IMG/VR virus record: IMGVR_UViG_3300043411_000921
Coordinates: 177,400 to 241,399 of that record
Strand: one strand, 5' to 3'
Length of the DNA stretch: 64,000 nucleotides
Below the pieces are notes generated by a model, which did not search any database, was not told the origin of the DNA, and worked only from the letters and a program-made list of their open reading frames with translations. This document shows, piece by piece, positions 1 to 64,000 of the stretch. How positions within the stretch are numbered: the stretch's first letter is position 1; each line of letters opens with the position of its first letter. A program made the position numbers and the translations under genes.

Positions 1-1
1 T

Positions 2-397
2 CGTGGAGGTTACTACTTTTACAAGAGATCAGCACGTCCTGCGTCTGATTACAAGGGAACGTATCCAGTAAGAGTTAGAACCCGCATGTTTTACGAGGCT
101 TCCTTGGCTCTTGAAACAGCGCAGAACATTTTTGATCACACTGAGGCTTTGCCTGTCATTCACCTTGACGCATCTCCTCCAGGTGGAACAGAAGTGACTT
201 CTGCTTTCTCTGATCAGTTGAATGGTTACATTGTTGGTTCAGGTTTTGAGTGTGTTTTGAAGCCTTGGGCGTTTGTCGCAAGTGGAATTGCTGACAAACA
301 TAGCAAGTCTTCGTGCTGGGTTATTCCAAACACTTTGGACATCGGAAACCCAAGAGACAAAGGTAAAAACACGATTGCTAAGGAAATTCAAAAATGA
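2..397 (+). CDS. hypothetical protein, 5'-truncated by the window edge
   Basis: Frame 2 is open from position 2 through the ORF 86..397; stop overlaps the next start (ATGA). Confidence 0.6.
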   Translation, partial: RGGYYFYKRSARPASDYKGTYPVRVRTRMFYEASLALETAQNIFDHTEALPVIHLDASPPGGTEVTSAFSDQLNGYIVGSGFECVLKPWAFVASGIADKHSKSSCWVIPNTLDIGNPRDKGKNTIAKEIQK

Positions 398-726
398 GCA
401 AAGATGAACGCAGAGTAAAGCTTGATACCGCCATCGAAAGAAACATTCACCAACTGGTCAAAAACATCTCCGAAGGAATGTTTGACGCCGTTCAACTGAG
501 TTGTCGGAAGAACAACATTCCTGTCGAACCAGAAGTGCTAACGCATATTTTGAAGACAGCCCAGATTGTCATTTCTGGGCTGGAGCTTCAGAACCTCGAT
601 GCTTTTCACAGAAGCATCAAGACATTGCTGGATGATTATGCTGGAGAGGATGGGGAAGGCTCGCTTGCAAAACTTTCCGAGGCAACCGTTCTCCCAAAAT
701 CCCGTGGCAATCAAAAATCAGCTTGA
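394..726 (+). CDS. hypothetical protein
   Basis: 110-aa ORF, ATGA-coupled to the upstream gene. Confidence 0.7.
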   Translation: MSKDERRVKLDTAIERNIHQLVKNISEGMFDAVQLSCRKNNIPVEPEVLTHILKTAQIVISGLELQNLDAFHRSIKTLLDDYAGEDGEGSLAKLSEATVLPKSRGNQKSA

Positions 727-793
727 GCCTTCAAAAGCTTGAAAAGATTCCCTTCCTCTTGGCATTTCTTGCCATAGTTCTCTTTAGAAACGC

Positions 794-1279
794 ATGACAA
801 CTTCATCCTCTCCACTGGTCGAAGGTGTGAAACACCTCGTCACCTGTACCTGCACACTTCCACAGTTTGAATCGCTGGATCCGCCAGTCTTCCACAAATT
901 CATTGTGTTCTCGTTAATCAATGCAGACGGAAGCATTCAACCAAGCATTGCAAGATGTAACAACTGTGAAGGGTTGCATCGAGTAACAGAAGTTGGACTT
1001 TCTCAAAAACTCAAGAAAGAAACCTCTGCCGTTCTTCCCGATGTGGAGGAAATAAAAACAGGATTGCCTGAAAAACTCGTTCAACTCGTTGAACGCTACA
1101 AACTTGACCTGCCTTCCTGGCAAGAGATTCAGTTTGTTTTTGAGAATGAGAAATGGGGCAGACCAATCATTCTCACCAAAGAACAAGGAGACAATCCAGA
1201 TGATGTCTCTGGAAAATACCTCCTGATCTCCAGCAAATCTCTCTGGAGAATTCAAACCTTCTCAACGGAAAACCTATGA
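794..1279 (+). CDS. hypothetical protein with putative Zn-binding cysteines
   Basis: CTC...H...CNNC motifs; coupled to the next ORF. Confidence 0.7.
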   Translation: MTTSSSPLVEGVKHLVTCTCTLPQFESLDPPVFHKFIVFSLINADGSIQPSIARCNNCEGLHRVTEVGLSQKLKKETSAVLPDVEEIKTGLPEKLVQLVERYKLDLPSWQEIQFVFENEKWGRPIILTKEQGDNPDDVSGKYLLISSKSLWRIQTFSTENL

Positions 1280-1626
1280 CAACAGACAACAACAACATCC
1301 CAGAAACAGAAAAAGCCTCATTTCTTACAGACGAATCAGAAAAAGAGGAAGGTGTCTCTTACGTCGTTCCAAACTACATTGAAACCAAACTCACAAAAGC
1401 GAGCAAACAAAAGTGCCGTGGCATTGTGAGAACCATCAATGATTTCGGAATCTCTCAGAGAGAGAAACTATTCCTCATCTATCTCTTGAGTTTGGAACTT
1501 GAACACCGAGATTCGATGTTGAAAATTTCCAAAACAATTGGAGAATGTCAAGCTTCGATTGAAGCACCCAAGGTTATTGTCTCTGAGGACCAGCCACAGC
1601 AGAAAAAACAAATCCTGCTTGGTTGA
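1276..1626 (+). CDS. hypothetical protein
   Basis: 116-aa ORF, ATGA overlap. Confidence 0.7.
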   Translation: MTTDNNNIPETEKASFLTDESEKEEGVSYVVPNYIETKLTKASKQKCRGIVRTINDFGISQREKLFLIYLLSLELEHRDSMLKISKTIGECQASIEAPKVIVSEDQPQQKKQILLG

Positions 1627-1885
1627 CACCAATCTTCTCTGCCACTTGTAAATCAATTCTCGTTATCACTTTCCCGTTCTCTTCAATGGTAACAAACCTA
1701 GTCGTTACCTTCTCTGGAAGAATCCCAGTTCCCCTCGAAACATAACAAACCTCAGTAGATGTTTGGATCATCAGAATGGCACCTATAACCTTCGCCCAAA
1801 CAGGGCCTATACGCCTTATCTGTGACAGCAAATCATTTCGATGGCTCGGAGGACGTTGGAGAAATTTGGAGCCCGTATAAGGCAT
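1574..1885 (-). CDS. possible small hypothetical protein (start uncertain)
   Basis: Fills the gap downstream of the endolysin on the same strand; overlaps repeat element copy 1. Confidence 0.3.
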   Translation of the reverse strand: MPYTGSKFLQRPPSHRNDLLSQIRRIGPVWAKVIGAILMIQTSTEVCYVSRGTGILPEKVTTRFVTIEENGKVITRIDLQVAEKIGVNQAGFVFSAVAGPQRQ

Positions 1886-1901
1886 CCTGGAGCGATTTAG
1901 G
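1797..1901 (+). repeat. ~105-bp bipartite dispersed element (family A), copy 1
   Basis: TATACGCCTTAT at 1808 and TCCTGGAGCGATTTAG at 1885 (offset 77). Confidence 0.85.
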
Positions 1902-2718
1902 GGATGGTGATAAGTGTGTCGATGGTTCTTGGGACAATCATCCCATGTTTCTTACCAGATTGCAGAAGAAGTTTTGTCGTTTGCGGTCCTGGAACACCAT
2001 CACATTCTTCTGGTTTCAAACCGAGTTTTAGTTGTTCGGCTTTCCAAAAGGCTTTGTCTTCGTTTTTGTCGAAGTTGAAAGGAAGGTATCCAGCAGCTTT
2101 GAGTGCTGCTGGAAGCCAAGGACCACAATCTCCTGGACCTCGGTTTGATGTTTGGTTGCTGTGATTGTAAACACCAACGACATCTCTTCCCTTTCCATCC
2201 CCAGAAATACGATTAACCAACCTCAGCATTGGTTTGTCTTTCTCGGTGTCCCAGGGAATTTGTCGTTGGATGCCAAGAATGGCAGTTAAGAAGTCAATGA
2301 ACAACACTGCCTTTTGGATTTGATCTTCATACAGATCGCCATTGTCATGCTGAACCATTTCTAGTCCACAAGTGTGGGCATTGACTGCTCCCGCTTGCCA
2401 AGTGAAGAATTCCAATGGATCATTCTGGATGATCCAGTCGCCGCTGAAATCTTCAGTAAAATCCCAACTCACTTGTCTTTCCGTATTGGTTTGATATCTT
2501 GCATATCTTAAGTCCAAGTCTGTGTTTGGCCCATAGCCGGGAAGAAGCTTTCCCAGTTTTCCATGAACAGTGTGGCAAACGATGGATCGAATCCATGTTT
2601 TCCTGGGACTTTTATCTGTGACTTGTTTGATTTTGAGGGCAGGAGCTTCTGGATCGAGCCAGGATGTTGTTTTCAACCCTGGAATTCCCAGCTTTCTGCC
2701 TTTGATGATGATGGACAT
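1897..2718 (-). CDS. endolysin: N-acetylmuramoyl-L-alanine amidase (Amidase_2-like) with C-terminal peptidoglycan-binding motif
   Basis: IVCHT, VSWDF, WQAG.VN..TCGLEM, VYNH..PGDCG motifs; C-terminal DGVPGPQT. Confidence 0.8.
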   Translation of the reverse strand: MSIIIKGRKLGIPGLKTTSWLDPEAPALKIKQVTDKSPRKTWIRSIVCHTVHGKLGKLLPGYGPNTDLDLRYARYQTNTERQVSWDFTEDFSGDWIIQNDPLEFFTWQAGAVNAHTCGLEMVQHDNGDLYEDQIQKAVLFIDFLTAILGIQRQIPWDTEKDKPMLRLVNRISGDGKGRDVVGVYNHSNQTSNRGPGDCGPWLPAALKAAGYLPFNFDKNEDKAFWKAEQLKLGLKPEECDGVPGPQTTKLLLQSGKKHGMIVPRTIDTLITIP

Positions 2719-2726
2719 AAAAGAGA

Positions 2727-2756
2727 ATGCCTCCGGCTGTAAATAGCCGGAGGCAT
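2727..2756 (-). promoter_or_regulatory. hairpin covering the endolysin RBS, with a late-promoter motif in its loop
   Basis: Perfect 12-bp stem ATGCCTCCGGCT/AGCCGGAGGCAT; minus-strand TATTTA at the loop; GGAGG in the 3' arm 11 nt before the ATG. Confidence 0.7.
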
Positions 2757-2787
2757 CTCAGGGGTTTAGAATTGGTGTTGTGTTGGA

Positions 2788-3255
2788 TCAGGTGCCGCTG
2801 ATAACAACGGAACCGGAAGCGCCAATGACGAGGAAATTCTTTCCGTCAGACATCAAAGCAACGGAAGGTCCGCCGCCAGTTGTTGCACCAGCCAAACCAC
2901 CAACAGGGAAGGTCAACTTGGAGCCTTTTGTTGCACTGGAGCCGGAAGCAAGAAGGGCAAACACTCTTGTTCCTTCTGCTTCTTGTGAACCTGTCAGAGC
3001 GTGTGCGTGGTTGCTGAGTGTCCTGATCGCAAAGATTGCACCGGGGCATTCATCAGCTTTCGGCATCACGAGTGTCAGAGCTGTTGAGCCGGACACAGTG
3101 ATGACACCAGCTTCGGCTGGTGTGAGTGTCACTGCGGAGGTTTTTGCTTTGATGTTTGGAAGCTTGTATGGAGAGAAACCGGAACTGCCTGCTTGAGCAG
3201 TGTCCAGATCTGTCACAACACCGTTGTCGCCAATTGTTGTTTTAGTTGCTGGCAT
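2788..3255 (-). CDS. putative virion structural/decoration protein
   Basis: Gly/Ser/Thr/Ala-rich beta-type composition; late motif TATTTA upstream. Confidence 0.5.
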   Translation of the reverse strand: MPATKTTIGDNGVVTDLDTAQAGSSGFSPYKLPNIKAKTSAVTLTPAEAGVITVSGSTALTLVMPKADECPGAIFAIRTLSNHAHALTGSQEAEGTRVFALLASGSSATKGSKLTFPVGGLAGATTGGGPSVALMSDGKNFLVIGASGSVVISGT

Positions 3256-3316
3256 GATCGTCTATATCCTTCTACCCAAGTGGGCTGGGAATAAATATAC
3301 AGGTTTTGCTGGAAAA

Positions 3317-3583
3317 TCAGTCTGCTGAGGAAGATGAGGGTTCGGTTGTGGTAGTGGTGGCCGAAGTGTTCTTTTGCACTTGATTCTCATTCCAGCGTCT
3401 ACCGAAGTAGAGAGCAAGAAGAGGAGTAAGAAACCCAGTGGCAATTGTCACATCAAACGCACGAATGTGTGGCGTAGAGAAGATGTTGAGAATGAACCAG
3501 AGAAGGGTTGCGGCAAAGGAAGTGTAAACCATTGTAAAGCTCAAACTGTCCTTTCCTTGGCTGTTTTTGAGAAGAAGTTTCAT
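3317..3583 (-). CDS. holin-like small membrane protein
   Basis: 88 aa, two hydrophobic helices, hydrophilic tail, lysis-cassette context. Confidence 0.55.
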   Translation of the reverse strand: MKLLLKNSQGKDSLSFTMVYTSFAATLLWFILNIFSTPHIRAFDVTIATGFLTPLLALYFGRRWNENQVQKNTSATTTTTEPSSSSAD

Positions 3584-3591
3584 GTAGTCTC

Positions 3592-4221
3592 CTACTGGCT
3601 AAGTACAATAGCAGCGGAAACACCAACACCCAACAAAACCCCAGCACCAACCAATCCAACATAAACCCAAGGAGACCTTTGTCCTGTTCTCTCCAAAGCT
3701 TGGATTGTCCTCTCTGCACTCGTAAGTTCAATATCCCTTGAACGAACCTGGGCTTGATAAAAAGCTCTCATCAGCCTCATGTCCGAATTTAGAATGGAAA
3801 CGTCTCTGATTGCTGTGGTAGCAAGAGTAGCAATCGCAAGCCTGTGGTTTGCATCTATTGTCCTTGTGATTTCCCCCAGAGAAACAGTCAGGTGATTGAT
3901 GGCCGGTTCGTTCAAACAGATTCCATTCCAAGGACCATAAACTGTTTGGTCGGCTGGAGAGGTTTGTGGATTCCTGAGCATTGGGATAGCAAACGCTCCA
4001 GCATCCCTAGCCCTCTCTTCGTTGAAGATTTCTCTCAATGAAACAGAAGAGCCTGATTCTACTGAAGAATCGAGGATTTGTTGATAAGGTGTGAGATCAA
4101 CACTCGAATCTTCTTGAAGAAAAGAAGAGTCCGGGGAAGGCGTTGATATGACTGGAGTTGTTGAAACTGTGGAGGAGCAGCCGAGGGAGAGGAGGATTAG
4201 GATGGATGCGATTCGCTTCAT
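3592..4221 (-). CDS. lipoprotein with C-terminal TM helix (unimolecular-spanin-like architecture)
   Basis: Lipobox ILLSLG-C15; coiled coil; C-terminal WVYVGLVGAGVLLGVGVSAAIVL. Confidence 0.6.
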   Translation of the reverse strand: MKRIASILILLSLGCSSTVSTTPVISTPSPDSSFLQEDSSVDLTPYQQILDSSVESGSSVSLREIFNEERARDAGAFAIPMLRNPQTSPADQTVYGPWNGICLNEPAINHLTVSLGEITRTIDANHRLAIATLATTAIRDVSILNSDMRLMRAFYQAQVRSRDIELTSAERTIQALERTGQRSPWVYVGLVGAGVLLGVGVSAAIVLSQ

Positions 4222-4226
4222 GCGAA

Positions 4227-4655
4227 TCAGTTTTGTGGCTTGAAGAGAGGAATGCCGAAAACTTCATTGATGGTTTCAGCCATCTTCTCAGGATTGTCGT
4301 GGTGTTTCTCGACCAAAGCACGAATTTCTTTGCTTCGCAGAGAGGCAATCTCTTTCAAGGTTGCATCGTGTTGTTCACTGATCTGACGAACAATGTTAGC
4401 GTGCTCCCTTTCAATGTTTTGTCTTCGCTGGATTTCCTGTTCAACTTGTTGCTGAAGGACTTCCAAGTTTTTCTTGTGAGCTTCTCTTGTTTCTTTTTGC
4501 TGTTTGACAAGCGATTCAACAATATCATTGCGTTGTTTGACAAGAAGGATCGTGTAAACAAGAGCAGCACCAAGAAGAATCTCTGTTCCATAAAGTTTGA
4601 GAAATGACCAAACCTTCATGATGAAGGTTTTTGTTTTCAATAGGATTAATTCCAT
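4227..4655 (-). CDS. i-spanin-like protein (N-terminal TM plus coiled coil)
   Basis: ILLGAALVYTILLV followed by a long heptad region; directly upstream of the lipoprotein. Confidence 0.55.
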   Translation of the reverse strand: MELILLKTKTFIMKVWSFLKLYGTEILLGAALVYTILLVKQRNDIVESLVKQQKETREAHKKNLEVLQQQVEQEIQRRQNIEREHANIVRQISEQHDATLKEIASLRSKEIRALVEKHHDNPEKMAETINEVFGIPLFKPQN

Positions 4656-5032
4656 TTTTTACTTTCTTCGCTAAATGGAGTTGGGTTGATGTCAGCATCT
4701 GGATAATCACCATCAGCTTCATCGTCGATCAGACCAGACATCTCTTCCCCGAAAAAGTATTGAAGTTCTTGAATGGAAGTTGAGAGATCGTTCATCTGCC
4801 CAAGGATTTCTTCAAGGAGTTTCTTGTTTGCCATTTGTTGTTTGTTGGTGATAGTCACCATGCGTTCTAGGACTTTCAGTCTATCCAACAACACCTTGTT
4901 TTCAAACTCCCTCATTCTCTCCAGAAGCTCGGCTGCATTGATTGTGGTTGAATCAACAATCAGTTCATCGGCTTGTTCGTCTGGGGAAGGTGGTGGGGGA
5001 AGAATGACTTCGGTTCTTGGTTTTCTTGACAT
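4646..5032 (-). CDS. hypothetical coiled-coil protein
   Basis: 128-aa ORF in a minus-strand operon. Confidence 0.65.
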   Translation of the reverse strand: MSRKPRTEVILPPPPSPDEQADELIVDSTTINAAELLERMREFENKVLLDRLKVLERMVTITNKQQMANKKLLEEILGQMNDLSTSIQELQYFFGEEMSGLIDDEADGDYPDADINPTPFSEESKKWN

Positions 5033-5036
5033 GACA

Positions 5037-5333
5037 CTACTCCTTTGTTCTTGTTTTCAGGGGATCATCAGCTTCCATAGCTGCGTACAACGAAGCTGGA
5101 GTGCTGAACACATACGTTCTCTTCACATTGGCTATCTTATTCTTCTTCGCCTCCTCTATGACTGCTAGAATTTTCGGATCGTTCCTCTCCAACATCTCCA
5201 GCACCTGTGAAAACATTTCCTGAATGTTCAGTCCGTTCTTGTAAAGTAAACGTTTACAAGCAACGAAGCTCTCAATGGGAAGACCCACTTTCACGGATTG
5301 AAACACACGGCTGGAGAAGTTACGAATTTCCAT
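5037..5333 (-). CDS. hypothetical protein
   Basis: 98-aa ORF, tight operon spacing. Confidence 0.65.
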   Translation of the reverse strand: MEIRNFSSRVFQSVKVGLPIESFVACKRLLYKNGLNIQEMFSQVLEMLERNDPKILAVIEEAKKNKIANVKRTYVFSTPASLYAAMEADDPLKTRTKE

Positions 5334-5335
5334 TG

Positions 5336-6106
5336 TTAGCTCGTTGAGGATGATCCTACGCTACCACCACCAGAAGGAACACCGCCACCATTATCTGGAC
5401 CAGAGTTGCCAGCCCTTGGAGCAGCAGGATAATCACCTTCAACCTGCTTCTTCGTCTTGGCTGTAAGATCAAAGTCACGCTCCAAAATATTCACCATCTC
5501 TTTAGCAAGTCTTGGCGAGTAGTTCTTTGAAATGTAAAACATTGCTCGATTTAGAATCAAGGATTTTGGATCAATGAGTGTTTGATAGTTGTTCACAAGC
5601 CTAGCAACGCCTTCAGCAAACTTCCTGATGTTGATTTTTGGAACGGGAACAACTTCTGGGGGATTGCTTTCAGTGTCGTCTCCTCCATCGTCACCGCCAC
5701 CAAACGGATCATCTCCACCACCCATGTCCATATCACCAGCATCATCGACAGGTGGTTCTGGTGGAGCTTCTTGCTCAAACAAGAACTTTCCCATCGAGAA
5801 CAAACGTTTTCCTTTTTTCCTTTCGGTCAATGGGGGTGTTTGAATGTTGTCTTTGACTTGTGCAGGATCAACAGGAAGTGCCCCATCCGTTTCCGGCATA
5901 TCCAGAGGGACTGACTCTCTTTCAAACTGCATGAGATACTTGTCAATCTTCTGATCAACAGAAGCTTCTGTCTCTGACAAGGAATCAGAAACACTGGGAA
6001 GCTGAAGAATCTGTTCTGGGCTGGAGACATAGGGCTTTCCATCTCCACCACCCTCTTCCTGTTCTCTCAACAAGAACTCGCTGAAACGTTTCTTTCTCAT
6101 AATCAA
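5336..6106 (-). CDS. acidic low-complexity protein, putative internal head protein
   Basis: FLLREQ and FLFEQ protease-site-like motifs; Gly/Asp/Pro tracts. Confidence 0.6.
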   Translation of the reverse strand: MIMRKKRFSEFLLREQEEGGGDGKPYVSSPEQILQLPSVSDSLSETEASVDQKIDKYLMQFERESVPLDMPETDGALPVDPAQVKDNIQTPPLTERKKGKRLFSMGKFLFEQEAPPEPPVDDAGDMDMGGGDDPFGGGDDGGDDTESNPPEVVPVPKINIRKFAEGVARLVNNYQTLIDPKSLILNRAMFYISKNYSPRLAKEMVNILERDFDLTAKTKKQVEGDYPAAPRAGNSGPDNGGGVPSGGGSVGSSSTS

Positions 6107-6918
6107 AGGATCCTTCCACCAAGAACTTCAACTGGAGGAGATGATTGTGGCAATCCAACGCTCGTCTCCTTCTCATTTGAAACAACAGCTTGGACAGAGT
6201 AAAGCTGGTGGAGCTTCGCCATCTCAGCAATCAACATTCTCATTTCAACAACATTCCAATTGATTTCTCGCATGGAGCGATTGAGATATTCAAGCTTCTC
6301 TCCTGGGAAATCAAGGAACCAAGCGTGGTGCCATGTGTCAAGAACCAGCACTGGAATTGCCATCAATGGAAGATGAAGGGTATGACCTTCAACAAAAGTG
6401 TTGAAATAACGTTGTTTGAACGGATCGAAGTAACAAACAGCCCAACCTTCTCTGGACGCCATTCCGCAAGCTCTGAAATCCAATTGCCACTGGTCGAAGG
6501 TTCCCCAATCCCTTGAAAGACGCATAAAAGGAATGCTGTCAGCACGAATCTCGGAGTTCAAATCTCCCGTGTTGGTGAACAACAACTCGTGGAACTTCAC
6601 TCCGTTCATGTTGTGAGTCTCATCAATCTTCAACCTTCTGAACTCTGAATCGTTTGGGTTATCTGCATCTGTCTTTGGAACAGAATCCAGCTTCGCAGAA
6701 ATTTTGTTGTGACTTGTGACGTAGCTGTTATACAGCTTTTCGTGGTTTTCCTTTGTTGTGGGGGATGAAACATCGCCCTTCAAAATAAATGAACGAGGCA
6801 TCAACACAGCCGCTTCTGAAACAACAGCTTTTGCCGCTTGTGCTACCTTTCCATCCAAAACTGTTCCAACAGCTTCTCGAATGATCTTCTGGAGATCTTT
6901 TGCATTGAGGGTCGTCAT
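6103..6918 (-). CDS. Fe/Mn superoxide dismutase-like protein (ChrC/SodF-like) with N-terminal leader
   Basis: H(EKLY..YV), HELLF, WGTFDQW, GWAV, PVLVLDTWHHAW, INWNVVE. Confidence 0.85.
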   Translation of the reverse strand: MTTLNAKDLQKIIREAVGTVLDGKVAQAAKAVVSEAAVLMPRSFILKGDVSSPTTKENHEKLYNSYVTSHNKISAKLDSVPKTDADNPNDSEFRRLKIDETHNMNGVKFHELLFTNTGDLNSEIRADSIPFMRLSRDWGTFDQWQLDFRACGMASREGWAVCYFDPFKQRYFNTFVEGHTLHLPLMAIPVLVLDTWHHAWFLDFPGEKLEYLNRSMREINWNVVEMRMLIAEMAKLHQLYSVQAVVSNEKETSVGLPQSSPPVEVLGGRIL

Positions 6919-6924
6919 GTGTTC

Positions 6925-7953
6925 TTACTTCTTCTTCCTTGATCTTACAGTCTCTGTAAATAGACCAGAAAGGGGTGCATGAGCATCATCATCCAATCCA
7001 AGCCTGTCTGCAATGTTCAGCATTCCTCTATCTTCCGCAGCATCCCCAGCCCTTGAAACTCTTGTGTCTCCGAGGGAAGGGAACACCCCCTGATAACTCG
7101 GACCCGACTCCCCAAGAGGGAACAGGATTTCTCTTATTGATTCCCCTTTGGATCCCTCTTCTGGTAATGTTCCACTAGACAACATCCCTGACAACTTTCT
7201 CATCGGGTTTTCTCGTGTGTTCTCCAAGAAGACGTAAGCGAGGGCATCACACGTCACGGATCCTTTTGCGAGCACCTCTTGTTGATATTCGTAGGTGTCC
7301 TCCCCGACCTCCAGGTACTTCGCAGCCTCAAACATGTTGAAAAAGAAGCTGTTTTCCTCGGTCTTGCACCTTCCAAGGACAACAAATCCCTTGGGAATAT
7401 CACCTTCCATGCGAACCTGACCAAAAAGCTTGGGCATGGACTCTTCCCTCCTGGACCAACTGGTGATATTATTCCCGGCTCTAGGTGACATAATAGCGCC
7501 ACGAACGACTCCTTCCTTACCAGGAGTCGTCAAGCCTGTTAGACGCCTCAGATAATCCTCCTGGATGCCAAAGAGAACCCTCCAGGCATATCCCTCTCTC
7601 ACCTGAAAGAATTTCTTGTACCAACCCTGCTCCTTCATCTTCCACATCAGGTCAACCATTTTTTCCAGGCCATCCCTGTTGTTCCATGAATAGTAGTTGC
7701 CAAGAGCAGCAATCAACCTCTTTTCTTCGGGAGAATCCTCTTCCTGAATATTTTCCTCGTAAACGTTCTTCCTCATCCACCCAAAAAGATATTCCCCAAA
7801 AGGTGCGTCTTTCGGAGCTTCTGGTGGAGGAGAATCCTTCACAACAGCAACCTTCTTTTTTGGTTTGGGTGGCAGCCAAGGCTTGTCTGGATCAAACTCC
7901 CAATCATCCCATCCGTCACTTTCCCATAAAAACCTTGAAATTCTAGGCGTCAT
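6925..7953 (-). CDS. putative R-S-E clade ADP-ribosyltransferase-like protein
   Basis: AWRVL ... ITSWS ... YQQEVL in the order of the R, S-x-S and Q/E-x-E motifs. Confidence 0.45.
   Translation of the reverse strand: MTPRISRFLWESDGWDDWEFDPDKPWLPPKPKKKVAVVKDSPPPEAPKDAPFGEYLFGWMRKNVYEENIQEEDSPEEKRLIAALGNYYSWNNRDGLEKMVDLMWKMKEQGWYKKFFQVREGYAWRVLFGIQEDYLRRLTGLTTPGKEGVVRGAIMSPRAGNNITSWSRREESMPKLFGQVRMEGDIPKGFVVLGRCKTEENSFFFNMFEAAKYLEVGEDTYEYQQEVLAKGSVTCDALAYVFLENTRENPMRKLSGMLSSGTLPEEGSKGESIREILFPLGESGPSYQGVFPSLGDTRVSRAGDAAEDRGMLNIADRLGLDDDAHAPLSGLFTETVRSRKKK
7148..7175 (+). repeat. co-oriented motif (family B), copy 1
   Basis: TTGGATCCCTCTTCTGGTAATGTTCCAC. Confidence 0.8.
7471..7575 (+). repeat. 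family A element, copy 2 (inside the ART-like CDS)
   Basis: TAGGTGACATAATAGCGCC at 7482; GATAATCC-TCCTGGATG at 7559 (offset 77). Confidence 0.6.
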
Positions 7954-7958
7954 CGAAA

Positions 7959-7964
7959 TAACTA
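7959..7964 (-). promoter_or_regulatory. late promoter motif TAGTTA, probably leaderless
   Basis: 5 nt before the ATG at 7953. Confidence 0.6.
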
Positions 7965-7998
7965 GAATCCCTCAAATACCCACGCCACACTCGTTCCC

Positions 7999-9168
7999 AT
8001 GAAGTTGAAATACCAAAATCAGACAGTAGACATCGTTCTAGGAATGGCCTTCGGTGATGAAGGAAAGGGAAAAGTGGTTGACTATCTTGCTGAGAATTAT
8101 GACTATGTTGTTCGGTTCAATGGAGGGAACAACGCTGGGCACAGTTTGAAGGTTGGCAACTTCAAGACTTCCGTTCATGCACTTCCTTCCGGGGTTTTGC
8201 ATCCACACGTTTTCAACGTGATTGGGAACGGCTGTGTTGTGAACCCAAACCAATTGGCAGATGAGATTCAAAAGATTGGGGCTGGGAGTTTGCAAGGGAG
8301 AGTTTTTGTTTCAGATGCTGCTCATGTGATCACACCTCAGAATATTGAGGAAGATTGCAAAGGTGGAAGCAAAGAGAGGATTGGAACAACGGGAAGAGGG
8401 ATTGGTCCGACTTATGCAGCAAAGATGAATAGAACGGGACTGAGAATGGGAGACCTTCTCAAAGGGGAAGGGAGAGAACTCTTTTCCCAAGATGTTCTGG
8501 ATGTTGTTCTTCCTTTGATCACAAACACCACGAAGCTGCTAAGAACAGCTTGTGATTCTGATGCGAGGATTTTGTTGGAAGGAGCACAAGGTTGTGCTTT
8601 GGATATTGACCACGGGACTTATCCATACGTCACCAGCAGCAATTGTTCCGTTGCTGGAGCACTTTCTGGCACTGGGCTTTCTCACAAAAACATTCGACGT
8701 GTGATTGGAGTTACCAAAGCTTATTCAACAAGAGTTGGAGAAGGTCCATTCCTTTCTGAAATTTTTGGGGAAGAAGCAGAAAGACTTCGTGCTGCTGGAA
8801 ATGAGTACGGAACAACCACTGGAAGACCTCGTAGAGTTGGTTGGTTGGATGCCAAACAACTTCGTGAAGCTTGTCAAATGAATGGTGTTGATCAACTCGT
8901 TGTAACCAAACTTGATGTGCTTTCAGGATTGCCTTATGTTGAAATTGATCACGGTGGGCCAAAGGAAACGAAATCGGGGGCACTCGTTTTCAAAATGAAA
9001 AACCCACAATATTCTAGCTGGGTTTCTATCCCTGAAACCACAACGAAATACTCTGACCTTCCCAAAGAAGCACAGAACTTTGTTGATATCATTGAAAGTG
9101 CAGCATCAGTTCCAGTAACACACGTCTCCATCTCTCCAGATAGATCTGGAACTCTTCCCAGACCATGA
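7999..9168 (+). CDS. purA: adenylosuccinate synthetase
   Basis: GDEGKGK, GGNNAGH, IGTTGRGIGPTY, EGAQG..LDIDHGTYPYVTSS, GTTTGRPRRVGWLD, TKLDVL. Confidence 0.97.
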   Translation: MKLKYQNQTVDIVLGMAFGDEGKGKVVDYLAENYDYVVRFNGGNNAGHSLKVGNFKTSVHALPSGVLHPHVFNVIGNGCVVNPNQLADEIQKIGAGSLQGRVFVSDAAHVITPQNIEEDCKGGSKERIGTTGRGIGPTYAAKMNRTGLRMGDLLKGEGRELFSQDVLDVVLPLITNTTKLLRTACDSDARILLEGAQGCALDIDHGTYPYVTSSNCSVAGALSGTGLSHKNIRRVIGVTKAYSTRVGEGPFLSEIFGEEAERLRAAGNEYGTTTGRPRRVGWLDAKQLREACQMNGVDQLVVTKLDVLSGLPYVEIDHGGPKETKSGALVFKMKNPQYSSWVSIPETTTKYSDLPKEAQNFVDIIESAASVPVTHVSISPDRSGTLPRP

Positions 9169-9542
9169 CAACAACTGAAGATTGGTCATTCAAACCAGGA
9201 GACATTTTCATTATCCCCGCTTCGCATTCATCTGATTGGCAGAATCTATACGACAACATTGGTCGGTACTCTGGCAGCAAATACTTGCAGTTGACCTATC
9301 CTGCTGAGACTCGTCAACAGCCAATCCTTTCCGAAATTGAGATTGATGAACTTTGTTTCTTCTTCAACACCAGAACCCTTGGTCCGAATGGGAAAATCGT
9401 CTTTCTAGGCTTCTCACAGAAAAACCCAGAGACAATGGGTTTGTTCATCAACTCAGAAGGAGCAGTGATTGAAATTGAATTGCTGTTTTTCGAGGAAGAT
9501 GTTGTTGGATATCTCCAGAAAATAGAAGTGGAAAGTGATTAA
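9165..9542 (+). CDS. paralog family protein 1
   Basis: FKPGDIF ... KIVFLGFS..P.T.GLFINSEG..EIEL shared with neighbours. Confidence 0.75.
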   Translation: MTTTEDWSFKPGDIFIIPASHSSDWQNLYDNIGRYSGSKYLQLTYPAETRQQPILSEIEIDELCFFFNTRTLGPNGKIVFLGFSQKNPETMGLFINSEGAVIEIELLFFEEDVVGYLQKIEVESD

Positions 9543-9876
9543 GCCCGGAGATGTTTTCGTTGAGATCATCGGCAAACGCATACGAAAGTCGCAAAGAAAA
9601 CTGAGAGTTTCTTGGTCTGTCGAAATGAGAGACGATATGAGGGCATTCTATAACGTCATCGGACCAGTGATTCCCATTAATTTCCTTCACCCAGAAGGTT
9701 GTGAAAACAACAAAGTCGTTTTCTTGGGATTTAGTAAAACCAGACCCAAGACAACTGGCATGTTCATCAACTCTGAAGGTTCAATTGAGGAAATTGACTT
9801 AGAGTTCTTTGTTGAAGAGATCGTTGGCAAATTCATAACAAAGCTGGAAACAGAGGATAATGAAGATGTTGAATGA
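9535..9876 (+). CDS. paralog family protein 2
   Basis: IKPGDVF ... KVVFLGFS..P.T.GMFINSEG..EIDL. Confidence 0.75.
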   Translation: MIKPGDVFVEIIGKRIRKSQRKLRVSWSVEMRDDMRAFYNVIGPVIPINFLHPEGCENNKVVFLGFSKTRPKTTGMFINSEGSIEEIDLEFFVEEIVGKFITKLETEDNEDVE

Positions 9877-10222
9877 AAGCGAAGAATCGTTTCTTGGTGT
9901 TTTTGAATTGAATCCGCAAAGAAAGTTTGGTTTGGAAATTGGTGCGGCGGTCATGGTTGCGGTCATGGTTGTTGCTGACCAAGATGTTGTTGGAACAAGT
10001 CCAGAAGGATTTCCTCTTGTTTTGAGAAATCTACAAAGCGTTCAAATTCCAAGTCGGCTGATTGATTTTGTTCTTGGTTCTCCGATCACGGCCATCACAA
10101 AACATCCAACATACTACATTTGCATCAACAAAACTGGCGATACAATCGCCATTGAAAAACATCTTTGGGAAACCACGGTCAAACAGAAGTTGCAACGAGT
10201 GGCAGAAACAACGAGCGTATAG
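9860..10222 (+). CDS. hypothetical protein (possible distant family member)
   Basis: ICINKTGDTIAIE weakly echoes the family motif. Confidence 0.6.
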   Translation: MKMLNESEESFLGVFELNPQRKFGLEIGAAVMVAVMVVADQDVVGTSPEGFPLVLRNLQSVQIPSRLIDFVLGSPITAITKHPTYYICINKTGDTIAIEKHLWETTVKQKLQRVAETTSV

Positions 10223-10231
10223 AAAGAAAAA

Positions 10232-10567
10232 ATGGAAAACGAATACAATCTCACCCCTGGAAAAGTCTTTTCAGTCGAACCAAACATTTCAAAAAATCTA
10301 TTCAAAGCCTTTCATAAACCGGGAACGATGTCATGTGCCATCATGGCACATGCTCAATTGTCGCCACCTGGATTTGCTGAGAATCTTGTGAAAACTGGGA
10401 AGCTGTTGGGTGGAGCTGATGCGATTACCTTCCTTGGTTTTGTGGATGATTCATTCGAGAAAGGTTTGTTTGAAAATTCTCGTGGAGAAAGGGCAGAAGT
10501 TTTCTTGGGACCAGAGATTGACCCACACCTCGAACTTGTTTTAACGGACAAGGCAGAAACTCCTTGA
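10232..10567 (+). CDS. paralog family protein 3
   Basis: LTPGKVF ... ITFLGFV...GLFENSRG..EVFL. Confidence 0.7.
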   Translation: MENEYNLTPGKVFSVEPNISKNLFKAFHKPGTMSCAIMAHAQLSPPGFAENLVKTGKLLGGADAITFLGFVDDSFEKGLFENSRGERAEVFLGPEIDPHLELVLTDKAETP

Positions 10568-10592
10568 CCGGATCGTGGGAGTGTGGTAGAGT
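10564..10592 (+). promoter_or_regulatory. sigma70-type promoter, probably leaderless
   Basis: TTGACC-N17-TAGAGT with TG extension; ATG 6 nt downstream. Confidence 0.7.
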
Positions 10593-10598
10593 CCACAC

Positions 10599-10823
10599 AT
10601 GCCAGAGAAGATTCTAGGAACAGTAGTCTTCAACAAGGATTTTGACATCTACAAACAAGGTGACACGGTACAAATCACGAAGGCGATGTATTCTCCCTTT
10701 GGAGAGATGTACTTCAAAATCTCTGGGACAATCTGCTGGGTAAGCACCAAAGAAGTTACGAACATCGACGTTGTAGCCGCACGTCGTTGCCAGTACATCA
10801 ACATCTACAAAGACGCGGCTTAG
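10599..10823 (+). CDS. hypothetical protein
   Basis: 74-aa ORF directly after the promoter. Confidence 0.65.
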   Translation: MPEKILGTVVFNKDFDIYKQGDTVQITKAMYSPFGEMYFKISGTICWVSTKEVTNIDVVAARRCQYINIYKDAA

Positions 10824-10848
10824 TTCTCAAAGAAAGGTTTATTTCAAC

Positions 10849-11520
10849 ATGGAAAAGGTTATTCTTAAGTCGATTCTTGATCCTGAGTCCAAGCAGTATT
10901 GTGTCAAGGATGGCACTGCTGTTTCTCTGGAGTTTCATTCTCCCTTCAATGTTCTGGATGGTGATTACATTGTTACAGAATCCAAAGCCGGTCGTGGTCG
11001 TGGAGGCAGCCGCCTCCTCAAGATCACTTCTGTTTCTGATCCTGCAATGGTGATTGACACTCTCCAGGTGGAAGGTGAGCCCAAGGCACTCGGTACCCCG
11101 ACCAGTGAGTATTTCAAGTGTGTTGTTGTTGATGGCACTCGCTATGAGGGTGAGAACATTCAGACTCCTGCACCTTCACCCTTTCATCGTGAGCCAACTG
11201 GTTTTTTCCAGCGTTCAGATCAGCGTGTGAAGGCGGAAGCTCGTGTTGCTGGTGCCACTGTAACCAAGAGCCAACTTGCTACCAACGCTCTCCAGAAGAT
11301 TCTTTCTGAGAATCCGAATGCTCATATTCTTCTGGGCACGCACAGCAACAACAAGGCTCATCCCCTGAATGGAGAGTGGGTTGTCGAGAGTTCAACGGTA
11401 GAAGGCAATGCGATGGTGCTGAACCTCCGAGGACTCAACAACGCCAACCTCACCGCTGAGTTCGATGTCCAGCGAGACATTGGCCTGATTGATCGAATCG
11501 ACACCATTCGCTATTCGTAA
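10849..11520 (+). CDS. hypothetical protein
   Basis: 223-aa ORF with AAAGG RBS. Confidence 0.75.
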   Translation: MEKVILKSILDPESKQYCVKDGTAVSLEFHSPFNVLDGDYIVTESKAGRGRGGSRLLKITSVSDPAMVIDTLQVEGEPKALGTPTSEYFKCVVVDGTRYEGENIQTPAPSPFHREPTGFFQRSDQRVKAEARVAGATVTKSQLATNALQKILSENPNAHILLGTHSNNKAHPLNGEWVVESSTVEGNAMVLNLRGLNNANLTAEFDVQRDIGLIDRIDTIRYS

Positions 11521-11541
11521 TCCAGCCGCCTCATAATCCAC

Positions 11542-12210
11542 TCACCTAAACAAATCCTTCATCTTTTGCTTCAATGCCGAGGATGAAGGATTTTCCTTTT
11601 GTCCCACTTTCTCTTCCTTCTCAACAACAGCGGGAACATTCCACAGGGCATGTCTCACAAAATCTGCATCTAACTCTTCCAGGGTTATTTTTGGCTTGGT
11701 TGAAGCTGGCTGAATTGGCAGTGGGGCAATAACATCCAAAGCCATCTCAAGTTCTGGGTCGGCAGCAGCCAAATCTTGTTGGTTTGATTCGGAGGCGTTA
11801 TACGCCTCATTAGCGCCTTCCTTTTTCTCAACGTCCTCTGACCCGTCCAAACTTTTCTCGGGCTCTAATGAGGCTCCTGGAGCGATCTTGGTGGTCTTGA
11901 TAAAGGGAGTTATCAGTTGGGATGGAAGGATCAGTTCCATCTTGATGAGATATGACAAGTTGGGAGAGAAGATGCAGAGTTGATCTGGGAGAGTGAAGAA
12001 AAACTCAGAGAAGTTTTCTGGATTTAGGAATGCTGGGATAAGAACACCAAATCCAGCCTGATCAGAGATGCTCACACGACAAACAATCAGTTCTTTTTCT
12101 TCTTCTGGGAGAGAAAGAAGGAGAGAAGAAATCGTGTTTGGGATTGGGAATTGATATTCCTTGTCTGGTTCGATCAAAACCAAGTCAGGATCTGCTGGAG
12201 TGTTGGGCAT
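11542..12210 (-). CDS. hypothetical protein
   Basis: 222-aa ORF. Confidence 0.7.
   Translation of the reverse strand: MPNTPADPDLVLIEPDKEYQFPIPNTISSLLLSLPEEEKELIVCRVSISDQAGFGVLIPAFLNPENFSEFFFTLPDQLCIFSPNLSYLIKMELILPSQLITPFIKTTKIAPGASLEPEKSLDGSEDVEKKEGANEAYNASESNQQDLAAADPELEMALDVIAPLPIQPASTKPKITLEELDADFVRHALWNVPAVVEKEEKVGQKENPSSSALKQKMKDLFR
11788..11891 (+). repeat. family A element, copy 3
   Basis: TATACGCCTCAT at 11799; TCCTGGAGCGATCTT at 11875 (offset 76). Confidence 0.85.
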
Positions 12211-12216
12211 GTGATC

Positions 12217-12945
12217 TTATCCTTTGAGGAGGGTTCTGCCTTGTGGCTGGAACCTTCTATCATCAGTAAGAACGTTTCGTTGCTGTTGTTGTTGATGGTG
12301 GAACTGTTGTTGACCTTGGATGTTGATTGCTTCTCTTTGAACGAGCAACGTACCAATCCCAGACATTGGAGTTGAATGAATTTCAACAAGATTTGTTAGC
12401 AACCTTGGATTTTGTTGAATCTCCTGGATGTTCACTTGTGTTTGGTTAGGAGGAATGACATAAGCTTGGATTTGATTCCTTGCAACAAAAGGTTGAGAAG
12501 CCAACCCTCTATCAACAACACCAGCAACCCTCGCCAAAACAAAGGTGTTTCCAAACGCTTGTTGGATTCCTCTGTAAACAGGATAACCCTCCTTCAAAGA
12601 AACCGTTTGTTGCTGTTGGACTGGCTGATATTGTTGTTGTTGGTATTGAGGTTGTTGGGAAGCCCTGTTGTGAAGCATCCGGTCAATATCAATTTCTGTG
12701 ACAGTGCTTGGGTCTGGGACTCCTCCAGCTCTGGCAAGTAATGCTTGTTGCCTGGAAAAACCATCCAGATCAAAGTTTGAAACTGTCTTATCCAGAGGAA
12801 GAGGAGAAAAGTGTGGAGCTTGTTGTGTTTTGGCAACAAGATCTCGAATGAATGGATCTTTGATGGAAGAAGGGTCTTGAGGGGGTGGAGGCGGAACTCT
12901 GCGGTTGTTGTGTCTGTTCATAGCAGCTATGCTATGAAATATCAA
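12217..12945 (-). CDS. Gln/Pro-rich hypothetical protein
   Basis: 242 aa with polyQ tracts. Confidence 0.7.
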   Translation of the reverse strand: MIFHSIAAMNRHNNRRVPPPPPQDPSSIKDPFIRDLVAKTQQAPHFSPLPLDKTVSNFDLDGFSRQQALLARAGGVPDPSTVTEIDIDRMLHNRASQQPQYQQQQYQPVQQQQTVSLKEGYPVYRGIQQAFGNTFVLARVAGVVDRGLASQPFVARNQIQAYVIPPNQTQVNIQEIQQNPRLLTNLVEIHSTPMSGIGTLLVQREAINIQGQQQFHHQQQQQRNVLTDDRRFQPQGRTLLKG

Positions 12946-13238
12946 GCAAGTTTGATAAATCTGCGTCTGATCAAGACCTGCTCCAGCAGCCTTTCAGAAG
13001 AAGCAGGAGCATCAAACTGGAGTCTTGCAAGTGAAGCATCAATGTCTTCTTTGATCACTCTAACATCAGGAAGAACGGAGCGAAGTTCTTGCTGGAGAGC
13101 AATGAAGTCTCTATGGATGTCTTCTCTGCGAGCGTGACTTGGGTAATGCTTCTCAAAGAGATTCCCAGGTTTTTGTTGCTTTCTCTCTGATGGATCTGGA
13201 TGGAATTCAGACTGAAGTGGTTTCAGGTGTGATCTCAT
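12942..13238 (-). CDS. hypothetical protein
   Basis: ATGA-coupled ORF. Confidence 0.6.
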   Translation of the reverse strand: MRSHLKPLQSEFHPDPSERKQQKPGNLFEKHYPSHARREDIHRDFIALQQELRSVLPDVRVIKEDIDASLARLQFDAPASSERLLEQVLIRRRFIKLA

Positions 13239-13588
13239 TTGTTTTTCTTGCTTTCTCCGATAAGAGTTCTCAGCTTCATAACATTTCCAATCGTGTTTCT
13301 TGTGGTTCTGAGATAACCAATCAAAGTCAACACGAGCCGCTTCCTTTCTGAAGCAGCTTGGTTGTGAAGGAAGTTCTCAGTCAAAAGACTTTCCCCTTCA
13401 TCAGCAAGCTCATCTGCTGTTGCAAAGGTTTCATCAAGAAAGGTTTGAACCTTTTTGACAAATGCACTGAGTTTCTTGTCGCCGTCTTGAGCACCAGTCA
13501 ACAGAAACTCATCTGCATCCATTGCTTCAAGAAGGATTTTTTTCACCACAGCTTTTGTGAGTGGATTGGGTGTTGATTTATCGGTCAT
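13235..13588 (-). CDS. hypothetical protein with KKILLE leader motif
   Basis: ATGA-coupled ORF. Confidence 0.65.
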   Translation of the reverse strand: MTDKSTPNPLTKAVVKKILLEAMDADEFLLTGAQDGDKKLSAFVKKVQTFLDETFATADELADEGESLLTENFLHNQAASERKRLVLTLIGYLRTTRNTIGNVMKLRTLIGESKKNK

Positions 13589-13911
13589 GGCCGTAAATAT
13601 GGCCCGCGAACAACCATTGGATTATCCTCTGGCAACACCTTCCAATACTTCCTCTCCAAAGGAGGTTCTTCTCCCTTCTTGAAGAACATAAGCTTTCTTC
13701 CTGTTGGGGTTGTGCTGGAATAGACACCAATGATTGTTATGTCGCCAGAGTGAACAAGGTTGTGACAAGTCGCACAAAGAACAGCAAGGTTATTGCTGTG
13801 ATTCGTTGAACGACTATCGCATCTGGGGATTATGTGGTGGAGATGAAGGGCCGCTGGAATGTCATAAAGACAAACCTCACAGAATAACTTCTTTGGCTTT
13901 TTGGATGCCAT
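13585..13911 (-). CDS. HNH endonuclease
   Basis: CEVC ... HHII ... NLAVLCATCHNLVH. Confidence 0.85.
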   Translation of the reverse strand: MASKKPKKLFCEVCLYDIPAALHLHHIIPRCDSRSTNHSNNLAVLCATCHNLVHSGDITIIGVYSSTTPTGRKLMFFKKGEEPPLERKYWKVLPEDNPMVVRGPYLRP

Positions 13912-14016
13912 TTAATCGTCACAGGAGGTATTTTGCGTGACAGGCATTGAGTGTGTTGAGGTGAAGGTCCAACACCTTTTTCAGAGGCGTCTGATAACCT
14001 CCTGCGAGGTTCCAGA
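13911..14016 (+). repeat. family A element, copy 4 (3' end of the HDAC gene)
   Basis: CAGGAGGTATTTTGCGTGACAG at 13922; GATAACC-TCCTGC at 14000 (offset 78). Confidence 0.5.
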
Positions 14017-14788
14017 CGATGGGAAGAAAGAGCTTGTTGGCAACCTCAAAAACAATCTCATCGCGTCGTTTCATCTGTTCTGTGGTGAGATATCCTCCAT
14101 AAGGATCTTCAACATGAGGATCCGCACCAGCTTGATAAAACAACACATCACAAGTTGCAAATTGTTCTGCAAGGTCAACAGCAAGACCATCCAGCCAACG
14201 ATCAAAGTTCCGCCGCTTTCCAGCTCGCTCATCCTCATTGATCATCTGACCAAAAGTCAAGTGTTCAACGATCTCTCTTCCATTCGAGAACTTGTCAAGA
14301 ATATCATCCGTTCCATTCCCGTAATGACAATCAAAATCAATGATCCCAACGCGCTTCACCTTCTGCTGCTTCCACAACAGAAAAGCTGAAACCGCCAAAC
14401 CATTGAAAGTACAGAAGCCTTCACACTCCTTGAATCCAGCATGATGAAATCCACTTGTTGGACTGAAGGCTGCTGATTGATTTTCAACAGCGTACAAAGC
14501 AGCATTGTAAAAGCTTCCCTGGGTGTAAGGAAGACTTGCTGCTAGTTCGGGAGAATAATTCCCAAATCCATTCGCAATTTGCAAATCAAGAATACCATCT
14601 ACAAAGCTAGAATTGTGAGCAACTTTGATTTGTGGACGAGTGAGTGGCTCCCAATCCTGCTTCAACTCAATCAGTCCTGTTGGCTGGAAATATTCCACCA
14701 CTTCCTTCGGTTTGCGTGCAGAAGGGCTGAAAGAGTGCATGTTTGTAACGGTTTGTTCCGGCTTGTAAAATGTTGCTAGTTTTTTCAT
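13919..14788 (-). CDS. histone deacetylase family (Zn-dependent amidohydrolase, AcuC/APAH-like)
   Basis: GFHHA, GFCTFN, DFDCHYGNGT, YQAGADPH, AGGY. Confidence 0.92.
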   Translation of the reverse strand: MKKLATFYKPEQTVTNMHSFSPSARKPKEVVEYFQPTGLIELKQDWEPLTRPQIKVAHNSSFVDGILDLQIANGFGNYSPELAASLPYTQGSFYNAALYAVENQSAAFSPTSGFHHAGFKECEGFCTFNGLAVSAFLLWKQQKVKRVGIIDFDCHYGNGTDDILDKFSNGREIVEHLTFGQMINEDERAGKRRNFDRWLDGLAVDLAEQFATCDVLFYQAGADPHVEDPYGGYLTTEQMKRRDEIVFEVANKLFLPIVWNLAGGYQTPLKKVLDLHLNTLNACHAKYLL

Positions 14789-14791
14789 TTC

Positions 14792-15067
14792 TCACCACCA
14801 ATAAAGAACCGAAATGCACTCATCTTCATCAAAACCGCTTTCTGTGAAAACTTTCTTGAAGGCATTTAATGCCTCTTCAGCCTTTTCATCTCCCTCGCAG
14901 TCGTCATAGCATTCAACAAGAACGAAATTGACCAGAGAACCGTTGCTGGTCAAGTCTTTCGTGAAAGTGTCTTTGAACCATTCAACGTATTTTCTTCCAT
15001 TGGGAAGTTCCATCATAACCTTTTTTAGTTCTTGCCAATCAACATATTGGTATTTCGTCAGAGCCAT
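14792..15067 (-). CDS. hypothetical protein (start MALTKYQ)
   Basis: ATG at 15067 with AAAGG RBS downstream of a minus-strand sigma70 promoter. Confidence 0.65.
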   Translation of the reverse strand: MALTKYQYVDWQELKKVMMELPNGRKYVEWFKDTFTKDLTSNGSLVNFVLVECYDDCEGDEKAEEALNAFKKVFTESGFDEDECISVLYWW

Positions 15068-15087
15068 TAGTTTGCCTTTCTTGATAC

Positions 15088-15153
15088 AGACTACCACGGG
15101 CAACCGGCGTTTGTCAAGAATATCTTGACCTTTTCCTCATGGTGCCATAGGGT
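15088..15153. promoter_or_regulatory. back-to-back sigma70-type promoters
   Basis: Minus strand TTGACA(15117-15112)-N18-TAGTCT; plus strand TTGACC(15125)-N17-TAGGGT, ATG 6 nt later. Confidence 0.7.
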
Positions 15154-15159
15154 GTTGAT

Positions 15160-15405
15160 ATGGAACAGCAACGACGTTTTGCATTGGATGAGTCTGGAGA
15201 GAATGATGAAGTCTTGGCGGTTGTTGTCACAGAAGATTGGATTCGTGACAACTATTGGCCTTTCTGGTACGAAAAGATGGTTGAAAAACTTGGGAAGGAA
15301 AAGGCGGACACCTGCACCTTCCAAGATTGCTTGGATGATTGGGTTGTCGGACAGTGGGCTTGGGTTCTAGGAGAAGATGGAGAGTGGAAAGCTTACGGAG
15401 AATAG
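15160..15405 (+). CDS. hypothetical Trp-rich protein
   Basis: 81-aa ORF directly after the promoter. Confidence 0.65.
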   Translation: MEQQRRFALDESGENDEVLAVVVTEDWIRDNYWPFWYEKMVEKLGKEKADTCTFQDCLDDWVVGQWAWVLGEDGEWKAYGE

Positions 15406-15441
15406 AGGAAAACTCGGCGTGCTGTTTGTCTGTTTGTCGTG

Positions 15442-15933
15442 TTAAAATTGCATCACAATGTTATCCGCACGGATCGTCAAGGTGATATCCGCGGTTGCAG
15501 TGCCATCATCCATTGACAAATCTCCGAAAGCGGCTGTTGTCACGAATGCACCCTTGACATCCCAGAGTTGGACGACTGTTCCCACGGGATCCAACATCTT
15601 GATTTGGATGTCGCGTTTATAGAAGTCTGGATAACCCGCACGCCCAGAAACAGACTCGTAGCAAAGACGAATCCATTCCATGACTTGTTGAGCACCCGAA
15701 GGAGCAATCGCGTCATACAGCGTAACAGAAAGAGTTCCAAAGGTTGTCTTTCCGGCAATGTAACGTGTGGAGTTGATCCAGTTGAGTGCAACTTCTTCTG
15801 TTGAGACTTCTGGTCTTGCTGCGGTTTTGATAAGGAAGGCATCAATGCCTTCGATAGCAAACACGAAGCTTCTTTTCATCAGCGGAGTAAACTTCGCTGG
15901 GAGCATTTCTGAAACTGAGAGAGTTTGAGCCAT
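15442..15933 (-). CDS. tail tube protein (T4 gp19-like)
   Basis: IKTAARP, GKTTFGTLSVTLYD, VMEW, YKRDI...LDPVG...W..KGAF; follows the sheath genes. Confidence 0.9.
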   Translation of the reverse strand: MAQTLSVSEMLPAKFTPLMKRSFVFAIEGIDAFLIKTAARPEVSTEEVALNWINSTRYIAGKTTFGTLSVTLYDAIAPSGAQQVMEWIRLCYESVSGRAGYPDFYKRDIQIKMLDPVGTVVQLWDVKGAFVTTAAFGDLSMDDGTATADITLTIRADNIVMQF

Positions 15934-15986
15934 GATGTTGTTTCTTCTTTCCTCTATTTTCCGTAACTAGCTGTTTTTCTCAGGAT

Positions 15987-18900
15987 TTAGCCGCCCACGA
16001 AGTTGTCGCGGTTGGTAACAACGAAGTCGATAGCAAAGAACTCAAGACTTGTTGTAGGAATCAAGAAGATCTTGCCCTTCATTGTCTTGTTGTCGAGGTC
16101 AGCCTGGGTTGTGGTTGTTGTGTCGATAGCAACCTTGTATCTCTCGACACCACCAGCAGCTTGATATCTCGCCAGGATTGGTTGAACAGCAGCGTTGAAA
16201 GCAGCCAAGGTTGACTCTCTCGCTGGTTCAAACAAGAATCTTGTTGCGACTTGACGAACTTCCCTTCTAATCGTAATCAACAAACGACGAACGTTGACTC
16301 GGTTGAGCAAACTGTCCTTGTTGAGCAAAGTCTTTTGTCCCCAAACCACTGGGCCGACTCCTTGCTTGGACAAGAGAAGGTTCAGCCTTGCCACATAAAG
16401 GGCATCTGCGTTGGCTTGATTGAGTGCAACAGCAAAGTCTGTGACGTTGCTGAGAGTGCCCCTTGTAAAGCCAGCAGGAGCGTTAAATGGCTGTCCAACC
16501 GTATCGTTCTTGGCATAAACACCAAGCACTGCAACAGAAGGTGGAACCTTTTCAACAACTGTTCCATTGGGCAGAGCGATGTTTGTGTCTGGGAAGTAAG
16601 CTGCTGCAAAGGAGCTATTCACACCTCTGGAGACAAATGCTTGCGCGGTTTGAGACACATTCACAGATTCATAGCTTCCAGTGATAGAAATTCCGTTCAC
16701 ATCATATTGTTCTGGATCCATGATGTAGAAGCAGTCAAATCTATCTTGTTCCATTGCATTGACAACCGTGTCTGTGACGTAGCGAACACGGATACCAGGA
16801 ACAGTCAGAAGCTGGATGCTGACTTCGTTCACGTCAGAAACAATGTCGGTTGCTTTCAGGTAGCTTTGAACCGTTGGACCGTTTACCAGACCACGATCAG
16901 TCCTTGCAATTTCTTGAGCAACAGCGGCATTCTTGAGATAACGTGTGTCTTGGTTGAAGATCCTCACACCATCGAATCCTCTTTCAAGGTAGAAGGAGAA
17001 CTTGGCAAGAGATTGAACTGCGGCATTTTGGTTCAAGTCACTGACACGCAACGCCCTTGTTTTTGTTGTCTCGTCTGCTGAGATGTTTCCACCGCGAACA
17101 TAACTCCAGGACAAAAGAGAGGTGATAGAGGTGTCTGGACGATCTCCGCTTCCTGTAACAACCTTCACCTTCTCCAGAGAGAAAAGGTTCTTGTTGAAAA
17201 CGTCACAATCCAGAATGCCATTATCCACGGTTGAAGCTTCTCCTGTGTTGGCATAAACCGCAGGTTGCATGTTGGTTGCATCGCTGAAGCTTGGGAAGTA
17301 TTTGCTGTAACCAACGAGGCCAGAGTTAAACTGAGTGCTTCCGTTCGGATCAGTGAGACTTGTCACATTTTGAAACTGAACACCCCAGAAAAGAAATGTG
17401 TCAACACCAGAACTTGCATTGGACTTTTTCAAGTTCAACCGCATTGGAATTGGTGGTTGGGAGGCACTAAAAAGTGGAACCAAACCGATAGAAGATGTTG
17501 CGAAGTATGGATAACCAGGATCCAACAAATCTCCGTGGCCAAGGTTGTAAAGGCTGCTGCTTCCTTGTGTGACAAGGTGTTGTGGACCTCTAAAACCAAA
17601 TGGGATGGAAGAAGGATCCGCTTCACCTGAATCGACTGCATCAGACACTTCAACGCGAACGAACCTGGAGTTGACTGGATAATCCCCAGTTGTCACAACC
17701 TTCTGGGAATCGAGGTCTGTGTCGAAGTTAAAGAATGTGTGTTGCGTACCAATGATCTTGGCGATGTACCTTGGGTTGGTTGGATCCAATGAGAGATTTG
17801 TGTATGTCTCCAGAGCGCCTTCAGAATCCAAAGAGTTCATTCTCTTCACGAGAACGGTAAAGGTTCCGTAAGGCTGTGTAGAGTTTCCAGGTTGAATGTT
17901 GGTGATAGAGATTTTCACATCACCGTTTCCAGCTTCACCATCAGAAAGGTGATGAAACCTGAAAAGGTTAATTGGGTTTCCACCGAATCCTTGGGAAATA
18001 ACCCAAGGGGACAGAGCGGTGCTATAACGGTCAGCAAAGCCCTCAAAATTTGGAGTGATGGTAGACCCTACATTGGATGTATGCGTGGCGTTAGAACCCG
18101 ATCCTGGAACCAGGAATGCCACGTTTTCAACCGTTCCATAAGCCGAACCGGACTCGGGATGAATAATCCCAGAACCCGTTGGAACAGCCAAAGCAGAAAA
18201 TACATCAAAGTGAGCATAGAGCAAGTGCCCTGCCTGATCTGTTTTCAGAGGATCTGTGTTCAGAACACTGGGGAAGTAGTTGATGGCTTGTGGGTCAAAG
18301 CTGGCTGTGATGACGTTTGGATAGCGTGTGTCTGTCCCCTTGTGTCCATTCAGCAGCAAAACAAAGTTCTGTTGTCCGTTTGCAAGTTGGATCGAACCGG
18401 AGAAACCTCCATTGAAAGTTGACTCGGTTGCAACCAAACCGGATCCGGGTGCTGGGGAAGGTTGAGCAGCAGAGGACAAACGAAGAACAACGCCGGATGG
18501 GGCAAAAAGGACGCCACGAACAATTGGGGCTGCATTTGTTGAATTTTGCAGACCTGCATCAGAGAGAAATGTACTTCCAGCAGACTCGGACATAAAGGCA
18601 CCGAGCATGTAAACGCTTCCAGTGACTCCACCATAGTTCGCATAGATGTTGGCACCGATTGCTCCATCTGAACCACTGATTTGTTCAGCACCAACAACAA
18701 ACCCAGCTCTTGCCACGGTTCCATCGGCAGCACGGGCAGTACCATCTCCAGCACCGAGCACCCTGACCTGGATCATTGGAACAGAAGTATTTCCAAACCA
18801 TTCTCTCGCAGAGAGATACCCAAGAGGAGTGTTTGCGTTCATCCCACCGAAAACAGAAACATAATCGGAAAGGGTTGTTGTCAGAACGGGAACGAAGGCT

Positions 18901-19013
18901 GGTCCTTTTGTGGTTGGGGAAATTACGCAAGCAGGCACGCCGCTTGGTGTTCGGGTTGTTGGTTGACTAATGTCGAATTCTCTAGCTGAAACACCTGGGC
19001 TCAAAAGTGCCAT
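15987..19013 (-). CDS. tail sheath protein 2 (gp18-like)
   Basis: LSPGVSAREFD, KGPAFVP, APAGFTRG, WGQKTL, RVNVRRL, FLFEP. Confidence 0.92.
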   Translation of the reverse strand: MALLSPGVSAREFDISQPTTRTPSGVPACVISPTTKGPAFVPVLTTTLSDYVSVFGGMNANTPLGYLSAREWFGNTSVPMIQVRVLGAGDGTARAADGTVARAGFVVGAEQISGSDGAIGANIYANYGGVTGSVYMLGAFMSESAGSTFLSDAGLQNSTNAAPIVRGVLFAPSGVVLRLSSAAQPSPAPGSGLVATESTFNGGFSGSIQLANGQQNFVLLLNGHKGTDTRYPNVITASFDPQAINYFPSVLNTDPLKTDQAGHLLYAHFDVFSALAVPTGSGIIHPESGSAYGTVENVAFLVPGSGSNATHTSNVGSTITPNFEGFADRYSTALSPWVISQGFGGNPINLFRFHHLSDGEAGNGDVKISITNIQPGNSTQPYGTFTVLVKRMNSLDSEGALETYTNLSLDPTNPRYIAKIIGTQHTFFNFDTDLDSQKVVTTGDYPVNSRFVRVEVSDAVDSGEADPSSIPFGFRGPQHLVTQGSSSLYNLGHGDLLDPGYPYFATSSIGLVPLFSASQPPIPMRLNLKKSNASSGVDTFLFWGVQFQNVTSLTDPNGSTQFNSGLVGYSKYFPSFSDATNMQPAVYANTGEASTVDNGILDCDVFNKNLFSLEKVKVVTGSGDRPDTSITSLLSWSYVRGGNISADETTKTRALRVSDLNQNAAVQSLAKFSFYLERGFDGVRIFNQDTRYLKNAAVAQEIARTDRGLVNGPTVQSYLKATDIVSDVNEVSIQLLTVPGIRVRYVTDTVVNAMEQDRFDCFYIMDPEQYDVNGISITGSYESVNVSQTAQAFVSRGVNSSFAAAYFPDTNIALPNGTVVEKVPPSVAVLGVYAKNDTVGQPFNAPAGFTRGTLSNVTDFAVALNQANADALYVARLNLLLSKQGVGPVVWGQKTLLNKDSLLNRVNVRRLLITIRREVRQVATRFLFEPARESTLAAFNAAVQPILARYQAAGGVERYKVAIDTTTTTQADLDNKTMKGKIFLIPTTSLEFFAIDFVVTNRDNFVGG

Positions 19014-19051
19014 GTTGTTTATCTCCGTTTCGGTTGCTGATTAAATAGAAC

Positions 19052-19081
19052 AACCCAGGAAAACGACTGCTTTCCTGGGTT
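19052..19081 (-). terminator. hairpin between the sheath genes
   Basis: AACCCAGGAAA-N8-TTTCCTGGGTT; late motif TATTTA at 19042-19047 just downstream on the minus strand. Confidence 0.55.
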
Positions 19082-19120
19082 GCTGAGATGGTTTTGAACT
19101 ATGGTTCTAGTGTGTTTGGA

Positions 19121-22100
19121 CTATCCCAGAGTCACTCCCGAAGGAAGAAGCACAAAGTCCATTGTGATGTATTCTACTGCTCTCGTTGGAAGAACCCTGA
19201 TTTGAGCATTCATTCTGTTGCTGTTCACGTCGTCTGCGGTGTTGTTTCTTCCATCACAGATAACAGCGAATTGCTCGATGCCCTGTTGGAGTTGGATGGC
19301 AGAGAGAACCAAGCTGGCTTCGCTGACGAAACGTTGGCGAAGGGCTGGAGTGTTTTGTTCAAACAACATCCTGTTGGCGATCTGAACCACTTGACGCTTC
19401 AACTCAAGAATCATTCTCTTGACGTTGATGCTCTCCAGAGCACTCGTTGCTTGTTGCAGAGTGTTCTGAGAGAAGAAGACGTAGTTTGCGCCAGGGAATT
19501 TGACGATTGGGTTGATATTAGCATCAAACAGGGTGTTTCTATCTCCTTGATTGACTCTGACCGAAGTCAAGACAACGAAGGAAAGGGAGCCACGATCAAA
19601 TCCTGCTGGGGCGAACCAGGGGAATTTCACTCTGTCGTTGTAGCTCAAAGCGGCAACCGCAGCGATGCTTGCTGGGACTGTGACTCTGCGACGGTTCACT
19701 GAGTCATCCATCACAATGTTGGGGAAGTAAGCACCAGCGGCATTGTTGTCCAAAGCCCTTGTGATAAAGGCGTTTGCTGTGTTCTTGATAGAAGCGTGTC
19801 TTGTTGTTTCGCCATCAAAGATACGCAGGCTGTTTTGGTCGTATGGTTGAATATCCATTGGGTAGAAGGAAAGGCCATAAGCCAAGTTCTTTTCAAGGGC
19901 ATAGTTCGTGACCAACGGATCTCTTTGTCCTGGGATTGCCAAGATGTTGTTGTTGGCGATGTTCGGGTTGGTTGCAATGTCGATTGCGGTTCTGTATGCA
20001 ACCACACAACTGTTCGCTGTCGAAACCCCAGTATAGTTTCTTCCAGACACAACGGGGACCGTGCTAAAAAGTGCTCCTGGGCTAATGTAGTTGCTGTTGG
20101 CCACCCCATAGGTTCCCGCCAAGCCAACCTCTGTTGAGGTGGACCTGTCGGTAAATCTGGTTGCTTGTTTGTCGAAGATGTTGACACCATCCCAGCCACC
20201 TTGCATAAAGGTTGTGAACTTGGTGTATGGAGAGTAGTTGTTGAACACAACAGCACTCCCACTGTTCAGCAGAGAGGCAAAGGTCAAGCGGTCGCTGAAG
20301 TTCGTTGCTGCGTAGGTGTTTGAATCAATTGCTGCGTTGCGGAGATAAGCAGCCTCTCTCAGTAGCGTTGCGGGAGATCCAGTCGTCACATCGGTCATGC
20401 TTGTTACATTCAATGCAACCTTCGCAAGAGAGAATTTGTTGTTGTTCAACAGATCGGATTGAGAACCCGTTGTCAAAACTCCCTGTTTTTCAATTCCAGC
20501 AAACTTTGTATAGGAAGCGATCACTGGGTTGATTTCTGTGTTCGTGTTAACGTTCAAAACGTCGTTATTATTTCTTTCGAATTTGACACCCCAAAACAAT
20601 CTTCCATCAAACACGGTTTGAGATGATGGAGCACCGAACTCGGTACCTGAAGCTGTTAGTTGGTTTCTGGTCATCGTGAATCTAAAAGGGACAGGGGGAA
20701 CGATAGAACCAGAAAGCAATGCCCCTCCAGGAACCAAACTGGAGGAAACACCGGAAATCATTGAACGACTGCGAGAGACATTGTTGATTGCATCGGTGAG
20801 AGAAACGTTTGTCAGAGGCATTTGATGCCCGCGGAAACCAAATGGAAGAGCTTTTGCAGGAACTTCTCCAGCATCCAGTTGTGAGCTTGGGATGACACGA
20901 ATAAGGCGGCTACGATTCCCATACTTTCCTTCAACAACCAACCCCCTGTCGTCAGAATCAACCGCATCAAAGTTGAACTTGGTGCGTTTGTCTCCAATCA
21001 CCTTGATAATGTAATTGTCGCTGTTTGGATCCAAACTGAGGTTGCTGAACTGTTCAAGAATCTGTGGATCTGTGTCGGAATCATTGAAAGCACGAACCAT
21101 CAAAGAGAAGGTTCCATAGTTTGTTGATGGGTTTGTTGAAGCCAGCAAGTTTGCAATGCTGATCTTGTATTTGTCATTGGCATAAGCACCATCATCCCTA
21201 CTCTCAACCTGAAACAAATCATATTCAACATTGCCGAATGGTTGAGAAATGAAGAATGGAGTTTTCGGTGCTGTGTACCTTGTGTTAAACAGGCCAAAGG
21301 CTTCGCCAAAAGTGGTTCCAAATTGATTTGTGTATTGAGAGCCTGAGAGGAGAGCAACCGTTGCAGTTGAGTTGCTTGCTGACAAAGCAGCGACTTCGTT
21401 ATCAACGGCATAGTCCAAATACAGCAAGTGTTTCTTGGAATCGAAGTCGAGAGGGTTTGTGTTCAGGATCTTTCCAACATACTTCTCGCTGTTTGGATCA
21501 AGAGAAGCTGAGTAAATTCTCAACCCAGCAAAGCCATCATCAGAACCAAACGTGTTTCCAGCAGAGGAAGAAAGAACAAGCTTAAACAGCCCATTCATCA
21601 AGCCTTCTGTTCCGACTTGAGCAGCTTCCCCAGTGCCAAGACCGCTTGCGTAGGCAGAAGGATTGTAAACACCATTGGAATCAGAAGCACCACTCAAAAC
21701 CATAAACCTGGAATCAGGAGTTGTGAAAAGTGTTGCTCTGACAAGGTTTACTGTTTCACTAATTCCGGGAGTCAACCCCAAAACAGAATAACTGTCGTTG
21801 TTTGTGAACATCGGGAAACCAAAAGACTCGTTGGTTTGAACGTGGTGATTGGCAACAAGAAATTGAACACGACCTTGCAAAGCGCCAGATACAAATGTTG
21901 CCCCAGCACCAACCACTTTTGTTCCGGCGTTGACAACCGTTCCCTGTGTTTCAGTCAATGAAATGTCAACAGAACTACTATTTGCTCCGCAGCCCAAAAC
22001 GCGAACATAGTTTGCCGATGCAACTTCAGATCCTTTTCCTTCGAAGAACTTTTGAACGGCAAAGGTTGCTGGGTATTTTGCATCAACGGTACCGAACTTG

Positions 22101-22264
22101 TTTTCAAAGTCCAAGTAACTGCCGACGCTAATGGGGACGAATGCTGGGCCTTTTTCGGCAGGGCCAATAATTGTGGCTGGGGTGCCTCCAACGGGGGTTG
22201 TCCTCTCTGTAAGGTCGAACTCCCGGTCGAAGTAGTTTGGAGCCTTGAATACTGTTTCTGGCAT
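19121..22264 (-). CDS. tail sheath protein 1 (gp18-like)
   Basis: KGPAFVP, PWFAPAGFDRG, NINPIV, INVKRM, LFEQN. Confidence 0.92.
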   Translation of the reverse strand: MPETVFKAPNYFDREFDLTERTTPVGGTPATIIGPAEKGPAFVPISVGSYLDFENKFGTVDAKYPATFAVQKFFEGKGSEVASANYVRVLGCGANSSSVDISLTETQGTVVNAGTKVVGAGATFVSGALQGRVQFLVANHHVQTNESFGFPMFTNNDSYSVLGLTPGISETVNLVRATLFTTPDSRFMVLSGASDSNGVYNPSAYASGLGTGEAAQVGTEGLMNGLFKLVLSSSAGNTFGSDDGFAGLRIYSASLDPNSEKYVGKILNTNPLDFDSKKHLLYLDYAVDNEVAALSASNSTATVALLSGSQYTNQFGTTFGEAFGLFNTRYTAPKTPFFISQPFGNVEYDLFQVESRDDGAYANDKYKISIANLLASTNPSTNYGTFSLMVRAFNDSDTDPQILEQFSNLSLDPNSDNYIIKVIGDKRTKFNFDAVDSDDRGLVVEGKYGNRSRLIRVIPSSQLDAGEVPAKALPFGFRGHQMPLTNVSLTDAINNVSRSRSMISGVSSSLVPGGALLSGSIVPPVPFRFTMTRNQLTASGTEFGAPSSQTVFDGRLFWGVKFERNNNDVLNVNTNTEINPVIASYTKFAGIEKQGVLTTGSQSDLLNNNKFSLAKVALNVTSMTDVTTGSPATLLREAAYLRNAAIDSNTYAATNFSDRLTFASLLNSGSAVVFNNYSPYTKFTTFMQGGWDGVNIFDKQATRFTDRSTSTEVGLAGTYGVANSNYISPGALFSTVPVVSGRNYTGVSTANSCVVAYRTAIDIATNPNIANNNILAIPGQRDPLVTNYALEKNLAYGLSFYPMDIQPYDQNSLRIFDGETTRHASIKNTANAFITRALDNNAAGAYFPNIVMDDSVNRRRVTVPASIAAVAALSYNDRVKFPWFAPAGFDRGSLSFVVLTSVRVNQGDRNTLFDANINPIVKFPGANYVFFSQNTLQQATSALESINVKRMILELKRQVVQIANRMLFEQNTPALRQRFVSEASLVLSAIQLQQGIEQFAVICDGRNNTADDVNSNRMNAQIRVLPTRAVEYITMDFVLLPSGVTLG

Positions 22265-22335
22265 GATTTCCTCGCTTTTTGTTGTACGAAAACGTAAAAC
22301 CTAACTAGCGGAAGGAAATCGGAATACTGACCTGC

Positions 22336-23535
22336 TTAACCCTTGCTGTCTGCGAAGAAACGCAAAAGGGTTTCTTGATCACTCACGGTGTAAATAGTCT
22401 CACCCTGTTTTTGATCAATGTCGGTTTGTTTCACATACTTCGTCAAAGTGGCCCCAGTAACAGGATCCCTGAATTCCCGTTGAAAAACAACCTTCTGTTT
22501 ATCTGTTGGTTTTTGAGCGGTTGCTGGATCTGTTTCAATGTCTGTCAGCACAAAAGGATTCGTTGTTGTTGGATCCAGCTTGGTGCTGTTGTACTGTTCT
22601 TGATTTCTTGTCTCGAACACAGAACCTTGTGCCATATCCACTTCAAACGAAATGTTTACGTTTGACAAATACCTTTTGAATGGAACCTTTTGTCCAGGCG
22701 CAGATGAACCCAACAGATAACCCCGAACAGTCAAGTTGAAACTGTATTTGATCAAACGTTCCGCGTCCGTAATATCATCAGAGTTGTCTTGGGCTTGCAG
22801 CCCCGATTCCATGATAGCTGTAAACCAATAACCCTTGTCAGTTGTCAACTTGAAACCTTTTCCTGGGGCATTCTGAGCCCCGAGAAGAGTTTCCACCATG
22901 TAATTCATGTGTGCCGTGTACGAAGACCAAAAAACAATCTCATAAGTCGCTGTAAAAAACTGAGGAAATGGGATTGCGATGATCTCATAAATGTGGTTGG
23001 CCCTCTGAGGATCAAGGAGCATTCCAGCACGCACGCTAGGGCGTCTAGCAGCCCCATTAGCGCCTTCCCTTAATGTTGATGGGGGTGAGGGTGTTCCAGG
23101 TATTCCAAGGGCGCTGATAAGGCTCTGGTAGTCTTTATCGGATTCATCAAATCTTCTTTTGATCGTCAACTCTCCTGGAAACACATCCCCATGTTGCTGC
23201 TCAAGTCCAGTCCTTCTAATGGCAATAGCTGGAAGCAACAAGGCGCCTGTCTTCGTGTCTCTGAAAGGCTTGAGTCTTTTTGCAAGAGCAAACCTTTCAC
23301 CTGTTGCAAAGACAACGAAGGGCTTTTTGATGTTGATTTGTTTTTGTTGACCTGTGACTCCCTGGAACTCTCTGAAGGGGATTTGTTTATCAAACAGGGA
23401 ATGGACCGAGATGTCAACATCTTCCAGACCACAGGAAGGGATGTAGAAGGTTGATGGATCATTTCCTTTCAGATCATAACCCGTTGGAAGTTGTTCGACT
23501 CCTTCAAGTTCTGGGATGTTGTATCTTGTTGTCAT
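22336..23535 (-). CDS. tail terminator/sheath stabiliser-like protein (gp15-like)
   Basis: LPAIAIRRTG, P...TYEI.FW..Y..HMN, RLIKYSFNLTVRGYL; position between neck and sheath. Confidence 0.65.
   Translation of the reverse strand: MTTRYNIPELEGVEQLPTGYDLKGNDPSTFYIPSCGLEDVDISVHSLFDKQIPFREFQGVTGQQKQINIKKPFVVFATGERFALAKRLKPFRDTKTGALLLPAIAIRRTGLEQQHGDVFPGELTIKRRFDESDKDYQSLISALGIPGTPSPPSTLREGANGAARRPSVRAGMLLDPQRANHIYEIIAIPFPQFFTATYEIVFWSSYTAHMNYMVETLLGAQNAPGKGFKLTTDKGYWFTAIMESGLQAQDNSDDITDAERLIKYSFNLTVRGYLLGSSAPGQKVPFKRYLSNVNISFEVDMAQGSVFETRNQEQYNSTKLDPTTTNPFVLTDIETDPATAQKPTDKQKVVFQREFRDPVTGATLTKYVKQTDIDQKQGETIYTVSDQETLLRFFADSKG
23035..23140 (+). repeat. family A element, copy 5
   Basis: TAGCAGCCCCATTAGCGCCTTCC at 23046; GGGCGCTGATAAGGC-TCTGG at 23124 (offset 78). 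Confidence 0.65.
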
Positions 23536-23547
23536 GGTCTACCAACC

Positions 23548-24264
23548 TTATTCATCATAGATTCCGAGCTTTGGGGGAAGAGGGTCATTGTTGAAAGAAG
23601 CAGTTTCATCTCCGTTGACATTGTTGCTATCTGGAGATGGTTCAACTTTCTTGGCACCTGTTCCAAGGGCGATTGGAGCCATTTGGTTGTCCAAGCGTTC
23701 TCTCATGTCACGTTTGTCTCCAGTTGACTCACCTGTGCTTGTGACTGGCAAACCACGTTGTTGTTCGAAGGTGAGTTGTGTTCCTGCTGGAGCAGTTCTT
23801 GGAATGTTGATGTTTGGAACAGTGAATTGAGAAGCACGAACATTTCGTGCTGTCACTTTCCACGCAACATTGTGTTCGGCAAGACCAAAGACGTTCTTGT
23901 CTGCATTCACCAGTGTGAGAATCTCGTACAAGGTGTCGTCATAAGAGAACATATCTCCTTCACTTAGCGTAACACCTTTGTCTTGAAGATCTTTATACTG
24001 GAACAAAACATCTACCCTCGCTTCAATGTCAGGACCAAATGATGTTGTTTTACTGGAGAACTCCGGCATTCCTACAAGCGCGGGAATTTTGATTGGGTTC
24101 TCAAAGATCTTTTCAACAGCTTCGTTGTAAACATCATGCACAAGGCTTTTGACGTAGGAGATTGGGTAATAGTGAACAACCTGACCAACCACATCCTTGA
24201 TGAACTCCTTGGTTAGATCGTTCACAAAGTCAATTTCCTTCTGACCGATGAAAAGCCTTGCCAT
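23548..24264 (-). CDS. neck/head-closure protein (gp14-like)
   Basis: GQVVHYY, DVYNE..K.F, FG.D, EGD; synteny. Confidence 0.7.
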   Translation of the reverse strand: MARLFIGQKEIDFVNDLTKEFIKDVVGQVVHYYPISYVKSLVHDVYNEAVEKIFENPIKIPALVGMPEFSSKTTSFGPDIEARVDVLFQYKDLQDKGVTLSEGDMFSYDDTLYEILTLVNADKNVFGLAEHNVAWKVTARNVRASQFTVPNINIPRTAPAGTQLTFEQQRGLPVTSTGESTGDKRDMRERLDNQMAPIALGTGAKKVEPSPDSNNVNGDETASFNNDPLPPKLGIYDE

Positions 24265-24268
24265 GTTA

Positions 24269-24637
24269 TCAGTTCATTCTTCTTGTTCTTGCCGCTGGAA
24301 TAAATGGTGAGGAGGAAGCTTCTTTGTTTCCCTTCTCAAGGTTTGAAAAGAATTGATCAGTCTTTTCTTCTCCCTCTTTCCTCTCTTGGGCGAATACACC
24401 AGCAACTTTTTCAGCGGTTGTTGGTTCAACTCCCAGCTTGGCAATATCTTGTGGGGAAGGAGATTTCATTGCTGAAAGCAGGGCTGCTTTGATCTTCTCT
24501 CTCACATCTGGAGAGAGTTCGGGTGCGGCTTTCAAAGCTCTGTTGGCAGCAACCATTGTGTTGAACTTGAACAACTCAACAGGGTTGATTGCTCCCCTCA
24601 GTGCTTCTTTGATGATTTGTTTCAAAATTTTCTTCAT
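24269..24637 (-). CDS. hypothetical, putative internal head protein
   Basis: Leader MKKILKQIIKEAL. Confidence 0.65.
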   Translation of the reverse strand: MKKILKQIIKEALRGAINPVELFKFNTMVAANRALKAAPELSPDVREKIKAALLSAMKSPSPQDIAKLGVEPTTAEKVAGVFAQERKEGEEKTDQFFSNLEKGNKEASSSPFIPAARTRRMN

Positions 24638-24646
24638 TGTCTTCCC

Positions 24647-25906
24647 TTAGTAAATGCCAATCGCATACTTCGGAGGAACAGGAACATAAGAGAGTTGCTT
24701 CACCATCTGCTCTGCTTTGTTTGCATCTCTCTCAGCAACCTTGTCAAAAGTTAGGTTGTCCAGCGTCTCTTTCAAAGAAGTGAGAAGCTTGTCTGCATCT
24801 TCTCTTCCTTGAGAAATGAGGTCTTCACCATTCAAGGAAAGATCAGCACCTGGAATTGGGAGAGATTTGAATTTGGAACGAATCCTTCCAAGTTGAATGG
24901 TTGAAAGAGCCAATGTCATTTGAGCAATCCAGTTCCTGCTCCAGACGTTCAAAGAATTGTAGTTCAACGGACCAAATGGTGTGTTGAAAGGACCATTCAC
25001 TCCATAAATCTTGTCATCCTGATACGATCCAGAGACACCAGAGCCAACTGTGGAATAAGAAGAGCCGCTTGCAACGAGAGTGGAAGCAAGTGTTGGAAAG
25101 GGTTGTCTGCCGAACCTAACACGCATCCAAAGCCTGTTGTTGTAGGTCGGAACCATGTTGTTAGGCGTCGGGAAAATACGAATCTTCCTGCCAGAAATCC
25201 GATAGGAATAGTGTGATCTTCTAACCTTGCTGGCAGCTTCCAACATCCCAGCCCTCAACACATCTTCAAACAACGGAAGAACATAAAATCTTGTGTCTGG
25301 GATATAACTTTCAACTGGCAAACCAGAGGCAACGAAGTTGCTTGCGAGGTTGCTATTGAAAACGTATTGGACAGGAGCGTTGTGATAAACCTCCAGCACT
25401 TCCATTGATCCAACAGAGCCAGAAGGCTGCAAAGACCAAATTGTTGCTCCGTTGGAGTCAACAAGCTCCGTGTAGAGATCGTAGTCCTGCCTCCCAGAAA
25501 CCATCGGGATATATCCAGAATAAGTCTGCTCGTCCTGAGAATATCCAATCATTCCTGCATAAGGAGAAGCAAGTGCTCTCAGAAATTCCAGGTTTGGCTG
25601 GACGTACATGTCGGTGATGTTGATGTTGTTGACATTGTTTCCGTCCAAGGAACCTGTTGGCATTCCCATGAGAGAAGACAGGTTGCTCTTGTTTTGATAT
25701 TCAACCATCAGGGCATTCAACTCTCTGGTTGCCCTTTCGAAGTTGTCCCAGATCATTGGCTTTGTCAGTTCAACACCGAGAACATCTTCTCCCAACGCTC
25801 TGAGAACAAACGTGACCATGTTGTCTGCGTCTTGCTGGAATAACGTGTACTTGTCATATAAACCAAAAGAGGTTGGTCTGAGAGTCGTGTTGAAAGTCGA
25901 TGCCAT
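24647..25906 (-). CDS. neck/head-tail adaptor (gp13-like)
   Basis: LG..VL.VELT, W...TLAL....LGRIRSKF..PIPG..LSLNG. Confidence 0.8.
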   Translation of the reverse strand: MASTFNTTLRPTSFGLYDKYTLFQQDADNMVTFVLRALGEDVLGVELTKPMIWDNFERATRELNALMVEYQNKSNLSSLMGMPTGSLDGNNVNNINITDMYVQPNLEFLRALASPYAGMIGYSQDEQTYSGYIPMVSGRQDYDLYTELVDSNGATIWSLQPSGSVGSMEVLEVYHNAPVQYVFNSNLASNFVASGLPVESYIPDTRFYVLPLFEDVLRAGMLEAASKVRRSHYSYRISGRKIRIFPTPNNMVPTYNNRLWMRVRFGRQPFPTLASTLVASGSSYSTVGSGVSGSYQDDKIYGVNGPFNTPFGPLNYNSLNVWSRNWIAQMTLALSTIQLGRIRSKFKSLPIPGADLSLNGEDLISQGREDADKLLTSLKETLDNLTFDKVAERDANKAEQMVKQLSYVPVPPKYAIGIY

Positions 25907-25927
25907 GCCTTGTAACTAGAAAACAAG

Positions 25928-25960
25928 AAAGGGATGGAGTCCAGCCGACTCCATCCCTTT
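25928..25960. terminator. bidirectional-type intrinsic terminator
   Basis: AAAGGGATGGAGTC-CAGCC-GACTCCATCCCTTT. Confidence 0.7.
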
Positions 25961-25984
25961 CAGGGGTTTTGATTGTTGTAAGAC

Positions 25985-26239
25985 TTACTTCTTCTTGGCA
26001 GGAGCAGCGGGTTTTGCTGGGGCTGGCTTGGCAGCTTTGGCAGCAGCGGAACCACGACGATAACCTTCACGGAAAGCCGTCGCAACAGCTTCTTGGAGTT
26101 GTTCCTCCATCTTGGCATCACCACATTCTTCCACTGGTTCAACTGGGGAACCTTCGGTGACTGTGTGGTTCATCTCTGCCATTGCTTCTTCGGCTGCTTC
26201 CCGAATAAGAGTCTTCAACTGTTTGACTGTAATCTTCAT
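25985..26239 (-). CDS. small putative internal head protein with Ala/Lys/Pro-rich tail
   Basis: MKITVKQLKTLIREA leader; GGAGG RBS; TAGTTA at 26276-26281. Confidence 0.75.
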   Translation of the reverse strand: MKITVKQLKTLIREAAEEAMAEMNHTVTEGSPVEPVEECGDAKMEEQLQEAVATAFREGYRRGSAAAKAAKPAPAKPAAPAKKK

Positions 26240-26326
26240 GTTTGTTTTCCTCCGTGGCTTTATCGCCGTACCGGGTAACTATCACTTCCAGGGCTATTTA
26301 CACCCACAGGTAAGGAGAAACAAAAA

Positions 26327-26623
26327 ATGAAAGCAAAAGTAAGTGGTCAGTACCAAGGCTCAGGCGGCAAACAATCCATCGAGATTGATGGTTCTGTTGA
26401 AATCATTGGTCTCTCAGAACTCTTCGTCAGAGTGAAGTCCCTTGAAGAAACAGTTGTTGATTTGACAGCCAAGCTTCAAGCTTCAACATCGGCGCTAGAG
26501 GCTCTGGTGGCCCGTGTAGTCCTCTTGGAAAAAGAAGAGGAAAGAGAGTCCAAGGAAGAAGCTTCTGCCCAAGAAAAAGCTGCTGTTGACGCCAATAGCA
26601 AGAAACCCGCTAAGAAATCCTAA
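26327..26623 (+). CDS. hypothetical coiled-coil protein
   Basis: TAAGGAG RBS; TATTTA at 26295. Confidence 0.75.
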   Translation: MKAKVSGQYQGSGGKQSIEIDGSVEIIGLSELFVRVKSLEETVVDLTAKLQASTSALEALVARVVLLEKEEERESKEEASAQEKAAVDANSKKPAKKS

Positions 26624-26678
26624 TTCATCTTCCCGAAACAATAAAGCTGGGGAAGTGATCCTTTCCTAGTTATCCCAC

Positions 26679-26969
26679 ATGAGTTTCGGGGATGTCAAAA
26701 CAGAGATCGTTCCAAAGGGTGTTATCAGCACCCTCGGAGATGGAAGCCTCAGAATCACAGTCCCAACAACTTTTGAAAACTCTGTCACATCAACACATCT
26801 TAGCGGAGCACAACTCCCGATCGTCCGTCAAATCCCCACCTCAACGCTACGGCACTTATACGCCTTATTAGAGGCTTCAAATCATTCCAAGCCACTCTCA
26901 CCCAACCAAGATATTCTCGGGCGCTATAAAGCATCCTGGAGCGATTTAGGTTTGGAGGAATTCGCATAG
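26679..26969 (+). CDS. hypothetical protein (C-terminus formed by a family A element)
   Basis: TAGTTA at 26667, 6 nt before the ATG. Confidence 0.55.
   Translation: MSFGDVKTEIVPKGVISTLGDGSLRITVPTTFENSVTSTHLSGAQLPIVRQIPTSTLRHLYALLEASNHSKPLSPNQDILGRYKASWSDLGLEEFA
26846..26950 (+). repeat. family A element, copy 6
   Basis: AACGCTACGGCACTTATACGCCTTAT (core at 26857); TCCTGGAGCGATTTAGG at 26934 (offset 77). Confidence 0.88.
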
Positions 26970-26997
26970 TGCGGTCTTTGGGAGTTGGTGGAAGTTC

Positions 26998-27609
26998 TCA
27001 AGCCCGTCCCAATTTCTCTTTAAGCTCTTTGATTTTTTCTTGGTATCTGGATTCCAGTTTCAGCAAGATGTTTTCTTGAATATTTTTGATGATTCCTTGC
27101 ACGGATCGCCCCCAGGTTGCATCAACCCATTTGGGTGCGCTCAACGCTGCATGATTCAGTTGGGCTTTAAGACTATCAATCCCTTCTGTGTTCATCCCAA
27201 GCTTTCTTGCCAAATTCTGCAATGCAAGCATGTTGCCGTTACTAAAACCGCCAGCATCGTTTGAAAACGCTCCAAGCCATTTATTCCATTGACTCTCATT
27301 AAATTCCGATCTTGGCGTTTTTGCCAAGTTATAGGTAAGAACATTATACAACGAATTCAGGTTGAGAGCTTTGTTTTCTTCTCCGCTTTTTTCCTTGTAT
27401 TGTTGGTAGGCATATTCCAAGCTGGCCAATTCATCCTTTTCTTTTCCCCGCATACCAACACCAGCAGCCACCTTGTTCCCAAGGCTAGAAAAAATACCTT
27501 CATTGATGAATTCGCCTTGAAAACCAGCTTTCAAAAACTCCTTCATTTCCTGGCGAAAAATAGCAACCCTTAGACTTTCAGAAATTATTTGGTTCAAACT
27601 CTTTTTCAT
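26998..27609 (-). CDS. hypothetical, putative internal head protein
   Basis: MKKSLNQIISES and FINEG motifs; TACTTA upstream. Confidence 0.7.
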   Translation of the reverse strand: MKKSLNQIISESLRVAIFRQEMKEFLKAGFQGEFINEGIFSSLGNKVAAGVGMRGKEKDELASLEYAYQQYKEKSGEENKALNLNSLYNVLTYNLAKTPRSEFNESQWNKWLGAFSNDAGGFSNGNMLALQNLARKLGMNTEGIDSLKAQLNHAALSAPKWVDATWGRSVQGIIKNIQENILLKLESRYQEKIKELKEKLGRA

Positions 27610-27657
27610 TTTTCTCTACTCCAACTTTTAAGTATTTAGTTGATGGTTCCAAAATAG

Positions 27658-27695
27658 ACAAGGGGAAGGGCTGAAAATTCAGCCCTTCCCCTTGT
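27658..27695 (-). terminator. strong hairpin after the major capsid gene
   Basis: ACAAGGGGAAGGGCTGAA-AA-TTCAGCCCTTCCCCTTGT. Confidence 0.75.
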
Positions 27696-27738
27696 TTGTT
27701 GGTTCAAATCCTCTCTTTTAGAGGACCATTTTTCTAAC

Positions 27739-29706
27739 TTATAGGATTGACATGTCGAGAACTGTGACCGTTGCGTAGAAGTCGGAGCGAACCATCTTCT
27801 TTCCGTAACGGGTCATGATTCCCTTACGAGGAGTGAAGTCCTCTTGACCGTAGATCACAGGGGTCAGGATAAGAGGAACGTAAGGAGCGTAGATGTATCC
27901 AGACTCCAGGAAGGTTGAACCCTTGAGGCCCAGAAGAATCTTGTTCACTGGGAAGTAAGGGTCAATGAAGACCGAGTAACGACCGTTCACTGTTCCTGTG
28001 GCTTCTGCACCGATGCTCATGTTGTCACGAACTTGTCCATCGCTGTCGATTTTGTAGTTCGCACGGTAAGCAACTGTTGCTTCGAGGATTGTGCCGACTT
28101 CTGGAGAGCACACGATGAAGTTGCCAGATCCGCGAAGAGTCTTCTTGTGGATGACGTTTGCAGCGTCGGTGATGGTTCCGATAAGTGTCTCGTACCATTC
28201 ACGGGATGTTCCAGCGAATTGTGGACCTGGGTAAACAGTGCTTGTGCGAGCAACTTCTGTTCCGGTTTGCTTGTTAACAAAGCGGCCTGGAGCGCGGCTC
28301 CAGAAGTAGTTGGCAGCAGTTGCCTGAGTCAACAGGTCGTTCAAGATTTCACGGTCAATATCCAGAGTGATCATTTCACTGAGGATGTTTGTGAGTTCTG
28401 CTTCCACGTCGAGGGAGTAGAACGCTGTGAGGTCTTGAGCCATTTCTGGGGACCAACGAGCGCGCAGCTTCCTTGTGGTTGCAGTCACAGAAACGCTGTC
28501 AATCTTGATGTCAACGTCTGGGATCCTTGGGCTTGCATCAACCGCGAAGTTAGATTCGAAGCTTGGGATTGTCAGAGCGGAACCATCGGAGTTGACGGAG
28601 AGTTGGTCAGCAATTGGGCAAGAAGCTGTGATTGCGGAGAGACCACCACCGAGACCTGCGTTTGGAGTTGCACCCACTGGAGGTGTTCCACCTTGAGGCA
28701 GAGCCATCGCAAACATCAAGTGCGTTCCGTTAAATGGATCAGGAACGAAGGTAGAAGCTGTGCCGTTATCTGTCCAGTTACCACGCTTTGTAAAGCGGCG
28801 GAAGTTCAAAACTCCTTCACCTTGTTGGTAGGTTTGTGGAACGGAAGTGAAGTTGGAGCTAGAAGCACCCAAACCAACCACTGCGATTTGCTCAACGGAG
28901 TTGAGGTCGGCACCGTTAACGGCTGTTGTGAGAGCAGAAGCGGAAACCACCATGAAGGTGAAGTCCAGAGCGTTCACATCAACGTCTGTGGAGAGGGTAG
29001 GATCGTAGTCAACGAAACGTGCGTTGTAACCAACAAAGCCTGCGGAAGCGGACACGGAAGAACCGGAGAGCCAGGAAGTACCGCCGCTCCATGAACCCAG
29101 GATGACTTCATCTTGAGCAAGAACGCCACGAACGTGAACCTTGGAATAACCGGAACCAATCAGGTTATATTGACCACCAGCAGCAAGCGAACCGCTTGTG
29201 CGGATTGTGGAACCAGATGGGTTGGTGTAGATTGATTGGCCACGACCGTATGTCGCTGCGCCGGGATCAGAACCCACTGCAAATTGGTTTGCGCTTGCAC
29301 CGGCATCACCACCGACATAGGAGCCGTAGGTGTAGTCCAGATAGAAGAGCAGACCAGAAGGAAGGCTCATTGGCTGGACGGAGACAATTTCATTTGCAAC
29401 GAGGCCAGCAAACACTCTACGAACGATTGGGAATGCCACGTTCGTGAAACCAGCAACCTGACCAGAAGAGGCAAGGCCAGCTCCACCTGTGGACAGGGAG
29501 AGGCTTTCGTTCAACATTGAGCTTCCGCCCTTGAGAACTTCGACTGCTTGGTTTTCAAGCAGTCTTGCCATCTTTTGACGACCTGCAACGGACAGACCTT
29601 CGAGAAGACCTGTTTTGTTCCATTTGTTGACGATTCTTTCGTCTGCGGTGTTGGCTGTCCTTTGGATACCTTCTGCCAACTGTGAAAGTGTCAGATTTCT
29701 TGACAT
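27739..29706 (-). CDS. major capsid protein (T4 gp23-like) with large insertion
   Basis: KW.KTGLLEGL, LLENQ, PIVRRVF, VQPMSLPSGLLFYLD, TRKLRARWSPEMAQDL, YAPYVPL, FTPRKGIMTRY. Confidence 0.96.
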   Translation of the reverse strand: MSRNLTLSQLAEGIQRTANTADERIVNKWNKTGLLEGLSVAGRQKMARLLENQAVEVLKGGSSMLNESLSLSTGGAGLASSGQVAGFTNVAFPIVRRVFAGLVANEIVSVQPMSLPSGLLFYLDYTYGSYVGGDAGASANQFAVGSDPGAATYGRGQSIYTNPSGSTIRTSGSLAAGGQYNLIGSGYSKVHVRGVLAQDEVILGSWSGGTSWLSGSSVSASAGFVGYNARFVDYDPTLSTDVDVNALDFTFMVVSASALTTAVNGADLNSVEQIAVVGLGASSSNFTSVPQTYQQGEGVLNFRRFTKRGNWTDNGTASTFVPDPFNGTHLMFAMALPQGGTPPVGATPNAGLGGGLSAITASCPIADQLSVNSDGSALTIPSFESNFAVDASPRIPDVDIKIDSVSVTATTRKLRARWSPEMAQDLTAFYSLDVEAELTNILSEMITLDIDREILNDLLTQATAANYFWSRAPGRFVNKQTGTEVARTSTVYPGPQFAGTSREWYETLIGTITDAANVIHKKTLRGSGNFIVCSPEVGTILEATVAYRANYKIDSDGQVRDNMSIGAEATGTVNGRYSVFIDPYFPVNKILLGLKGSTFLESGYIYAPYVPLILTPVIYGQEDFTPRKGIMTRYGKKMVRSDFYATVTVLDMSIL

Positions 29707-29761
29707 TGTTTTATTACTCCCTTTGTTTCTTTCTGTAAATGCGTGTGAGCCTAACTATGGC

Positions 29762-31912
29762 TCATTTTGTGGACTTCTTCACACCAGCAAGCAATTGCCA
29801 GCGGGAAGTATCGAAGCTAGGTTCAGCCGCTTGTGCTCCGAGCATTCTGGAGCCTCTCTCAGCAGATTCGGACAGGGTTGTTGTGCCCTTGGCTTTGTCC
29901 AAAACTCTGGAGATGCGGTTGTAAACTTCCTTGGCTTCTTGGATTGTTTGGGCCTTGTCGAGGTACTCAACGATTTTGCGCTTTTGCGCCCCGGACAAAT
30001 TGTCACGCACAAACAGTTTGTTGACATACAGAGACCTTGCAGTCAGCACTTGGGTTTCAGCCAGTTGACCACGAAGGATCTTGTTTTCTTGCAATGCGGA
30101 AACAGCTTTTGGTGTTGCTTTGCCGTTCTTCTTGCCCTTGGCGGACTCAGCAAGCATTTCGTCGGATTCTGGTTCTTCACCTTCGCCGTGTTCGGAACCT
30201 TCTTCTCCACCCATGTCGAGATCAATGTCGTCCAGGCCACCTTCTGCACCAGTGGAATCCATTGGTTGACCATCGACAGAAACATTCACGTTTTCAACGC
30301 TGCCACCGTCAACACCATCAAGGTCAATGGTGAGAGAGAGATGATCAGCAATGTCACCTTCGGAATCATCCATTGAAACTTCTGCTTCCTCGCCACCAGG
30401 AGCTTCGACTTCTTCCTCGGCAGCAGCAGCAGCAGCAAGTTCGGCTTGTTCTTTGAGAGCCTTCAGGCGAGCACGAATCTTCTTGGCTTCAGCAACAACT
30501 TCTTCATCGGAGATTTCGAGCATCATGTCATCTCCATCAGAAATGACTTCTTCGCCCTCACCTTCTTCGCCCTCACCTTCTTCGCCGTCGTAACCCATCT
30601 CAGCCATCATTGCGGCAACTTCCTCTTCCAGTTGTTCCAGAAGAGATTCACCAGAAGGCTTGCCCGGCCAGTCTTTCTTTTCCTTGGTTGGGAAAGGAGC
30701 CTTCTCAGCTTCTGCCTTTACTCCGGCTGTGTTTCCAGAAGACTTCTTGGCGTGTTCGTCAGAACCACCTTCGGATTCACCCGCAGGGCTAACTTTGCCT
30801 ACGTTGTGCTCAAACCCTTCTGCCCCTTCGAAAAGTTGACGAAGCAGAGCTTTTACTGATGTGTTTTGTGTTGCCTTAGACATTGTTTTTGTACCCTTTA
30901 CAAGCGGAATTGCGAGATAACTATTGATAACAGCGAGGTTTTCCCGCAGAAGACCAATGCGGTGCTCCTCAAGACGAAAAGTGCTGTTGGAAATCAACTT
31001 CGCTTTGTTGAGACTTTCCAAACCTTCATAAAGACGGAACAACTCTTTTTCTTGAGCCTTCACTGCTCCTTCTGACAAAGGAGAATTTCCTGGTTTCCTA
31101 AGAGCCAAGATTTCTTCTTCCTTTGCTTCGAGCATTCCTTTCAAGGCTTCGTAAGCCTCACTCATCATCGGAGCTTGTTCCCCTGGAGCAGTGACATCTT
31201 CCGCATTTGCAGCAATCGGAGGTTTCGCTGCTTGTTCTTTGATGAACTTGGCAACAACCTTATGGATCTCTGCCAGAGGACTTGGGGCGGGAAGCTCTTC
31301 TTCGGGTGATGGAGGAGGAACGGCTGTGTCCATCCCTGGAACGGGTGGAGTTGCTGGGGGAGGCATTCCTTCTGTTGCAGCAGCCATAGGATCCGCAGCA
31401 GGAGGCGTTGCATCCATTCCTGTTGGTGGAACTTCCGAAGTTGCTGTCATTGCTGGATTGGTTTCTTTTTGGAAGAGAGCATCCACGGGAATGACAATTT
31501 GTTGTTCCCCAGCGGGACCAACGTCAATCTTTCCAAGAACGGGAGAACCAGGGGAAGCGATTGGAGGAGAAGCTGCTGAAACGGCTGGTGGCATGGAAGG
31601 CATTCCAGTTCCAGACATTGGAGGTGGAGGTGCAATTTCCGCAGAGGTTGGTGTTGGGGAAATTGGTCCTGTTGCACCAGCATCTGGGCTTGGGGCAGGA
31701 GGAGCGGGAGGAGGGAGTTCTTCTGCTGGGAGTGATTCCTCTTGTTCCAGAATGATCCCTGAAATTTCCTTGTCGATCATTTGTTTGATGACTGGGGCAA
31801 CGGCTTCAAGCACGGCTGCTTTTGCTTCTGCTGTTGCTGCCTCACGAAGTTTTCTCGCTTCAATCAAGGCTTCTTGAAACAGTGGGGTTGTTGTTGACAT
31901 CATGTTCTCCAA
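29762..31912 (-). CDS. prohead scaffold/core protein (gp22-like)
   Basis: Acidic and Pro-rich, coiled coils, many LxE sites, C-terminal RWQLLAG; directly upstream of the MCP. Confidence 0.75.
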   Translation of the reverse strand: MENMMSTTTPLFQEALIEARKLREAATAEAKAAVLEAVAPVIKQMIDKEISGIILEQEESLPAEELPPPAPPAPSPDAGATGPISPTPTSAEIAPPPPMSGTGMPSMPPAVSAASPPIASPGSPVLGKIDVGPAGEQQIVIPVDALFQKETNPAMTATSEVPPTGMDATPPAADPMAAATEGMPPPATPPVPGMDTAVPPPSPEEELPAPSPLAEIHKVVAKFIKEQAAKPPIAANAEDVTAPGEQAPMMSEAYEALKGMLEAKEEEILALRKPGNSPLSEGAVKAQEKELFRLYEGLESLNKAKLISNSTFRLEEHRIGLLRENLAVINSYLAIPLVKGTKTMSKATQNTSVKALLRQLFEGAEGFEHNVGKVSPAGESEGGSDEHAKKSSGNTAGVKAEAEKAPFPTKEKKDWPGKPSGESLLEQLEEEVAAMMAEMGYDGEEGEGEEGEGEEVISDGDDMMLEISDEEVVAEAKKIRARLKALKEQAELAAAAAAEEEVEAPGGEEAEVSMDDSEGDIADHLSLTIDLDGVDGGSVENVNVSVDGQPMDSTGAEGGLDDIDLDMGGEEGSEHGEGEEPESDEMLAESAKGKKNGKATPKAVSALQENKILRGQLAETQVLTARSLYVNKLFVRDNLSGAQKRKIVEYLDKAQTIQEAKEVYNRISRVLDKAKGTTTLSESAERGSRMLGAQAAEPSFDTSRWQLLAGVKKSTK

Positions 31913-31933
31913 AAACTAGGTATTTCTCAAAAC

Positions 31934-32566
31934 TCACACAGGACGTGGGAATTGACCTCTTGCACCTTCAGGAGAAGTCCCAGTTGTTGCACCTGAGCCA
32001 ACACCAATTCTAAAACGTCTAACAGCACCAACGTTTGTTACTCTGGTAAGGGCGTCAGTATTTCTGTGCGCCTCATTAGCAGGGTTATCCAGTGGCGCTG
32101 CCCCTTGCTCCAAAACCTGCAAAACCTGAGTGGACGTACTCAAAATGCCTCGTAGAGCGTTTGGATTTACACCATTTCCTTCTCCAGGAGAAGCGATGGT
32201 TGGAGTAAAAGCATTTCCGAGTTTCAACGTGTTTCTTTCTTCTTCAGTAAGAACAATTGGCTTCACTCTTGGATCTGTGTATTCTGGGCTTGTTGCTTGT
32301 GGACCTTTTGGAATAAAGTCTCTGGAGTATTGAGGGAAATCTGGGTTCTGACCTCCAGCACCAGGAGTTGCAAAGTCTTCTGGTCTAACCATCAGAGCAC
32401 GAGCATCTTCAAGCGCAACTCTTTGTTGTTCAGCAGTGATTGCTGAACCGATAAAAGCTGCTTGGAGGCTTGTTTGATTTCGGATGCCAAGAGTTCCAGC
32501 CGCTGGACCAGTGCCAAATGGCCTGGATGGAGGTGAAACGTTAGATTCGTATTTTGGTGGGGACAT
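31934..32566 (-). CDS. hypothetical virion-module protein
   Basis: 210 aa; AGGAG RBS; TAGTTA at 32594. Confidence 0.7.
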   Translation of the reverse strand: MSPPKYESNVSPPSRPFGTGPAAGTLGIRNQTSLQAAFIGSAITAEQQRVALEDARALMVRPEDFATPGAGGQNPDFPQYSRDFIPKGPQATSPEYTDPRVKPIVLTEEERNTLKLGNAFTPTIASPGEGNGVNPNALRGILSTSTQVLQVLEQGAAPLDNPANEAHRNTDALTRVTNVGAVRRFRIGVGSGATTGTSPEGARGQFPRPV

Positions 32567-32615
32567 GTGTCATAACTCCTTGTTTGTATGGAGTAACTAT
32601 GACAACAGGGTGGGA

Positions 32616-33266
32616 TTAGAAGGAATTGGTCTTGTTCATACCTGGGAGGCTTCCACCACCAGGAGCAAAGCCACCAGGAGGTCTGTTCACAATCGGCTTG
32701 TTGAAAGCCAACCGTGCCCAAGGTGAAGCCGCTGCTTCATTCAGCATTCCAGCAGGTTGAGGAGGTTGAAAGTTTGGATCCCTTGGAGGAAGAAGATTCC
32801 TTGGCACAGCTTGTTGCTGTGGTTGAAATGCTTGAGGCATTGGAACCTGTTGCTGTGGAAAACCAAAAGGTTGCTGTGTTGGAACCTGTTGTTGCAAGGG
32901 TTGCTGAAACATTGGGAATTGATTCAAGCTCACACCTTCCGCGATATGATTCTCTTGAGCATCTCTCTCAGGAATGGTTCTCATCATTGTGTCCATGAAA
33001 ATCTCATTCATCACAGATGCTTGTTTGGGGTTTCCTCTTGCAGCAGCAATGGCAGCAGCTTGAATTCTTGGATCAACAGCAGCCTGCATTTGTGGCGGCA
33101 TCATTCCCATCTGTTGTTGACTTTCCATGACAAGACTGCTAAACATGTTGTTGAAAGCACCTTCGGAAATCAGTTCTCTGAGACTTTCCTTGACAACGGC
33201 TTTGAATTCAGACCTTGAGATTTTCAGACCTTTGGTGTTGCTGGATGTTGGTTGGGCTGGTTTCAT
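32616..33266 (-). CDS. Gln/Pro/Met-rich prohead core-like protein
   Basis: KAVVKESLRELISE leader; adjacent to the protease. Confidence 0.7.
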   Translation of the reverse strand: MKPAQPTSSNTKGLKISRSEFKAVVKESLRELISEGAFNNMFSSLVMESQQQMGMMPPQMQAAVDPRIQAAAIAAARGNPKQASVMNEIFMDTMMRTIPERDAQENHIAEGVSLNQFPMFQQPLQQQVPTQQPFGFPQQQVPMPQAFQPQQQAVPRNLLPPRDPNFQPPQPAGMLNEAAASPWARLAFNKPIVNRPPGGFAPGGGSLPGMNKTNSF

Positions 33267-33267
33267 T

Positions 33268-33888
33268 TTATTTCTTCCTCATCGAGAGAATATCGTTTGC
33301 TACTCGATCTACCAAATCAGCTTTAGTGAAAACCTTTCGAACGACTGATGGGTCATACTCTTTTGCTTCAGCAAGATACATGAAGGCTTGCGGAGTCGAT
33401 GGTTCACTCACAAAGTCCCAGCAAATAATCTGAAGATCTTCTTGAACAACGTTGACGTTGTTTTCTTTCTGAAGAGAACCAAGTGCTCGGCTGGAGATTC
33501 CAGGTCTGCACTTTCTGCTGATAAGAGCTTCAATGATTTTGCCGGAAGGTGTTGGGAGGATTTCAACCTTTCCATAAACCACATCCCCTTCCATCCAGAT
33601 CTCTCTGATGACGTGTGAGATGTTTTTCATGTTAACGATTGGTTCGTTGGCATGATCCAGTTCCCCAAAGGCTCTGTCTTCTCTGATGAGCTTCTCGTAG
33701 TTCCGAACTTCACGCTGGAGGATGTCTCTTGGGTAGACTCTTCCGTTTTGGTTCAGGGTGTTTGCCTTTTGAAGAATACCCTTGAGAATGAGTGGTTTGC
33801 CTTCAACGTAACTGTTGACTGCTTCGTCGTCATATTCAAAACTTGCAACTTCTTTCAAGAGAAGAGTTTTGTTGTTTGGGGTTGTCAT
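33268..33888 (-). CDS. prohead core protease (T4 gp21-like)
   Basis: NQNGRVYP, GELDH, SH, TPSGKI, GISSRALGS, DFVSEPSTPQA. Confidence 0.95.
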   Translation of the reverse strand: MTTPNNKTLLLKEVASFEYDDEAVNSYVEGKPLILKGILQKANTLNQNGRVYPRDILQREVRNYEKLIREDRAFGELDHANEPIVNMKNISHVIREIWMEGDVVYGKVEILPTPSGKIIEALISRKCRPGISSRALGSLQKENNVNVVQEDLQIICWDFVSEPSTPQAFMYLAEAKEYDPSVVRKVFTKADLVDRVANDILSMRKK

Positions 33889-33891
33889 GAT

Positions 33892-34785
33892 TTACTGTTT
33901 CTCCTTGAGTTCTGATTCCAGCTTGGAAAGACCAAGGTAGAAACCAACCGCTTCTTCAGAAAGAAGATCGGTGTTGCTATATTCCTTCATCAACAGACCG
34001 TTGATCGTGTTGAGTTTCTCAGTGAGAATCTTATCGTTTGAGAATTCATGAAGGTTCGCAGCCAAAGTTCTTGAAAACCTTGTTTTCACAGCGGAAAGAC
34101 TTTCGGACAAGGCACGTCTGGAACTTTCATCCTCTTTTGCGAACACAAACAGGTTGATGATATTTTTCTGTTCTGGGCTTAGATGAGCGTACTTCGCATT
34201 CACCTTTTCAGTCATGATACTAACAACAAGTCTGTCAACATCCCCTTCTGTCATGTTTGTTGCGGTTGCTTCTGTCAGAGTTTTTGTTGTCTGCTTGTTT
34301 GATTCCAGCATCCACTCAACTAAGCGATTTTCCAACTCAACCGTTTCAGCAACCAAGGAAACAGATTCTGTGAGAACTTGATCTCTCCAAGTGTTCAGAA
34401 GCACTTGGATGGTTGCTAGCTTCTTGTACTCAGTGATGTTCTCATCAAAGAAGTTGGGACAGTTGAGTTTGTTTGTTACCTCAAGCACAAGTGCTGTCTT
34501 CTCCAAATCAAGTCGAGCTTGGCTTTGGTATTTGACAGAGCCTCTAACCCTTTCAATCAAGTGATAAGCTTGTTCGGGGGTTTTTACATTTGCTTCTGAC
34601 AGTGCTTTGACCAGCTTCAATTCTTTGAAGATGTCGGTGGATGGGTTGAAACTTTTCTTCAACAGCAGCTTGGCTTTTTGAAGATCAGAGTCCCTCCCAT
34701 CCAGCACAGCCTTTCCAATGTATCGAACAAAGAACTCATACAAGAGTCCAGTGTTCCGCTTCTTATTGTGCTTGAGTTTTTGCAT
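33892..34785 (-). CDS. hypothetical head-module protein
   Basis: 297 aa between portal and protease; TAGTTA at 34800. Confidence 0.75.
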   Translation of the reverse strand: MQKLKHNKKRNTGLLYEFFVRYIGKAVLDGRDSDLQKAKLLLKKSFNPSTDIFKELKLVKALSEANVKTPEQAYHLIERVRGSVKYQSQARLDLEKTALVLEVTNKLNCPNFFDENITEYKKLATIQVLLNTWRDQVLTESVSLVAETVELENRLVEWMLESNKQTTKTLTEATATNMTEGDVDRLVVSIMTEKVNAKYAHLSPEQKNIINLFVFAKEDESSRRALSESLSAVKTRFSRTLAANLHEFSNDKILTEKLNTINGLLMKEYSNTDLLSEEAVGFYLGLSKLESELKEKQ

Positions 34786-34808
34786 GGTCTAAATGCGGAT
34801 AACTAGAA

Positions 34809-36893
34809 CTATTCGCTTGAATTCGTAGGATCCTGTTCCCCAGCCAACCCAAGCAACTCGTTCAACATATTCTCTTCTTCTGTTCCCTCTCTTTGGATCC
34901 CTTTCTGGTTATCCTCCACACCCTCAGACATAATCACCTCATTCCCAGGGGTTTTAACACTGAGAACTTCCGCCAAACCCCTCAAGGAAGACTGCAACTC
35001 TTTTGGAAGGCGCCTTCCGATTCTCCTGGCTCTTGCTTCCTCTTGTTCCAACATGAATTTCCGGGTTCCAGCAATGTCGTAGGGATCCTTGGAATATCTG
35101 TTGCCAGTAATATCCAACATGCTCTTGAAATCAGGAAGAGAGAGAGCACGACTGCCGGTGAATTCTTTACTACCCCCTCTATCGCGCTTAAATGCCTTAT
35201 CCAGGCTGGGCGTTGGGTTGAACCTAATTGGGGTGCTTCCACCCTTTTGAGCGCCCTGGATAATCCCCTGGGTGCCTTTACGGGCCTCCTCCCTTGCCTT
35301 GGCAATTGCCGCTTGGTGTTTCCTCTCCATCTCCTCATTCTCAATTTCCAAACTCCTGACTTCTTTTTTGTCGGGAGCAAAAGGAGAGGTTGGGACTTCA
35401 TAGTTCGCCTTGTCGAAAATATCAACGCTGCTTTCCATACTCTTGTCAAACACCGGATTCTCCAGGATCATCTTCAATTCAGCAATCCTGAGTTGGTCTT
35501 GTTTGGCTTCTTGCCAGATGGTGTTGATCTCTTCTGGACGAAGACCAAGAATCTCTCTCTGAATCCAAGGGAAGGAAATGATTCCGGTTTCTTTTCCAAT
35601 ATCAAGAGCCTTGGAGGCTGTTTCAATCTTGCTGGAGATGAGGGCAAGCTTTTGTTGGACGGCAACCGTGGAAGGGTTGGAGAATTTCAGTTCAAAGTTG
35701 AGGAGGTCATCTCCACTGAAACCAAGAGAATAGAGATGGATCATTGCGAGCTTGTCGAGTTCGGCAACGATGATTTTTTGAAGGTGAGAGATGGTTCTGG
35801 AGAAGCGAATATCTTCTTGGGCGAGTGTTGCTTTACTAGAGATGGCTTCGTCGTATGTCAGATAAGCTCTTGGAACCATCAAAGCGGCAATGAGTTTTTT
35901 GTGGATGAACTCGACATCCTCGATTGCCGTTGCGTTTGTAGCTCCTGCCAAAGATTCAATTTTTGTCAAACTGTTTGGTCTTGCTGGGAGGTAGTAGTCC
36001 TCATCAATTGCAAGAGGGTTGTAACGAAAGTCTTGTCTGCCTTGTTGCTGTTCAATGACAGAAGCACCTTTCATTCCCTCTTTGACAGCTTCCATATAAG
36101 AAGGAATGTCGTTCGGGTGAACAGCAGAAACATCAACGTAGAAGACTCTTCGTTCTGGTGATCGAACAAGTCGATAAACCAACATGGAGTCTTCTAACAT
36201 AACGAGCTGACGGAATGGCCTCCTGGCACTCTCCAGGAAGCTTGTTCCATAAGGAAGGAACAAGTCATTTCCCAGAATTCTAAAGTGAAGCATCTGCCAG
36301 TTTTCGAGATACTTCCCTCCTCTGGAGATGAGTCTAAACCTCACGGCATAAGGATCGTTTCGATCAAACCCTTCTTCTCTTTCCACTTCATTGACAGGAA
36401 GAGGTTCGCAGTTGATTACTCCATAATTCGGAACAACTTCAACATACATGAAGTAGTCGCCGTTCTTGACAAGGTTCCTGATCATTCTTCTTCCATTGAA
36501 CTCAATGTTCATCACGTCATAGAAGAGTTCTTCCAGGGCTTTTTGAACCTGTTGGTTGTCACTGTAAATGTGAAAGGTGTTTCCGTTTTCATCGGAGGCA
36601 CAGCTTTCATCGGCATAGATGTTTAGTGCGGTTGCGATGTCTGGGAAACTCTCCATTTCAGCAAACTCGGCATATCGACTCATGCGATCAAGAACGCCGT
36701 AAGCGCCAAGAACAGAGAATGGCGAAGCTTCTTTTTTGAATCCAGACGCACCGTAATAACCAAGGTTGTTTTGGACGACTTGGTTGTCGTAGTAGTTTTT
36801 GTAGTCTTGTCCTTTTACTTTACGTCTGATTGCTGGACCTGATCGAAAGAGTCTTGTGAGACGTTGGTAGAAGGTTTTTTCTTGCTTTGCCAT
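34809..36893 (-). CDS. portal protein (T4 gp20-like)
   Basis: YGTSFLE.AR...QL.MLED.MLVYRLVRSPERRVFYVDV, EDYYLP, LAQEDIRFSR. Confidence 0.95.
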   Translation of the reverse strand: MAKQEKTFYQRLTRLFRSGPAIRRKVKGQDYKNYYDNQVVQNNLGYYGASGFKKEASPFSVLGAYGVLDRMSRYAEFAEMESFPDIATALNIYADESCASDENGNTFHIYSDNQQVQKALEELFYDVMNIEFNGRRMIRNLVKNGDYFMYVEVVPNYGVINCEPLPVNEVEREEGFDRNDPYAVRFRLISRGGKYLENWQMLHFRILGNDLFLPYGTSFLESARRPFRQLVMLEDSMLVYRLVRSPERRVFYVDVSAVHPNDIPSYMEAVKEGMKGASVIEQQQGRQDFRYNPLAIDEDYYLPARPNSLTKIESLAGATNATAIEDVEFIHKKLIAALMVPRAYLTYDEAISSKATLAQEDIRFSRTISHLQKIIVAELDKLAMIHLYSLGFSGDDLLNFELKFSNPSTVAVQQKLALISSKIETASKALDIGKETGIISFPWIQREILGLRPEEINTIWQEAKQDQLRIAELKMILENPVFDKSMESSVDIFDKANYEVPTSPFAPDKKEVRSLEIENEEMERKHQAAIAKAREEARKGTQGIIQGAQKGGSTPIRFNPTPSLDKAFKRDRGGSKEFTGSRALSLPDFKSMLDITGNRYSKDPYDIAGTRKFMLEQEEARARRIGRRLPKELQSSLRGLAEVLSVKTPGNEVIMSEGVEDNQKGIQREGTEEENMLNELLGLAGEQDPTNSSE
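34893..34919 (+). repeat. family B motif, copy 2 (inside the portal 3' end)
   Basis: TTGGATCCCTTTCTGGTTATCCTCCAC. Confidence 0.8.
35178..35282 (+). repeat. family A element, copy 7 (inside portal)
   Basis: TAAATGCCTTAT at 35189; GGATAATC-CCCTGGGTGCCTTTA at 35266 (offset 77). Confidence 0.65.
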
Positions 36894-36910
36894 GCTGTTT
36901 ACTTATCCGT

Positions 36911-37279
36911 ATGCCTTTATCAGAACTGGCAAAAGACAGAATTGCATACGTTGCTGCGTATGTGCAGGATTCTATTACCGACTGGTTTGTTTTGAAGATT
37001 GAGATTCTAAGAGCATTCGGAAGGTTTGACAGGAAGAAGTTGGGAATGAGCAGGAGACATCCAAGCACGGAGAAGCTGTTTGTCAACGAGGCAGACAGAG
37101 AAATCATGGAGTATTGGGAGCTACTTACGGGGATCAAACCCTTTGTAGACGAGACAAAACTGCATGATCCCAACTGGGTTTACAGGCCATCGGGATGGAG
37201 ACTAGCGGAGATCAATGAAAAACGTAAAGCAGAGCGGGAAGCAGCCAAGTCTTCAAAAAATCATTCTGGAACAGGATGA
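36911..37279 (+). CDS. hypothetical protein divergent from portal
   Basis: ATG at 36911, 5 nt after TACTTA (36900-36905). Confidence 0.6.
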   Translation: MPLSELAKDRIAYVAAYVQDSITDWFVLKIEILRAFGRFDRKKLGMSRRHPSTEKLFVNEADREIMEYWELLTGIKPFVDETKLHDPNWVYRPSGWRLAEINEKRKAEREAAKSSKNHSGTG

Positions 37280-38327
37280 CTACGACTTTGGAGATTATAG
37301 CGATTACGGTTCTGGTTACGGTGGAAGCTATACTGACTCTTCCACACAAGGCTCTGGAAAAGGTCTTGCAAGAATAACAAGCAGAGAAGCTCTCCCAGGA
37401 CTTCTCATGTCTCCAGTTGTTGATGTTGCCAACGCCTTCAAAAAGTTCGGAGCAAAGGTGGGAATAAAGGCTGCTGGAATTGTCGTTTCAACTCTGACTC
37501 AAGCAATTGCTGCTGTTATGCCATTCAACAACCCTCTGTCCGTCGATTATGTGGACAGAAAGTTCCGATTCTGGGACACAAAAGCCCTTGGTTTCATTGA
37601 AAAGCAGTTTGAAAAGGAAACTGCTTTGATGAGGCAGGGCTGGGAAACGTTCAAAACAGATTTCTGGGGCTTGGGATTTGTTGCGTCACCTTATGATATG
37701 ATTGCCGCTGCCATCACCGCAGAAAAAGGAATAGATGCCAGTTTGTCGGTGCTGAACGTCATCACTGGTGGATACGTTGACAAGATGATTGCAAAGGTCT
37801 TGAGGGCGAAGGGTGATCCTGGAACCTTGAAAGGTTATATCCAACGCCACAGTTGGGGACAACGGGCTCAAGAGTTTTCTGATAGCACCTATTACTCTGA
37901 TGATGACTATAACCCCTTCATCAGAGAATCCTCCAGCCAAGACAACTTTGACTCCATGTCTCTTCCAGACAAGATCAATCTCTTGAAAAAAGAATTGGGA
38001 GAAGAGGAAGCCAACAAAGTTTTTGGTGCTGTTGCCAATGATGTGATGAAGAGCCCAGAGGGAGAGGAAGCAGAAAAGAAATGGGTCTCCAGGAACCTGC
38101 CATTGGTCGCTGGGGGGCTTTTTACGGCCCTCGACAAAGATTTGAAGGCAGGAGTAGTTCCAGGTGTTTCTCTGCCACAGATAAAGCTCTGGAAGCGATC
38201 TGCGGGGTCTTTGGCAGAGAAGGCAGTAACAGATGTCATTGCCAAGTCAAAAGTGAAGATTACTCCTCCAGACGGTGCTCTTGAGGCCGTAAAAACCTTT
38301 GTGGACAGGACTGTAACCAAACCATAA
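37215..38327 (+). CDS. hypothetical, putative internal head protein
   Basis: SLQKIILEQ leader; 370 aa. Confidence 0.7.
   Translation: MKNVKQSGKQPSLQKIILEQDDYDFGDYSDYGSGYGGSYTDSSTQGSGKGLARITSREALPGLLMSPVVDVANAFKKFGAKVGIKAAGIVVSTLTQAIAAVMPFNNPLSVDYVDRKFRFWDTKALGFIEKQFEKETALMRQGWETFKTDFWGLGFVASPYDMIAAAITAEKGIDASLSVLNVITGGYVDKMIAKVLRAKGDPGTLKGYIQRHSWGQRAQEFSDSTYYSDDDYNPFIRESSSQDNFDSMSLPDKINLLKKELGEEEANKVFGAVANDVMKSPEGEEAEKKWVSRNLPLVAGGLFTALDKDLKAGVVPGVSLPQIKLWKRSAGSLAEKAVTDVIAKSKVKITPPDGALEAVKTFVDRTVTKP
38100..38204 (+). repeat. family A element, copy 8
   Basis: TGGGGGGCTTTT at 38111; GATAAAGC-TCTGGAAGCGATCT at 38188 (offset 77). Confidence 0.65.
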
Positions 38328-38363
38328 GCTATACAACGTTTTTTCTGTCTTTCTACCATAGGC

Positions 38364-38699
38364 ATGAACATTCCCGGTCAAAACACTGGGAAAAGAGGAT
38401 TTATGCCAAAACGAAGCAAGAAACAAAACGAAGACGTAGCGAATGAGATGCCTGAGAACATTGGGGATCTTAAACCCATTGTAGATGAATTTGTTTCCAG
38501 GATGAAGAATCTGGAGAACGAGGAACAGCTTCTCAAGGAATCAAAGAAAGAGTTGATTGAGGAGTATTCAACCAAGCTGGATACCAAGACTTTGAAGATG
38601 GCTCTTAGGGTTGTTGACGTGAAGTCGAAGGTGCAGCACAAGCATTATTTTGATTTGTTCCTTCGTGTTCTTGAAGGAGATGTGGACGAACAATCATGA
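38364..38699 (+). CDS. GapR (DUF2312)/T4 DsbA-like DNA-binding protein
   Basis: LKPIVDEFVSRMKNLENEEQLLKESKKELIEEY..KLDTKTLKMALRV resembles the DUF2312 pattern. Confidence 0.65.
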   Translation: MNIPGQNTGKRGFMPKRSKKQNEDVANEMPENIGDLKPIVDEFVSRMKNLENEEQLLKESKKELIEEYSTKLDTKTLKMALRVVDVKSKVQHKHYFDLFLRVLEGDVDEQS

Positions 38700-39187
38700 A
38701 GAAGCAGCTTAGGAAGTTGAGTTACATCCCTGAGATTCTTTATGAGGCTCCAAGCCGTCCTGGGGAGAAGGTATCACCTATTCCTTATGTGGTAATTCCG
38801 AAAGACAAGGACATGCCAGCAGGCATCTACATCATGCGTTATTCTCAAACAGGAGAGCGTGAAGTGGGTGATGATGGAAAACCTGAAGAGATCATGGATG
38901 GTCCTTATCCTCACATGTTTGTTGACTTCGCAATCCTTGAAGAAGTTATCCATGAAGAATTCCCAGCCACAAGCTCAGTTGATTCAAGAAAGTTGATTGA
39001 TGCCATTCGCGTTGGTCTTGGATTGCTCCCAGCAGCCAAAGCCAAAAAGGAAGGTGAAGCAATGCTGGATCGTGTTGTTCAAGCAGCAAACAAGATCGTG
39101 GAAGAAAAGATGGCAACTCAACAAGAGCGCAAAGAGTTGTATGAAAAAGTCATTCTTCAGAATGACCAGGAGAAGAAGGGCCAATGA
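38696..39187 (+). CDS. hypothetical protein
   Basis: ATGA-coupled. Confidence 0.7.
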   Translation: MKKQLRKLSYIPEILYEAPSRPGEKVSPIPYVVIPKDKDMPAGIYIMRYSQTGEREVGDDGKPEEIMDGPYPHMFVDFAILEEVIHEEFPATSSVDSRKLIDAIRVGLGLLPAAKAKKEGEAMLDRVVQAANKIVEEKMATQQERKELYEKVILQNDQEKKGQ

Positions 39188-39600
39188 GGTTTCATCCGTC
39201 TGTTGTTGAAAGCATTATCCTTGCTTGCAGGAACTTTGGGGGACATGCTTCCGAAAAGAAGCTCAGGGATGTGCTTTCTGCCAAGAGATATGCCGCATAT
39301 TCTGGTGAACGTTCCGACGTTGTTCTTGTCGATGCCGCAGAATACATGAAGGCGGTAGTTCAGCAAGGAAGAGGTATCAATGGAATTGTTCCAATGTCAC
39401 TTCATACCAATGCGTTTGAAAAGATCATGTACCTGTTTGATCTTTATTCTGGGTATGACAACGAGCAGAAACTAAGGAATGCTTTGGTTGTTTTGGACTT
39501 GACTCCTTATGAGAAGAAGACTGGGCTTGGCAGTGGTGAAACGATTCTTGTTTTGACAGAAGAATACAACCGTGTTCTTCAAGGAGCACCAAAGCGATGA
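39184..39600 (+). CDS. hypothetical protein
   Basis: ATGA-coupled. Confidence 0.7.
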   Translation: MRFHPSVVESIILACRNFGGHASEKKLRDVLSAKRYAAYSGERSDVVLVDAAEYMKAVVQQGRGINGIVPMSLHTNAFEKIMYLFDLYSGYDNEQKLRNALVVLDLTPYEKKTGLGSGETILVLTEEYNRVLQGAPKR

Positions 39601-40142
39601 GTTACTCCATAGGCCAAATCATCTATGTTTTGTCTGAAAAGACCCAAGTGGTTCTACCAGGAATAGTTTGTGAAGAAATCAATCACAAAACACTGGATGG
39701 AATCAAAACGTCTTACCGCGTTGCTATTGGCCCAGCAAACAAACAACGGGTTGTTGATCTTACGACGGTTGATGGTGAGGTCTATGGAGATTTGCAAGAA
39801 GTCAGGAATGTTCTCATTGGACGCTTGACAGCTTTCGTTGACAACCTTTGCAACACCACAAACGAACGTGTTCAGCAATGGTATGGACAAAACAACGGAC
39901 AAAAATCTCAGCCTGCAACGCCAAATGGCAAGCTGGATCCAAGTGATCTCATCAATGAAGTCGATTCCAGCCCGGCACAACCACAACAACAGCAATCTGT
40001 TCAGCAGCCGCGAACTGTCCCAGCACATCATGCGAATGCAGCGGGAAGGTACGCAGATCCAGAACTCTTTTCAAGGGAGTTTGTGGACAATGATGGCGTC
40101 GTGAAGAAAATTCAAATCAACGTTCCAGGATTCCAAGAGTAA
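39597..40142 (+). CDS. hypothetical protein
   Basis: ATGA-coupled; SH3-like start YSIGQIIYV. Confidence 0.7.
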   Translation: MSYSIGQIIYVLSEKTQVVLPGIVCEEINHKTLDGIKTSYRVAIGPANKQRVVDLTTVDGEVYGDLQEVRNVLIGRLTAFVDNLCNTTNERVQQWYGQNNGQKSQPATPNGKLDPSDLINEVDSSPAQPQQQQSVQQPRTVPAHHANAAGRYADPELFSREFVDNDGVVKKIQINVPGFQE

Positions 40143-41881
40143 TGTCAACATCAACAACAGCAACACCTGAAACCTTTCCAGTGATGGAAGTTACGTTTGG
40201 GCAAGAAGGTTTGAAACAGATTCTTGAAGGAGCAGAAGTTCTTTACAAGGCTGTGAAATCGACAATGGGGCCTTCAGGCAACAACGTCATCATTGACAAC
40301 GGACAGACAGCCCCTTTCATAACAAAAGACGGTGTAACTGTCGCAAAAAGCATTCGTCTTCGTTCAAAGATTCCCAGCATTGGTGCTGAACTCATCAAAG
40401 AGATTGCTGGGAAAACAAACGAAAACGTCGGGGACGGAACCACGACTTCTGTGGTTTTAGGTTATTCCCTTCTCTTCCAAGGCAACAAGGTTATTTCCGC
40501 TGGACACTCTGCTGTTGAAGTGAAACGTGGAATGGATCTTGCAACCGCAAAGGTTATTGAATGGTTGAAGGAGCACGCAACTCAAGTCAACGACCCAGAA
40601 CAAATTGTAAATGTTGGAACCATTTCAGCAAATGGTGATCGCTCTATTGGGGAACTTCTTTCCGAAGCAATCTCAAAGGTTGGACAGGATGGCATCATCA
40701 CCATTGAACCAGCTAAATCCGTTAAGACAACTTTGGATGTTGTTGAAGGTTTGCAGTTTGAGTCTGGATTCGTCTCCCCTTACTTCGTCACAAACCAAGA
40801 AAAGCTCACCGCTGAACTAAATGATCCTTTTGTGTTGATCACCAACAGGAAGATTTCCTCTCTCCAAGAAATCCTCCCAGTGCTGGAGTTGACAGCAAAC
40901 ACCAATAAACCCCTGTTGATTATTGCTGACGAGATTGAAGGGGAAGCTCTTCATACGTTGCTTGTAAACAAAATGAAGGGAGTTGTTTTCTCCTGTGCGG
41001 TCAAAGCTCCTTCTTATGGAGAAAACCGAACAGATATTCTCTCAGACATTGCTTTGGTGACTGGAGGGAAGGTCTTTGACTCTTCTTCTGAAAAACAAAT
41101 TCGTCAAGCAAACCTTCACGACCTTGGAAAATGCAAGAAGGTTATTGTTTCGAAGGGAACAACAACACTTGTTGTGGATAACAAGGAGAAGAAGAAAGAG
41201 ATTGATGAGCGTGCAGAACAACTTAGGGCTCTTCTGAATTCTCATGCTGGATTGGATGAACTCAAGAGAGACAACACGAAGAAAAGACTTGCCAAACTTT
41301 CTGGTGGTATTGCCGTCATCAAGGTTGGTGGTTCAACCGAAGTCGAAATCTTTGAGAAGAAAGATCGTGTTGATGACGCTTTGAACGCAACGGTTGCTGC
41401 CGTTCAAGAAGGTATTCTTCCAGGAGGAGGAACAGCATTGTTCTATGCTGCTGAATGGCTCCAGAAAGAAATGACAACAAACGAAGATTTCTTGAAGTTG
41501 ACCGATGATGAATTGGCTGGAGTTAGAGTGGTGATTGAAGCTGCTCGGCAACCCCTGAAAGTTATCGTTGAGAACACAGGAAAAAGCCCAGACGTTGTTA
41601 TGAATGAACTTCGGAACTATGACAACCGCAAGGCAACAAAGCTTCTTGAAGAGATTTCTGGAAAGACTTCAAAATCAATTGAGGTTGTGGATGTTTCGAT
41701 CAAGGAGTCTTTGGCTGGAAGGTTGCGTCAGGGATATGATGCTTACAACCACGTCTATGGAGACATGATTGAAAAAGGCATCATTGATCCTTTAAAGGTT
41801 GAAAGAAGTGCGTTGGAGTATGCTTGTTCGGTTGTGGGACTTCTTCTGACAACGAACGCGATTGTTGTAACTGATCAATGA
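40142..41881 (+). CDS. groEL: chaperonin GroEL
   Basis: TMGPSG, ITKDGVTVAK, GDGTTTS, KAPSYG, RLAKLSGGIAVIKVG, GILPGGG, GIIDPLKV. Confidence 0.97.
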   Translation: MSTSTTATPETFPVMEVTFGQEGLKQILEGAEVLYKAVKSTMGPSGNNVIIDNGQTAPFITKDGVTVAKSIRLRSKIPSIGAELIKEIAGKTNENVGDGTTTSVVLGYSLLFQGNKVISAGHSAVEVKRGMDLATAKVIEWLKEHATQVNDPEQIVNVGTISANGDRSIGELLSEAISKVGQDGIITIEPAKSVKTTLDVVEGLQFESGFVSPYFVTNQEKLTAELNDPFVLITNRKISSLQEILPVLELTANTNKPLLIIADEIEGEALHTLLVNKMKGVVFSCAVKAPSYGENRTDILSDIALVTGGKVFDSSSEKQIRQANLHDLGKCKKVIVSKGTTTLVVDNKEKKKEIDERAEQLRALLNSHAGLDELKRDNTKKRLAKLSGGIAVIKVGGSTEVEIFEKKDRVDDALNATVAAVQEGILPGGGTALFYAAEWLQKEMTTNEDFLKLTDDELAGVRVVIEAARQPLKVIVENTGKSPDVVMNELRNYDNRKATKLLEEISGKTSKSIEVVDVSIKESLAGRLRQGYDAYNHVYGDMIEKGIIDPLKVERSALEYACSVVGLLLTTNAIVVTDQ

Positions 41882-41890
41882 GGAAAAGCT

Positions 41891-42244
41891 GTGGCTATTG
41901 GTGACATTGTAAAAATTGGTTTCGGAAGTGCAATTCATGGGATTGCACCAGACAACGTTCCTGTCTATGATTTGGAAAGAGATCCAGGTGGAAACGTTCG
42001 CTTTGATATGAATGATTGTGCTTTTCCTCGCCCTGTTGGTGGAGTGAAAGGTGGATCTGATGGAAGAATTACTGGAATGCCGATCAGGGTTCAACGCTCT
42101 TACGTTGAACGTATGTCGGGGAATGTGAAGCCTTTGGGTGGTGTTGATTACATCCTTCTCTTCCCTGTTCACATCCTCCAGTACCAACGAGATGCTTATG
42201 TCCAGCAAGATCACGTTCATCTTTTTCAAGGAAGGCAGCAGTAA
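41891..42244 (+). CDS. hypothetical protein
   Basis: GTG start with GAGG RBS. Confidence 0.65.
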   Translation: MAIGDIVKIGFGSAIHGIAPDNVPVYDLERDPGGNVRFDMNDCAFPRPVGGVKGGSDGRITGMPIRVQRSYVERMSGNVKPLGGVDYILLFPVHILQYQRDAYVQQDHVHLFQGRQQ

Positions 42245-42246
42245 TC

Positions 42247-42522
42247 ATGAAGAGTTGCAGCTTTTGTAGGATATTCCCGACCTTGTTTTACTTGGCTGCT
42301 GATGCTTTCCTCTGGTCCACCAATGCACTGTCAACCAGAACAAATCTAGGACTTTCCATCCTGCTTGCTGCTTATGGGTTTGCATACTATGCGAAAACCC
42401 AAGGGGAACAAGAGGAAACAGACCTGACAATTAAATTTGTTCGGGAATTGACCTTTGCCCTTGGGTGCTTGACCTCTGTTCGGGTCATGATCCTCATAAG
42501 CACACTCACCAATATCTCTTAG
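42247..42522 (+). CDS. small membrane protein
   Basis: About three hydrophobic segments. Confidence 0.55.
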   Translation: MKSCSFCRIFPTLFYLAADAFLWSTNALSTRTNLGLSILLAAYGFAYYAKTQGEQEETDLTIKFVRELTFALGCLTSVRVMILISTLTNIS

Positions 42523-42540
42523 TTCCCTTACAATCCTTCC

Positions 42541-42568
42541 TTGGATCCCTCTTCTGGTTATCCTCCAC
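42541..42568 (+). repeat. family B motif, copy 3 (intergenic)
   Basis: TTGGATCCCTCTTCTGGTTATCCTCCAC. Confidence 0.85.
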
Positions 42569-42595
42569 AACCGGGCATCACACCAACGAGAAAAC

Positions 42596-42865
42596 ATGCT
42601 GAAACCAATCACCGAGCAAGAGCGAGCAGCCTTCACCCTCAAATTCCAGTTCCAAAAAGCTGTTGAAGAACTTCTTCTTGAAGCGATTGATGCTGGATAC
42701 CAGGGCTATCTCGATGTTTGGCCTGAGATTTCCAAGTCCAAATCCTCAGAGGTCTGCATGGAAGTCAAATCCAAAAAGATCCCATCTGCTGTCTCCTCCA
42801 AATCCCACCCGGATTGTGCTCGTTATCACGTTGTTCCCAGCAAGGGATACAAGCGAATCTCCTAA
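42596..42865 (+). CDS. hypothetical protein
   Basis: 89-aa ORF. Confidence 0.6.
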   Translation: MLKPITEQERAAFTLKFQFQKAVEELLLEAIDAGYQGYLDVWPEISKSKSSEVCMEVKSKKIPSAVSSKSHPDCARYHVVPSKGYKRIS

Positions 42866-42904
42866 CCCCTTGATCCCAGCCAAAACCGATGCTAGCCACC
42901 TGGA

Positions 42905-43930
42905 GTGAATATGCACACCCAAGGGCAAGCCATCGCATTCATTGAAAGACTTTTTGGTCCAGCCAAGCTGACCAACAATGGTCTCAATGCCAATGTTCAT
43001 TGCCCCATCTGTGCCGATCCAGACCCAAACAAAAAGAAGTTGGCAATCAGGACGGATTGCTGGCTCACCCGATGCTGGGTTTGCAATTTTAAGTCCAAGA
43101 CAATTTATCCTCTCATTCGGCGCTACAAGCCCGAATACGGCGAGGAATTTCTCGTAACGCTAAATGGTGCCTCCTTGGTCTCGGAAGCCGAGGATAATGC
43201 CTCCAGGCTCGATTACGGGGCATCCATTTCACTCCCCGTTGGCTTCCAACTTCTTGCTGAATGGTATGACCAAAAAGGCACCAAGGCAACCGACGTTCCT
43301 CTTCATGTTCGTCAAGCCTTGAGATATCTGACCTCCGAGAGAAAACTTTCAGAACGTGATCTTTGGTACTTCAAATTGGGAGTTACAGTTGTTGACGAAG
43401 ACTACAAAAACAGAATCATCATTCCTTCTCACGACCAAGAAGGAAACCTGAACTTCTTCACGGCAAGGGGCTACAAGACTTTTGTCAAGCCGAAATACTT
43501 TAATCCACTTTTTAGAAGAGAAACGGCTGTGTTTAACGAACTCAACATTGATTGGGAAGACGAACTCACAATTGTTGAAGGTCCATTTGACTTGTTCAAG
43601 GTCAATGACAATGCGACCTGTTTACTGGGGAAGGAATTGACGATTCAGTGTGCTCTCTTCCGACAGATCGTCAAGCATAACACAAGAGTTCTTTTGTGTT
43701 TGGATAATGATGCGGTGAAGCAGACGCTAGAGGTGGCGAAGCTGCTTTATTCGTATGGTATCTCTGTCAGAGTGCTGGAGTTGCCAGATGGTCTGAAGGA
43801 TCCTGGTGACTTGAATTCAAGAGAAGAGTTTCAATCGCTGATTGAAACCAATGCCGTTGAATACAACGAGATGTATTCGTTGAGAAAGAAAGTAGACAAC
43901 ACAAATGCCAAAAATCGCCTTTTTGTCTGA
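42905..43930 (+). CDS. DNA primase (Zn finger plus TOPRIM, gp61/DnaG-like)
   Basis: CPIC..CWVC, YL..R, RIIIP, PKYFNP, VEGPFD, LDND, KDPGD. Confidence 0.9.
   Translation: MNMHTQGQAIAFIERLFGPAKLTNNGLNANVHCPICADPDPNKKKLAIRTDCWLTRCWVCNFKSKTIYPLIRRYKPEYGEEFLVTLNGASLVSEAEDNASRLDYGASISLPVGFQLLAEWYDQKGTKATDVPLHVRQALRYLTSERKLSERDLWYFKLGVTVVDEDYKNRIIIPSHDQEGNLNFFTARGYKTFVKPKYFNPLFRRETAVFNELNIDWEDELTIVEGPFDLFKVNDNATCLLGKELTIQCALFRQIVKHNTRVLLCLDNDAVKQTLEVAKLLYSYGISVRVLELPDGLKDPGDLNSREEFQSLIETNAVEYNEMYSLRKKVDNTNAKNRLFV
43113..43218 (+). repeat. family A element, copy 9 (inside primase)
   Basis: CGGCGC-TACAAGCCCGAA at 43124; GATAATGCC-TCCAGGCTCGATTA at 43202 (offset 78). Confidence 0.55.
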
Positions 43931-46900
43931 TATTCATTGGCGCGGAGTAACGAGGCATGAAGAATATCGTCAGGTATTTTCTCGTGTGTTTGAGACTCTG
44001 AAGACAGAGATCAAGCCTGATTACATCATGATCGGTGGAGATATTTTTCACACCAAGACTCAATCAATCACACCAGAAGTCATTGATTGCATCACCTGGA
44101 TGTTTAGAAGTCTTGCTGAAGTTGCTCCGGTTTACTCCATCCTGGGAAACCACGATGGAAACCTGACCAATGAAAACAGACAAGACACAATCAGCCCAAT
44201 CATCTCAGCAATGAACAATCCCAGAGTCACTCTCTTCAAGAAGAGTGGAAATCACATCATCCCAGGAACCAATATTAACCTGTGTGTGTTTTCTCCGTTC
44301 GACGAAGCTGGCTGGAATATTGTTTCCCCAGATGAAGACCTGATTAACGTCGTGATGTTTCACGGCGCTGTAAAAGGCTGCAAGACCGATTCTGATTGGG
44401 TTATGGCCTCGGGTGAAGTGGAACTCTCAATGTTCCAACCATATGATTTTGCTCTCCTTGGAGACATCCACAAGAATCAATTTTTGGATTATCGGAGCCA
44501 CTCTGGGCCAACAAGGGACATGAAGCCCTGGATTGGTTATCCTGGTTCCCTTATCCAGCAGAATTATGGAGAAGACAGAACGAAGGGGTTTCAGGTTTGG
44601 GATATTCGGTCTAAAACTGATTGGGACGTTTCCTTTCATCCAGTTTCCAACGACTATCAATTTATCACGGTTCCTTGGACAGGGGATGTTGAATCGACTC
44701 TGGGGGAAGCCCTGATTCTTGTTGATGATAACCTGAAAAACAAACGAGTCAGAGTCTCTGGTGGTTCTTCAACCATTTTTCCTTTGCAGAAGAAACAACT
44801 TGCCGATCTTTTCAAAGAGAAGCATGGTGCTGCTGAAATCTTCTTTTCCCCAGACCCCAAGAAGGAAGCAGAGCAAGATGAAAAAAGGATTCAGAGCAAG
44901 ACAACGAGTTTGAGGAATGACCCAGAAGAACTTTGCAGGCTTTATGACACCTTCACTGAAGCAGACACCAAGTCTTCTTCTTTAAGGGAAGATCAGAAGC
45001 AAGCAGCGAAGAAATTCATTCGCTCAACACTGACGAAGGTGAGGAACCAAGAAGAATTGGAAGAGGGAGCGTCCAGGGATATTGTTTGGAGTATCAAGGG
45101 ATTGGAATGGGAGAACCTGTACCGTTATGGAGAAGACGACAACCAAATCAACTTCTCCAGACTGAATGGAATTACAGGGATCTTTTCTCCAAACAGGACT
45201 GGAAAGAGTTCTATTGTTGGAGCGTTGATGTTTGCTCTTTACAACACGACTGATCGTGGTCCTGTGAAGAGTGCTTACCTCATCAACAAAAACAAGAGCA
45301 GTGGTTCTGCCAAGGTTGTTTTCAACGTTGCTGGAGTCGATTATGAACTTGAAAGAACAGTCACAAAATCAATCAAGCGCGGCGGAGTTGTTGATGAAGA
45401 AAAAGCAGCAACAAAACTTTCTCTGAATCGAATTGACAGAGAAGGAAACAAGACCGAGTTGGTATCAGAAAATGCCGATTCCAGAACGGACACGGATAAA
45501 GTTGTTCGCAAACTCATTGGAACATCCCAAGACTTCTTGATGACTGCCTTTGCTTCTCAAGGAGGAATGAATCGCTTCATCGAAGAAGGTTCAACCCAAA
45601 GGAAAGCAATCCTCAATAGATTCTTGGACCTGGATATTTTTGAGAAGCTTCACAAGATTGCAAACGAAGAACTCCAAGCCTGCAACACCAAAGCTTCAAG
45701 TTTTTCTGGTTCTCCAAAAGATATTGAAGCTTTGGAGGAAAAAATTCATCAACTGAATGTGGAGGTAGAGCACGCACAGAGTAAGCTGGATGATAGTAAG
45801 CCAAGGAGGGACTCAGTACGTTTGTGGTTGAAAGCTCATGGATATGAGAAGCGTCTTGAGTTGAAAACCAAGATCAAGCAACTGAATTCTCTTATTCCTT
45901 CACTGGAAAGGAGTTTGGAGTTGGGGAGGGTGGAATATCAACGGCTTCTCTCCTCGCAAGACAGAGTTGCTGCCGAAATGACCTCTCTTGAGAACTCTTT
46001 GTCTTTGGTGGAGGCGGAAACTGTTCTTGCTGAGAAACTGAAAACTCTTAGACATGAGACTTCTGTACTCACTCAATTTCTTGGAGAGTTGACAGCAGCA
46101 CAAAAAGAGTTGGTAAGAAAGGAAGGTAACATCAAAAAGTTGAGTGTTGTTCCTTGTGGAACTTCCTTCCCTTCCTGCCATTACATCAAGGATGCTCACG
46201 AAGATCAAGCAACCATTCAAAAACAAAAACTGCTGGTCGATGAAGAATCCCAAGCCTATGAAACTCAAAAGGCTTTGGTCGAATCCTTGAAAAAGGAGAA
46301 CGCTGAAAAACTCTTGGAGGAGATCAAACAGAAGAAAGGAAGACTCCAGCAAATTGAAATGGAGCAAGTCAGAGTTGAAGCTGCTATCAGTAAAACCAAC
46401 TCAGAAATCTCTGCCCAAGAAATCAAACTCACTTCCTTGAAAGAAGAACTGAAACAGGTTCAAAGTGTTTTGAACAACCAAGAAGACTTGGATGAGAAGA
46501 TTGCCGAAGAGCAAGAACTGGAACAAGAGTGCAAGGTTTGTGAGGACAAACTCAAAACACTCTGGCTCCAGCTTGGAGCAGCTACGAACAAACTAGAGCA
46601 CGCCAAACAAGATGCAACCAAAATTGCTGAGATTCTGGAAGAGCAGCTTGTTTATGACAGCATTGTTCGAGCCTTCTCCAAAACAGGAATCCCAGCCTTT
46701 GTGCTGAAAAACAAACTTCCAGCGATCAATGTCCAGTTGGATGGGATTTTGGGAGGAGTGGTCCCTTTCAGGCTTCAACTGGAAACTGAAATCGGGAGCA
46801 ATGCCTTGGATGTTTTCATAGAGGACAAGGACAGCAGGAGGGTTATTGAGCTTGCTTCGGGCATGGAGAAGATGATTGCCTCTCTTGCTCTTAGAGTGGC

Positions 46901-47129
46901 ACTGATAAACCTCTCAAGCCTGCCAAGGCCCGATCTGTTTATCATCGACGAATCGTTTGGTTCTCTGGACTCTGAAAACTGTGCAAGGGTCATCGAACTG
47001 CTCCAGTCAATCAAAAGCAGATTCAAAACTGTTCTCATTATCACTCACGTTGACGAAATCAAGGAAGCAGCAACCACGATTTTGACAATCAACAACAACG
47101 GAGCAACAAGTTCTATTTCCTTCCCGTGA
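43905..47129 (+). CDS. fused SbcD-SbcC (Mre11-Rad50; gp47-gp46) nuclease/ATPase
   Basis: SDIH, GGDIFH, GNHD, GDIH, YPGS; Walker A PNRTGKSS; coiled coil; ASGME, IIDE.FGSLD, ITH. Confidence 0.93.
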   Translation: MPKIAFLSDIHWRGVTRHEEYRQVFSRVFETLKTEIKPDYIMIGGDIFHTKTQSITPEVIDCITWMFRSLAEVAPVYSILGNHDGNLTNENRQDTISPIISAMNNPRVTLFKKSGNHIIPGTNINLCVFSPFDEAGWNIVSPDEDLINVVMFHGAVKGCKTDSDWVMASGEVELSMFQPYDFALLGDIHKNQFLDYRSHSGPTRDMKPWIGYPGSLIQQNYGEDRTKGFQVWDIRSKTDWDVSFHPVSNDYQFITVPWTGDVESTLGEALILVDDNLKNKRVRVSGGSSTIFPLQKKQLADLFKEKHGAAEIFFSPDPKKEAEQDEKRIQSKTTSLRNDPEELCRLYDTFTEADTKSSSLREDQKQAAKKFIRSTLTKVRNQEELEEGASRDIVWSIKGLEWENLYRYGEDDNQINFSRLNGITGIFSPNRTGKSSIVGALMFALYNTTDRGPVKSAYLINKNKSSGSAKVVFNVAGVDYELERTVTKSIKRGGVVDEEKAATKLSLNRIDREGNKTELVSENADSRTDTDKVVRKLIGTSQDFLMTAFASQGGMNRFIEEGSTQRKAILNRFLDLDIFEKLHKIANEELQACNTKASSFSGSPKDIEALEEKIHQLNVEVEHAQSKLDDSKPRRDSVRLWLKAHGYEKRLELKTKIKQLNSLIPSLERSLELGRVEYQRLLSSQDRVAAEMTSLENSLSLVEAETVLAEKLKTLRHETSVLTQFLGELTAAQKELVRKEGNIKKLSVVPCGTSFPSCHYIKDAHEDQATIQKQKLLVDEESQAYETQKALVESLKKENAEKLLEEIKQKKGRLQQIEMEQVRVEAAISKTNSEISAQEIKLTSLKEELKQVQSVLNNQEDLDEKIAEEQELEQECKVCEDKLKTLWLQLGAATNKLEHAKQDATKIAEILEEQLVYDSIVRAFSKTGIPAFVLKNKLPAINVQLDGILGGVVPFRLQLETEIGSNALDVFIEDKDSRRVIELASGMEKMIASLALRVALINLSSLPRPDLFIIDESFGSLDSENCARVIELLQSIKSRFKTVLIITHVDEIKEAATTILTINNNGATSSISFP
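46824..46928 (+). repeat. family A element, copy 10 (weak; inside SbcC part)
   Basis: CAGGAGGGTTAT at 46835; GCACTGATAAACC-TCTC at 46912 (offset 77). Confidence 0.4.
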
Positions 47130-47138
47130 AGAAACTCC

Positions 47139-47167
47139 TTGACCGAGAATATCTGCCCTGGTAGGGT
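47139..47167 (+). promoter_or_regulatory. sigma70-type promoter
   Basis: TTGACC-N17-TAGGGT with TG extension. Confidence 0.65.
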
Positions 47168-47216
47168 TCAAGGTGTCTCGGTCACTTCAACTCCTACAAA
47201 AAGGAACAGAAACAAA

Positions 47217-47486
47217 ATGGCAGTGAATGGTAAGCAGAATCTCGTGGAGCAGGTATATCGTTTTGTCGTCCGTGCATCCCAATCTCACTGGGACTCGAAC
47301 GATCACTTCAACGATCTTGAGGCAGTCAATCTTCTCAAGACCTTTGCTGATCAGTTGACGGCAAGGGAATACCAATCCCTTATGCTCGGATGGTCTCAGA
47401 TCCGAAATGATGAGGGCGATGCAACCATGAGAGATGCTCTCGACGCTATCACAGAGCGTCTGCAAAACGGCTACGCCACCAACTGA
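47217..47486 (+). CDS. hypothetical protein (start MAVNGKQ)
   Basis: AAGGA RBS after the promoter. Confidence 0.65.
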   Translation: MAVNGKQNLVEQVYRFVVRASQSHWDSNDHFNDLEAVNLLKTFADQLTAREYQSLMLGWSQIRNDEGDATMRDALDAITERLQNGYATN

Positions 47487-47595
47487 TATTCCCGTCCCCA
47501 CTAAACCCTAACCCAAAACATATAAAAGGACAAGAATCCTCTTCTTGATCCTGTTTTGGCATTTCCGATAACATCAACAGAAAGAAGAAAAGAAA

Positions 47596-48075
47596 ATGCT
47601 TGAATTGGTTCTGGCCTTGATTACCCTGTTTCCTCATTCCCCATCCAGGGATTGTTTGATTGCACGTCGCTATCAAATTGCTTCTGTGTTGGAAGCATCC
47701 CAAGAGAGATTTCCTGAAATGCCACCAGAACTTGTTTTGGCGGTTGGCTTCATGGAAACACACAACGGATGTGATCGAAATGAGGGAGGAAATTGGGGTG
47801 CTCCCATTTCCAATCAACAACGTCACACAGCAGGAAGACCGATCCAGGCTGCTGCGTCTCTGTGGACATCTTATCAACGTTGCAATCATTCGTGGGAAGC
47901 TGCAACTCGACGATTTCGCACTGGACTTTGTTCTCCGTCTGCGGTAGGAACTCCTTATTCCAGGACTGCTACCAGACTCGCCAGTCGTATCCAAGCCGAA
48001 GTCATTCGCAATCAAGAAAACTCTTCTCTTGTTTGTCGCATTGATCCATCGCTTGAACGCTGTCATGCCTGTTAG
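47596..48075 (+). CDS. exported lytic transglycosylase (SLT)-like protein
   Basis: Hydrophobic N-terminus; PPELVLAVGFMETH resembles the SLT catalytic-Glu motif; many Cys. Confidence 0.5.
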   Translation: MLELVLALITLFPHSPSRDCLIARRYQIASVLEASQERFPEMPPELVLAVGFMETHNGCDRNEGGNWGAPISNQQRHTAGRPIQAAASLWTSYQRCNHSWEAATRRFRTGLCSPSAVGTPYSRTATRLASRIQAEVIRNQENSSLVCRIDPSLERCHAC

Positions 48076-48116
48076 TATTCCTCACTAACAACTTCTTCCC
48101 TCCAAAGGACAAAGCC

Positions 48117-49046
48117 ATGACTCTTGGTCTTTGTTGCCACTTCCTCGAACAGCACGGTTCCTCTTACCAAAACTCCATCAATGAAAAGTCGATGCAGCTT
48201 GGTAGGTTCCGTGCTGGTGCCTATTCCCAATCCCATATTCACAACCTCTATACCAATAACCTCCAAGAAATCATTCGGCTGCTCCCAAAGCTCATCTCCA
48301 ACAACATCAAGTGTTTCAGAATCTCCAGCAGCACCTTTCCGCTGTTCGAGTTCAACAAGACTTTGATTGAGAACAGCAAGGATATTAGAGACCTTCTTAA
48401 TCGAGCGGGAAGGGGTTATCTGGGCGCTGGAATTAGGATGACTACCCATCCTGGTCAGTTTACCGTTCTAAGCTCAGATAAGCCTCCTACGGTCACGGCG
48501 GCTATCACCGAGTTGGATTTCCACGGTTGGGTATTTGACGCTATGGGATTTCCTCAAACTCCCGAATATGCCATCAATGTCCACGGTGGAAAATCTGATC
48601 GTCACCAACAACTCGTTGGTGGGATTTCCCGGTTGTCTGCCGGTGCCAGGAAGCGTTTAACGCTTGAGAATGATGAGAGTTCTTACAGTGTTCGCAAATT
48701 GCTTGCTGTTTCTGAGGAGACTGATGTTCCAGTTTGCTTTGACAGTCACCATCACACCTTTAATGAAGATGGGTTGAGTATGGAGGATGCTTATGGTCTT
48801 TCTGTTTTGACGTGGAAACGTCGTGGCTGCAAACCTCTCCAGCACATCAGCAACTCAACTCCAAATCTTCCACAGACAAGCTCGTTCCAGGACAAGAGAA
48901 AACACAGTGATTTCATTCACCACATTCCCAAGTGTCAGTTGGATGGCTTGCTAAAGGAGGAGGTTGATGTGGAAGTGGAAGCCAAGATGAAAAACTTGGC
49001 TTTGTTGAAGATGCGGGAGATGCTGCTAAAACATTCCGATGTTTAG
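48117..49046 (+). CDS. uvsE: UV DNA damage endonuclease
   Basis: LGLCC, FRISS..FP, HPGQF.VL.S, INVHGG, LENDE, FDSHHH, HIS, KHSD, EAKMK. Confidence 0.93.
   Translation: MTLGLCCHFLEQHGSSYQNSINEKSMQLGRFRAGAYSQSHIHNLYTNNLQEIIRLLPKLISNNIKCFRISSSTFPLFEFNKTLIENSKDIRDLLNRAGRGYLGAGIRMTTHPGQFTVLSSDKPPTVTAAITELDFHGWVFDAMGFPQTPEYAINVHGGKSDRHQQLVGGISRLSAGARKRLTLENDESSYSVRKLLAVSEETDVPVCFDSHHHTFNEDGLSMEDAYGLSVLTWKRRGCKPLQHISNSTPNLPQTSSFQDKRKHSDFIHHIPKCQLDGLLKEEVDVEVEAKMKNLALLKMREMLLKHSDV
48397..48501 (+). repeat. family A element, copy 11 (inside uvsE)
   Basis: TTAATCGAGCG-GGAAGGGGTTAT at 48408; CTCAGATAAGCC-TCCTAC at 48485 (offset 77). Confidence 0.55.
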
Positions 49047-50231
49047 CTGTTGAGACAAGACTCCACCTCTTGTGTTCCTTACTTCAACAAGGAATTTGGA
49101 AGTGGTTGTTGTGATGTGAACACTGAGTTGCTTAGATGATTGCTTGTCATTGGTGTAGTAAGGATACAGCACCCTGACAGATACAACATCTCCAACCAAC
49201 TCAAGTGTCTTTTCTGGAGAAGAGAGATCAACAACCCTAAGATCATTTCCAGAGAGTTGCTTGACGTAATAAAACCCAAATCCAACCTGAGCAGCCAAGA
49301 AACTTGCAACAGTGTTGGAATCAAACTGTGGACTTGGATCCAGCCGTTCCATTCCAGAAGATACCTTGTTCACATAGTCAGTAAGACCTTGTGCAACCTT
49401 TTCCTTGGAAACTCCCAAAGCAAAAACAAACTCATCCGTCGCTGGAAACTGTCTTGAAGGTTTTTCTTCCACTGTTCTTGTTGAAGGATTCCAGACAAAG
49501 GCATCTGAGTATCCAGTGTTTGCAAAGGTGCTGCCTCTCAAACCTTTGACACTAAGAAACACTCTTTTGCCATTTTTCAGTTCAATGCCAAAGTCAGCCA
49601 CAGAAGATCCAATGTTGGAAATGGATTTTCTGAAAGGATTGATTCCTTTTGGCATGGCTGGAGAAACTCTGTCAACACGCACAATCTCTTCTTGAGCAAT
49701 TCCCAGTTTTGCAATCAAGGAGTCCCACAATTTTCCTGACCTAGAAATGGTTGAGGTTGATAGATCATTCTCAAAGTCGTGCCCTCTATTCCCCCCAGCA
49801 CCAAACACAACAGGAATGATTTCCCCTCTTTTCTTCGGAGAATGAATCAGGTAGGTGTTGTATTTTCCACTGGATGATTTGGGCGCTCCTGGAGGAATAA
49901 CCTCAGCATCCAACCCTTCCAGTGCTTGCTTCATTAAACCAGAGATGTTTTCTTTGTTCTCTGGGGAAGTGAGGAGGAGTCGATAAGCTCCTTTTCTTTT
50001 CTGGGGGGCAAGCCTGAAACTTCCATTGGTTTTTGAGATGATTGATTGAAGAACAGAAGACCTGGAAGAGTTTGAAAGCTGTTCTGGTGTTTCTGTGTTT
50101 GAGTCTGTTCCTGTTTCCAGAGGAGTCATTCCTTTGAGTGTCAGCATGATTTTTTCTGCATCCATCTCAACGCTACGTTCCTCCTTGAGAAACAGAATCT
50201 CAAGCAACCGCACGGAGGAATCAGTATTCAT
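49026..50231 (-). CDS. PD-(D/E)xK-fold nuclease-like protein, possibly virion cargo
   Basis: G..FE ... VADFGIEL...FLSVK; leader LLEILFLKEE. Confidence 0.45.
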   Translation of the reverse strand: MNTDSSVRLLEILFLKEERSVEMDAEKIMLTLKGMTPLETGTDSNTETPEQLSNSSRSSVLQSIISKTNGSFRLAPQKRKGAYRLLLTSPENKENISGLMKQALEGLDAEVIPPGAPKSSSGKYNTYLIHSPKKRGEIIPVVFGAGGNRGHDFENDLSTSTISRSGKLWDSLIAKLGIAQEEIVRVDRVSPAMPKGINPFRKSISNIGSSVADFGIELKNGKRVFLSVKGLRGSTFANTGYSDAFVWNPSTRTVEEKPSRQFPATDEFVFALGVSKEKVAQGLTDYVNKVSSGMERLDPSPQFDSNTVASFLAAQVGFGFYYVKQLSGNDLRVVDLSSPEKTLELVGDVVSVRVLYPYYTNDKQSSKQLSVHITTTTSKFLVEVRNTRGGVLSQQLNIGMF

Positions 50232-50260
50232 TGGTTTCCACCTGGAACATATCATTAGGT

Positions 50261-50533
50261 ATGAAAACCGATAAACACATAGATGTGCTGGAAAATGGCA
50301 AAGTTGTTGTCATCAAACCAGCAGACCTTGACAAAATCATCGTTCCCTTCTTCTGCCCCTCATGTGAATACCCAATGAAAACCGCCGAAGACGCTTCATC
50401 TTTCAGAAGGAGCAGCAAGTGTGAGATGTGTGAGTTGTGTCAGCCGCCAAGTGAAAACAAGACAGATCCGAGATGGATTTCTTACATGGAGAGAAGGCAC
50501 AGAGCTTTCCTGCCTACCTTGACGATGAAATGA
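50261..50533 (+). CDS. small Zn-finger protein
   Basis: CPSC ... CEMC. Confidence 0.65.
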   Translation: MKTDKHIDVLENGKVVVIKPADLDKIIVPFFCPSCEYPMKTAEDASSFRRSSKCEMCELCQPPSENKTDPRWISYMERRHRAFLPTLTMK

Positions 50534-50555
50534 TCCATAGTTACCCAGCAAAACT

Positions 50556-51017
50556 ATGCCGATTCAACAAAAAGCACGTTATAGAATCTTGGCTGGGTTG
50601 CTGGATACTTCCTTCGGCAGAGCCTCAGAAAAACACCCTCAGTCCAACCATTTTCTCAAAATGACAATGCCACTCGAAAACACCATCGAGTGCAAAGCAC
50701 AAATCATTGTGAACATGGGTGACTCAACCAACATGTACGTCGCTCTCAGAAAGAAATTCCGAGAAGAACTCCTTGACCTCATCAAGAAGAGATTGGAGAA
50801 GGTCTCAGAAGAATATGCAGAGGCAGTGAAGCAATCCAACAACAAAGACTTGCTGTCCTACCGCAAGCAGCCTCATGAAAAACCTGCTGAGAAATCTGTG
50901 ACCCTAAAAGTGGATAACAACACCATCCAAGAGTGGCTTGAGCATGTTTCTATGAGTGCTTACCGAACCAACAAAACCTGCATCTATCACCTCAACTGCC
51001 TCGTAACCATCTCCTAA
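50556..51017 (+). CDS. hypothetical protein
   Basis: TAGTTA at 50538; upstream of terminase. Confidence 0.7.
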   Translation: MPIQQKARYRILAGLLDTSFGRASEKHPQSNHFLKMTMPLENTIECKAQIIVNMGDSTNMYVALRKKFREELLDLIKKRLEKVSEEYAEAVKQSNNKDLLSYRKQPHEKPAEKSVTLKVDNNTIQEWLEHVSMSAYRTNKTCIYHLNCLVTIS

Positions 51018-51039
51018 AGCCGTTTGCCTATTTACAGGC

Positions 51040-52683
51040 ATGGCTCTTACAAAAAAAGAACAAGTAGAAGAAGTTTTGAAGTGTGGGAAGGATCCCATCT
51101 ACTTCATCAAGAACTACCTTTACATCCAACATCCGACCAAAGGAAGGCTTCCCTTCCGTCTCTACCCATTCCAAGAAGAGTGTATTGAATCCTTCCTGGA
51201 CTACAAATACAACATCGTTTTGAAGTCCAGACAGCTCGGTTTATCCACAACAACAGCAGCTTATTGTCTCTGGATGGCTCTCTTCCGACAAGATGCCAAC
51301 ATCCTTCTCATGGCAACAAAACTGGAAGTTGGAAAGGGAATGATCGAGAAGATCAGAACCGCTTTCAAAATGCTTCCAGCTTGGATGTTGAACCTGCTGG
51401 AGTTGAAGGTTCCTGATGCCGAGTCCGTGAAATATATCAAGTTCACAAACGGATCAAAAATCACCGCGATTCCAACCGCAAAAGATGCTGCTCGCGGAGA
51501 AGCTGTAACCCTGCTTGTTATTGACGAAGCAGCGCACATCGAAAATCTCGAAGAATTATGGATGGGTCTTTGGTCCACCGTTTCGACTGGAGGAAGGGCG
51601 ATTGTGTTCTCAACACCTAAAGGAAGAAACTACTTCCAGCAACTTTGGGTTGGGGCAGAAGTACCAGAATTGGAACCAAACAAGGTTGGACAAATTTGTA
51701 AAGGTGTTGGCAGGAACGGATTCCACGGCATCAAACTCCCCTGGTTCGTTCACCCAGAAAGAGATGATGAATGGTTTGATGCTCAGTCGAGAGCACTGGA
51801 CGCAAGAGGTGTTGCACAAGAACTTCTGTGCAGTTTTGAAGGATCCAGCCTCACCTTCTTCTCACAAACATCAATCGACTACGTTCGCAACCTCTCTTTT
51901 CCTCCTGTTGCTTTCACTGGGCCAGAAGGAAAGGGATTGGACTTGCAAATTTGGAAGAACGCTGAGGAAGGACATCAATATGTTTTGTCAGCAGACGTGG
52001 CTAGAGGCGACGCAGAGGATTATAGCGCCTTCCATGTCTTCGACATAACCAAGTCTGAGGTTGTGGCTGAATACCTTGGTAAAATTCCTCCTGATCGGTT
52101 TGGAGAGTGGCTAATCGAGGTTGGTAAGAAATACAACATGGCTCTGATCGTTGCTGAAAAGAACACGGTTGGAATTGCCACAGCAATCAAGCTTCGTGAT
52201 TCTGGGTACCCAAACCTTTACTACGACCAGGAATTGGCCAACAAGATGTTGACCATGACTCCAGACGAGAAAAAGGATTGTCTTCCAGGGTTTACAATCA
52301 CTCCCAAGAACAGAGAAAAGATTCTGGAGAACCTGGAACAAGTCATCAGGAACAATCACTTGAGGCTTTATTCCACAAGGTTTGTTTCAGAGATGGAATC
52401 ATTTATCTGGAATGGTAAGCGTGGGCAAGCACTCAAGAAACGACACGATGACTTGATCATGGCAATGGCCATTGGCTTGCAAGTTTTCACTCCCAATGCA
52501 GAGCAACAGAATTACTTTGATGTTTTGGCAGCAAACCAAGGATTGGCGAAGGCTATGCTAGCTGGGATGTCGAGAGGCGGTGGAAGTGGAAAGCTTGGTG
52601 GGAAGAAGGTTCCAAGTTTCGTGAACAAGGAGACTGTTCAACTGGAGATGCAATTCAGAAAAGAGTTCGGTTGGCTGTATTGA
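51040..52683 (+). CDS. terminase large subunit (T4 gp17-like)
   Basis: KC.KDPIYF, LYPFQ, KSRQLGLST, ARG, LVIDEAA, STPKG, DVARG..DYSA, EKN, HDDLIMA. Confidence 0.96.
   Translation: MALTKKEQVEEVLKCGKDPIYFIKNYLYIQHPTKGRLPFRLYPFQEECIESFLDYKYNIVLKSRQLGLSTTTAAYCLWMALFRQDANILLMATKLEVGKGMIEKIRTAFKMLPAWMLNLLELKVPDAESVKYIKFTNGSKITAIPTAKDAARGEAVTLLVIDEAAHIENLEELWMGLWSTVSTGGRAIVFSTPKGRNYFQQLWVGAEVPELEPNKVGQICKGVGRNGFHGIKLPWFVHPERDDEWFDAQSRALDARGVAQELLCSFEGSSLTFFSQTSIDYVRNLSFPPVAFTGPEGKGLDLQIWKNAEEGHQYVLSADVARGDAEDYSAFHVFDITKSEVVAEYLGKIPPDRFGEWLIEVGKKYNMALIVAEKNTVGIATAIKLRDSGYPNLYYDQELANKMLTMTPDEKKDCLPGFTITPKNREKILENLEQVIRNNHLRLYSTRFVSEMESFIWNGKRGQALKKRHDDLIMAMAIGLQVFTPNAEQQNYFDVLAANQGLAKAMLAGMSRGGGSGKLGGKKVPSFVNKETVQLEMQFRKEFGWLY
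52001..52105 (+). repeat. family A element, copy 12 (inside terminase)
   Basis: GCAGAGGATTAT-AGCGCCTTCC at 52012; AAAATTCC-TCCTGATCGGTTTGG at 52089 (offset 77). Confidence 0.5.
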
Positions 52684-52695
52684 CCCGCAGCCCTA

Positions 52696-53970
52696 TCAAG
52701 GGACAGCTATCATTTTTCTAGTGGCTAGGTCAAAACCCTTTGGCAATTTTGTCTTAGCGTCGAATGTTGCTTCACGCAGCCCAATCGCATCTTCCAGGTT
52801 GCTCCCAGTAAAATCAACATCGTAAAACGCAGCACCAAAAAAATCAACATCCTGCAAATAAGCATTTCTCATGTGAACTCCTGAAAAACTTGAATGTTTC
52901 AAACTTGTGGCAAACAAGTCAACAGAGTTAAGAACACATTGAACGAAGCCACAAGCGTCCATTTTTGCTTCCCTAATCTTGGCACCCCCAAGTTGGCAGC
53001 GTGTGAACAAGCCTTTGAAAAGCTGGATTTTTGAAAGGTTTGCCTTTGCGAACCTGCAATTTATGAAGTTTATCCTTTGAAGGTTGGCGCCTGTGAAATC
53101 TGATCCTGAGAAATCCACGTCTTCAATGATCATGTTTTTTTCACTGAGGCCAATGGTTTTCAAGATTTGCTTGTTTTCCATGTTGCGGAAATCTGATCCC
53201 TGAAAGTCAAGAAGCTTTTTATCTTTCTCGAACAGAGAGGTGATGTGGCCCTTTGGAGCATCAAGAATGCTTGGTTTGTTATTCTTCTCCACGACACTTA
53301 CAATTTCGACTTGGGCTGTGTTGAAGAACACGGCTTGGTTTGGTTCGAGGTGATGGATAATTTGAAAACCATCATCAACAACCCCATCATATCCAAGCAC
53401 CTTCCAGAGAAGGTAAGACCATTTTCCGGTTGGGCCGCCACCACGATCTTTCTTCTGTTCGGGTTGAAAATCTGGATCAGCAGAATCGGCACCCGCCAAC
53501 AATCTTGTAATGTTCCAGATCATTGAACCGTGAAGATTTTGATTGTCTCTTGCCCCTCTTCTTGCATACTCAATCGCTTTTTGTGAAAATCCCCAAGCGA
53601 CAAGTTTTTCTACATCTTGCTTGAGGTTTTCCGCGGAATGAGTCGTGAAATCCAGCAATCTCGCTGTTGGTTTTGGTCTGATTACAACAGCATAAGGTCT
53701 GTTGATCGCAAACCTCATCATCTTCTTTCGATCAAGGAAGTAAGCATAGAAGCCAATAGGTGTCTTGTACTGATTCTTGAGATACAAACCCATCCTGGGA
53801 TAATCTGAGAAGTGAACAAACAAGTTCTTGTCTGTCTTGTTTTGCTGTTCAAGTGCAGCAAGTTGTTCTTGCCAAGGAGTTGGTTTCACTCCCAGTTCCC
53901 TCATGTGCCTGGAGATTTCAAGAAGAGTGAGAGACCTGATAAGAGGGGAAAGAGAATTGCTGCTGCTCAT
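52696..53970 (-). CDS. ART-like N-terminal domain fused to pentapeptide repeats
   Basis: FVHFS..PIGFYAY..GYDGVVD..EPNQAVFF; C-terminal VDFSG/SDFTG/ANLQR/ANLSK repeats. Confidence 0.7.
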   Translation of the reverse strand: MSSSNSLSPLIRSLTLLEISRHMRELGVKPTPWQEQLAALEQQNKTDKNLFVHFSDYPRMGLYLKNQYKTPIGFYAYFLDRKKMMRFAINRPYAVVIRPKPTARLLDFTTHSAENLKQDVEKLVAWGFSQKAIEYARRGARDNQNLHGSMIWNITRLLAGADSADPDFQPEQKKDRGGGPTGKWSYLLWKVLGYDGVVDDGFQIIHHLEPNQAVFFNTAQVEIVSVVEKNNKPSILDAPKGHITSLFEKDKKLLDFQGSDFRNMENKQILKTIGLSEKNMIIEDVDFSGSDFTGANLQRINFINCRFAKANLSKIQLFKGLFTRCQLGGAKIREAKMDACGFVQCVLNSVDLFATSLKHSSFSGVHMRNAYLQDVDFFGAAFYDVDFTGSNLEDAIGLREATFDAKTKLPKGFDLATRKMIAVP

Positions 53971-54038
53971 GGGAGATAAGTAAATTCATCCTTGAGAGGA
54001 AGATAAAAGTCAAGAAGACATATAAGAAGTCTTCCCTC

Positions 54039-54061
54039 TCCCTCTTCTGGTTATGTTCCAC
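54039..54061 (+). repeat. family B motif, copy 4 (intergenic)
   Basis: TCCCTCTTCTGGTTATGTTCCAC. Confidence 0.75.
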
Positions 54062-54082
54062 TCGTCCTTTGTTATCAAGGAG

Positions 54083-55714
54083 TTACGCGACACCCCCAAC
54101 TTTCCAAGAATTCAATGCCGAGATCAAATTGGGAAGTTCATCGTTCAGTTTTTTCAAAGCGCCTCTGAGATTTTCAATACTCGTTTTGAGAAGCTCGGCT
54201 TGTGCAGTTGGAGCGCCGCTGGCGCGACCCAATGGAGAATGACTTGAAACGTTTGTTCCTCTAAGAACGTTTTGCATAGCAGGGCTCACATCCTTTCCCG
54301 AAACCACTGCTTGAGTACCTCGATTGCTGGGCACTTGTCCGGGTGCTGCGGAAATGGAACTGGTCTCCACATTCTCCAAAAGATCAACGTTCGTTCCACT
54401 TTTGGGGACAACACTATTCAATGTCTGGAGAGCGGAAGCAAGGGCCTTCGTGCCATCCTGCAACGCAACAATCGCATTCTTTTTTGCGTTTCCGATAGCG
54501 TTGAGACCGTCTTTTAATTGCTTGGAATTACGCTGGGACAGGTTTCCACTTGGTCCGTAAGCAACCTCGGATGCCCCAGAAAGGACTTGCAAGTTGTCGT
54601 TGATGGTCTTGGTGGTATACCTTGGGGTTTGACTCCCTGGCCCTTCCCAGTATCTTCCACCTTCAGCAAACACAAACTTTTTTGCAGCCCAAGCAACCAA
54701 AGCAGCAAGCCCAGCCAAAATTGCTCCAATCAAGAACTGTTCATCCAACCTTCTTTGGGAAGTTGTTGCTTCTGCTACGAGTTCTCTGTTTGTTCCTGTG
54801 AGACGAGTTGTGAGTTGCTGGAGAGATCCGACTTCTGTCACAAGGATTTCACCAAAGTTGTTGATGTCCTGAATAACCTTGGCAAGTGCGGCACGGTTTT
54901 CTTCAACCTTATTTTTTCCCGCTTCATTGGGAGCAACACCTGGAACAGGAGCAACACCTGGAACAGGAGCAACACCTGGAACAGGTGGCAGCGTGGCTGT
55001 TGACACCGGCCCGCTCGTTTCACCGATAAAACGTTGCTGATACCTTTCAAAGTCACCTTCGGTCAGAATTCCGTTCTCAACCAAACTTTTCAAGCTTGAG
55101 AGAAGATTCAACACTTCGCTAACAGCCGACTGGGGTTGTGCTGATACTGGTTGAGTTCGTGCTCGTGCCAGAGTACCAGGAGAAGACGACACTTGTGCGC
55201 CAACGAGTGACTCAGTATCTTTGAGTGCCTTGGAAAGTGTTTTTGCTGAATCAACAACACCTGTGTTGCTTGAGTTAAAGAACAAAGGAAGAACCTTAGC
55301 ACATGCAGAAGCAACAATACCAGCTTGCCTTTTTTGCTCTGCTCTCCAGTTATCAGCAGCTTTTTCTACCGCTTTGAATTCTTTGGTTGGGGCAATCTTG
55401 TCAAAAATGGCCTTGGCTTCTTTTGTTCTTTGACCTTCGAAAGCATCAAGGAACCAAGCCAGGAACCAGATGGGAGTTTCTTTGTCGATGCGGGCGGAGT
55501 TTTCCCTCAACTCTACCAAGGCAGCTTGAATTTGCTGTGTCTTTTGACCTTCGTCCGTTGTTTGTTTTCCAACAGCGGACTTGAGTTTGTCACCCAGGGA
55601 GAGTTTGATCAGTTTGGCAACGTTGTTGTCTGAGAACAGAACGTTTGCCATTGCACTGAAGGCGCCTGCTGGGCCGATGACATCAGGGCCATTGAATGTG
55701 ATTTTGACTGCCAT
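54083..55714 (-). CDS. Ala-rich helical protein with one hydrophobic segment, putative ejected/internal protein
   Basis: 543 aa; ILTE and LDE sites; FLIGAILAGLAALVAWAA; TACTTA at 55727. Confidence 0.7.
   Translation of the reverse strand: MAVKITFNGPDVIGPAGAFSAMANVLFSDNNVAKLIKLSLGDKLKSAVGKQTTDEGQKTQQIQAALVELRENSARIDKETPIWFLAWFLDAFEGQRTKEAKAIFDKIAPTKEFKAVEKAADNWRAEQKRQAGIVASACAKVLPLFFNSSNTGVVDSAKTLSKALKDTESLVGAQVSSSPGTLARARTQPVSAQPQSAVSEVLNLLSSLKSLVENGILTEGDFERYQQRFIGETSGPVSTATLPPVPGVAPVPGVAPVPGVAPNEAGKNKVEENRAALAKVIQDINNFGEILVTEVGSLQQLTTRLTGTNRELVAEATTSQRRLDEQFLIGAILAGLAALVAWAAKKFVFAEGGRYWEGPGSQTPRYTTKTINDNLQVLSGASEVAYGPSGNLSQRNSKQLKDGLNAIGNAKKNAIVALQDGTKALASALQTLNSVVPKSGTNVDLLENVETSSISAAPGQVPSNRGTQAVVSGKDVSPAMQNVLRGTNVSSHSPLGRASGAPTAQAELLKTSIENLRGALKKLNDELPNLISALNSWKVGGVA
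54930..54985. repeat. 3 x 18-bp tandem repeat encoding PVPGVA
   Basis: GGAGCAACACCTGGAACA x3. Confidence 0.9.
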
Positions 55715-55725
55715 ATTGTTGCAGC

Positions 55726-56079
55726 CTAAGTATTATCCTTCACCTCCCGCATGAAACGATAAATCCCAGCTTTCTTTACATCTGTGGTTGCTGGATTCAC
55801 AATCCCGGTAAAAACCCAGCCAATCATCTGAGTCTCACAGACTAACACCTTCAAATAACTCAAGGTCTTCTTGGGAACTTCAACCAAAACAAACAGTTGT
55901 TTTGGTTTGAGGTAAACGACCATACTCCAGCGTTGATGTGGAAGACCTACAACCCTTCTTCCATGACGCGAACAAAGAAGAGGCCGTGCCGTGTCAGAGA
56001 CAAACTCATACAATCCACCAACCCGAACATCTACTTCTGGAATCTGAACCTTTTTACGAATCCGCTTGTTGTTTGACAT
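55726..56079 (-). CDS. hypothetical protein (SH3-like)
   Basis: ORF divergent from the sigma gene; start chosen at MSNNKR. Confidence 0.55.
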   Translation of the reverse strand: MSNNKRIRKKVQIPEVDVRVGGLYEFVSDTARPLLCSRHGRRVVGLPHQRWSMVVYLKPKQLFVLVEVPKKTLSYLKVLVCETQMIGWVFTGIVNPATTDVKKAGIYRFMREVKDNT

Positions 56080-56143
56080 TTCTCTTCTCAATGACTTGAA
56101 ACAATCTTATACAATGCTTACAGTTGCTTCTGGAGCAAGAATT

Positions 56144-56953
56144 ATGTCAATCCAGAGACGCAGAACCAAGAGATATCCAAACACCCCCAGGCCCAACAAC
56201 AAGGAAGATCATGAACTGTTTCTGAAATATCAAGGAACCAAAGTTCACAATGAGAATGGTAAACTCATCTCCTCAGACTTGAAGCTGAGGAATCAGCTAG
56301 CAGATCGTAATGCGAGGCTTGTGACTTTTATGGTCAACAAGTTTTACAGCCGCAAGAAGAAGCATCTCGAACTCAGAGACGATCTTCTTCAAGAAGGTCA
56401 CATTGGTTTGGTCCATGCTGTTGAAGGTTTCAAGCCTGAAATGGGAATCATGTTCAGCACTTATGCTGGAATTTGGATTCGGCAAGCTATCAAGACCTAC
56501 CTTCTGGAACACGATCCATTCATGCCCATTCCAGGACACGTCAGAACAGCCAACAACAAACTCGTTAAGCATTGCAAAGAAGTCGGCAAACCCACCGACA
56601 ATTTCTTCATTTTGACTGATGAGGAATTGGCAACCCTTGAAATCACAAAGAACATGGTTGATTGTGTTGAAGCAGCAAGAAAAACCGCAAAGACAAAAAC
56701 CGTGTTTGTTGATTTCTTCCAAGACCTGAGACCAAACTCGGAAGTTTCTGAAACGAGTTTTCTGAAAGGACTCCCAGCCGAGCAAGATGATCGGTTTATC
56801 AACAAGCGTCTTTTGCTGGCAGCGAAGAAGGCATTTACCCAACTTACTCTGAGAGAGCGTTGTGTTCTTCTGGAGAGGTATGGAATTGATTCCAGGCCAT
56901 ATTGGAATGGCGAAACAGTTTTGAGTGAAGAGGATAACGAGGTGACAAAATGA
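56144..56953 (+). CDS. sigma70-family RNA polymerase sigma factor lacking region 4.2
   Basis: RNQL...NARLV, DDLLQEG.IGL..AVE.F.PE.G..FSTYA.IWIRQAI, IPGH, LT.RER.VL..RYG. Confidence 0.88.
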   Translation: MSIQRRRTKRYPNTPRPNNKEDHELFLKYQGTKVHNENGKLISSDLKLRNQLADRNARLVTFMVNKFYSRKKKHLELRDDLLQEGHIGLVHAVEGFKPEMGIMFSTYAGIWIRQAIKTYLLEHDPFMPIPGHVRTANNKLVKHCKEVGKPTDNFFILTDEELATLEITKNMVDCVEAARKTAKTKTVFVDFFQDLRPNSEVSETSFLKGLPAEQDDRFINKRLLLAAKKAFTQLTLRERCVLLERYGIDSRPYWNGETVLSEEDNEVTK

Positions 56954-57237
56954 GTGCATCAACAGGCAAGTACATCACGATTGAAGAAGGTGAAGATTTC
57001 AGGTCCATTGCTACCAAGATGAAGAGCCTTGGTTCCAAAATGAACCATGCAACAGCAAGAAATGTTACTTTGCTGGGAATGCAGAAGTTTCTTGGGAATC
57101 TTGCTCGTGAGTTGAACTGTCCAGTGGACGATGAGACTTGTAAGAGACTTACTCAACAACAACATATTCATGAGTTGATTGGGGAAATTCTTCCCTTGAT
57201 TTGTGATGACATGAAAGAAGTGAAGGAGAAACAATAA
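56950..57237 (+). CDS. sigma region-4.2-like HTH protein
   Basis: GEDFRSIATKM...MNHATARN....GMQKF; ATGA-coupled to the sigma gene. Confidence 0.55.
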   Translation: MSASTGKYITIEEGEDFRSIATKMKSLGSKMNHATARNVTLLGMQKFLGNLARELNCPVDDETCKRLTQQQHIHELIGEILPLICDDMKEVKEKQ

Positions 57238-57572
57238 TGCCCGGTGGAAATCTAAACCAACAACAGCAACAAACAGACCTCAGAGGGTTTCTTGGAAGAA
57301 GGAGAGCAACCCTGCAACAGTGGATGGAAGCAAACAATATCATCGACGCAGAGGGCCTTGGGAGGCTTATTGGTGACAGCAAATGGTATATTGATCCCGA
57401 ACTACTGTCCGAAGCTCAGAGCCTCCTAAAAAAGCCCACAGAGCCTTCTACGGCCATTCCCATTTTGACCACCGTTTCCGAAGAATCCGAACGAAAAAAT
57501 GTGACTGCCGTTTCCGAAGAGGAGAAGGTTGTTTCTGCTGTGATTCCAGCAAAAAGAAAAAAGGGTGTCTAG
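57237..57572 (+). CDS. hypothetical protein
   Basis: TAATG-coupled, AAGGAG RBS. Confidence 0.7.
   Translation: MPGGNLNQQQQQTDLRGFLGRRRATLQQWMEANNIIDAEGLGRLIGDSKWYIDPELLSEAQSLLKKPTEPSTAIPILTTVSEESERKNVTAVSEEEKVVSAVIPAKRKKGV
57348..57452 (+). repeat. family A element, copy 13
   Basis: GGGCCT-TGGGAGGCTTAT-TGGTGACAGCAAAT (57359), closely like copy 1; CCACAGAGCCTTCTA at 57436 (offset 77). Confidence 0.6.
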
Positions 57573-57588
57573 GTAGCTCTAGGAGACA

Positions 57589-57816
57589 ATGAGTTCCCGC
57601 TACCAAAAAGAAAAGCGTTTTCGTCCTCGCAACGACCCTTACCAAAGAACACAATTCAACGCCGGGAAGTATACCCGAATTGAAAGAGTTGTGGTTCTCC
57701 CTCCAAAACAACACCAACAAGATCTTCAACAGCATCAAGAGCCAGATGAGAATAGTGACATGATTCTCTCTGGTTCTGTTGATATTGCTGAAAATCAAAC
57801 TGAAACAGTGGGTTGA
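57589..57816 (+). CDS. hypothetical protein
   Basis: AGGAG RBS. Confidence 0.6.
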   Translation: MSSRYQKEKRFRPRNDPYQRTQFNAGKYTRIERVVVLPPKQHQQDLQQHQEPDENSDMILSGSVDIAENQTETVG

Positions 57817-57836
57817 ATAGTTACCGCTCATAGATC

Positions 57837-58541
57837 ATGAGCATGGGAGAAAGAATCGGTTTGGGGGACTTCGGCAAACTCGCAAGGCCGAAAACTCTCA
57901 CCGATGTTTTTCTTCTGAACCCATCTGCAACTCCAGACCTCGAAGACTGGTGGATTGAAAACAGAAAACTTTCCTACTCCTCAACAACATTCAACAAAGA
58001 TATGTTGGCTGGGACTTATGGGATGAACCTAGATGTTCTCTTTTCAGATCTTTCTATTGATTCCTACCACTGCCAAATAACCTCATTCCTTGTTCTTGTT
58101 TCCAGCGAGTATAAACTCCTGACGACACTAGAACAGATTGAGTTCTACAAGACAAGGAAGCCAAAAGCCAAGGTAAAAGCTGTTGGTGTTACCATCTTCA
58201 AAAACTCACAAGAGGTTTGGAACCCAAATGATTCGGGATTGGTTTGGTTGTTCAGGCCAAGATGTTTGGTGAGGCTGGAAGATGTGAAATTGTTTGAGGA
58301 AGTTGAAACAGGAGATGTTCTTCAGTTTCAAAAGACGAATGGAATGGTGATGAGGGTGTTGAAGGTTCGCCGCAAAAGATTCTACCTGAGCACCTCTTGG
58401 ACAAATCGTTCAATCACTTATTTGACTGGAACCACAGGAAAACTTCTTCAGTTGAATCCAGATAGACCTTTCAAACTTATCAAACTCTCTTCGTCTCAAT
58501 CCTCAACACCGCCATCTTCGTCTTCTTCATCATCAACTTGA
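57837..58541 (+). CDS. hypothetical protein
   Basis: 234 aa; TAGTTA at 57818. Confidence 0.7.
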   Translation: MSMGERIGLGDFGKLARPKTLTDVFLLNPSATPDLEDWWIENRKLSYSSTTFNKDMLAGTYGMNLDVLFSDLSIDSYHCQITSFLVLVSSEYKLLTTLEQIEFYKTRKPKAKVKAVGVTIFKNSQEVWNPNDSGLVWLFRPRCLVRLEDVKLFEEVETGDVLQFQKTNGMVMRVLKVRRKRFYLSTSWTNRSITYLTGTTGKLLQLNPDRPFKLIKLSSSQSSTPPSSSSSSST

Positions 58542-58681
58542 GAGTCTTTTACTTTCTCAACGACACCGATTGCATCTTCGATGATTGCAACTTCGTCTGC
58601 GTCGAGATCGTGCTTGTACTCATCAACAAACTCTTCAAGGCGTTCAGACAGTCGATTCAGAATCTTGGCTCTTGTTTGCAT
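58496..58681 (-). CDS. small acidic protein
   Basis: 61-aa ORF. Confidence 0.55.
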   Translation of the reverse strand: MQTRAKILNRLSERLEEFVDEYKHDLDADEVAIIEDAIGVVEKVKDSQVDDEEDEDGGVED

Positions 58682-59024
58682 TGTGTGTTTGGTCCGTTTC
58701 TTCTGGAAGGGGAGTTACCTGGAAGTTCTTGTCTTTGACAATCCAACCCGTTCGAGTATCCCCATATAGACAGTTGTAATAGAAATGACCATAAGAATCC
58801 ACCACTTCCCTCAACAACACAAAAACTTCCGAGAATCCCTTCAATCCCCACGGTTGCACTGCCCCAGTGAGCGCGGTTCCAAATTCCGTCGTCGTTGAAA
58901 TTATGGTTTCATTTTTCTTCAAACGCGATTCCAGCAAAAGTTCCAAATCAGGATAAACAGCAACAAACACTGGCTTCCTCGTGTTTCTTCTGTTTTTCAG
59001 TGTGCAAATGGATCCTGGTTTCAT
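58644..59024 (-). CDS. hypothetical protein (SH3-like)
   Basis: MKPGSIC ... CLYGDTRTGWI. Confidence 0.6.
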   Translation of the reverse strand: MKPGSICTLKNRRNTRKPVFVAVYPDLELLLESRLKKNETIISTTTEFGTALTGAVQPWGLKGFSEVFVLLREVVDSYGHFYYNCLYGDTRTGWIVKDKNFQVTPLPEETDQTHNANKSQDSESTV

Positions 59025-59044
59025 GTTCCCTAGCTAGACTCATC

Positions 59045-59290
59045 ATGTTCGTTGCTGAATCTCAGAGATACTATGACCACACCTTCCAGGAAAGCAAGAC
59101 GATCCTAAGAACCCAATATGACTCCCTTCTTTGCTCTCTTCTGGTTATCTTCCACAACGGCTCCCAATACCTCTATTTTTCAGTACCTCCAGAGGTTCAC
59201 CAGTCCCTCCTCGATTCCCCAAGCCCAGGAAAATTCTTCCACTCCAACATCCGAGGAAAATTCAGGCACGAACGTCAAACCAATATCTAA
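59045..59290 (+). CDS. KTSC domain protein
   Basis: S..I....YD....LLVIFHNGSQYLYFSVPPEVH..LL.SPSPGKFFH.NIRG. Confidence 0.85.
   Translation: MFVAESQRYYDHTFQESKTILRTQYDSLLCSLLVIFHNGSQYLYFSVPPEVHQSLLDSPSPGKFFHSNIRGKFRHERQTNI
59134..59155 (+). repeat. family B motif, copy 5 (inside KTSC gene)
   Basis: CTCTCTTCTGGTTATCTTCCAC. Confidence 0.7.
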
Positions 59291-59294
59291 CCCC

Positions 59295-59888
59295 ATGAAA
59301 CTAAGCCAAATCCTCTTCACCAACGAAAATTCTGGTGACTTTTCAGGGGCTGGAACCTTCCAAGGTGGACCATTCGGCTTTGGAAACAAACATCAACTCG
59401 CTGCACATGAACCCTGGGAAGGTCTCGAAGATCAGGAAGAAACAGATGAAGTCTTTCTCAAAGAAAGAAGTCCGTCCGACATCTTGTACCGCGATCTCCC
59501 AGGATTTCCCAGGATGAACACCTTGGCAAAACCCGTAGACCACATTCCCCATTCTCCATCAGACGAAGAGAGATACAACATCCCAGATCTCATTCCCCCA
59601 GGAAGAGATGGAGAAGCTGGAGAACACTTCGGCTTTGGACCTCTTGAAGAAGATCCAGCCGTTCTTGCTCGCCACACCGATTGGATCAAAAAAGAAACCG
59701 AGTCGGAGCACGCTGGATATACCTCCAGTGAAATTGCAACCAACTCAGTTCCAACTCATGGTGGAAGCATGGGAGTTATTGCCAAACCCATCAAGCACAC
59801 TCCTGGTCCCGTTGACATCTACAAAAAAGGTTCCGGTCCCGGTTATTCCCTCGGAGAATCTCTTCTCCTCAGCAACCTCCTCTTCTAG
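59295..59888 (+). CDS. hypothetical, putative internal head protein
   Basis: Leader MKLSQILFTNE; FLKE and LEE sites. Confidence 0.65.
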   Translation: MKLSQILFTNENSGDFSGAGTFQGGPFGFGNKHQLAAHEPWEGLEDQEETDEVFLKERSPSDILYRDLPGFPRMNTLAKPVDHIPHSPSDEERYNIPDLIPPGRDGEAGEHFGFGPLEEDPAVLARHTDWIKKETESEHAGYTSSEIATNSVPTHGGSMGVIAKPIKHTPGPVDIYKKGSGPGYSLGESLLLSNLLF

Positions 59889-59904
59889 CCTCCACACCAT
59901 AAAC

Positions 59905-60009
59905 GCTACGGCACTTATACGCCTTATCCGTGCCACCAAATGGTTCAGACGGGTGAGAGTGCGTCAAAACAATTCGGGAGCCTTAAAAAGGCTCCTGGAG
60001 CGATTTGAA
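59905..60009 (+). repeat. family A element, copy 14 (intergenic)
   Basis: AACGCTACGGCACTTATACGCCTTAT identical to copy 6 (core at 59916); TCCTGGAGCGATTTG at 59993 (offset 77). Confidence 0.88.
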
Positions 60010-60066
60010 GTCCAAGGCTGCTTTCTCTCACTGAGACAAGAAAAAACTTGGGTGTGACGAATGTTG

Positions 60067-60096
60067 TTGACGGGAGATTTGTGGTCGTGGTAGACA
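60067..60096 (+). promoter_or_regulatory. sigma70-type promoter
   Basis: TTGACG-N18-TAGACA with TG extension. Confidence 0.5.
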
Positions 60097-60125
60097 TGGT
60101 TCATCCTCAAGGAAAGGAGATAACG

Positions 60126-60431
60126 ATGACGACCGAAGGAAAGATGCGTGAGGTTTTTGTTCAGATGTGGGAAGAGAGTGAGAGAGGTTGGGGCTGCCGA
60201 CCCGATGGCTTTTCCCTCCATCTCAACCAAGAAGATCTTGAGAAGTACGTCAAGGCTTATTGGGATCGAATGCCCGCTGTGGCTCCTGATGAGTACAGTC
60301 GCCCCGATGGCAAACCTTTCAAAGCTCTTGTCTCTGAAGAATGTTACCAGCAACTCATTGAAGCCTCACCACAGAAGTTTGGACTGAGATACTGGAACAG
60401 CGATAAAAGGTTGTTCGCCAAGATTTCGTGA
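60126..60431 (+). CDS. hypothetical phage protein
   Basis: AAGGAG RBS; WEESERGWGCRPDG.SLH. Confidence 0.75.
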   Translation: MTTEGKMREVFVQMWEESERGWGCRPDGFSLHLNQEDLEKYVKAYWDRMPAVAPDEYSRPDGKPFKALVSEECYQQLIEASPQKFGLRYWNSDKRLFAKIS

Positions 60432-60444
60432 TAAGGAGAAAAAC

Positions 60445-60744
60445 ATGTTGACTATTGGAATGGTTTGTGAGATCAATGCCCCCACGGAAAGCCCAGCTTT
60501 CAAAATCAAACAATCCTGGGAACGATTCCAGCCTCCAAAAATCGTGAAGTTGGTTTCCAAGGGAACCGACTTGAGCCCACCTTCTTATTGGGAAGTCCAA
60601 GCTGTGGAGGGCGATGACGAAACGGTTTTTGCAGTCTACGATGCTTGGTTGGTGGAAGCTGGAAGCTGTTTGAGGTTCTTTCCCAAGTGTCCCCGGAGGA
60701 TTCGTGCTGGTTGGTACCGTGAATACGGCGGCACTTGTTCTTGA
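60445..60744 (+). CDS. hypothetical protein
   Basis: TAAGGAG RBS. Confidence 0.7.
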   Translation: MLTIGMVCEINAPTESPAFKIKQSWERFQPPKIVKLVSKGTDLSPPSYWEVQAVEGDDETVFAVYDAWLVEAGSCLRFFPKCPRRIRAGWYREYGGTCS

Positions 60745-61004
60745 ACTCTGAACTTCTCAAACAAACACTTGAAAAACTTTCTCTTCGTGAGATGGTTGTG
60801 AAAGTGAAAATGACTCAAAGAAAGTTTGTTGCCAGAGTCATTTCCCCTGAATACGAAAATCAGGAAGATTGGGAAAGGCAACAAGCGGTTTGGTCTTTGT
60901 TGCTTGGTGAATTGACTGAAGATCAGTGTGAGATGGTTGCATTTGTGTTTACCGACACACCAGAGGAGTACAAAAAGTTTCGGTCGGAGATCGAAAGTGG
61001 TTGA
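60741..61004 (+). CDS. BolA-like protein
   Basis: KFVARVISPEYE......RQQAVW.LL...T.TPEE resembles the BolA fold pattern. Confidence 0.55.
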   Translation: MNSELLKQTLEKLSLREMVVKVKMTQRKFVARVISPEYENQEDWERQQAVWSLLLGELTEDQCEMVAFVFTDTPEEYKKFRSEIESG

Positions 61005-61044
61005 CTAGATAAAAGAGAGGTGTTACAAGGAAGCATCTCTCGCT

Positions 61045-61129
61045 GGAAGAGTATCCTAATGGTAAGGAAACGGTTTGCTAAACCGTCGAGGGCTAACCCC
61101 TCTTGCGAGTTCGACTCTCGTCTCTTCCT
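61045..61129 (+). tRNA. tRNA-Ser(GCT)
   Basis: ACGGT-TTGCTAA-ACCGT, long variable arm, TTCGA. Confidence 0.9.
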
Positions 61130-61279
61130 CCGATGTTTTGTGTGTGGCTGTAAAATGGAACAGTTTCGCAACCCAACTGTAATGTGGGGTGTTGAAAATG
61201 TGGGCAGGAATAATAACTAAACCAACCCACCACACGAAATATCTCTCTGTCCCGGTATGCCGCCTCGTGTTTCTACATT

Positions 61280-61353
61280 CTCTCCATCGTCTAACTGGAT
61301 AAGGCTCTTGCCTTCTAAGCAAGTAATTGGGGGTTCGAATCCCTCTGGGGAGG
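61280..61353 (+). tRNA. tRNA-Arg(TCT)
   Basis: CTTGC-CTTCTAA-GCAAG; TTCGAAT. Confidence 0.9.
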
Positions 61354-61396
61354 CTAGCAACAAAGTTCTTGACAAGGAAAAAGTGACAGGGTAAAA

Positions 61397-61483
61397 GAGA
61401 AAGTGTCCCGAGTGGAAAGGGAGCAGCCTGCAAAGCTGAAGAGGATAAAATCCTCACCAAGAGTTCGATTCTCTTCTTTCTCT
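61397..61483 (+). tRNA. tRNA-Cys(GCA) with a long variable arm
   Basis: GCAGC-CTGCAAA-GCTGA; variable stem GAGGAT/ATCCTC; U73. Confidence 0.8.
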
Positions 61484-61488
61484 CTGAC

Positions 61489-61562
61489 AGTAGTATAGCT
61501 TATGGGTAAAGCCTCCCACCGATAATGGGAAGAAGAAGTTTCAAGCACTTCTACTACTACCA
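61489..61562 (+). tRNA. tRNA-Ile(GAT), C33
   Basis: TCCCA-CCGATAA-TGGGA; encoded CCA. Confidence 0.8.
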
Positions 61563-61564
61563 AC

Positions 61565-61635
61565 AACACCATAACTCAATGGTAGAGTTTCTGCTCGACG
61601 CGCAGAATATATCAGTTCGATTCTGATTGGTGTTA
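61565..61635 (+). tRNA. tRNA-Val(GAC), C33
   Basis: TCTGC-TCGACGC-GCAGA. Confidence 0.8.
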
Positions 61636-61675
61636 TCGTTTCTTCTGAATTTGCTTCATACATAAGCCTTACAAC

Positions 61676-61756
61676 GCCACTGTGGTGGAATGGCAGACAC
61701 CCCGGCTTCAAATCCCGGCGCTTTCGAGCATGTCGGTTCGACTCCGACCAGTGGCA
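61676..61756 (+). tRNA. tRNA-Leu(CAA)
   Basis: CCGGC-TTCAAAT-CCCGG (31-39 mismatch); Leu-type D arm, A73. Confidence 0.85.
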
Positions 61757-61814
61757 CTCAACAACAACAAAAGTGTTGACAGATAGAAAGAGTTAAGTTA
61801 AAGAGCAGACAGAC

Positions 61815-61902
61815 GGGATCGTGGTGGAACGGCAGACACGGCTGATTTAAGGTCAGAAGCATCATTATGATGCACTTGGGGGTTCGAGTCCCTCCGGTCC
61901 TA
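61815..61902 (+). tRNA. tRNA-Leu(TAA)
   Basis: GCTGA-TTTAAGG-TCAGA, long variable arm. Confidence 0.88.
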
Positions 61903-61936
61903 CTCAAGAAAGTCCTTGACAGACAAAACAAAAGAT

Positions 61937-62010
61937 GGCACAGTAGCCCAATCGGCAGAGGCAATGGTTCGAGAAGCCATCTAGTGAGAGTTCAAATCTC
62001 TTCTGAACCA
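61937..62010 (+). tRNA. tRNA-Leu(GAG), short variable loop, C33, acceptor mismatches
   Basis: ATGGT-TCGAGAA-GCCAT. Confidence 0.65.
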
Positions 62011-62063
62011 CTGATAGAAACAAAGATAGAAGAAGGTAGTTAGAATAGTAACGGTAGTATCAT

Positions 62064-62141
62064 CGGGGATCGGACTCAAGGCGGGTCGCCTGTTTTGGAA
62101 ACAGGACATTCAGGCAGGTTCAATTCCTGCATCCCCGACCA
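62064..62141 (+). tRNA. tRNA-Pro(TGG), A37
   Basis: CCTGT-TTTGGAA-ACAGG; CGGGGAT/ATCCCCG; ACCA. Confidence 0.85.
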
Positions 62142-62196
62142 AACTTCTCACAGCGCCTCAGTTGTGAATCGTTCTTTGAAAACTTGTGTTGAATTA

Positions 62197-62283
62197 GGAA
62201 GGGCAAGCCGATGGGCGACGGCGCCGGTCTTGAAAACCGTGTGACCAGTAATGGTCTTGTGAGTTCGACTCTCACCCCTTCCG
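62197..62283 (+). tRNA. tRNA-Ser(TGA)
   Basis: CGGT-CTTGAAA-ACCG, long variable arm, G73. Confidence 0.9.
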
Positions 62284-62284
62284 C

Positions 62285-62357
62285 CGCGGGATCGTCTAAC
62301 GGTTTAGGACACAGGGCTCATACCCCTGAAATCTTGGTTCGATTCCTTGTCCCGCGA
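62285..62357 (+). tRNA. tRNA-Met(CAT), initiator-like anticodon stem
   Basis: CAGGG-CTCATAC-CCCTG; C1-G72 paired; T-stem mismatches. Confidence 0.75.
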
Positions 62358-62360
62358 TCT

Positions 62361-62446
62361 GGATCGTCTGTTCTATGGTAGAACAGTTGACTGTAAATCA
62401 ACCGGCCCAACAGGCTAAGCAAGTTCGATTCTTGTCTGATCCACCA
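62361..62446 (+). tRNA. tRNA-Tyr(GTA)
   Basis: GTTGA-CTGTAAA-TCAAC, variable arm, ACCA. Confidence 0.85.
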
Positions 62447-62448
62447 GA

Positions 62449-62521
62449 CACTCTTGTATCTTCACCGGCAGAAGACGCGCTTGCCGCGCAGGGGTAGTTG
62501 GTTCAATTCCAACCAGAGTGT
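62449..62521 (+). pseudogene. degenerate tRNA-Gly(GCC)-like gene
   Basis: Good T arm and D stem; anticodon stem poorly paired; bulged acceptor stem. Confidence 0.5.
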
Positions 62522-62666
62522 CTTTTGATAATCCAACAGGAGGAGTTGCAACTTGTTCAATCCGCAAATAGGGTTGACTTTGCGATGGAGAGGAGTAGCT
62601 AACCTCAAACCTCCAGGAAACTATCCTCATACCAGGACGCTGGACGAAGGAACAGTTTCCGATTTT

Positions 62667-62742
62667 GCCCACTTAGCTCAATTGGCAGAGCACCTGACCT
62701 GTAATCAGGCGGTTGTCCGTTCAACTCGGATAGTGGGCTCCA
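62667..62742 (+). tRNA. tRNA-Thr(TGT), C33
   Basis: CCTGA-CCTGTAA-TCAGG; TCCA end. Confidence 0.85.
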
Positions 62743-62743
62743 C

Positions 62744-62814
62744 AGGTCGGTAGTGCAAAGGCAGCACACTGGTTTCCAACTCCAGAAATAAAGGTTCGAG
62801 TCCTTTCCTTCCTG
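62744..62814 (+). tRNA. tRNA-Trp(CCA)
   Basis: CTGGT-TTCCAAC-TCCAG; G73; acceptor mismatches. Confidence 0.75.
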
Positions 62815-62933
62815 CCGTCTCTCGATGAACACAACGAGGTAAAACTTGTTGGTGAGTGGAGGTTGCAAACTCCTAAAAGTTCATGAAAACACACAGTCCC
62901 GGCAAAGATCTGTGCAATGGTATGTGTGTATTT

Positions 62934-63005
62934 GGTCCCATCGTCCAGTGGTTAGGACACTTGATTTTCAATCAAGGAATATGAGTTCAATTCTCATTGG
63001 GATCA
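62934..63005 (+). tRNA. tRNA-Glu(TTC)
   Basis: CTTGA-TTTTCAA-TCAAG. Confidence 0.88.
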
Positions 63006-63018
63006 TAAGTTTGAAAAT

Positions 63019-63091
63019 GTCTGTTGAGGCTGTCGGATAAAACCGCTGGGCTACGAACCCGGAATGCGTGGTTCAACTCCACGAACAGACG
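63019..63091 (+). tRNA. tRNA-Arg(ACG)
   Basis: CTGGG-CTACGAA-CCCGG; atypical D arm. Confidence 0.75.
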
Positions 63092-63100
63092 TTAGTTTTT

Positions 63101-63171
63101 GCCCTCATCGTTCAATGGTAGGACAGCAGATTGTCGATCTGCATACAGGAGTTCCATTCTCCTTGGGGGCG
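63101..63171 (+). tRNA. tRNA-Asp(GTC)
   Basis: GCAGA-TTGTCGA-TCTGC; G73. Confidence 0.85.
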
Positions 63172-63198
63172 CTTAGGTTTCTTCTGGTTGGAATGGTA

Positions 63199-63498
63199 GT
63201 CGTAGGGCAATTTCCTAGTAGTCACCCCAAAACATCCGAAACACTTGTTTCGAGTTATGCAAGGGGCACGAAAAGAAAAACGGGTAGCCCCCTCAAATCC
63301 ACTTATTTGTGGGCTGTTTGAGAGAACAGAGAAAAGTGTGAGATGAAACTTCTCATCTTGAACAAAGCACCTTTTTCGAATGGTGTTGAAACACACGCAA
63401 GTTTGTTTCGCAAGCGGTGTAGGGGATATGGCCTGAAAACCATTTTGAAACCCGAGCACATTCTCCAGGTGCAGGTTCGAATCCTGCCGATGACTCCA
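63199..63498 (+). ncRNA. candidate structured RNA ending in a tRNA-like T arm and CCA
   Basis: GCAGG-TTCGAAT-CCTGC-CGATGAC-T-CCA at 63471-63498; possible 5' partner GTCGTAG at 63199; internal hairpins. Confidence 0.35.
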
Positions 63499-63513
63499 GC
63501 CAGAAGAAATCTC

Positions 63514-63542
63514 TTGACTGTCTTTTCTTGGTGTGGTAGCTT
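63514..63542 (+). promoter_or_regulatory. sigma70-type promoter for the next tRNA block
   Basis: TTGACT-N17-TAGCTT with TG extension. Confidence 0.65.
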
Positions 63543-63564
63543 AGGTCTTGTCAGTGAGTGAGAT

Positions 63565-63638
63565 TCGGGATTAGCTCAATGGTAGAGCGATCGGCTTTGA
63601 CCCGGTTGACGTAGGTTCGATTCCTTCATCCCGAACCA
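63565..63638 (+). tRNA. tRNA-Gln(TTG)
   Basis: ATCGG-CTTTGAC-CCGGT; ACCA. Confidence 0.88.
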
Positions 63639-63639
63639 T

Positions 63640-63712
63640 GAATCCATAGCTCAATTGGCAGAGCATGACTCTCTTAAAGTCGAGGTTTCGAGTTCGACTC
63701 TCGATGGATTCA
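63640..63712 (+). tRNA. tRNA-Lys(CTT)
   Basis: TGACT-CTCTTAA-AGTCG. Confidence 0.9.
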
Positions 63713-63734
63713 CTTGATAGTTGTTTGTATGAAT

Positions 63735-63807
63735 GGAACCATAGCTCAGTTGGTAGAGCGTTGGCCTGAAGAGCCAAGCGTCGAAGGTTCGACCCCTTCT
63801 GGTTCCA
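63735..63807 (+). tRNA. tRNA-Phe(GAA)
   Basis: TTGGC-CTGAAGA-GCCAA. Confidence 0.92.
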
Positions 63808-63815
63808 CTTTGTTT

Positions 63816-63890
63816 GCAGCAATAGCTCAATGGTAGAGTTCCTCTTTTCCAAAGAGGGTGTTGTGGGTTCGAATCCCATTTGCTGCTCCA
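63816..63890 (+). tRNA. tRNA-Gly(TCC)
   Basis: CCTCT-TTTCCAA-AGAGG; U73-CCA. Confidence 0.92.
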
Positions 63891-63893
63891 TGA

Positions 63894-63962
63894 TAAGCCA
63901 TAGCTCAATGGTAGAGTTCCGCCGCGAAGGCGGAGATACGGGTTCGAATCCCGTTGGTTTTA
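63894..63962 (+). tRNA. tRNA-like gene with a 5-nt anticodon loop (identity undetermined)
   Basis: Canonical D and T arms; CCGCC-GCGAA-GGCGG. Confidence 0.65.
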
Positions 63963-63978
63963 TCATTTGATTGTTTGC

Positions 63979-64000
63979 GGGGTCATAACTCAGCGTTGGC
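63979..64000 (+). tRNA. 5' fragment of a tRNA (Ala-like), cut by the window end
   Basis: GGGGTCA-TA-ACTCAG start. Confidence 0.5.

What the first reader, a model, noticed from the sequence alone, without database searches (positions are those of the whole stretch)
7148..59155. Second, strictly co-oriented motif (T)CCCTCTTCTGGTTAT(C/G)(C/T)TCCAC in five copies
Seen at 7148, 34893, 42541, 54039 and 59134, always on the + strand and usually preceded by a pyrimidine-rich tract. Two copies are inside minus-strand genes, one is inside a plus-strand gene and two are intergenic, so orientation follows the genome and not transcription. Four copies lie about 300-800 bp left of a family A element (7482, 35189, 43124, 59916). 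Inference: a polar site such as a helicase/primase loading site, Ter/KOPS/Chi-like signal or nick site, possibly part of the same system as family A.
Basis: partly seen in the sequence, partly recalled or inferred. Interest (0 to 1): 0.78.

Follow-up and report, generated by a model that had tools for sequence, protein, structure and literature searches.

The report
Conserved 35-bp site in jumbo phage
A real 35-base DNA signal occurs 13 times in a 241-kb T4-like phage genome and sits at gene borders without following gene direction. It is probably the docking site of a phage protein, most likely a special promoter, but it is not the one-strand polar site first proposed.

Summary
The motif is real. 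There are five copies in the window, all on the + strand, where shuffles give none. The conserved block is about 35 nt (Y-rich tract, GGATCCCTCTTCTGGTTATCYTCCAC, then W-A).

The window is the last 64 kb of a 241-kb viral contig from a distant T4-like phage. Across that contig there are 13 copies, 6 on − and 7 on +, so strict co-orientation is a local effect. The order −−−−−++−+++++ is not significantly non-random (p = 0.12), and GC skew follows the coding strand rather than two replication arms.

The claimed link to family A fails. Three of the four cited A elements score as noise; only 59134→59916 holds.

Copies sit at gene borders, C-terminal tails or inter-domain linkers, both sense and antisense to genes. 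Two related clades carry their own versions of the motif at the same places (portal 3' end, DNA-polymerase linker). At the polymerase site the orientation is flipped in one clade.

The motif is not the late promoter, which here is TA[G/T/C]TTA. It is not an Rfam RNA and not a host repeat.

Best reading (about 0.4): a phage-specific promoter-type signal with a −10-like WATNNT hexamer that often fires antisense. Close rival (about 0.35): a non-promoter protein-binding site, such as a barrier or nick site.

The parts
7141..7178 (+). Motif B copy, GGTAAT variant. It lies antisense inside ORF 6925-7953(-), 234 nt from that ORF's 3' end, and points across the divergent junction (7953/7999) into the + block 7999-11520.
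   Evidence: (PWM 53 bits). In this ORF's reading frame the consensus motif would give a TAA stop; the TTAT→TAAT change removes it.
34885..34922 (+). Motif B copy with a 1-nt deletion. It lies antisense in the C-terminal tail of the gp20-type portal gene, 94 nt from the stop. It is 95 nt from the late-promoter-like TAGTTA of the next gene and points across the portal towards the + block that starts at 37215.
   Evidence: Relatives with 78% identical portals lack this copy. A 63% relative has a motif copy just after the portal stop, in the same orientation.
42534..42571 (+). Motif B copy with a perfect consensus. It is intergenic and sense: it starts 12 nt after the stop of 42247-42522(+) and ends 27 nt before the ATG of 42596-42865(+). 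The primase and Mre11-Rad50 genes follow.
   Evidence: (58 bits)
54027..54064 (+). Motif B copy, intergenic and antisense between two - genes. It lies 21 nt past the stop of 54083-55714 and 74 nt before the start of 52696-53970. It points towards the + block at 56066 that encodes a sigma factor.
59121..59158 (+). Motif B copy at the divergent junction 59024/59118. It overlaps the first codons of ORF 59118-59888(+). A true family A element lies 782 nt downstream, at 59909-60010.

Best explanation
Motif B is the recognition site of a phage-encoded, sequence-specific factor that co-evolves with it. Most likely it is a phage-specific promoter-type signal, not the late class.

In this reading, the hexamer (T/A)ATNNT inside the motif acts as a -10 element, preceded by G at -14. 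The invariant CCAC and the following W-A form the discriminator and start region. The pyrimidine tract at about -17 to -36 is read by a phage factor, in the way T4 middle promoters combine an activator box with a sigma70-type -10. Candidates for that factor are an activator or the phage's own sigma70-family protein at 56066-56953.

Transcripts would start just after the motif and run in the motif's direction. In sense copies they enter a gene whose ATG lies 17-29 nt downstream. In many antisense copies they first run against one or two genes and then cross a divergent junction into a co-directional block. This could give early antisense RNA against late genes, or transcriptional interference.

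Shown here: the anatomy, the copy census, the positions, the clade-specific consensus, and the distinctness from the late promoter. Inferred: that RNA polymerase starts there, which factor reads the site, and any timing.
For: Promoter-like sequence features:
- In copies found through the 5' half alone, the 3' half varies only at three positions. These are the first, fourth and fifth bases of the putative hexamer, while the A and final T never vary.
- Four independent sense copies in three clades end 17-29 nt before an ATG, with a Shine-Dalgarno-like stretch between: window 42547, L001, L227 and L247.
- The L001 copy follows a GC-rich stem-loop, as in the PeSL/PmSL terminator-promoter cassettes of T4-type phages (PMC4122927).

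A factor that co-evolves with the site:
- Each clade has its own consensus shared by all of its copies.
- The phage encodes a full sigma70-family factor.
- The late-promoter-like motif TA[G/T/C]TTA is a separate class. Of 23 TA[GT]TTA sites, 18 lie within 60 nt upstream of a same-strand start, whereas only 1 of 22 TGGTTA sites does.

Antisense copies aimed at co-directional blocks:
- Five of eight antisense copies lie 0.3-2.3 kb behind a divergent junction and point across it into a co-directional block of metabolic or replication genes.
- The portal arrangement recurs in clade Y.

Precedents from the literature:
- T4 middle promoters, and origin promoters whose transcripts form R-loop primers (PMC3016281).
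- Early antisense RNAs over structural genes in phage PAK_P3 (PMC4933390).
Against: - Eight of 13 copies are antisense to the local genes. Three of them (82.7, 89.85 and 120.3 kb) lie 12-19 kb from any co-directional block.
- Among intergenic copies across the clades, the ratio is only about 9 sense to 5 antisense.
- At the orthologous DNA-polymerase linker the motif is antisense in two clades and sense in a third.
- Conservation runs uninterrupted for about 30 nt. There is no variable spacer, no -35 element at the usual spacing, and no degenerate family members.
- In L014 a terminator-like hairpin lies between the motif and the next gene.
- The tendency to sit near divergent junctions is only marginally non-random (my own estimate, p about 0.05-0.09).
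- No transcript data exist.
Confidence: 0.4

Rival explanations
1. B is a non-promoter DNA-level site bound by a phage protein. It could be a polar or direction-indifferent barrier to replication or transcription (Ter/Tus-like or stoperator-like). It could also be a site-specific nick or clamp-loading site, an origin element, or a structural binding site. Gene borders, tails and linkers would then be favoured only because a fixed 35-bp sequence is hard to fit into constrained coding sequence.
For: - Orientation is unrelated to local genes, and at the polymerase site it flips relative to the gene between clades.
- Copies are nearly identical, there are no degenerate members, and each clade has its own consensus, as expected for a high-specificity binding protein.
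- Coding copies sit in the portal tail, a polymerase linker and other C-terminal regions. The reading frame is rescued by a TAAT variant in two copies.
- The orientation order −−−−−++−+++++ has its switch at the convergent junction near 116.6 kb.
- The stronger family A copies show a similar left/right split.
- The core is partly two-fold symmetric (TGG..A...T.CCA), by inspection.
- Phage tf has 14 nick sites on one strand regardless of gene direction (PMC3517423).
Against: - The arm pattern is not significant (p = 0.12). It has exceptions at 174.8 kb and at a degenerate copy near 92.9 kb.
- GC skew tracks the coding strand only, and no KOPS-like oligomers flip between arms.
- Copies lie on both strands, unlike known phage nick sites.
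- No Tus/RTP-like or nickase gene was recognised among the ORFs searched. Only about 65% of the genome was seen.
- T4-type replication, with many origins and recombination-dependent initiation, gives no obvious need for a fork trap (PMC3016281).
Confidence: 0.35
2. B acts at the RNA level. The purine-rich reverse complement carries two Shine-Dalgarno-like blocks (GGAGGA and GAGGGA). In mRNAs of genes that run against B it could serve as a ribosome-loading, pausing or processing signal. In sense mRNAs the pyrimidine-rich form could pair with the downstream ribosome-binding site.
For: - The two halves of B each resemble the 3' end of 16S rRNA (by inspection, recalled from memory).
- In L008, L001 and L247 a downstream purine block can pair with part of B.
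- In clade Y the motif forms a long hairpin with a conserved downstream partner.
Against: - No consistent structure or pairing partner exists in the window clade.
- The two orientations would give unrelated RNAs, yet the DNA is equally conserved in both.
- There are no Rfam matches.
- Distances to the next start codon vary from 25 to 430 nt in antisense copies.
Confidence: 0.08
3. B is a short repeat spread and homogenised by recombination, acting as a module-boundary or gene-conversion sequence as proposed for PeSLs. It would have little function of its own beyond promoting exchange.
For: - Copies within a genome are more alike than orthologous copies between clades.
- The portal copy is present in some lineages and absent in 78%-identical relatives.
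- Copies sit at gene borders. PeSL precedent: PMC4122927.
Against: - Positions are stable across three sampled strains and partly across clades.
- There are no terminal repeats, target duplications or linked mobility genes.
- The TAAT frame rescue indicates selection to keep the motif inside coding sequence.
- Inverted copies in one genome would promote lethal inversions.
Confidence: 0.1

Closest known systems
T4 middle-mode promoters and the PmSL/PeSL promoter-terminator cassettes of T4-type phages
   Same: Both are repeated, well-conserved intergenic elements in a T4-like genome. Both combine a sigma70-type -10-like hexamer with a conserved upstream box in place of a -35, followed by a Shine-Dalgarno sequence and ATG at about 20-30 nt in sense copies. 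One B copy is preceded by a stem-loop (PMC3016281, PMC4122927).
   Different: The upstream box is not the MotA box (TGCTT). Conservation is continuous over about 30 nt. More than half of the copies are antisense to genes or lie inside them. No MotA/AsiA homologue was seen in the parts of the genome examined.
T4 origin promoters (oriF/oriG) and early antisense promoters such as those inferred for phage PAK_P3
   Same: In both cases a promoter's transcript is not an mRNA for the gene it overlaps. It serves as an R-loop primer or as an antisense RNA over late structural genes (PMC3016281, PMC4933390). B copies lie antisense at the 3' ends of the portal and other genes.
   Different: No A+T-rich unwinding element follows B. 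No transcript data exist. Some antisense copies lie in replication genes (DNA polymerase), not late genes.
Localized nick sites of phages T5, phiKMV and tf
   Same: Both are short conserved asymmetric sequences, about 4-14 per genome, placed without regard to gene direction (PMC3517423).
   Different: Known nick sites all lie on one strand of the genome, whereas B is 6-/7+. B is 29-35 nt against 7-20 nt. Nicking was not tested.
Ter/Tus and Ter/RTP polar fork barriers; stoperators of cluster A mycobacteriophages
   Same: All are asymmetric protein-binding sites of 13-30 bp, about 10-30 copies, found in genes and between them, with orientation arranged in two opposed genome arms (general knowledge).
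   Different: The arm pattern here is not significant and has exceptions. There is no skew switch and no cognate binding protein has been identified. Stoperators follow the direction of transcription, which B does not.
Promoters of single-subunit phage RNA polymerases (T7-like)
   Same: Both show continuous 20-30-nt conservation ending at the presumed start site, near-identical copies, and a clade-specific consensus (general knowledge).
   Different: T7-type promoters are all co-directional with genes. No such polymerase gene was found in the roughly 65% of the genome seen, and the phage is T4-like.

Membership tests
One-strand localized nick sites (T5 / phiKMV / tf type) | All sites lie on a single DNA strand of the genome | tested here: not met
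   13 copies in the 241-kb contig, 6 on - and 7 on +
One-strand localized nick sites (T5 / phiKMV / tf type) | A physical single-strand break at the site in virion DNA | not testable with these tools
   Needs alkaline gels, ligase-sensitive sequencing stops or long-read data
Ter-type polar replication barriers | Two oppositely oriented groups of sites flanking a terminus | tested here: inconclusive
   The order is −−−−−++−+++++. The circular runs test gives p = 0.12. The switch lies at the convergent junction near 116.6 kb. Exceptions occur at 174.8 kb and at a degenerate copy near 92.9 kb.
Ter-type polar replication barriers | Strand-composition switch marking origin and terminus | tested here: not met
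   GC skew, including third codon positions, follows the coding strand and shows no two-arm pattern in 11 regions
Ter-type polar replication barriers | A cognate terminator protein (Tus or RTP) | tested here: inconclusive
   None appeared among about 55 ORFs scanned with Pfam/PHROGs, and about 35% of the genome was not seen
Chi / KOPS-type skewed oligomers | Short (5-8 nt), frequent words whose strand bias flips between replication arms | tested here: not met
   B is about 35 nt with 13 copies. No 8-10-mer that is strongly skewed in the right arm shows the reversed skew in the left arm.
T4-type late promoters | A short AT-rich -10 box just upstream of late genes, co-directional with them | tested here: not met
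   In this phage that role is filled by TA[G/T/C]TTA (18 of 23 upstream of same-strand starts). TGGTTA shows no such association, 1 of 22.
T4 middle-mode promoters / PmSL | A sigma70-type -10 hexamer (TAnnnT) | tested here: inconclusive
   TATCYT in most window-clade copies, and AATNNT in the TAAT variants and in clades X and Y. The A at -11 and T at -7 are kept, but part of this invariance was imposed by the search patterns.
T4 middle-mode promoters / PmSL | A MotA box (TGCTT) centred near -30, plus MotA/AsiA genes | tested here: not met
   The conserved box is GGATCCCTCTTC or another pyrimidine tract, not TGCTT. No MotA/AsiA hit appeared among the ORFs scanned.
T4 middle-mode promoters / PmSL | A co-directional gene directly downstream | tested here: inconclusive
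   True for 5 of 13 copies. Five more reach a co-directional block after 0.3-2.3 kb, and three do not.
Family A of this window (about 100-nt hairpin element) | B lies 300-800 bp upstream of an A element | tested here: not met
   The A profile scores the elements at 7482, 35189 and 43124 at E > 6 or not at all. Only 59134→59909 holds. The sequences between B and A-like words are unrelated.
Known structured RNA families (Rfam) | A match to a covariance model | tested here: not met
   Only tRNAs reach the gathering score. Nothing better than E = 0.3 appears around B in the window or in L264.
Host-derived repeat or solitary CRISPR repeat | The same sequence repeated in bacterial genomes | tested here: not met
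   Six scattered single hits in 185,579 species genomes, about the chance level

The most novel reading that the evidence does not exclude
B is a DNA-level polar signal system of a jumbo T4-like phage lineage. A phage protein binds the asymmetric 35-bp site and acts directionally on a tracking machine such as a replication fork, RNA polymerase or sliding clamp, or it nicks one strand. The sites would be arranged in two opposed genome arms that meet at the convergent junction near 116.6 kb, and kept at fixed places (portal 3' end, polymerase linker) whatever the gene direction. That would be a Ter-like or nick-enhancer-like system not described for T4-type phages.
Probability: 0.2. Interest if true: 0.8.

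Novelty: new variant of a known kind. Interest (0 to 1): 0.55.

Why it matters
If B is a promoter class, this uncultivated jumbo T4-like lineage, probably cyanobacterial, runs a transcription programme in which a single highly specific signal drives early or middle genes. The same signal would also launch antisense RNA through the portal, polymerase and baseplate genes. That would be a testable route to temporal control by transcriptional interference.

If B is instead a barrier or nick site, it would be the first such dispersed polar system in a T4-type phage.

Either way the motif is useful. It and the separate late-promoter word TA[G/T/C]TTA give ready handles for annotating transcription units in these metagenome-only genomes. 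The co-evolving clade-specific versions point to a trans-acting factor that could be identified by DNA pull-down.

Tried and rejected
- Coding motif. The copies read in different frames, and one has an indel.
- Late promoter. A different word does that job.
- Sigma70 -35/-10 promoter. No -35 lies at the proper spacing, and consensus-type promoters are not enriched.
- Bacteroidetes-type, sigma54-type and ECF-type promoters. Rejected by inspection.
- Structured RNA or ribozyme. No Rfam hit and no consistent hairpin.
- Host repeat or CRISPR-repeat mimic. The genome scan was at chance level.
- B–A cassette.
- Replication arms seen through GC skew. An early hint disappeared with more sequence and third-position analysis.
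- 'Antisense to late genes, sense to early genes.' This broke down when the 120.3-kb host gene proved to be a DNA polymerase next to gp32.
- Circularity of the genome, inferred from a relative's contig that seems to bridge the contig ends. Only the motif itself aligns, so this is unproven.
- Co-occurrence of B with the phage sigma factor across clades. The scan found close relatives only.
- Calls that gave nothing: a megablast against phages, one exact-protein look-up, and a search for the nearest isolate's paper.


Full report
**1. The observation**

They lie at 7154, 34898, 42547, 54040 and 59134, all on the + strand, against none in 100 shuffles. A position-weight scan of both strands finds nothing else above noise.

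Aligning the copies, with further copies fetched from related contigs, shows that the conserved block is longer than described. It is about 35 nt: a pyrimidine tract, GGATCCCTCTTCTGGTTATC(C/T)TCCAC, then W-A. The flanks are unrelated.

The motif is not a shared peptide. The two copies in minus-strand genes are read in different frames, and the portal copy carries a 1-nt deletion.

**2. What the window is**

The window encodes:
- a gp23-type capsid protein, a gp20-type portal and two giant sheath-like proteins;
- a chaperonin, a primase and a fused Mre11-Rad50;
- a T4-type large terminase and 22 tRNAs.

The nearest isolates are only 33-42% identical in the capsid protein: Microcystis phage Mel-JY01 and Flavobacterium phage immuto.

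An exact-pattern scan of IMG/VR shows that the window is identical to bases 177400-241399 of the 241,399-bp contig IMGVR_UViG_3300043411_000921. It also recovers several strain-level relatives.

**3. Genome-wide census**

Four pattern scans and the fetched loci give 13 copies in the contig:
- on the − strand: 16.3, 37.8, 67.3, 82.7, 89.85 and 174.8 kb;
- on the + strand: 120.3 and 137.5 kb, plus the five window copies.

Relatives also carry a degenerate, coding, + strand copy near 92.9 kb.

The order −−−−−++−+++++ looks like two arms, but a circular runs test gives p = 0.12.

Two further checks give no support for arms:
- GC skew, including at third codon positions, follows the coding strand and shows no two-arm switch. 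An earlier hint from fewer loci did not hold.
- No 8-10-mer that is strongly strand-skewed in the right arm shows the reversed skew in the left arm.

**4. Family A**

A profile built from the six clear A copies finds strong members in the window only at 1801, 11793, 26850 and 59909. The B–A proximity therefore rests on one pair.

The sequences between B and nearby A-like words are unrelated.

The significant A copies are mostly on − in the left arm and + in the right arm. The A-core 12-mer is strikingly over-represented, even inside coding sequence. That shared left/right split is the only remaining link between the two families.

**5. Relation to genes**

Five copies are sense and lie just upstream of genes: a NUDIX hydrolase, a phosphatase, a P-loop protein, the operon with primase and Mre11-Rad50, and ORF 59118. 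Eight copies are antisense.

Fetching more of the genome gave this block map:

| Region | Strand | Contents |
|---|---|---|
| up to 67.3 kb | − | block of mostly small genes |
| 67.9-116.6 kb | + | RNA ligase, sugar enzymes, baseplate, fibres |
| 116.7-138.3 kb | − | gp32, HD protein, family A DNA polymerase, large ORFs, baseplate |
| from 138.4 kb | + | HSP20, dUTPase, exonuclease, DnaB, ribonucleotide reductase |

The change of B orientation from − to + coincides with the convergent junction at 116.6 kb.

Five of the eight antisense copies lie 0.3-2.3 kb behind a divergent junction and point across it into a co-directional block: window 7154, 34898 and 54040, plus 137.5 and 174.8 kb. The other three are deep inside opposite-strand blocks.

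Antisense copies cluster at the 3' end of the gene they overlap, from 234 nt before the stop to 135 nt after it.

**6. Other clades**

Two more distant clades carry their own versions of the motif:
- X: CTCTCCCTCCCTCTC-TGGTAATCCTCCAC.
- Y: a roughly 60-nt version with a downstream hairpin partner.

Copies within a clade share the clade's version. This points to co-evolution with a trans-acting factor, or to homogenisation.

Both clades also show sense and antisense copies at gene borders.

Two positions are conserved between clades:
- The 3' end of the portal gene. The copy is antisense, with the same arrangement of portal, divergent junction and small-gene block. Relatives with 78% identical portals lack it.
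- The linker between motifs A and B of the DNA polymerase. There the motif is antisense in the window clade and in clade Y, but sense in clade X.

In the two copies read in the frame where the consensus would give TAA (window 7154 and the polymerase copy), TTAT is replaced by TAAT. This keeps the frame open while preserving the rest of the motif. It indicates selection to keep the DNA site inside coding sequence.

**7. What it is not**

- Not the late promoter. TA[G/T/C]TTA fills that role: 18 of 23 TA[GT]TTA sites lie within 60 nt upstream of a same-strand start, whereas only 1 of 22 TGGTTA sites does.
- Not an Rfam family.
- No consistent hairpin in the window clade.
- Not a bacterial repeat.
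- Not a one-strand nick-site family of the T5/tf/phiKMV kind, because those lie on a single strand (PMC3517423).

**8. Most likely mechanism**

The robust core is that B is read along its whole length by a specific phage factor.

I favour a promoter-type signal (confidence 0.4) for these reasons:
- The 3' half reads as G(-14)…(T/A)ATNNT…CCAC…start.
- In copies ascertained through the 5' half only, natural variation is confined to the weakly constrained hexamer positions.
- Four independent sense copies end 17-29 nt before an ATG.
- One copy follows a stem-loop, as in PeSL/PmSL cassettes (PMC4122927).
- The phage has its own sigma70-family factor, whose best structural matches are cyanobacterial SigA.
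- The pairing of an activator box with a -10 element is that of T4 middle promoters, some of which serve as origin R-loop promoters (PMC3016281).
- Early antisense RNAs over structural genes are documented in another lytic phage (PMC4933390).

Against it:
- the antisense majority and the three orphan copies;
- the flipped polymerase copy;
- the uninterrupted conservation with no degenerate members;
- a terminator-like hairpin between B and its gene in L014.

These same facts favour the close rival (0.35): a non-promoter protein-binding site, polar or orientation-free, such as a barrier, a nick or clamp-loading site, or an origin element.

RNA-level action (0.08) and a recombination-spread boundary repeat (0.10) are less likely.

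**9. Verdict**

The feature is real, lineage-specific and under selection.

Noticed in passing
window, e.g. 34800-34805(-), 29752-29757(-), 51029-51034(+), 25913-25918(-): The word TA[G/T/C]TTA behaves as this phage's late-promoter box. Of 23 TA[GT]TTA sites, 18 lie within 60 nt upstream of a same-strand gene start (capsid, sheath, terminase and others). The word is depleted elsewhere.
   Followed up: yes
window 56066-56953 (+): A full-length sigma70-family sigma factor (regions 2-4). Its best solved-structure matches are cyanobacterial SigA, which hints at a cyanobacterial host and a phage-directed promoter class.
   Followed up: partly
window 1801-1904, 11793-11893, 26850-26953, 59909-60010 (+): Family A is an imperfect hairpin element of about 100 nt, found at convergent gene junctions. 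Its 3' word TCCTGGAGCGAT occurs 12 times in about 116 kb, including inside coding sequence. It is mostly on - in the left arm and + in the right arm.
   Followed up: partly
L283 13360-14538 (contig 119715-120893, -); L217 2391-3635; L246 2148-3404: A very divergent family A DNA polymerase, below the Pfam cut-off but with motifs A and B recognisable. An HD protein and gp32 lie next to it. A T4-like phage would be expected to use a family B polymerase.
   Followed up: partly
window 61045-63962 (+): A cluster of 22 tRNA genes at the very end of the contig.
   Followed up: no
window 15987-19013 (-) and 19121-22264 (-): Two adjacent genes of about 1000 codons. Both end in a tail-sheath C-terminal domain, so they are paralogous giant sheath-like proteins.
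   Followed up: no
window 43905-47129 (+): Mre11-like phosphoesterase and Rad50/SbcC-like ATPase (gp47 and gp46 in T4) fused in one 1074-codon ORF. In clade Y a Prim-Pol domain is fused to the phosphoesterase instead (L205 10393-13062).
   Followed up: no
window 54930-54985: Three perfect tandem copies of an 18-nt unit (GGAGCAACACCTGGAACA), lying within ORF 54083-55714(-) on its opposite strand.
   Followed up: no
window 40142-41881 (+); L017 688-2070 (+): A GroEL-type chaperonin gene and a second, weaker GroEL-like paralogue just upstream of the window. The second one hosts the only minus-strand B copy of the right arm.
   Followed up: no
window 7999-9168 (+), 48117-49046 (+): Auxiliary genes: adenylosuccinate synthetase and a UvdE-type UV endonuclease.
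   Followed up: no
L001 about 10640-10665; L014 about 4225-4245: A repeated GC-rich stem-loop (CCGGGGGAGGCCCCCC). It lies upstream of B in one locus and between B and the next gene in the other.
   Followed up: no
L143-L152, about 25-50 nt upstream of the gene after the portal: AT-richer relatives (71-78% portal identity) lack B at the portal. They share a conserved intergenic word (AGCTATCTAATATATCTGTAAG) before the next gene, probably their own promoter. Five of them also have a B-like 14-mer inside a scaffold-like gene, coding for SSFGYVPQ or close variants.
   Followed up: partly
window 9430-9508 and 9749-9827: A 79-nt direct repeat at 71% identity, reflecting two small paralogous neighbouring genes.
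   Followed up: no

Follow-up and report, generated by a model that had tools for sequence, protein, structure and literature searches.

A predicted ADP-ribosyltransferase-fold domain fused to a pentapeptide-repeat solenoid, with a possible capsid-targeting leader, in an uncultured T4-like jumbo phage

Architecture of the ART-PRP protein

A protein of an uncultured jumbo phage joins an N-terminal domain with a predicted ADP-ribosyltransferase (ART) fold, whose nearest matches are the ART-PolyVal and AcrIF11-type domains of phages, to a C-terminal solenoid of pentapeptide repeats (PRP), and its N-terminus may form a capsid-targeting leader (Table 1). The proposed mechanism of this protein has four elements: (i) the N-terminal module would be an enzyme with the ART fold, of the diphtheria-like H-Y-[D/E] class, that most likely ADP-ribosylates a host macromolecule with NAD+, (ii) a flexible 20-residue linker would tie this enzyme to the PRP beta-helix, most likely an interchangeable, fast-evolving scaffold for target recognition like those of SopA and NleL, (iii) the gene appears to be of a late class, with the timing of expression deduced from sequence, and (iv) the first 18 residues would be a T4-type leader cut off by a gp21-like prohead protease, and the enzyme, if this reading of the leader holds, would be loaded into the head and reach the host along with the DNA like T4 Alt. 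We infer the NAD+ chemistry, the late expression, and the packaging and cleavage. To the complete model, that is, a late-made, injected ART-fold enzyme with a tethered specificity solenoid, we give an even chance.

Table 1. Features of the ART-PRP gene and of the prohead protease gene in the 64,000-nt window
Feature	Position	Strand	Basis
Whole gene, 424 aa and stop	52696..53970	-	One ORF, ATG start; full-length AF2 model with pLDDT 82, pTM 0.52
Residues 1-18, MSSSNSLSPLIRSLTLLE, putative capsid-targeting leader ending in a candidate gp21-type Φ-x-E site	53917..53970	-	Residues 1-19 with pLDDT <50
Residues ~19-230, predicted ART-fold domain	53281..53916	-	AF2 pLDDT 83, structure matches, conservation
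Residues 231-250, disordered interdomain linker	53221..53280	-	pLDDT 37-41, pTM 0.52
Residues 251-412, PRP right-handed quadrilateral beta-helix, ~6 coils, net charge 0	52735..53220	-	PF00805, PF13599, PF13576; Foldseek
Residues 413-424 and stop, end of C-terminal cap motif	52696..52734	-	Alignment of relatives
AATTTACT, promoter-like motif copy, 16 nt upstream of ATG, putatively late class	53979..53986	-	One mismatch to TATTTAC(A/T)
T4 gp21-type prohead serine protease (Peptidase_S77)	33268..33888	-	PF03420, 8.8e-26

The original prediction, made from the DNA letters and their translations, had treated this stretch as one coding feature, and exactly one minus-strand ORF was found there. Given the pTM of the full-length model, no fixed mutual orientation of the N-domain and the solenoid is predicted. 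The cap motif at the C-terminus, [FY]D..T.[FL]P.GF[DK]P.., is conserved in the alignment and common to the PRP-bearing relatives.

The source phage and its window

The window is the final 64 kb of an IMG/VR virus record of 241,399 bp. This record is rated 66% complete by CheckV and thus represents a jumbo phage; the source is an uncultured T4-like myovirus from freshwater or wastewater. Genes in the window encode a gp23-type major capsid protein (MCP), a portal, two sheath paralogs and a T4-type large terminase (TerL), and GroEL, a nuclease like SbcCD, UvdE and, at 56066-56953, a sigma-like factor are encoded there as well. Identity to the nearest cultured terminases, those of Flavobacterium phage immuto and Microcystis phage Mel-JY01, is only ~40%. 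The ART-PRP gene adjoins the TerL gene and converges on it, and genes for 121-aa and 543-aa proteins lie upstream on the same strand. The same phage carries a second copy of the ART-PRP gene (G000:C1:53493-54944), which encodes a 483-aa paralog with the N-domain and PRP.

A candidate leader signature and a putative late-type motif

In phage T4, gp21 cleaves after (L/I)-x-E, and both the internal proteins and Alt carry leaders of this type. A head-targeting leader had been assigned to the ART-PRP protein by the original prediction, and the disordered segment at its N-terminus ends in LLE18. A plain [LIV]xE was rejected as a sign of a leader: it is frequent close to N-termini, and most head-module and neighbouring proteins have one; therefore, only a longer shared N-terminal signature is informative. 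When all 321 predicted N-termini were compared with residues 2-22 of the ART-PRP protein, two Pro/Ala-rich proteins of 253 and 162 aa without an assigned family ranked directly behind the paralog. The pattern L[LIVT][LIV]LE, which was defined post hoc after the sequences had been seen, occurs seven times in the proteome, four of them within the first 19 residues. These four belong to the ART-PRP protein, its paralog and two unrelated Pro/Ala-rich proteins, and each of the four genes carries a TATTTA-like upstream motif. The sharing of this motif by the two unrelated proteins is independent of the post hoc pattern and would arise by chance with a probability of roughly 0.06 squared. Among the family members with the N-terminal domain, Φ-x-E stands at the aligned column in 77 of 114, at median position 15.

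The upstream motif is concentrated before genes. The hexamer TATTTA lies at most 60 nt upstream of a start codon in 14 of its 19 genome occurrences (0.7 expected), and the 8-mer TATTTACA is found upstream of genes in six of eight. Twenty genes have TATTTA or xATTTAC upstream; they include those for MCP, TerL, one sheath protein, a small neck-region protein and a weak amidase match, with no recognisable replication gene among the twenty. The copy upstream of the MCP gene reads CATTTACA, and that of the paralog TATTTACT at -19. Thus, a TATTTAC-like motif probably marks a class of late promoters, of which the ART-PRP gene would have a degenerate copy. Two features of the sequences may speak against this assignment: the copy at the gene has one mismatch, and a close relative has ACTTTAC. 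In the corresponding position, this 91%-identical relative carries ACTTTACT where the ART-PRP gene has AATTTACT (at -16). A scan of upstream regions with a strict sigma70 regular expression matched at only one of the 321 genes, and a consensus promoter scan returned no minus-strand promoter for the ART-PRP gene.

The position of the gene was considered as well. ARTs encoded beside terminase and portal genes have been inferred to be packaged in the head, especially in myoviruses (PMC9503650). The present gene adjoins the terminase gene, and in one relative (L005) the homologue sits between the MCP and gp13 genes of the head-neck module. In two other relatives, the homologue adjoins gp32 and UvsX (L003) or lies among genes for RNA ligase, SAM synthetase and RNase T on the opposite strand (L006). 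Since the neighbours differ between lineages, we gave up the idea that a conserved neighbourhood could point to a partner or target.

These varied neighbourhoods agree with the best-surviving alternative, in which the same enzyme is not packaged but is made after infection as an intracellular counter-defence or host-takeover ART, like AcrIF11 or T4 ModA/ModB, and the Φ-x-E belongs to the helix with which the domain begins. This Φ-x-E segment passes into a conserved TRY..ETG and is possibly structural, [LIV]xE is frequent near N-termini in any case, and a sigma70-like TTGACT element lies further upstream of the gene. Against this alternative, which we regard as rather unlikely, stand the late-type motif and leader signature common to the unrelated Pro/Ala-rich proteins, and the location of the gene, which here adjoins the terminase and in L005 is part of the head-neck module. 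The claim of a leader began as a guess: the shared N-terminal signature, the late-type motif and the S77 protease encoded in the same genome lend it indirect support, whereas the plain [LIV]xE is uninformative. From these sequence features, we put the chance that the ART-PRP protein is packaged in the head a little short of even.

Predicted fold of the N-terminal domain

The N-domain was modelled by AF2 as a confident α/β domain (pLDDT 83, pTM 0.77) with strands at residues 51-55, 73-78, 93-99, 105-107, 196-198, 212-215 and 221-228 and a helical insert that begins at about residue 109-113 and reaches residue 191. An exhaustive VIA-align comparison of the model with 48,161 PDB representatives placed almost only ART-fold proteins at ranks 1-36, with Z of 3.6-7.3 over 95-156 residues. 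Among them were the cyanophage A4 pre-ejectosome protein (Z 7.3), MbcT (6.1) and AcrIF11 (~5.2-5.3), as well as diphtheria toxin with homologues of it, Xre-RES, NatT, ParT, cholix toxin, exotoxin A and many PARPs. According to the warning of the tool, a single PDB Z of 5-7 could mirror a common arrangement, and the evidence for the fold comes from the uniformity of the match list and not from single Z values. The paper on cyanophage A4 describes no ART domain for the matched ejection protein; thus, the top PDB match is only a structural lead.

Searches of predicted structures gave a consistent picture. Foldseek against BFVD returned ten matches at E<=1e-3 (E of 1e-7 to 1e-4), including proteins of Yersinia phage fHe-Yen9-03 and Brevibacillus phage SecTim467 annotated as 'ART-PolyVal-like domain-containing', a 'PolyVal ADP-ribosyltransferase' and a 1,495-aa protein of Pf-WMP3; a polyvalent protein, a protein with a PARP domain and a MuF fusion followed at weaker E-values. 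A shape search of the ESM-Atlas led to clusters with PF18760 and PF26151 (AcrIF11). In a comparison of language-model features, ART-PolyVal accounted for 18 of the 30 nearest named clusters (score 0.92, 177 shared features). The proposed resemblance to the ART domains of phage polyvalent proteins is therefore borne out by two largely independent lines, the predicted structure and the language-model features, and structure prediction followed by Foldseek yielded an ART-like fold nearest to ART-PolyVal and AcrIF11-type domains. On these models, we assign the N-domain to the ART fold with high confidence.

A large family beyond the reach of current profiles

Residues 1-255 had no match in Pfam (E<=10), PHROGs or NCBIfam, and neither phmmer nor a profile search of the PDB returned a match for the N-domain. 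At the same Pfam threshold (E<=10), none of 23 relatives had a match either, and hence no HMM match to PF18760 exists for this set; the PF18760 profile searched directly against the phage record was silent, as was the control. Relatives were absent from 50,697 phage records searched by tblastn and from 185,579 bacterial and archaeal species genomes covered by a pattern-seeded scan whose reach is limited by its two peptide patterns. A word-index search identified 32 relatives of the N-domain, and an exhaustive profile search recovered 2,965 cluster representatives at E<=1e-3, of which 2,049 were at E<=1e-10. With many cluster representatives and none in the cellular scan, the family is large, unnamed and appears to be restricted to viruses.

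Conservation and candidate active site

The N-terminal motifs on which the original prediction was built, FVH53FS, G73FY75AY77, G193YDGVV198-D199 and E209PNQ212AVFF, were all found in the protein. In ~185 domain copies aligned to an HMM, T70, P71, G73, Y75, Y77, D199, E209 and Q212 are each ~99% conserved; thus, these motifs exceed chance. W152, W184, I205 and H206 are conserved in >90% of the copies. Position 53 is variable, being 62% His, 23% Ser and 7% Thr among the copies (Ser, Thr and Gln together ~35%), and members without His at this position retain all other conserved residues.

In the AF2 model, H53 lies in strand 51-55, Y75 in strand 73-78 and D199 directly after strand 196-198, so that GYDGVVD corresponds to strand 5 followed by D199; the E209-P-N-Q212 segment leads into strand 6, with Q212 at the beginning of strand 212-215 and E209 three residues before it. 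In canonical H-Y-E ARTs, such as diphtheria toxin and PARP, the catalytic Glu stands at the start of the strand that follows the ARTT loop. To our knowledge, the invariant E209-x-x-Q212 has no described counterpart. For ART-PolyVal, an active site has been described with a His on the first strand, a Tyr on the second and an Asp on the fifth (PMC5512222). Judging by the order of secondary-structure elements and the aligned ranges, H53, Y75 and D199 would occupy the elements of this H-Y-D triad. Residues 14-170 of the diphtheria toxin (DT) chain were aligned with 46-232 of the model, and residues 22-178 of MbcT with 48-232; these ranges would put H53 at DT H21 and the E209-Q212 segment near DT E148.

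As judged from the sequences, three features may count against the model as a whole: the unusual E-x-x-Q, the variable His at position 53 and the absence of an HMM-level link to ARTs. The first two also agree with a domain that is ART-like but has no transferase activity, either degrading NAD+ like the RES-domain protein MbcT or serving as a catalytically dead binding module, and MbcT, Xre-RES and VPA0770 are indeed among the best PDB matches (Z 4.5-6.1). We consider this reading improbable: the nearest viral structures and language-model neighbours are ART-PolyVal and AcrIF11 rather than RES proteins, six polar or aromatic positions are ~99% conserved in the ~185 copies, which argues for catalysis, and a tethered specificity module suits a macromolecule-modifying enzyme better than an NADase. 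Transferase chemistry of the N-domain is thus what we favour, with moderate confidence, on the basis of the predicted structure.

The pentapeptide solenoid as a candidate specificity module

The C-terminal half had been described as a pentapeptide-repeat solenoid, and Pfam scores, AF2 coils and structure matches all confirm this description. PF00805 scored 60.2 bits (cut-off 20.2 bits, E 1.4e-16) and PF13599 57 bits (cut-off 38), and PF13576 also passed. In the full-length AF2 model, strands recur every 20 residues from ~277 to 400, which corresponds to ~6 coils built of tandem A(D/N)LXX-type quintets. Matches in structure or sequence included QnrB1, EfsQnr, AlbG, MfpA, HetL, Alr5209, Rfr, PipB and designed solenoids, as well as the beta-helix substrate-binding domains of SopA and NleL.

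The fused module varies within the family. In a sample of 92 diverse members, PRP is fused to the N-domain in about half, and the others carry LRV, DUF4116, HEAT or generic beta-helix repeats; some family members are solo domains, and some lie within proteins of 1,000-2,000 aa. Identity to the relative P0006 is 76% in the N-domain and 46% in the C-domain, in the next tier of relatives ~53% and 25%, and between the two in-genome paralogs 47% and 29%; sequence change is about two times faster in the C-terminal module than in the N-domain. Such divergence and swapping would be expected of a catalytic head that stays conserved while its recognition module varies, and a variable module for target recognition fits better than a DNA mimic.

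DNA mimics, MfpA and Qnr among them, have a strongly electronegative, DNA-like surface. The original prediction had the solenoid act as such a mimic and guide the enzyme to a DNA-binding host target, which in this alternative would be gyrase or another protein, e.g. a restriction or CRISPR complex. The matches to QnrB1, AlbG, MfpA and EfsQnr in structure and sequence agree with it, as does the precedent of AcrIF11, a phage ART that disables a DNA-binding defence complex. Several observations weigh against it: (i) the net charge of the solenoid is 0 (19 K+R, 19 D+E), or +2 with the tail, the pI of the C-terminal half is 8.5, and the net charge of the C-domain ranges from -7 to +6 across relatives, (ii) the NCBIfam equivalog tests gave scores far below the cut-offs, 29.8 vs 240 bits for Qnr and 33.2 vs 360 bits for MfpA, (iii) the module is swapped in relatives, which have LRV or HEAT repeats instead of PRP, and (iv) the non-mimic PRPs HetL, Alr5209, Rfr, SopA and PipB match equally well. 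The charge-neutral solenoid leaves the gyrase idea unsupported, and we hold guidance by DNA mimicry to be very unlikely. A specificity module that is not a DNA mimic is the reading of the solenoid that we consider moderately probable.

Comparison with known systems

The individual components, namely ART-PolyVal and AcrIF11 domains, PRPs and capsid targeting of the T4 type, are already known separately. New are an ART family so divergent that current models miss it, the systematic way in which it is fused to exchangeable solenoids, and a signature for the candidate leader. The word 'pentapeptide' does not occur in PMC5512222 or PMC9503650, and a literature search returned no title pointing to an ART-solenoid fusion.

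ART-PolyVal domains (PF18760; the Tox-ART-HYD2 clade, found in polyvalent proteins of phages and conjugative elements) are the closest structural and language-model neighbours of the N-domain, and they share with the ART-PRP protein a phage origin and a predicted delivery alongside DNA. The N-domain differs from them in its additional invariant motifs TPxGxYxY, WNxTR and E-P-x-Q-A-V-F-F, its ~80-residue helical insert and its conserved N-terminal helix, and members of its family are usually two-domain proteins with a repeat solenoid rather than parts of a giant polyvalent protein. AcrIF11 (PDB 6KYF, 8DWQ) is likewise a small, divergent, diphtheria-like ART of mobile elements that is recognisable by structure only (Z 5.2 and Foldseek prob 0.80 for the match to the N-domain). 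It is a mono-ADP-ribosyltransferase whose H-F-H-D residues are non-canonical; its acidic loop is catalytic, and target recognition has been proposed for its variable helical insert. Unlike the ART-PRP protein, AcrIF11 is a single domain of ~130-180 aa with neither a repeat module nor a leader, and its identity to the N-domain is ~11%.

The likeness to T4 Alt and the internal proteins concerns the presumed delivery route: a T4-like myovirus with an S77 prohead protease, an ART among late genes, and, at the N-terminus, a short putative leader with Φ-x-E at its end, common to unrelated small proteins. In contrast, Alt is an ART of the R-S-E (Alt/VIP2) class without PRP, and packaging and cleavage of the ART-PRP protein are predicted from sequence. 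Qnr, MfpA and AlbG share with the solenoid the right-handed quadrilateral beta-helix and a similar length of 6-9 coils, whereas the present solenoid is not acidic, scores below the cut-offs of these families and is fused to a putative enzyme. SopA and NleL offer a parallel for the combination, with a pentapeptide-like beta-helix as the substrate-recognition module of a delivered enzyme; their catalytic domain is a HECT-like E3 ligase, the order of domains is reversed, and both are effectors of bacterial type III secretion.

Possible significance

Phage ARTs, such as Alt, ModA and ModB of T4 as well as AcrIF11, are among the few understood enzymatic tools of host takeover and anti-defence, and how they choose their targets is an open question that has been stated explicitly for AcrIF11. 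A family in which a conserved catalytic head is separate from a swappable, fast-diverging solenoid would lend itself naturally to studies of target specificity. It would also supply a role for pentapeptide repeats, for which few functions are known beyond the Qnr/MfpA group. Despite its size, the family is unseen by Pfam, PHROGs and NCBIfam; thus, a name for it would bring annotation to thousands of phage proteins from metagenomes. Should the leader signature prove real, it would be a sequence rule that predicts head-packaged proteins in this uncultured jumbo phage clade. A bolder reading, which we hold to be quite doubtful, makes the ART-PRP protein the founding example of a virus-only ART family of ~3,000 clusters, packed by means of cleavable leaders and injected by jumbo T4-like phages, in which exchangeable solenoids (PRP, LRV or HEAT) retarget to different host proteins a catalytic head with a non-canonical active site of H-Y-D and E-x-x-Q; if true, it would amount to a programmable system of injected ADP-ribosylating effectors.

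Occurrence in metagenomes and allelic variation

Near-identical DNA was found in freshwater and wastewater metagenomes of six further studies. Metatranscriptome contigs overlap the ART-PRP gene; contigs from RNA libraries are no proof of transcription, strand or level. In one wastewater run, the contigs represent two alleles that are ~10% apart within the ART-PRP gene, and the adjacent terminase gene differs by ~0.5%. This split, a single observation, fits a fast-evolving ART-PRP gene.

Paralog and structural matches of the ART-fold domain

The same phage encodes a second ART-fold and pentapeptide-repeat (PRP) protein (Table), which is 47% identical to the target in the N-domain and 29% identical in the PRP part. 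The ΦΦLE N-terminal signature of the target is also found in this paralog, and a perfect TATTTACT lies 19 nt upstream of the paralog gene.

The best PDB structural match to the target ART-fold domain is residues ~1120-1606 of 9k3a chain B (Z 7.3), the ejection protein of cyanophage A4, apparently gp27. A similar region was found in BFVD A5HL40 (gp26 of Pf-WMP3) and in Arthronema virus TR020. In cyanopodophages, part of the large internal ejection proteins structurally matches the target domain; in the paper on the A4 structure, an ADP-ribosyltransferase domain goes unmentioned.

Allelic divergence and upstream neighbor

In one wastewater DNA run, contigs over window 53182-54066 split inside the ART-PRP gene into two alleles diverging by ~10%; the difference in the adjacent terminase gene (51000-53211) is only ~0.5%. 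A 252-nt skip in the ART-PRP gene, from 53527 to 53780, is suggested by one contig, with just 34 nt supporting one side. Synteny of the target with its 543-aa upstream neighbor is kept in close relatives (loci L008 and L009). The neighbor combines PVPGVA tandem repeats with one hydrophobic helix, and searches of Pfam, PHROGs and NCBIfam assign it to no family.

Upstream motif and leader-like N-termini

The promoter-like motif TATTTAC(A/T) clusters strongly near gene starts: 20 of the 321 genes of the whole record carry it no more than 60 nt upstream. For TATTTA, 14 of 19 occurrences in the record are within this distance, versus 0.7 expected. All motif-bearing genes with a recognizable function are late-type. 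TATTTAC(A/T) may be the late promoter, read with the phage sigma-like factor.

TATTTA also precedes both genes for Pro/Ala-rich proteins, which have no family match in Pfam or PHROG. The first 14 residues of the 253-aa and 162-aa proteins end in LIVLE and LTLLE, respectively, as in the target leader. Both are candidate internal head proteins. The 716-aa head-module protein, also lacking a family match, has an N-terminus (…PLFQEALIE/ARKL) that looks like a capsid-targeting sequence of the T4 type, including a gp21-type site. The length and duplication of the sheath-like paralogs are unusual for a contractile-tail phage.

Table. Features of the phage record (positions in window coordinates unless prefixed G000:C1)
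Feature	Position	Strand	Details
Second ART-fold and pentapeptide protein	G000:C1:53493-54944, outside window (locus L002 784-2235)	-	483 aa
Pro/Ala-rich low-complexity protein	G000:C1:38892-39653, outside window (locus L010)	+	253 aa
Pro/Ala-rich low-complexity protein	G000:C1:49773-50261, outside window (locus L014)	-	162 aa
Head-module protein	29762-31912	-	716 aa; between protease/scaffold-position genes and MCP gene
Upstream neighbor	54083-55714	-	543 aa; directly upstream of target, same strand
Tandem sheath-like paralogs	15987-19013, 19121-22264	both -	~1,000 aa each
Phage-encoded GroEL-type chaperonin	40142-41881	+	phrog_5725, E 2e-147
SbcCD-like nuclease pair	42905-47129		near GroEL-type gene
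UvdE	48117-49046		near GroEL-type gene
Sigma-like factor	56066-56953		near GroEL-type gene
Motif-bearing genes (examples)	upstream of 29706, 51040, 19013		MCP, TerL, sheath, respectively
Further motif-bearing genes (examples)	upstream of 24637, 2718, 6918, 13588, 26327

What the first reader, a model, noticed from the sequence alone, without database searches (positions are those of the whole stretch)
61489..62742. Repeated loss of the near-invariant U33 in four tRNAs
Seen: Ile(GAT), Val(GAC), Leu(GAG) and Thr(TGT) all have C33 with intact anticodon stems. Other oddities include A37 in Pro, G37 in Val and Asp, and 31-39 mismatches in Leu(CAA) and Trp. Four independent hits at one position suggest selection or C-to-U editing over random decay. 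Inference: escape from host anticodon nucleases.
Basis: partly seen in the sequence, partly recalled or inferred. Interest (0 to 1): 0.6.

Follow-up and report, generated by a model that had tools for sequence, protein, structure and literature searches.

The report
Phage tRNAs that keep C33
Four transfer RNA genes in this phage's large tRNA cluster carry C instead of the almost universal U before the anticodon. The change is conserved and recurs in many unrelated viruses, mostly in tRNA-Val(GAC) and tRNA-Ile(GAU), but is not found in sampled cellular genomes, so it looks like an undescribed virus-associated tRNA variant rather than decay.

Summary
Ile(GAU), Val(GAC), a class-I 'Leu'(GAG) and Thr(UGU) have C33 at window 61520, 61596, 61970 and 62699, in well-formed tRNAs.

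Five related phage genomes keep C33 in Ile, Val, Leu(GAG) and a fifth tRNA, Asn(GUU), which lies beyond the contig end. Thr keeps it in four of the five. These genes are 99-100% identical where spacers are about 81%, so they are selected genes, not decay.

The wider pattern is new:
- **Viral contigs:** C33 occurs in 23/78 Val(GAC) and 18/80 Ile(GAU) genes of one sequence class.
- **Controls:** it occurs in 1/77 Phe(GAA) genes and about 4% of other viral tRNAs.
- **Cellular genomes:** 0 of 61 Val(GAC) matches and 0 of 400 genomes for Ile(GAU).
- **Form and spread:** non-U33 is almost always C, with many independent origins, in otherwise canonical tRNAs.

Function is unproven. Most likely (about 0.4) C33 keeps decoding but removes the uridine that loop-directed host nucleases or modifying enzymes use. 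Nearly as likely (about 0.33) it is a tolerated pyrimidine swap in accessory tRNAs. C-to-U editing finds no support.

The parts
61045..64000 (+). tRNA gene array: 22 complete genes plus the 5' end of a 23rd, cut off by the end of the 241-kb contig
   Evidence: ARAGORN; Rfam. Relatives have 30-35 tRNAs in the same array.
61489..61562 (+). tRNA-Ile(GAU), loop CCGATAA, C33 at 61520. Encoded CCA. T stem closes with U53-A61 instead of G53-C61.
   Evidence: (55.1 bits). Identical or 1 nt different in L052, L053 and L070. Replaced by 15- and 22-nt-different alleles in L076 and L071 that also have C33.
61565..61635 (+). tRNA-Val(GAC), loop TCGACGC, C33 at 61596, G37 at 61600, C38
   Evidence: (61.2 bits). 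0-1 nt different in all five relatives.
61937..62011 (+). Class-I (75 nt, short variable loop) tRNA with anticodon GAG, loop TCGAGAA, C33 at 61970. In this genome it is a recombinant whose 5' acceptor strand comes from the neighbouring CAG paralogue, giving C3.A70 and A4.A69 mismatches.
   Evidence: (45.8 bits). Relatives have a perfect acceptor stem and a separate Leu(CAG) gene that is missing here.
62667..62742 (+). tRNA-Thr(UGU), loop CCTGTAA, C32 and C33 at 62698-62699, encoded CCA
   Evidence: (61.5 bits). Identical in four relatives. L071 differs only at 32-33 (TT). RNA-library contigs keep C.
63894..63962 (+). 69-nt tRNA-like gene called Ser(CGA) but class I, loop CGCGAAG with G33 at 63924. 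It sits in a slot whose 'anticodon' is hypervariable among relatives.
   Evidence: (52.1 bits)
62064..62141 (+). tRNA-Pro(UGG) with A37 (62099) where bacterial Pro tRNAs have G37
   Evidence: The same loop is in all relatives.
63101..63172 (+). tRNA-Asp(GUC) with G37 (63136)
   Evidence: The same loop is in all relatives.
61676..61757 (+). tRNA-Leu(CAA) with a C.C mismatch at 31-39
   Evidence: Replaced by a different, perfectly paired Leu(CAA) in L053, L070, L071 and L076.
62744..62816 (+). tRNA-Trp(CCA) with U.U at 31-39
   Evidence: Conserved in relatives.

Best explanation
These are working phage tRNA genes in which C33 is a maintained variant typical of viral and mobile-element tRNAs, not a lesion.

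**Shown.** The genes are under strong purifying selection. C33 is kept across diverged relatives and across replaced alleles. The same change recurs many times in unrelated viruses, chiefly in Val(GAC) and Ile(GAU). It is not found in the sampled cellular genomes. The replacement is almost always the other pyrimidine.

**Inferred mechanism.** C at 33 still allows the anticodon loop to decode. Yeast tRNA-Leu(GAG) naturally has C33 at little cost, and a few bacteria have C33 in their rRNA-operon tRNA-Ile. But C33 removes the uridine that host enzymes acting on this side of the loop use. U-specific HEPN-type RNases cut after U33; Cas13b6 excises U33 of tRNA-Val(GAC). E. coli TsaBCDE failed to put t6A on a U33C tRNA. 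TGT reads U33-G34-U35 (my own knowledge).

The phage would thus keep a private pool of Ile, Val, Leu, Thr and Asn decoders that stays intact or unmodified when the host's own tRNAs are attacked during infection.
For: **Real and well formed.**

**Conserved in the clade.**
- In five related genomes from separate assemblies, C33 is kept in Ile, Val, Leu(GAG) and Asn(GUU) in all, and in Thr in four.
- Ile, Val, Thr and Asn differ by 0-1 nt between the window (for Asn, its closest relative L052) and L053, where array spacers are 81% identical and neighbouring proteins 58-92%.
- Three Ile(GAU) alleles, down to 66% identity and with two different anticodon stems, all read CCGATAA.

**Recurrent in viruses.**
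- Val(GAC): 23/78 C33, with 22 different anticodon stems.
- Ile(GAU), pattern class: 18/80, with 16 different stems.
- Same-design Phe(GAA) control: 1/77.
- Other viral tRNAs: about 3.7%.
- Named isolates: Synechococcus phage S-CRM01 (Ile, Val, Pro) and Vibrio phage EniLVp02 (Ile) also have C33.

**Many origins.** 13 state changes on the Ile tree and 19 on the Val tree.

**Cellular baseline.** The C33 Ile pattern is in 0/400 genomes, where the U33 pattern is in 37/60. Cellular Val(GAC) is 0/61.

**Not decay.** Non-U33 is C in 60 of 67 unselected cases. C33 tRNAs have no more stem mismatches or broken T- or D-loop motifs than U33 ones.

**Context of attack on tRNAs.** The genome encodes a T4 Rnl1-family RNA ligase and a Pnk-like kinase, plus its own MnmA.

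**Literature.** PMC10264068 (phage tRNA loop changes evade nucleases), PMC13692257 (Cas13b6 cuts after U and excises U33 of tRNA-Val GAC), PMC11724271 (CdiA-CT EC536 cuts tRNA-Ile GAU between C32 and U33), PMC8887486 (C33 blocks t6A by E. coli enzymes), PMC13492127 (yeast tL(GAG) C33 is functional).
Against: - No nuclease, host or defence system is identified.
- Val and Leu keep U32, so a nuclease that cuts after any loop U would still cut.
- No known widespread system prefers Val(GAC) or Ile(GAU).
- PARIS, which hits Thr(UGU) and Asn(GUU), cuts at 40/41, not near 33 (PMC12409363).
- Gamma-toxin is indifferent to U33C (PMC2275089).
- A TsaBD-tRNA structure sees no base-specific contact to U33 (PMC13276492), so the t6A effect is disputed.
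- C33 in Ile or Val does not predict C33 in other tRNAs of the same viral locus (3.7 against 3.4%), which argues against one host-wide pressure.
- Conservation inside the clade cannot separate 'favoured' from 'neutral between C and U', because one site over 19% divergence is expected to stay unchanged anyway.
- L071 carries a U32 U33 Thr gene that is otherwise identical.
- Among Ile(GAU) genes not picked by my pattern, only 1 of 35 has C33, so the Ile hot spot applies to one sequence class.
- No expression or charging data exist for Ile, Val or Leu(GAG).
Confidence: 0.4

Rival explanations
1. Tolerated pyrimidine swap. In tRNAs with G34-A35 anticodons such as GAC, GAU and GAG, C33 costs very little. 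In accessory (phage, array) tRNAs that back up a host copy, selection for U33 is relaxed. C33 therefore drifts in and out while the rest of the tRNA stays under selection. It has no adaptive role.
For: - Yeast tL(GAG) has C33 with minimal functional effect (PMC13492127).
- Some bacteria have C33 in the rRNA-operon tRNA-Ile(GAU), in two cases as the only copy found.
- The C33 state flips often on the trees (13 and 19 changes).
- L071's Thr gene is the U32 U33 form of an otherwise identical gene.
- C33 is tRNA-family specific rather than genome-wide.
- Only pyrimidines appear, as expected if just the turn geometry is constrained.
- A general 4% C33 level across all viral tRNA families suits relaxed constraint.
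Against: - Phe(GAA), also G34-A35, shows 1/77.
- Cellular genomes show 0/400 and 0/61, so U33 is under real selection in the same tRNA classes.
- The window's C33 tRNAs are among the most conserved genes of the array, while neighbours such as Arg UCU, Leu CAA, Tyr, Gly and Lys were replaced.
- Two independent Ile anticodon arms in this clade both have C33, chance about 0.05 at a 22% pool frequency.
- In Val(GAC), C33 goes with C38 (odds ratio 9.6, p 3e-5), which suggests a co-adapted loop.
Confidence: 0.33
2. Decoding tuning. C33, together with position 38 and sometimes 32, adjusts how the loop sits on the ribosome. This could change affinity or the balance between C-ending and U-ending codons read by G34 tRNAs, to suit phage codon usage.
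For: - Positions 33 and 38 are associated in viral Val(GAC).
- Thr shows a paired 32-33 change (CC against TT) and nothing else in 76 nt.
- Other loop oddities are conserved in the same array: A37 in Pro, G37 in Val and Asp.
- The phage encodes its own MnmA, so it invests in anticodon-loop chemistry.
Against: - No direct evidence that C33 changes wobble reading.
- The yeast C33U swap had almost no effect (PMC13492127).
- Cellular U33 Val(GAC) also carries C38 in about a quarter of matches.
- The test of the 33-38 link on independent tree pairs had too few supported pairs.
Confidence: 0.12
3. The genomic C33 is deaminated to U33 in the RNA, restoring a normal loop.
For: The genome has a divergent zinc deaminase (HAE...PCPMC) next to mnmA.
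Against: - Contigs from two RNA libraries cover Thr with C at 62699, though DNA carry-over or precursor RNA cannot be excluded.
- The deaminase is also present (57% identity) in relative G003, whose 14 tRNAs are all U33.
- Its PHROG matches are to dCMP deaminases.
- To my knowledge, no C-to-U tRNA editing is known in bacteria or phages.
Confidence: 0.03
4. The C33 genes are decaying pseudogenes.
For: The window's Leu(GAG) copy has two acceptor-stem mismatches from a recombination. The window's Ile allele has U53-A61.
Against: - 99-100% identity of Ile, Val, Thr and Asn where spacers are 81%.
- All score 45-62 bits against RF00005.
- Relatives' Leu(GAG) has a perfect acceptor stem.
- C33 tRNAs in viruses are as canonical as U33 ones.
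Confidence: 0.03

Closest known systems
Phage tRNAs whose anticodon-arm substitutions escape host tRNases. Examples: mycobacteriophage tRNAs against VapC (van den Berg 2023, PMC10264068), T5 tRNA-Lys/Thr/Asn against PARIS AriB (PMC12409363), T5 tRNA-Tyr against Retron-Eco7 (PMC11555353).
   Same: These are phage-encoded, otherwise canonical tRNAs that differ from cellular cognates at a few anticodon-arm positions and lie in a large array. The phage also carries tRNA-repair-type enzymes.
   Different: The change is at the U-turn nucleotide 33 itself, which those studies do not report. It recurs in specific families (Val GAC, Ile GAU) across unrelated viruses. No matching nuclease is known, and resistance is untested.
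Natural C33 tRNAs of eukaryotes: initiator tRNA-Met of multicellular organisms (PMC8887486) and S. cerevisiae tRNA-Leu(GAG) (PMC13492127)
   Same: C33 sits in a normal 7-nt loop of a functional tRNA. The yeast case shares the GAG anticodon with one of the window's four tRNAs and is likewise a non-essential, redundant decoder.
   Different: They belong to a different domain and are not homologous. In initiators, C33 relates to initiation. Neither is linked to conflict with nucleases.
tRNA gene arrays of bacteria and large phages (for example T5, S-CRM01, KVP40-like phages)
   Same: This is a dense run of 30-35 tRNA genes covering nearly all amino acids, interspersed with tRNA-like RNAs of unknown role; T5 has annotated tRNA-like stable RNAs. 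In the genome collection, C33 Ile(GAU) genes lie mostly in such arrays.
   Different: The literature I could search does not describe position-33 variation in arrays.
T4 PrrC / Rnl1-Pnkp conflict
   Same: The genome encodes a T4 Rnl1-family ligase and a Pnk-like kinase, the tool kit T4 uses to mend anticodon-loop breaks made 5' of the wobble base, that is after U33.
   Different: The ligase scores below the NCBIfam equivalog cut-off. No phosphatase domain was found. PrrC targets tRNA-Lys, which here has U33.

Membership tests
Canonical elongator tRNA (Rfam RF00005) | Cloverleaf with 7/3-4/5/5-bp stems and a score above the gathering threshold | tested here: met
   45.8-61.5 bits against a 29-bit threshold. 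The only broken pairs are C3.A70 and A4.A69 in the window's Leu(GAG).
Canonical elongator tRNA (Rfam RF00005) | U at position 33 | tested here: not met
   C at 61520, 61596, 61970 and 62699
Canonical elongator tRNA (Rfam RF00005) | T loop TTCRA closed by G53-C61; GG in the D loop | tested here: met
   Met for Val, Thr and Leu(GAG). Ile has TTCAA but U53-A61.
Nuclease-evading phage tRNAs | Encoded by a phage | tested here: met
   The record is a 241-kb viral contig with a large terminase at 51040-52683.
Nuclease-evading phage tRNAs | Anticodon-arm base differs from the cellular cognate at a position the nuclease needs | tested here: inconclusive
   It differs from all sampled cellular Ile(GAU) and Val(GAC) genes at 33. 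Host and nuclease are unknown.
Nuclease-evading phage tRNAs | The phage tRNA resists cleavage and rescues infection | not testable with these tools
   Needs cleavage and infection assays.
C-to-U edited tRNAs | Genomic C read as U in the RNA | tested here: inconclusive
   RNA-library contigs keep C at 62699. They may be DNA or precursor, and there is no cover of Ile, Val or Leu(GAG).
C-to-U edited tRNAs | A deaminase that co-occurs with the C33 genes | tested here: not met
   The deaminase is also in G003, whose tRNAs are all U33.
tRNA pseudogenes | Evolve at the neutral rate and accumulate broken stems and motifs | tested here: not met
   0-1 differences per gene where spacers are 81% identical. 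Viral C33 tRNAs average 0.88 stem mismatches against 1.18 for U33.
Bacterial tRNA-Leu | Class II shape with a long variable arm | tested here: not met
   The GAG (and, in relatives, CAG) tRNAs are 74-75 nt with a 5-nt variable loop and A73. Which amino acid they carry is unknown.

The most novel reading that the evidence does not exclude
C33 marks a widespread class of viral tRNAs, above all Val(GAC) and Ile(GAU), that evolved repeatedly to resist a common, still uncharacterised host attack reading or cutting at U33 of these particular tRNAs. The U-turn uridine would then be a battleground between phages and bacteria.
Probability: 0.3. Interest if true: 0.85.

Novelty: new variant of a known kind. 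Interest (0 to 1): 0.66.

Why it matters
U33 is treated as a near-invariant nucleotide of all tRNAs, and what phage tRNAs are for is a long-standing question.

Here U33 is replaced by C in about a quarter of viral Val(GAC) genes and of one class of Ile(GAU) genes. It was never replaced in the sampled cellular genomes.

This gives a simple sequence marker that separates viral from cellular versions of the same tRNA. It also gives a precise, cheap experiment: swap one base in a cultured phage such as S-CRM01 or EniLVp02, or in a stem-loop substrate. That would test whether phage tRNAs are shaped by host tRNA-targeting immunity, by modification enzymes, or by relaxed constraint.

It may also help tRNA annotation, since C33 should not be taken as a pseudogene sign in phages. 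It may point to unknown nucleases specific for Val and Ile tRNAs.

Tried and rejected
- **Close named relatives.** No phage in the GenBank phage collection is close by DNA. The best terminase match is 40%. Relatives came from IMG/VR, Logan and one NCBI assembly.
- **PARIS link for Thr and Asn.** AriB cuts at 40/41, not near 33.
- **Deaminase as C33 editor.** Rejected because it is also in an all-U33 relative. It has no NCBIfam or PDB sequence match.
- **RtcB and CCA-adding enzyme.** Not found in the genome.
- **Genome-wide pressure.** C33 counts per viral locus are only weakly over-dispersed (p 0.03 by one measure, 0.47 by another). C33 in Ile or Val does not raise C33 elsewhere on the locus.
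- **Ile-Val co-occurrence.** With 2, 1, 5 and 17 loci in the four classes, the sample is too small.
- **33-38 coupling on independent tree pairs.** Only 2 supported pairs, so underpowered.
- **Sigma-70 promoters in the array.** None by the scan. The spacer motif YTTGACWG is not enriched in the window.
- **The TTGACA idea.** U33 Val(GAC) spells a -35 box. Dropped, because cellular Val(GAC) genes carry it too.
- **RNA evidence.** Only Logan contigs were available. They cannot show expression level, ends or strand, and do not cover Ile, Val or Leu(GAG).
- **Prior reports.** I found no paper describing C33 in phage tRNAs. Absence from that library is not proof of novelty.
- **Ile frequency caveat.** My Ile pattern catches only about 1 in 10 viral Ile(GAU) genes. 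Among 35 Ile(GAU) genes not selected by it, 1 has C33.
Full report
**What is there.** The window is the last 64 kb of a 241,399-bp viral contig with 45.7% G+C. From 61045 to the contig end it carries a + strand array of 22 complete tRNA genes and the first 21 bases of another. All 22 reach Rfam's tRNA gathering score. A large-terminase gene lies at 51040-52683 and a sigma-factor-like gene at 56066-56953. No named phage is close: there is no DNA match, and the best terminase identity is 40% to a Flavobacterium phage and 39% to a Microcystis phage. Runs that hold the sequence are freshwater, wastewater and marine-plankton metagenomes. The host is unknown.

**The observation.** Reading positions 32-38 directly:
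- Ile(GAU) has CCGATAA, with C33 at 61520.
- Val(GAC) has TCGACGC, with C33 at 61596 and G37.
- The GAG tRNA has TCGAGAA, with C33 at 61970.
- Thr(UGU) has CCTGTAA, with C33 at 62699.

The anticodon stems are intact.

Several further points emerged. A 69-nt tRNA-like gene at 63894-63962 has G33. The GAG tRNA is class I, not the class II shape of bacterial tRNA-Leu. In this genome it is a recombinant that took the 5' acceptor strand of the adjacent CAG paralogue, deleting that gene and leaving two acceptor mismatches.

**Relatives.** Terminase and a conserved 234-aa neighbour led to five related genomes with the same array:
- two IMG/VR contigs (L052, L053);
- two Logan contigs (L070, L071);
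- one contig in an NCBI assembly (L076).

Their arrays hold 30-35 tRNAs, so the window's contig breaks inside the array. C33 is kept in Ile, Val and the GAG tRNA in all five, and in a fifth tRNA, Asn(GUU) (CCGTTAA), that lies beyond the window's end. Thr keeps it in four; L071 has TT at 32-33 and no other difference in 76 nt.

Between the window and L053 the array spacers are 81% identical and neighbouring proteins 58-92%. Yet Ile, Val and Thr differ by 0-1 nt, and so does Asn between L052 and L053. Other tRNAs of the array (Arg UCU, Leu CAA, Tyr, Gly UCC, Lys CUU, His) differ by 10-24 nt or were replaced.

The Ile gene exists as three alleles that share parts mosaically. They are down to 66% identical and have two different anticodon stems, and all read CCGATAA.

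More distant relatives, with terminase identity of 62-82%, have fewer tRNAs, all with U33. One at 45% has C33 in a Pro(UGG) and a Thr(GGU).

Together these results show selected, working genes and rule out decay.

**How unusual is C33 in viruses?** I first looked at arrays of five named phages. Synechococcus phage S-CRM01 has C33 in Ile(GAU), Val(GAC) and Pro(UGG). Vibrio phage EniLVp02 has it in Ile(GAU). T5, phiAS5 and Slicko01 have none.

I then scanned IMG/VR with patterns that leave position 33 as Y and checked every hit with ARAGORN.

| tRNA class (same pattern design) | C33 | Distinct anticodon stems | After 90% dereplication (C-only / U-only / mixed) |
|---|---|---|---|
| Ile(GAU) | 18 of 80 | 16 | 19 / 71 / 1 |
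| Val(GAC) | 23 of 78 | 22 | 23 / 49 / 1 |
| Phe(GAA), control | 1 of 77 | - | - |

These figures come; the stem and dereplication counts include a few further Ile and Val genes found on loci fetched in the other scan.

All other tRNAs on the same loci show C33 in about 3.7-4.5% and A or G in about 0.5%.

There is one caveat. The Ile pattern catches only about a tenth of viral Ile(GAU) genes. Among 35 Ile(GAU) genes that were not selected by it, one has C33. The Ile hot spot therefore holds for the class with the bacterial-type D arm, not necessarily for all. Unselected Val(GAC) genes gave 2 of 8.

On trees built without the loop, the C33 state changes about 13 times for Ile and 19 times for Val, close to shuffled labels. 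It has therefore arisen or reverted many times.

C33 tRNAs are as canonical as U33 ones in stem pairing, T loop, G53-C61, D-loop GG and discriminator.

**Cells.** In 400 genomes drawn evenly from one bacterial phylum, the C33 Ile pattern was not found. The U33 pattern was in 37 of 60. All 61 cellular Val(GAC) matches in 58 of 61 genomes had U33.

A scan of one genome per species did find C33 Ile(GAU) genes (50 true ones in the 80 loci returned). Most lie in dense tRNA arrays of 9-31 genes per 8 kb. A few are the tRNA of the 16S-23S spacer in Bdellovibrionales, Verrucomicrobiota, Stahlbacteria and one gammaproteobacterial MAG, in two cases the only copy matched. So C33 can serve a cell's essential tRNA-Ile, but this is rare.

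**What it does.** The sequence data show selection on the genes and a virus-linked, family-specific, pyrimidine-only change. They do not show the benefit.

*Points for evasion of host enzymes.*
- The idea is established for other loop positions (PMC10264068, PMC12409363).
- U-specific HEPN nucleases cut after loop uridines, and Cas13b6 excises U33 of tRNA-Val(GAC) (PMC13692257).
- CdiA-CT EC536 cuts tRNA-Ile(GAU) between C32 and U33 (PMC11724271).
- E. coli TsaBCDE did not modify a U33C tRNA (PMC8887486).
- This phage carries an Rnl1-type ligase, a Pnk-like kinase and its own MnmA.

*Points against.*
- U32 remains in Val and Leu.
- No known system prefers Val or Ile tRNAs.
- C33 is not concentrated in particular genomes.
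- A structural study sees no base contact to U33 in TsaBD (PMC13276492).

*The near-neutral reading.* Yeast tL(GAG) tolerates C33 (PMC13492127). The state flips often, and clade conservation of one site cannot tell neutral from favoured. However, this reading must explain why Phe(GAA) is spared and why cells never show C33. It must also explain why C33 goes with C38 in viral Val(GAC) (odds ratio 9.6).

I put evasion at about 0.4, neutrality at about 0.33 and decoding tuning at about 0.12.

Editing gets about 0.03. RNA-library contigs keep C at Thr-33, and the deaminase next to mnmA is also in an all-U33 relative. Pseudogenes also get about 0.03.

**Novelty.** Phage tRNAs with altered anticodon arms are a known kind. 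A recurrent replacement of the U-turn uridine, focused on Val(GAC) and Ile(GAU) and absent from sampled cells, is not described in the papers I could search. I file it as a new variant of a known kind.

The window itself is one good example. Cultured carriers (S-CRM01, EniLVp02) make the question directly testable.

Noticed in passing
window 61937-62011 (and the missing gene before it): The window's GAG tRNA is a recombinant. Its first five bases come from the neighbouring CAG paralogue, which all five relatives still have and the window lacks. The result is two acceptor-stem mismatches.
   Followed up: yes
window 61397-61484: The 'tRNA-Cys(GCA)' is 88 nt with a 5-bp long variable arm (class II shape) and U73, which is unusual for a Cys tRNA. 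It is kept in L052, L071 and L076 and absent in L053 and L070.
   Followed up: partly
window 63894-63962; same slot in L053, L070, L071, L076: A tRNA-like gene has C32 G33 and a hypervariable 'anticodon' among close relatives (CGA, AAA, CGA, CGG). The role is unknown. T5 has annotated tRNA-like stable RNAs in its array too.
   Followed up: partly
window 63980-64000; L052 4300-4371, L070 9817-9890: The gene cut by the contig end is, in relatives, a tRNA with a 6-nt anticodon loop (ttcaaa or ttaaaa). Another array member has an 8-nt loop (ct GTTT gg), like a four-base decoder.
   Followed up: partly
window 61489-61562: The window's Ile(GAU) allele closes its T stem with U53-A61 instead of the near-invariant G53-C61. 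The alleles in L071 and L076 have G53-C61.
   Followed up: partly
G000 contig about 45756-47715 (locus L322 1757-3716, - strand): The phage encodes a full MnmA (tRNA 2-thiouridine-34 synthase, above the equivalog cut-off). Directly beside it is a divergent zinc deaminase (HAE...PCPMC) with no NCBIfam or PDB sequence match.
   Followed up: partly
G000 contig about 33346-34482 and 37232-37768 (locus L321): A T4 Rnl1-family RNA ligase and an AAA_33 kinase with weak likeness to polynucleotide kinases lie here, with an Amidoligase_2 protein between them. This may be a tRNA-repair set.
   Followed up: partly
L071 5516-5591: The Thr(UGU) gene of this relative differs from the window's at exactly positions 32 and 33 (CC to TT) and nowhere else in 76 nt.
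   Followed up: yes
L208, L265, L273, L279 (bacterial MAG contigs): In some bacteria the tRNA-Ile(GAU) of the 16S-23S spacer has C33. In two genomes it is the only copy matched. One gammaproteobacterial MAG has three U33 copies and one C33 copy.
   Followed up: partly
viral Val(GAC) genes, loci L324-L400: C33 goes with C38 (15 of 25) and U33 with U38. In cells, U33 forms carry either base at 38.
   Followed up: partly
window 62448-62521 and about 63469-63499: There are tRNA-like remnants between array members: a weak tRNA-Sec-model hit (20.7 bits) and a T arm plus acceptor 3' strand ending in CCA.
   Followed up: no
L013 8349-8721: A distant relative (45% terminase identity) carries a tmRNA gene next to an array of 32 tRNAs.
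   Followed up: no
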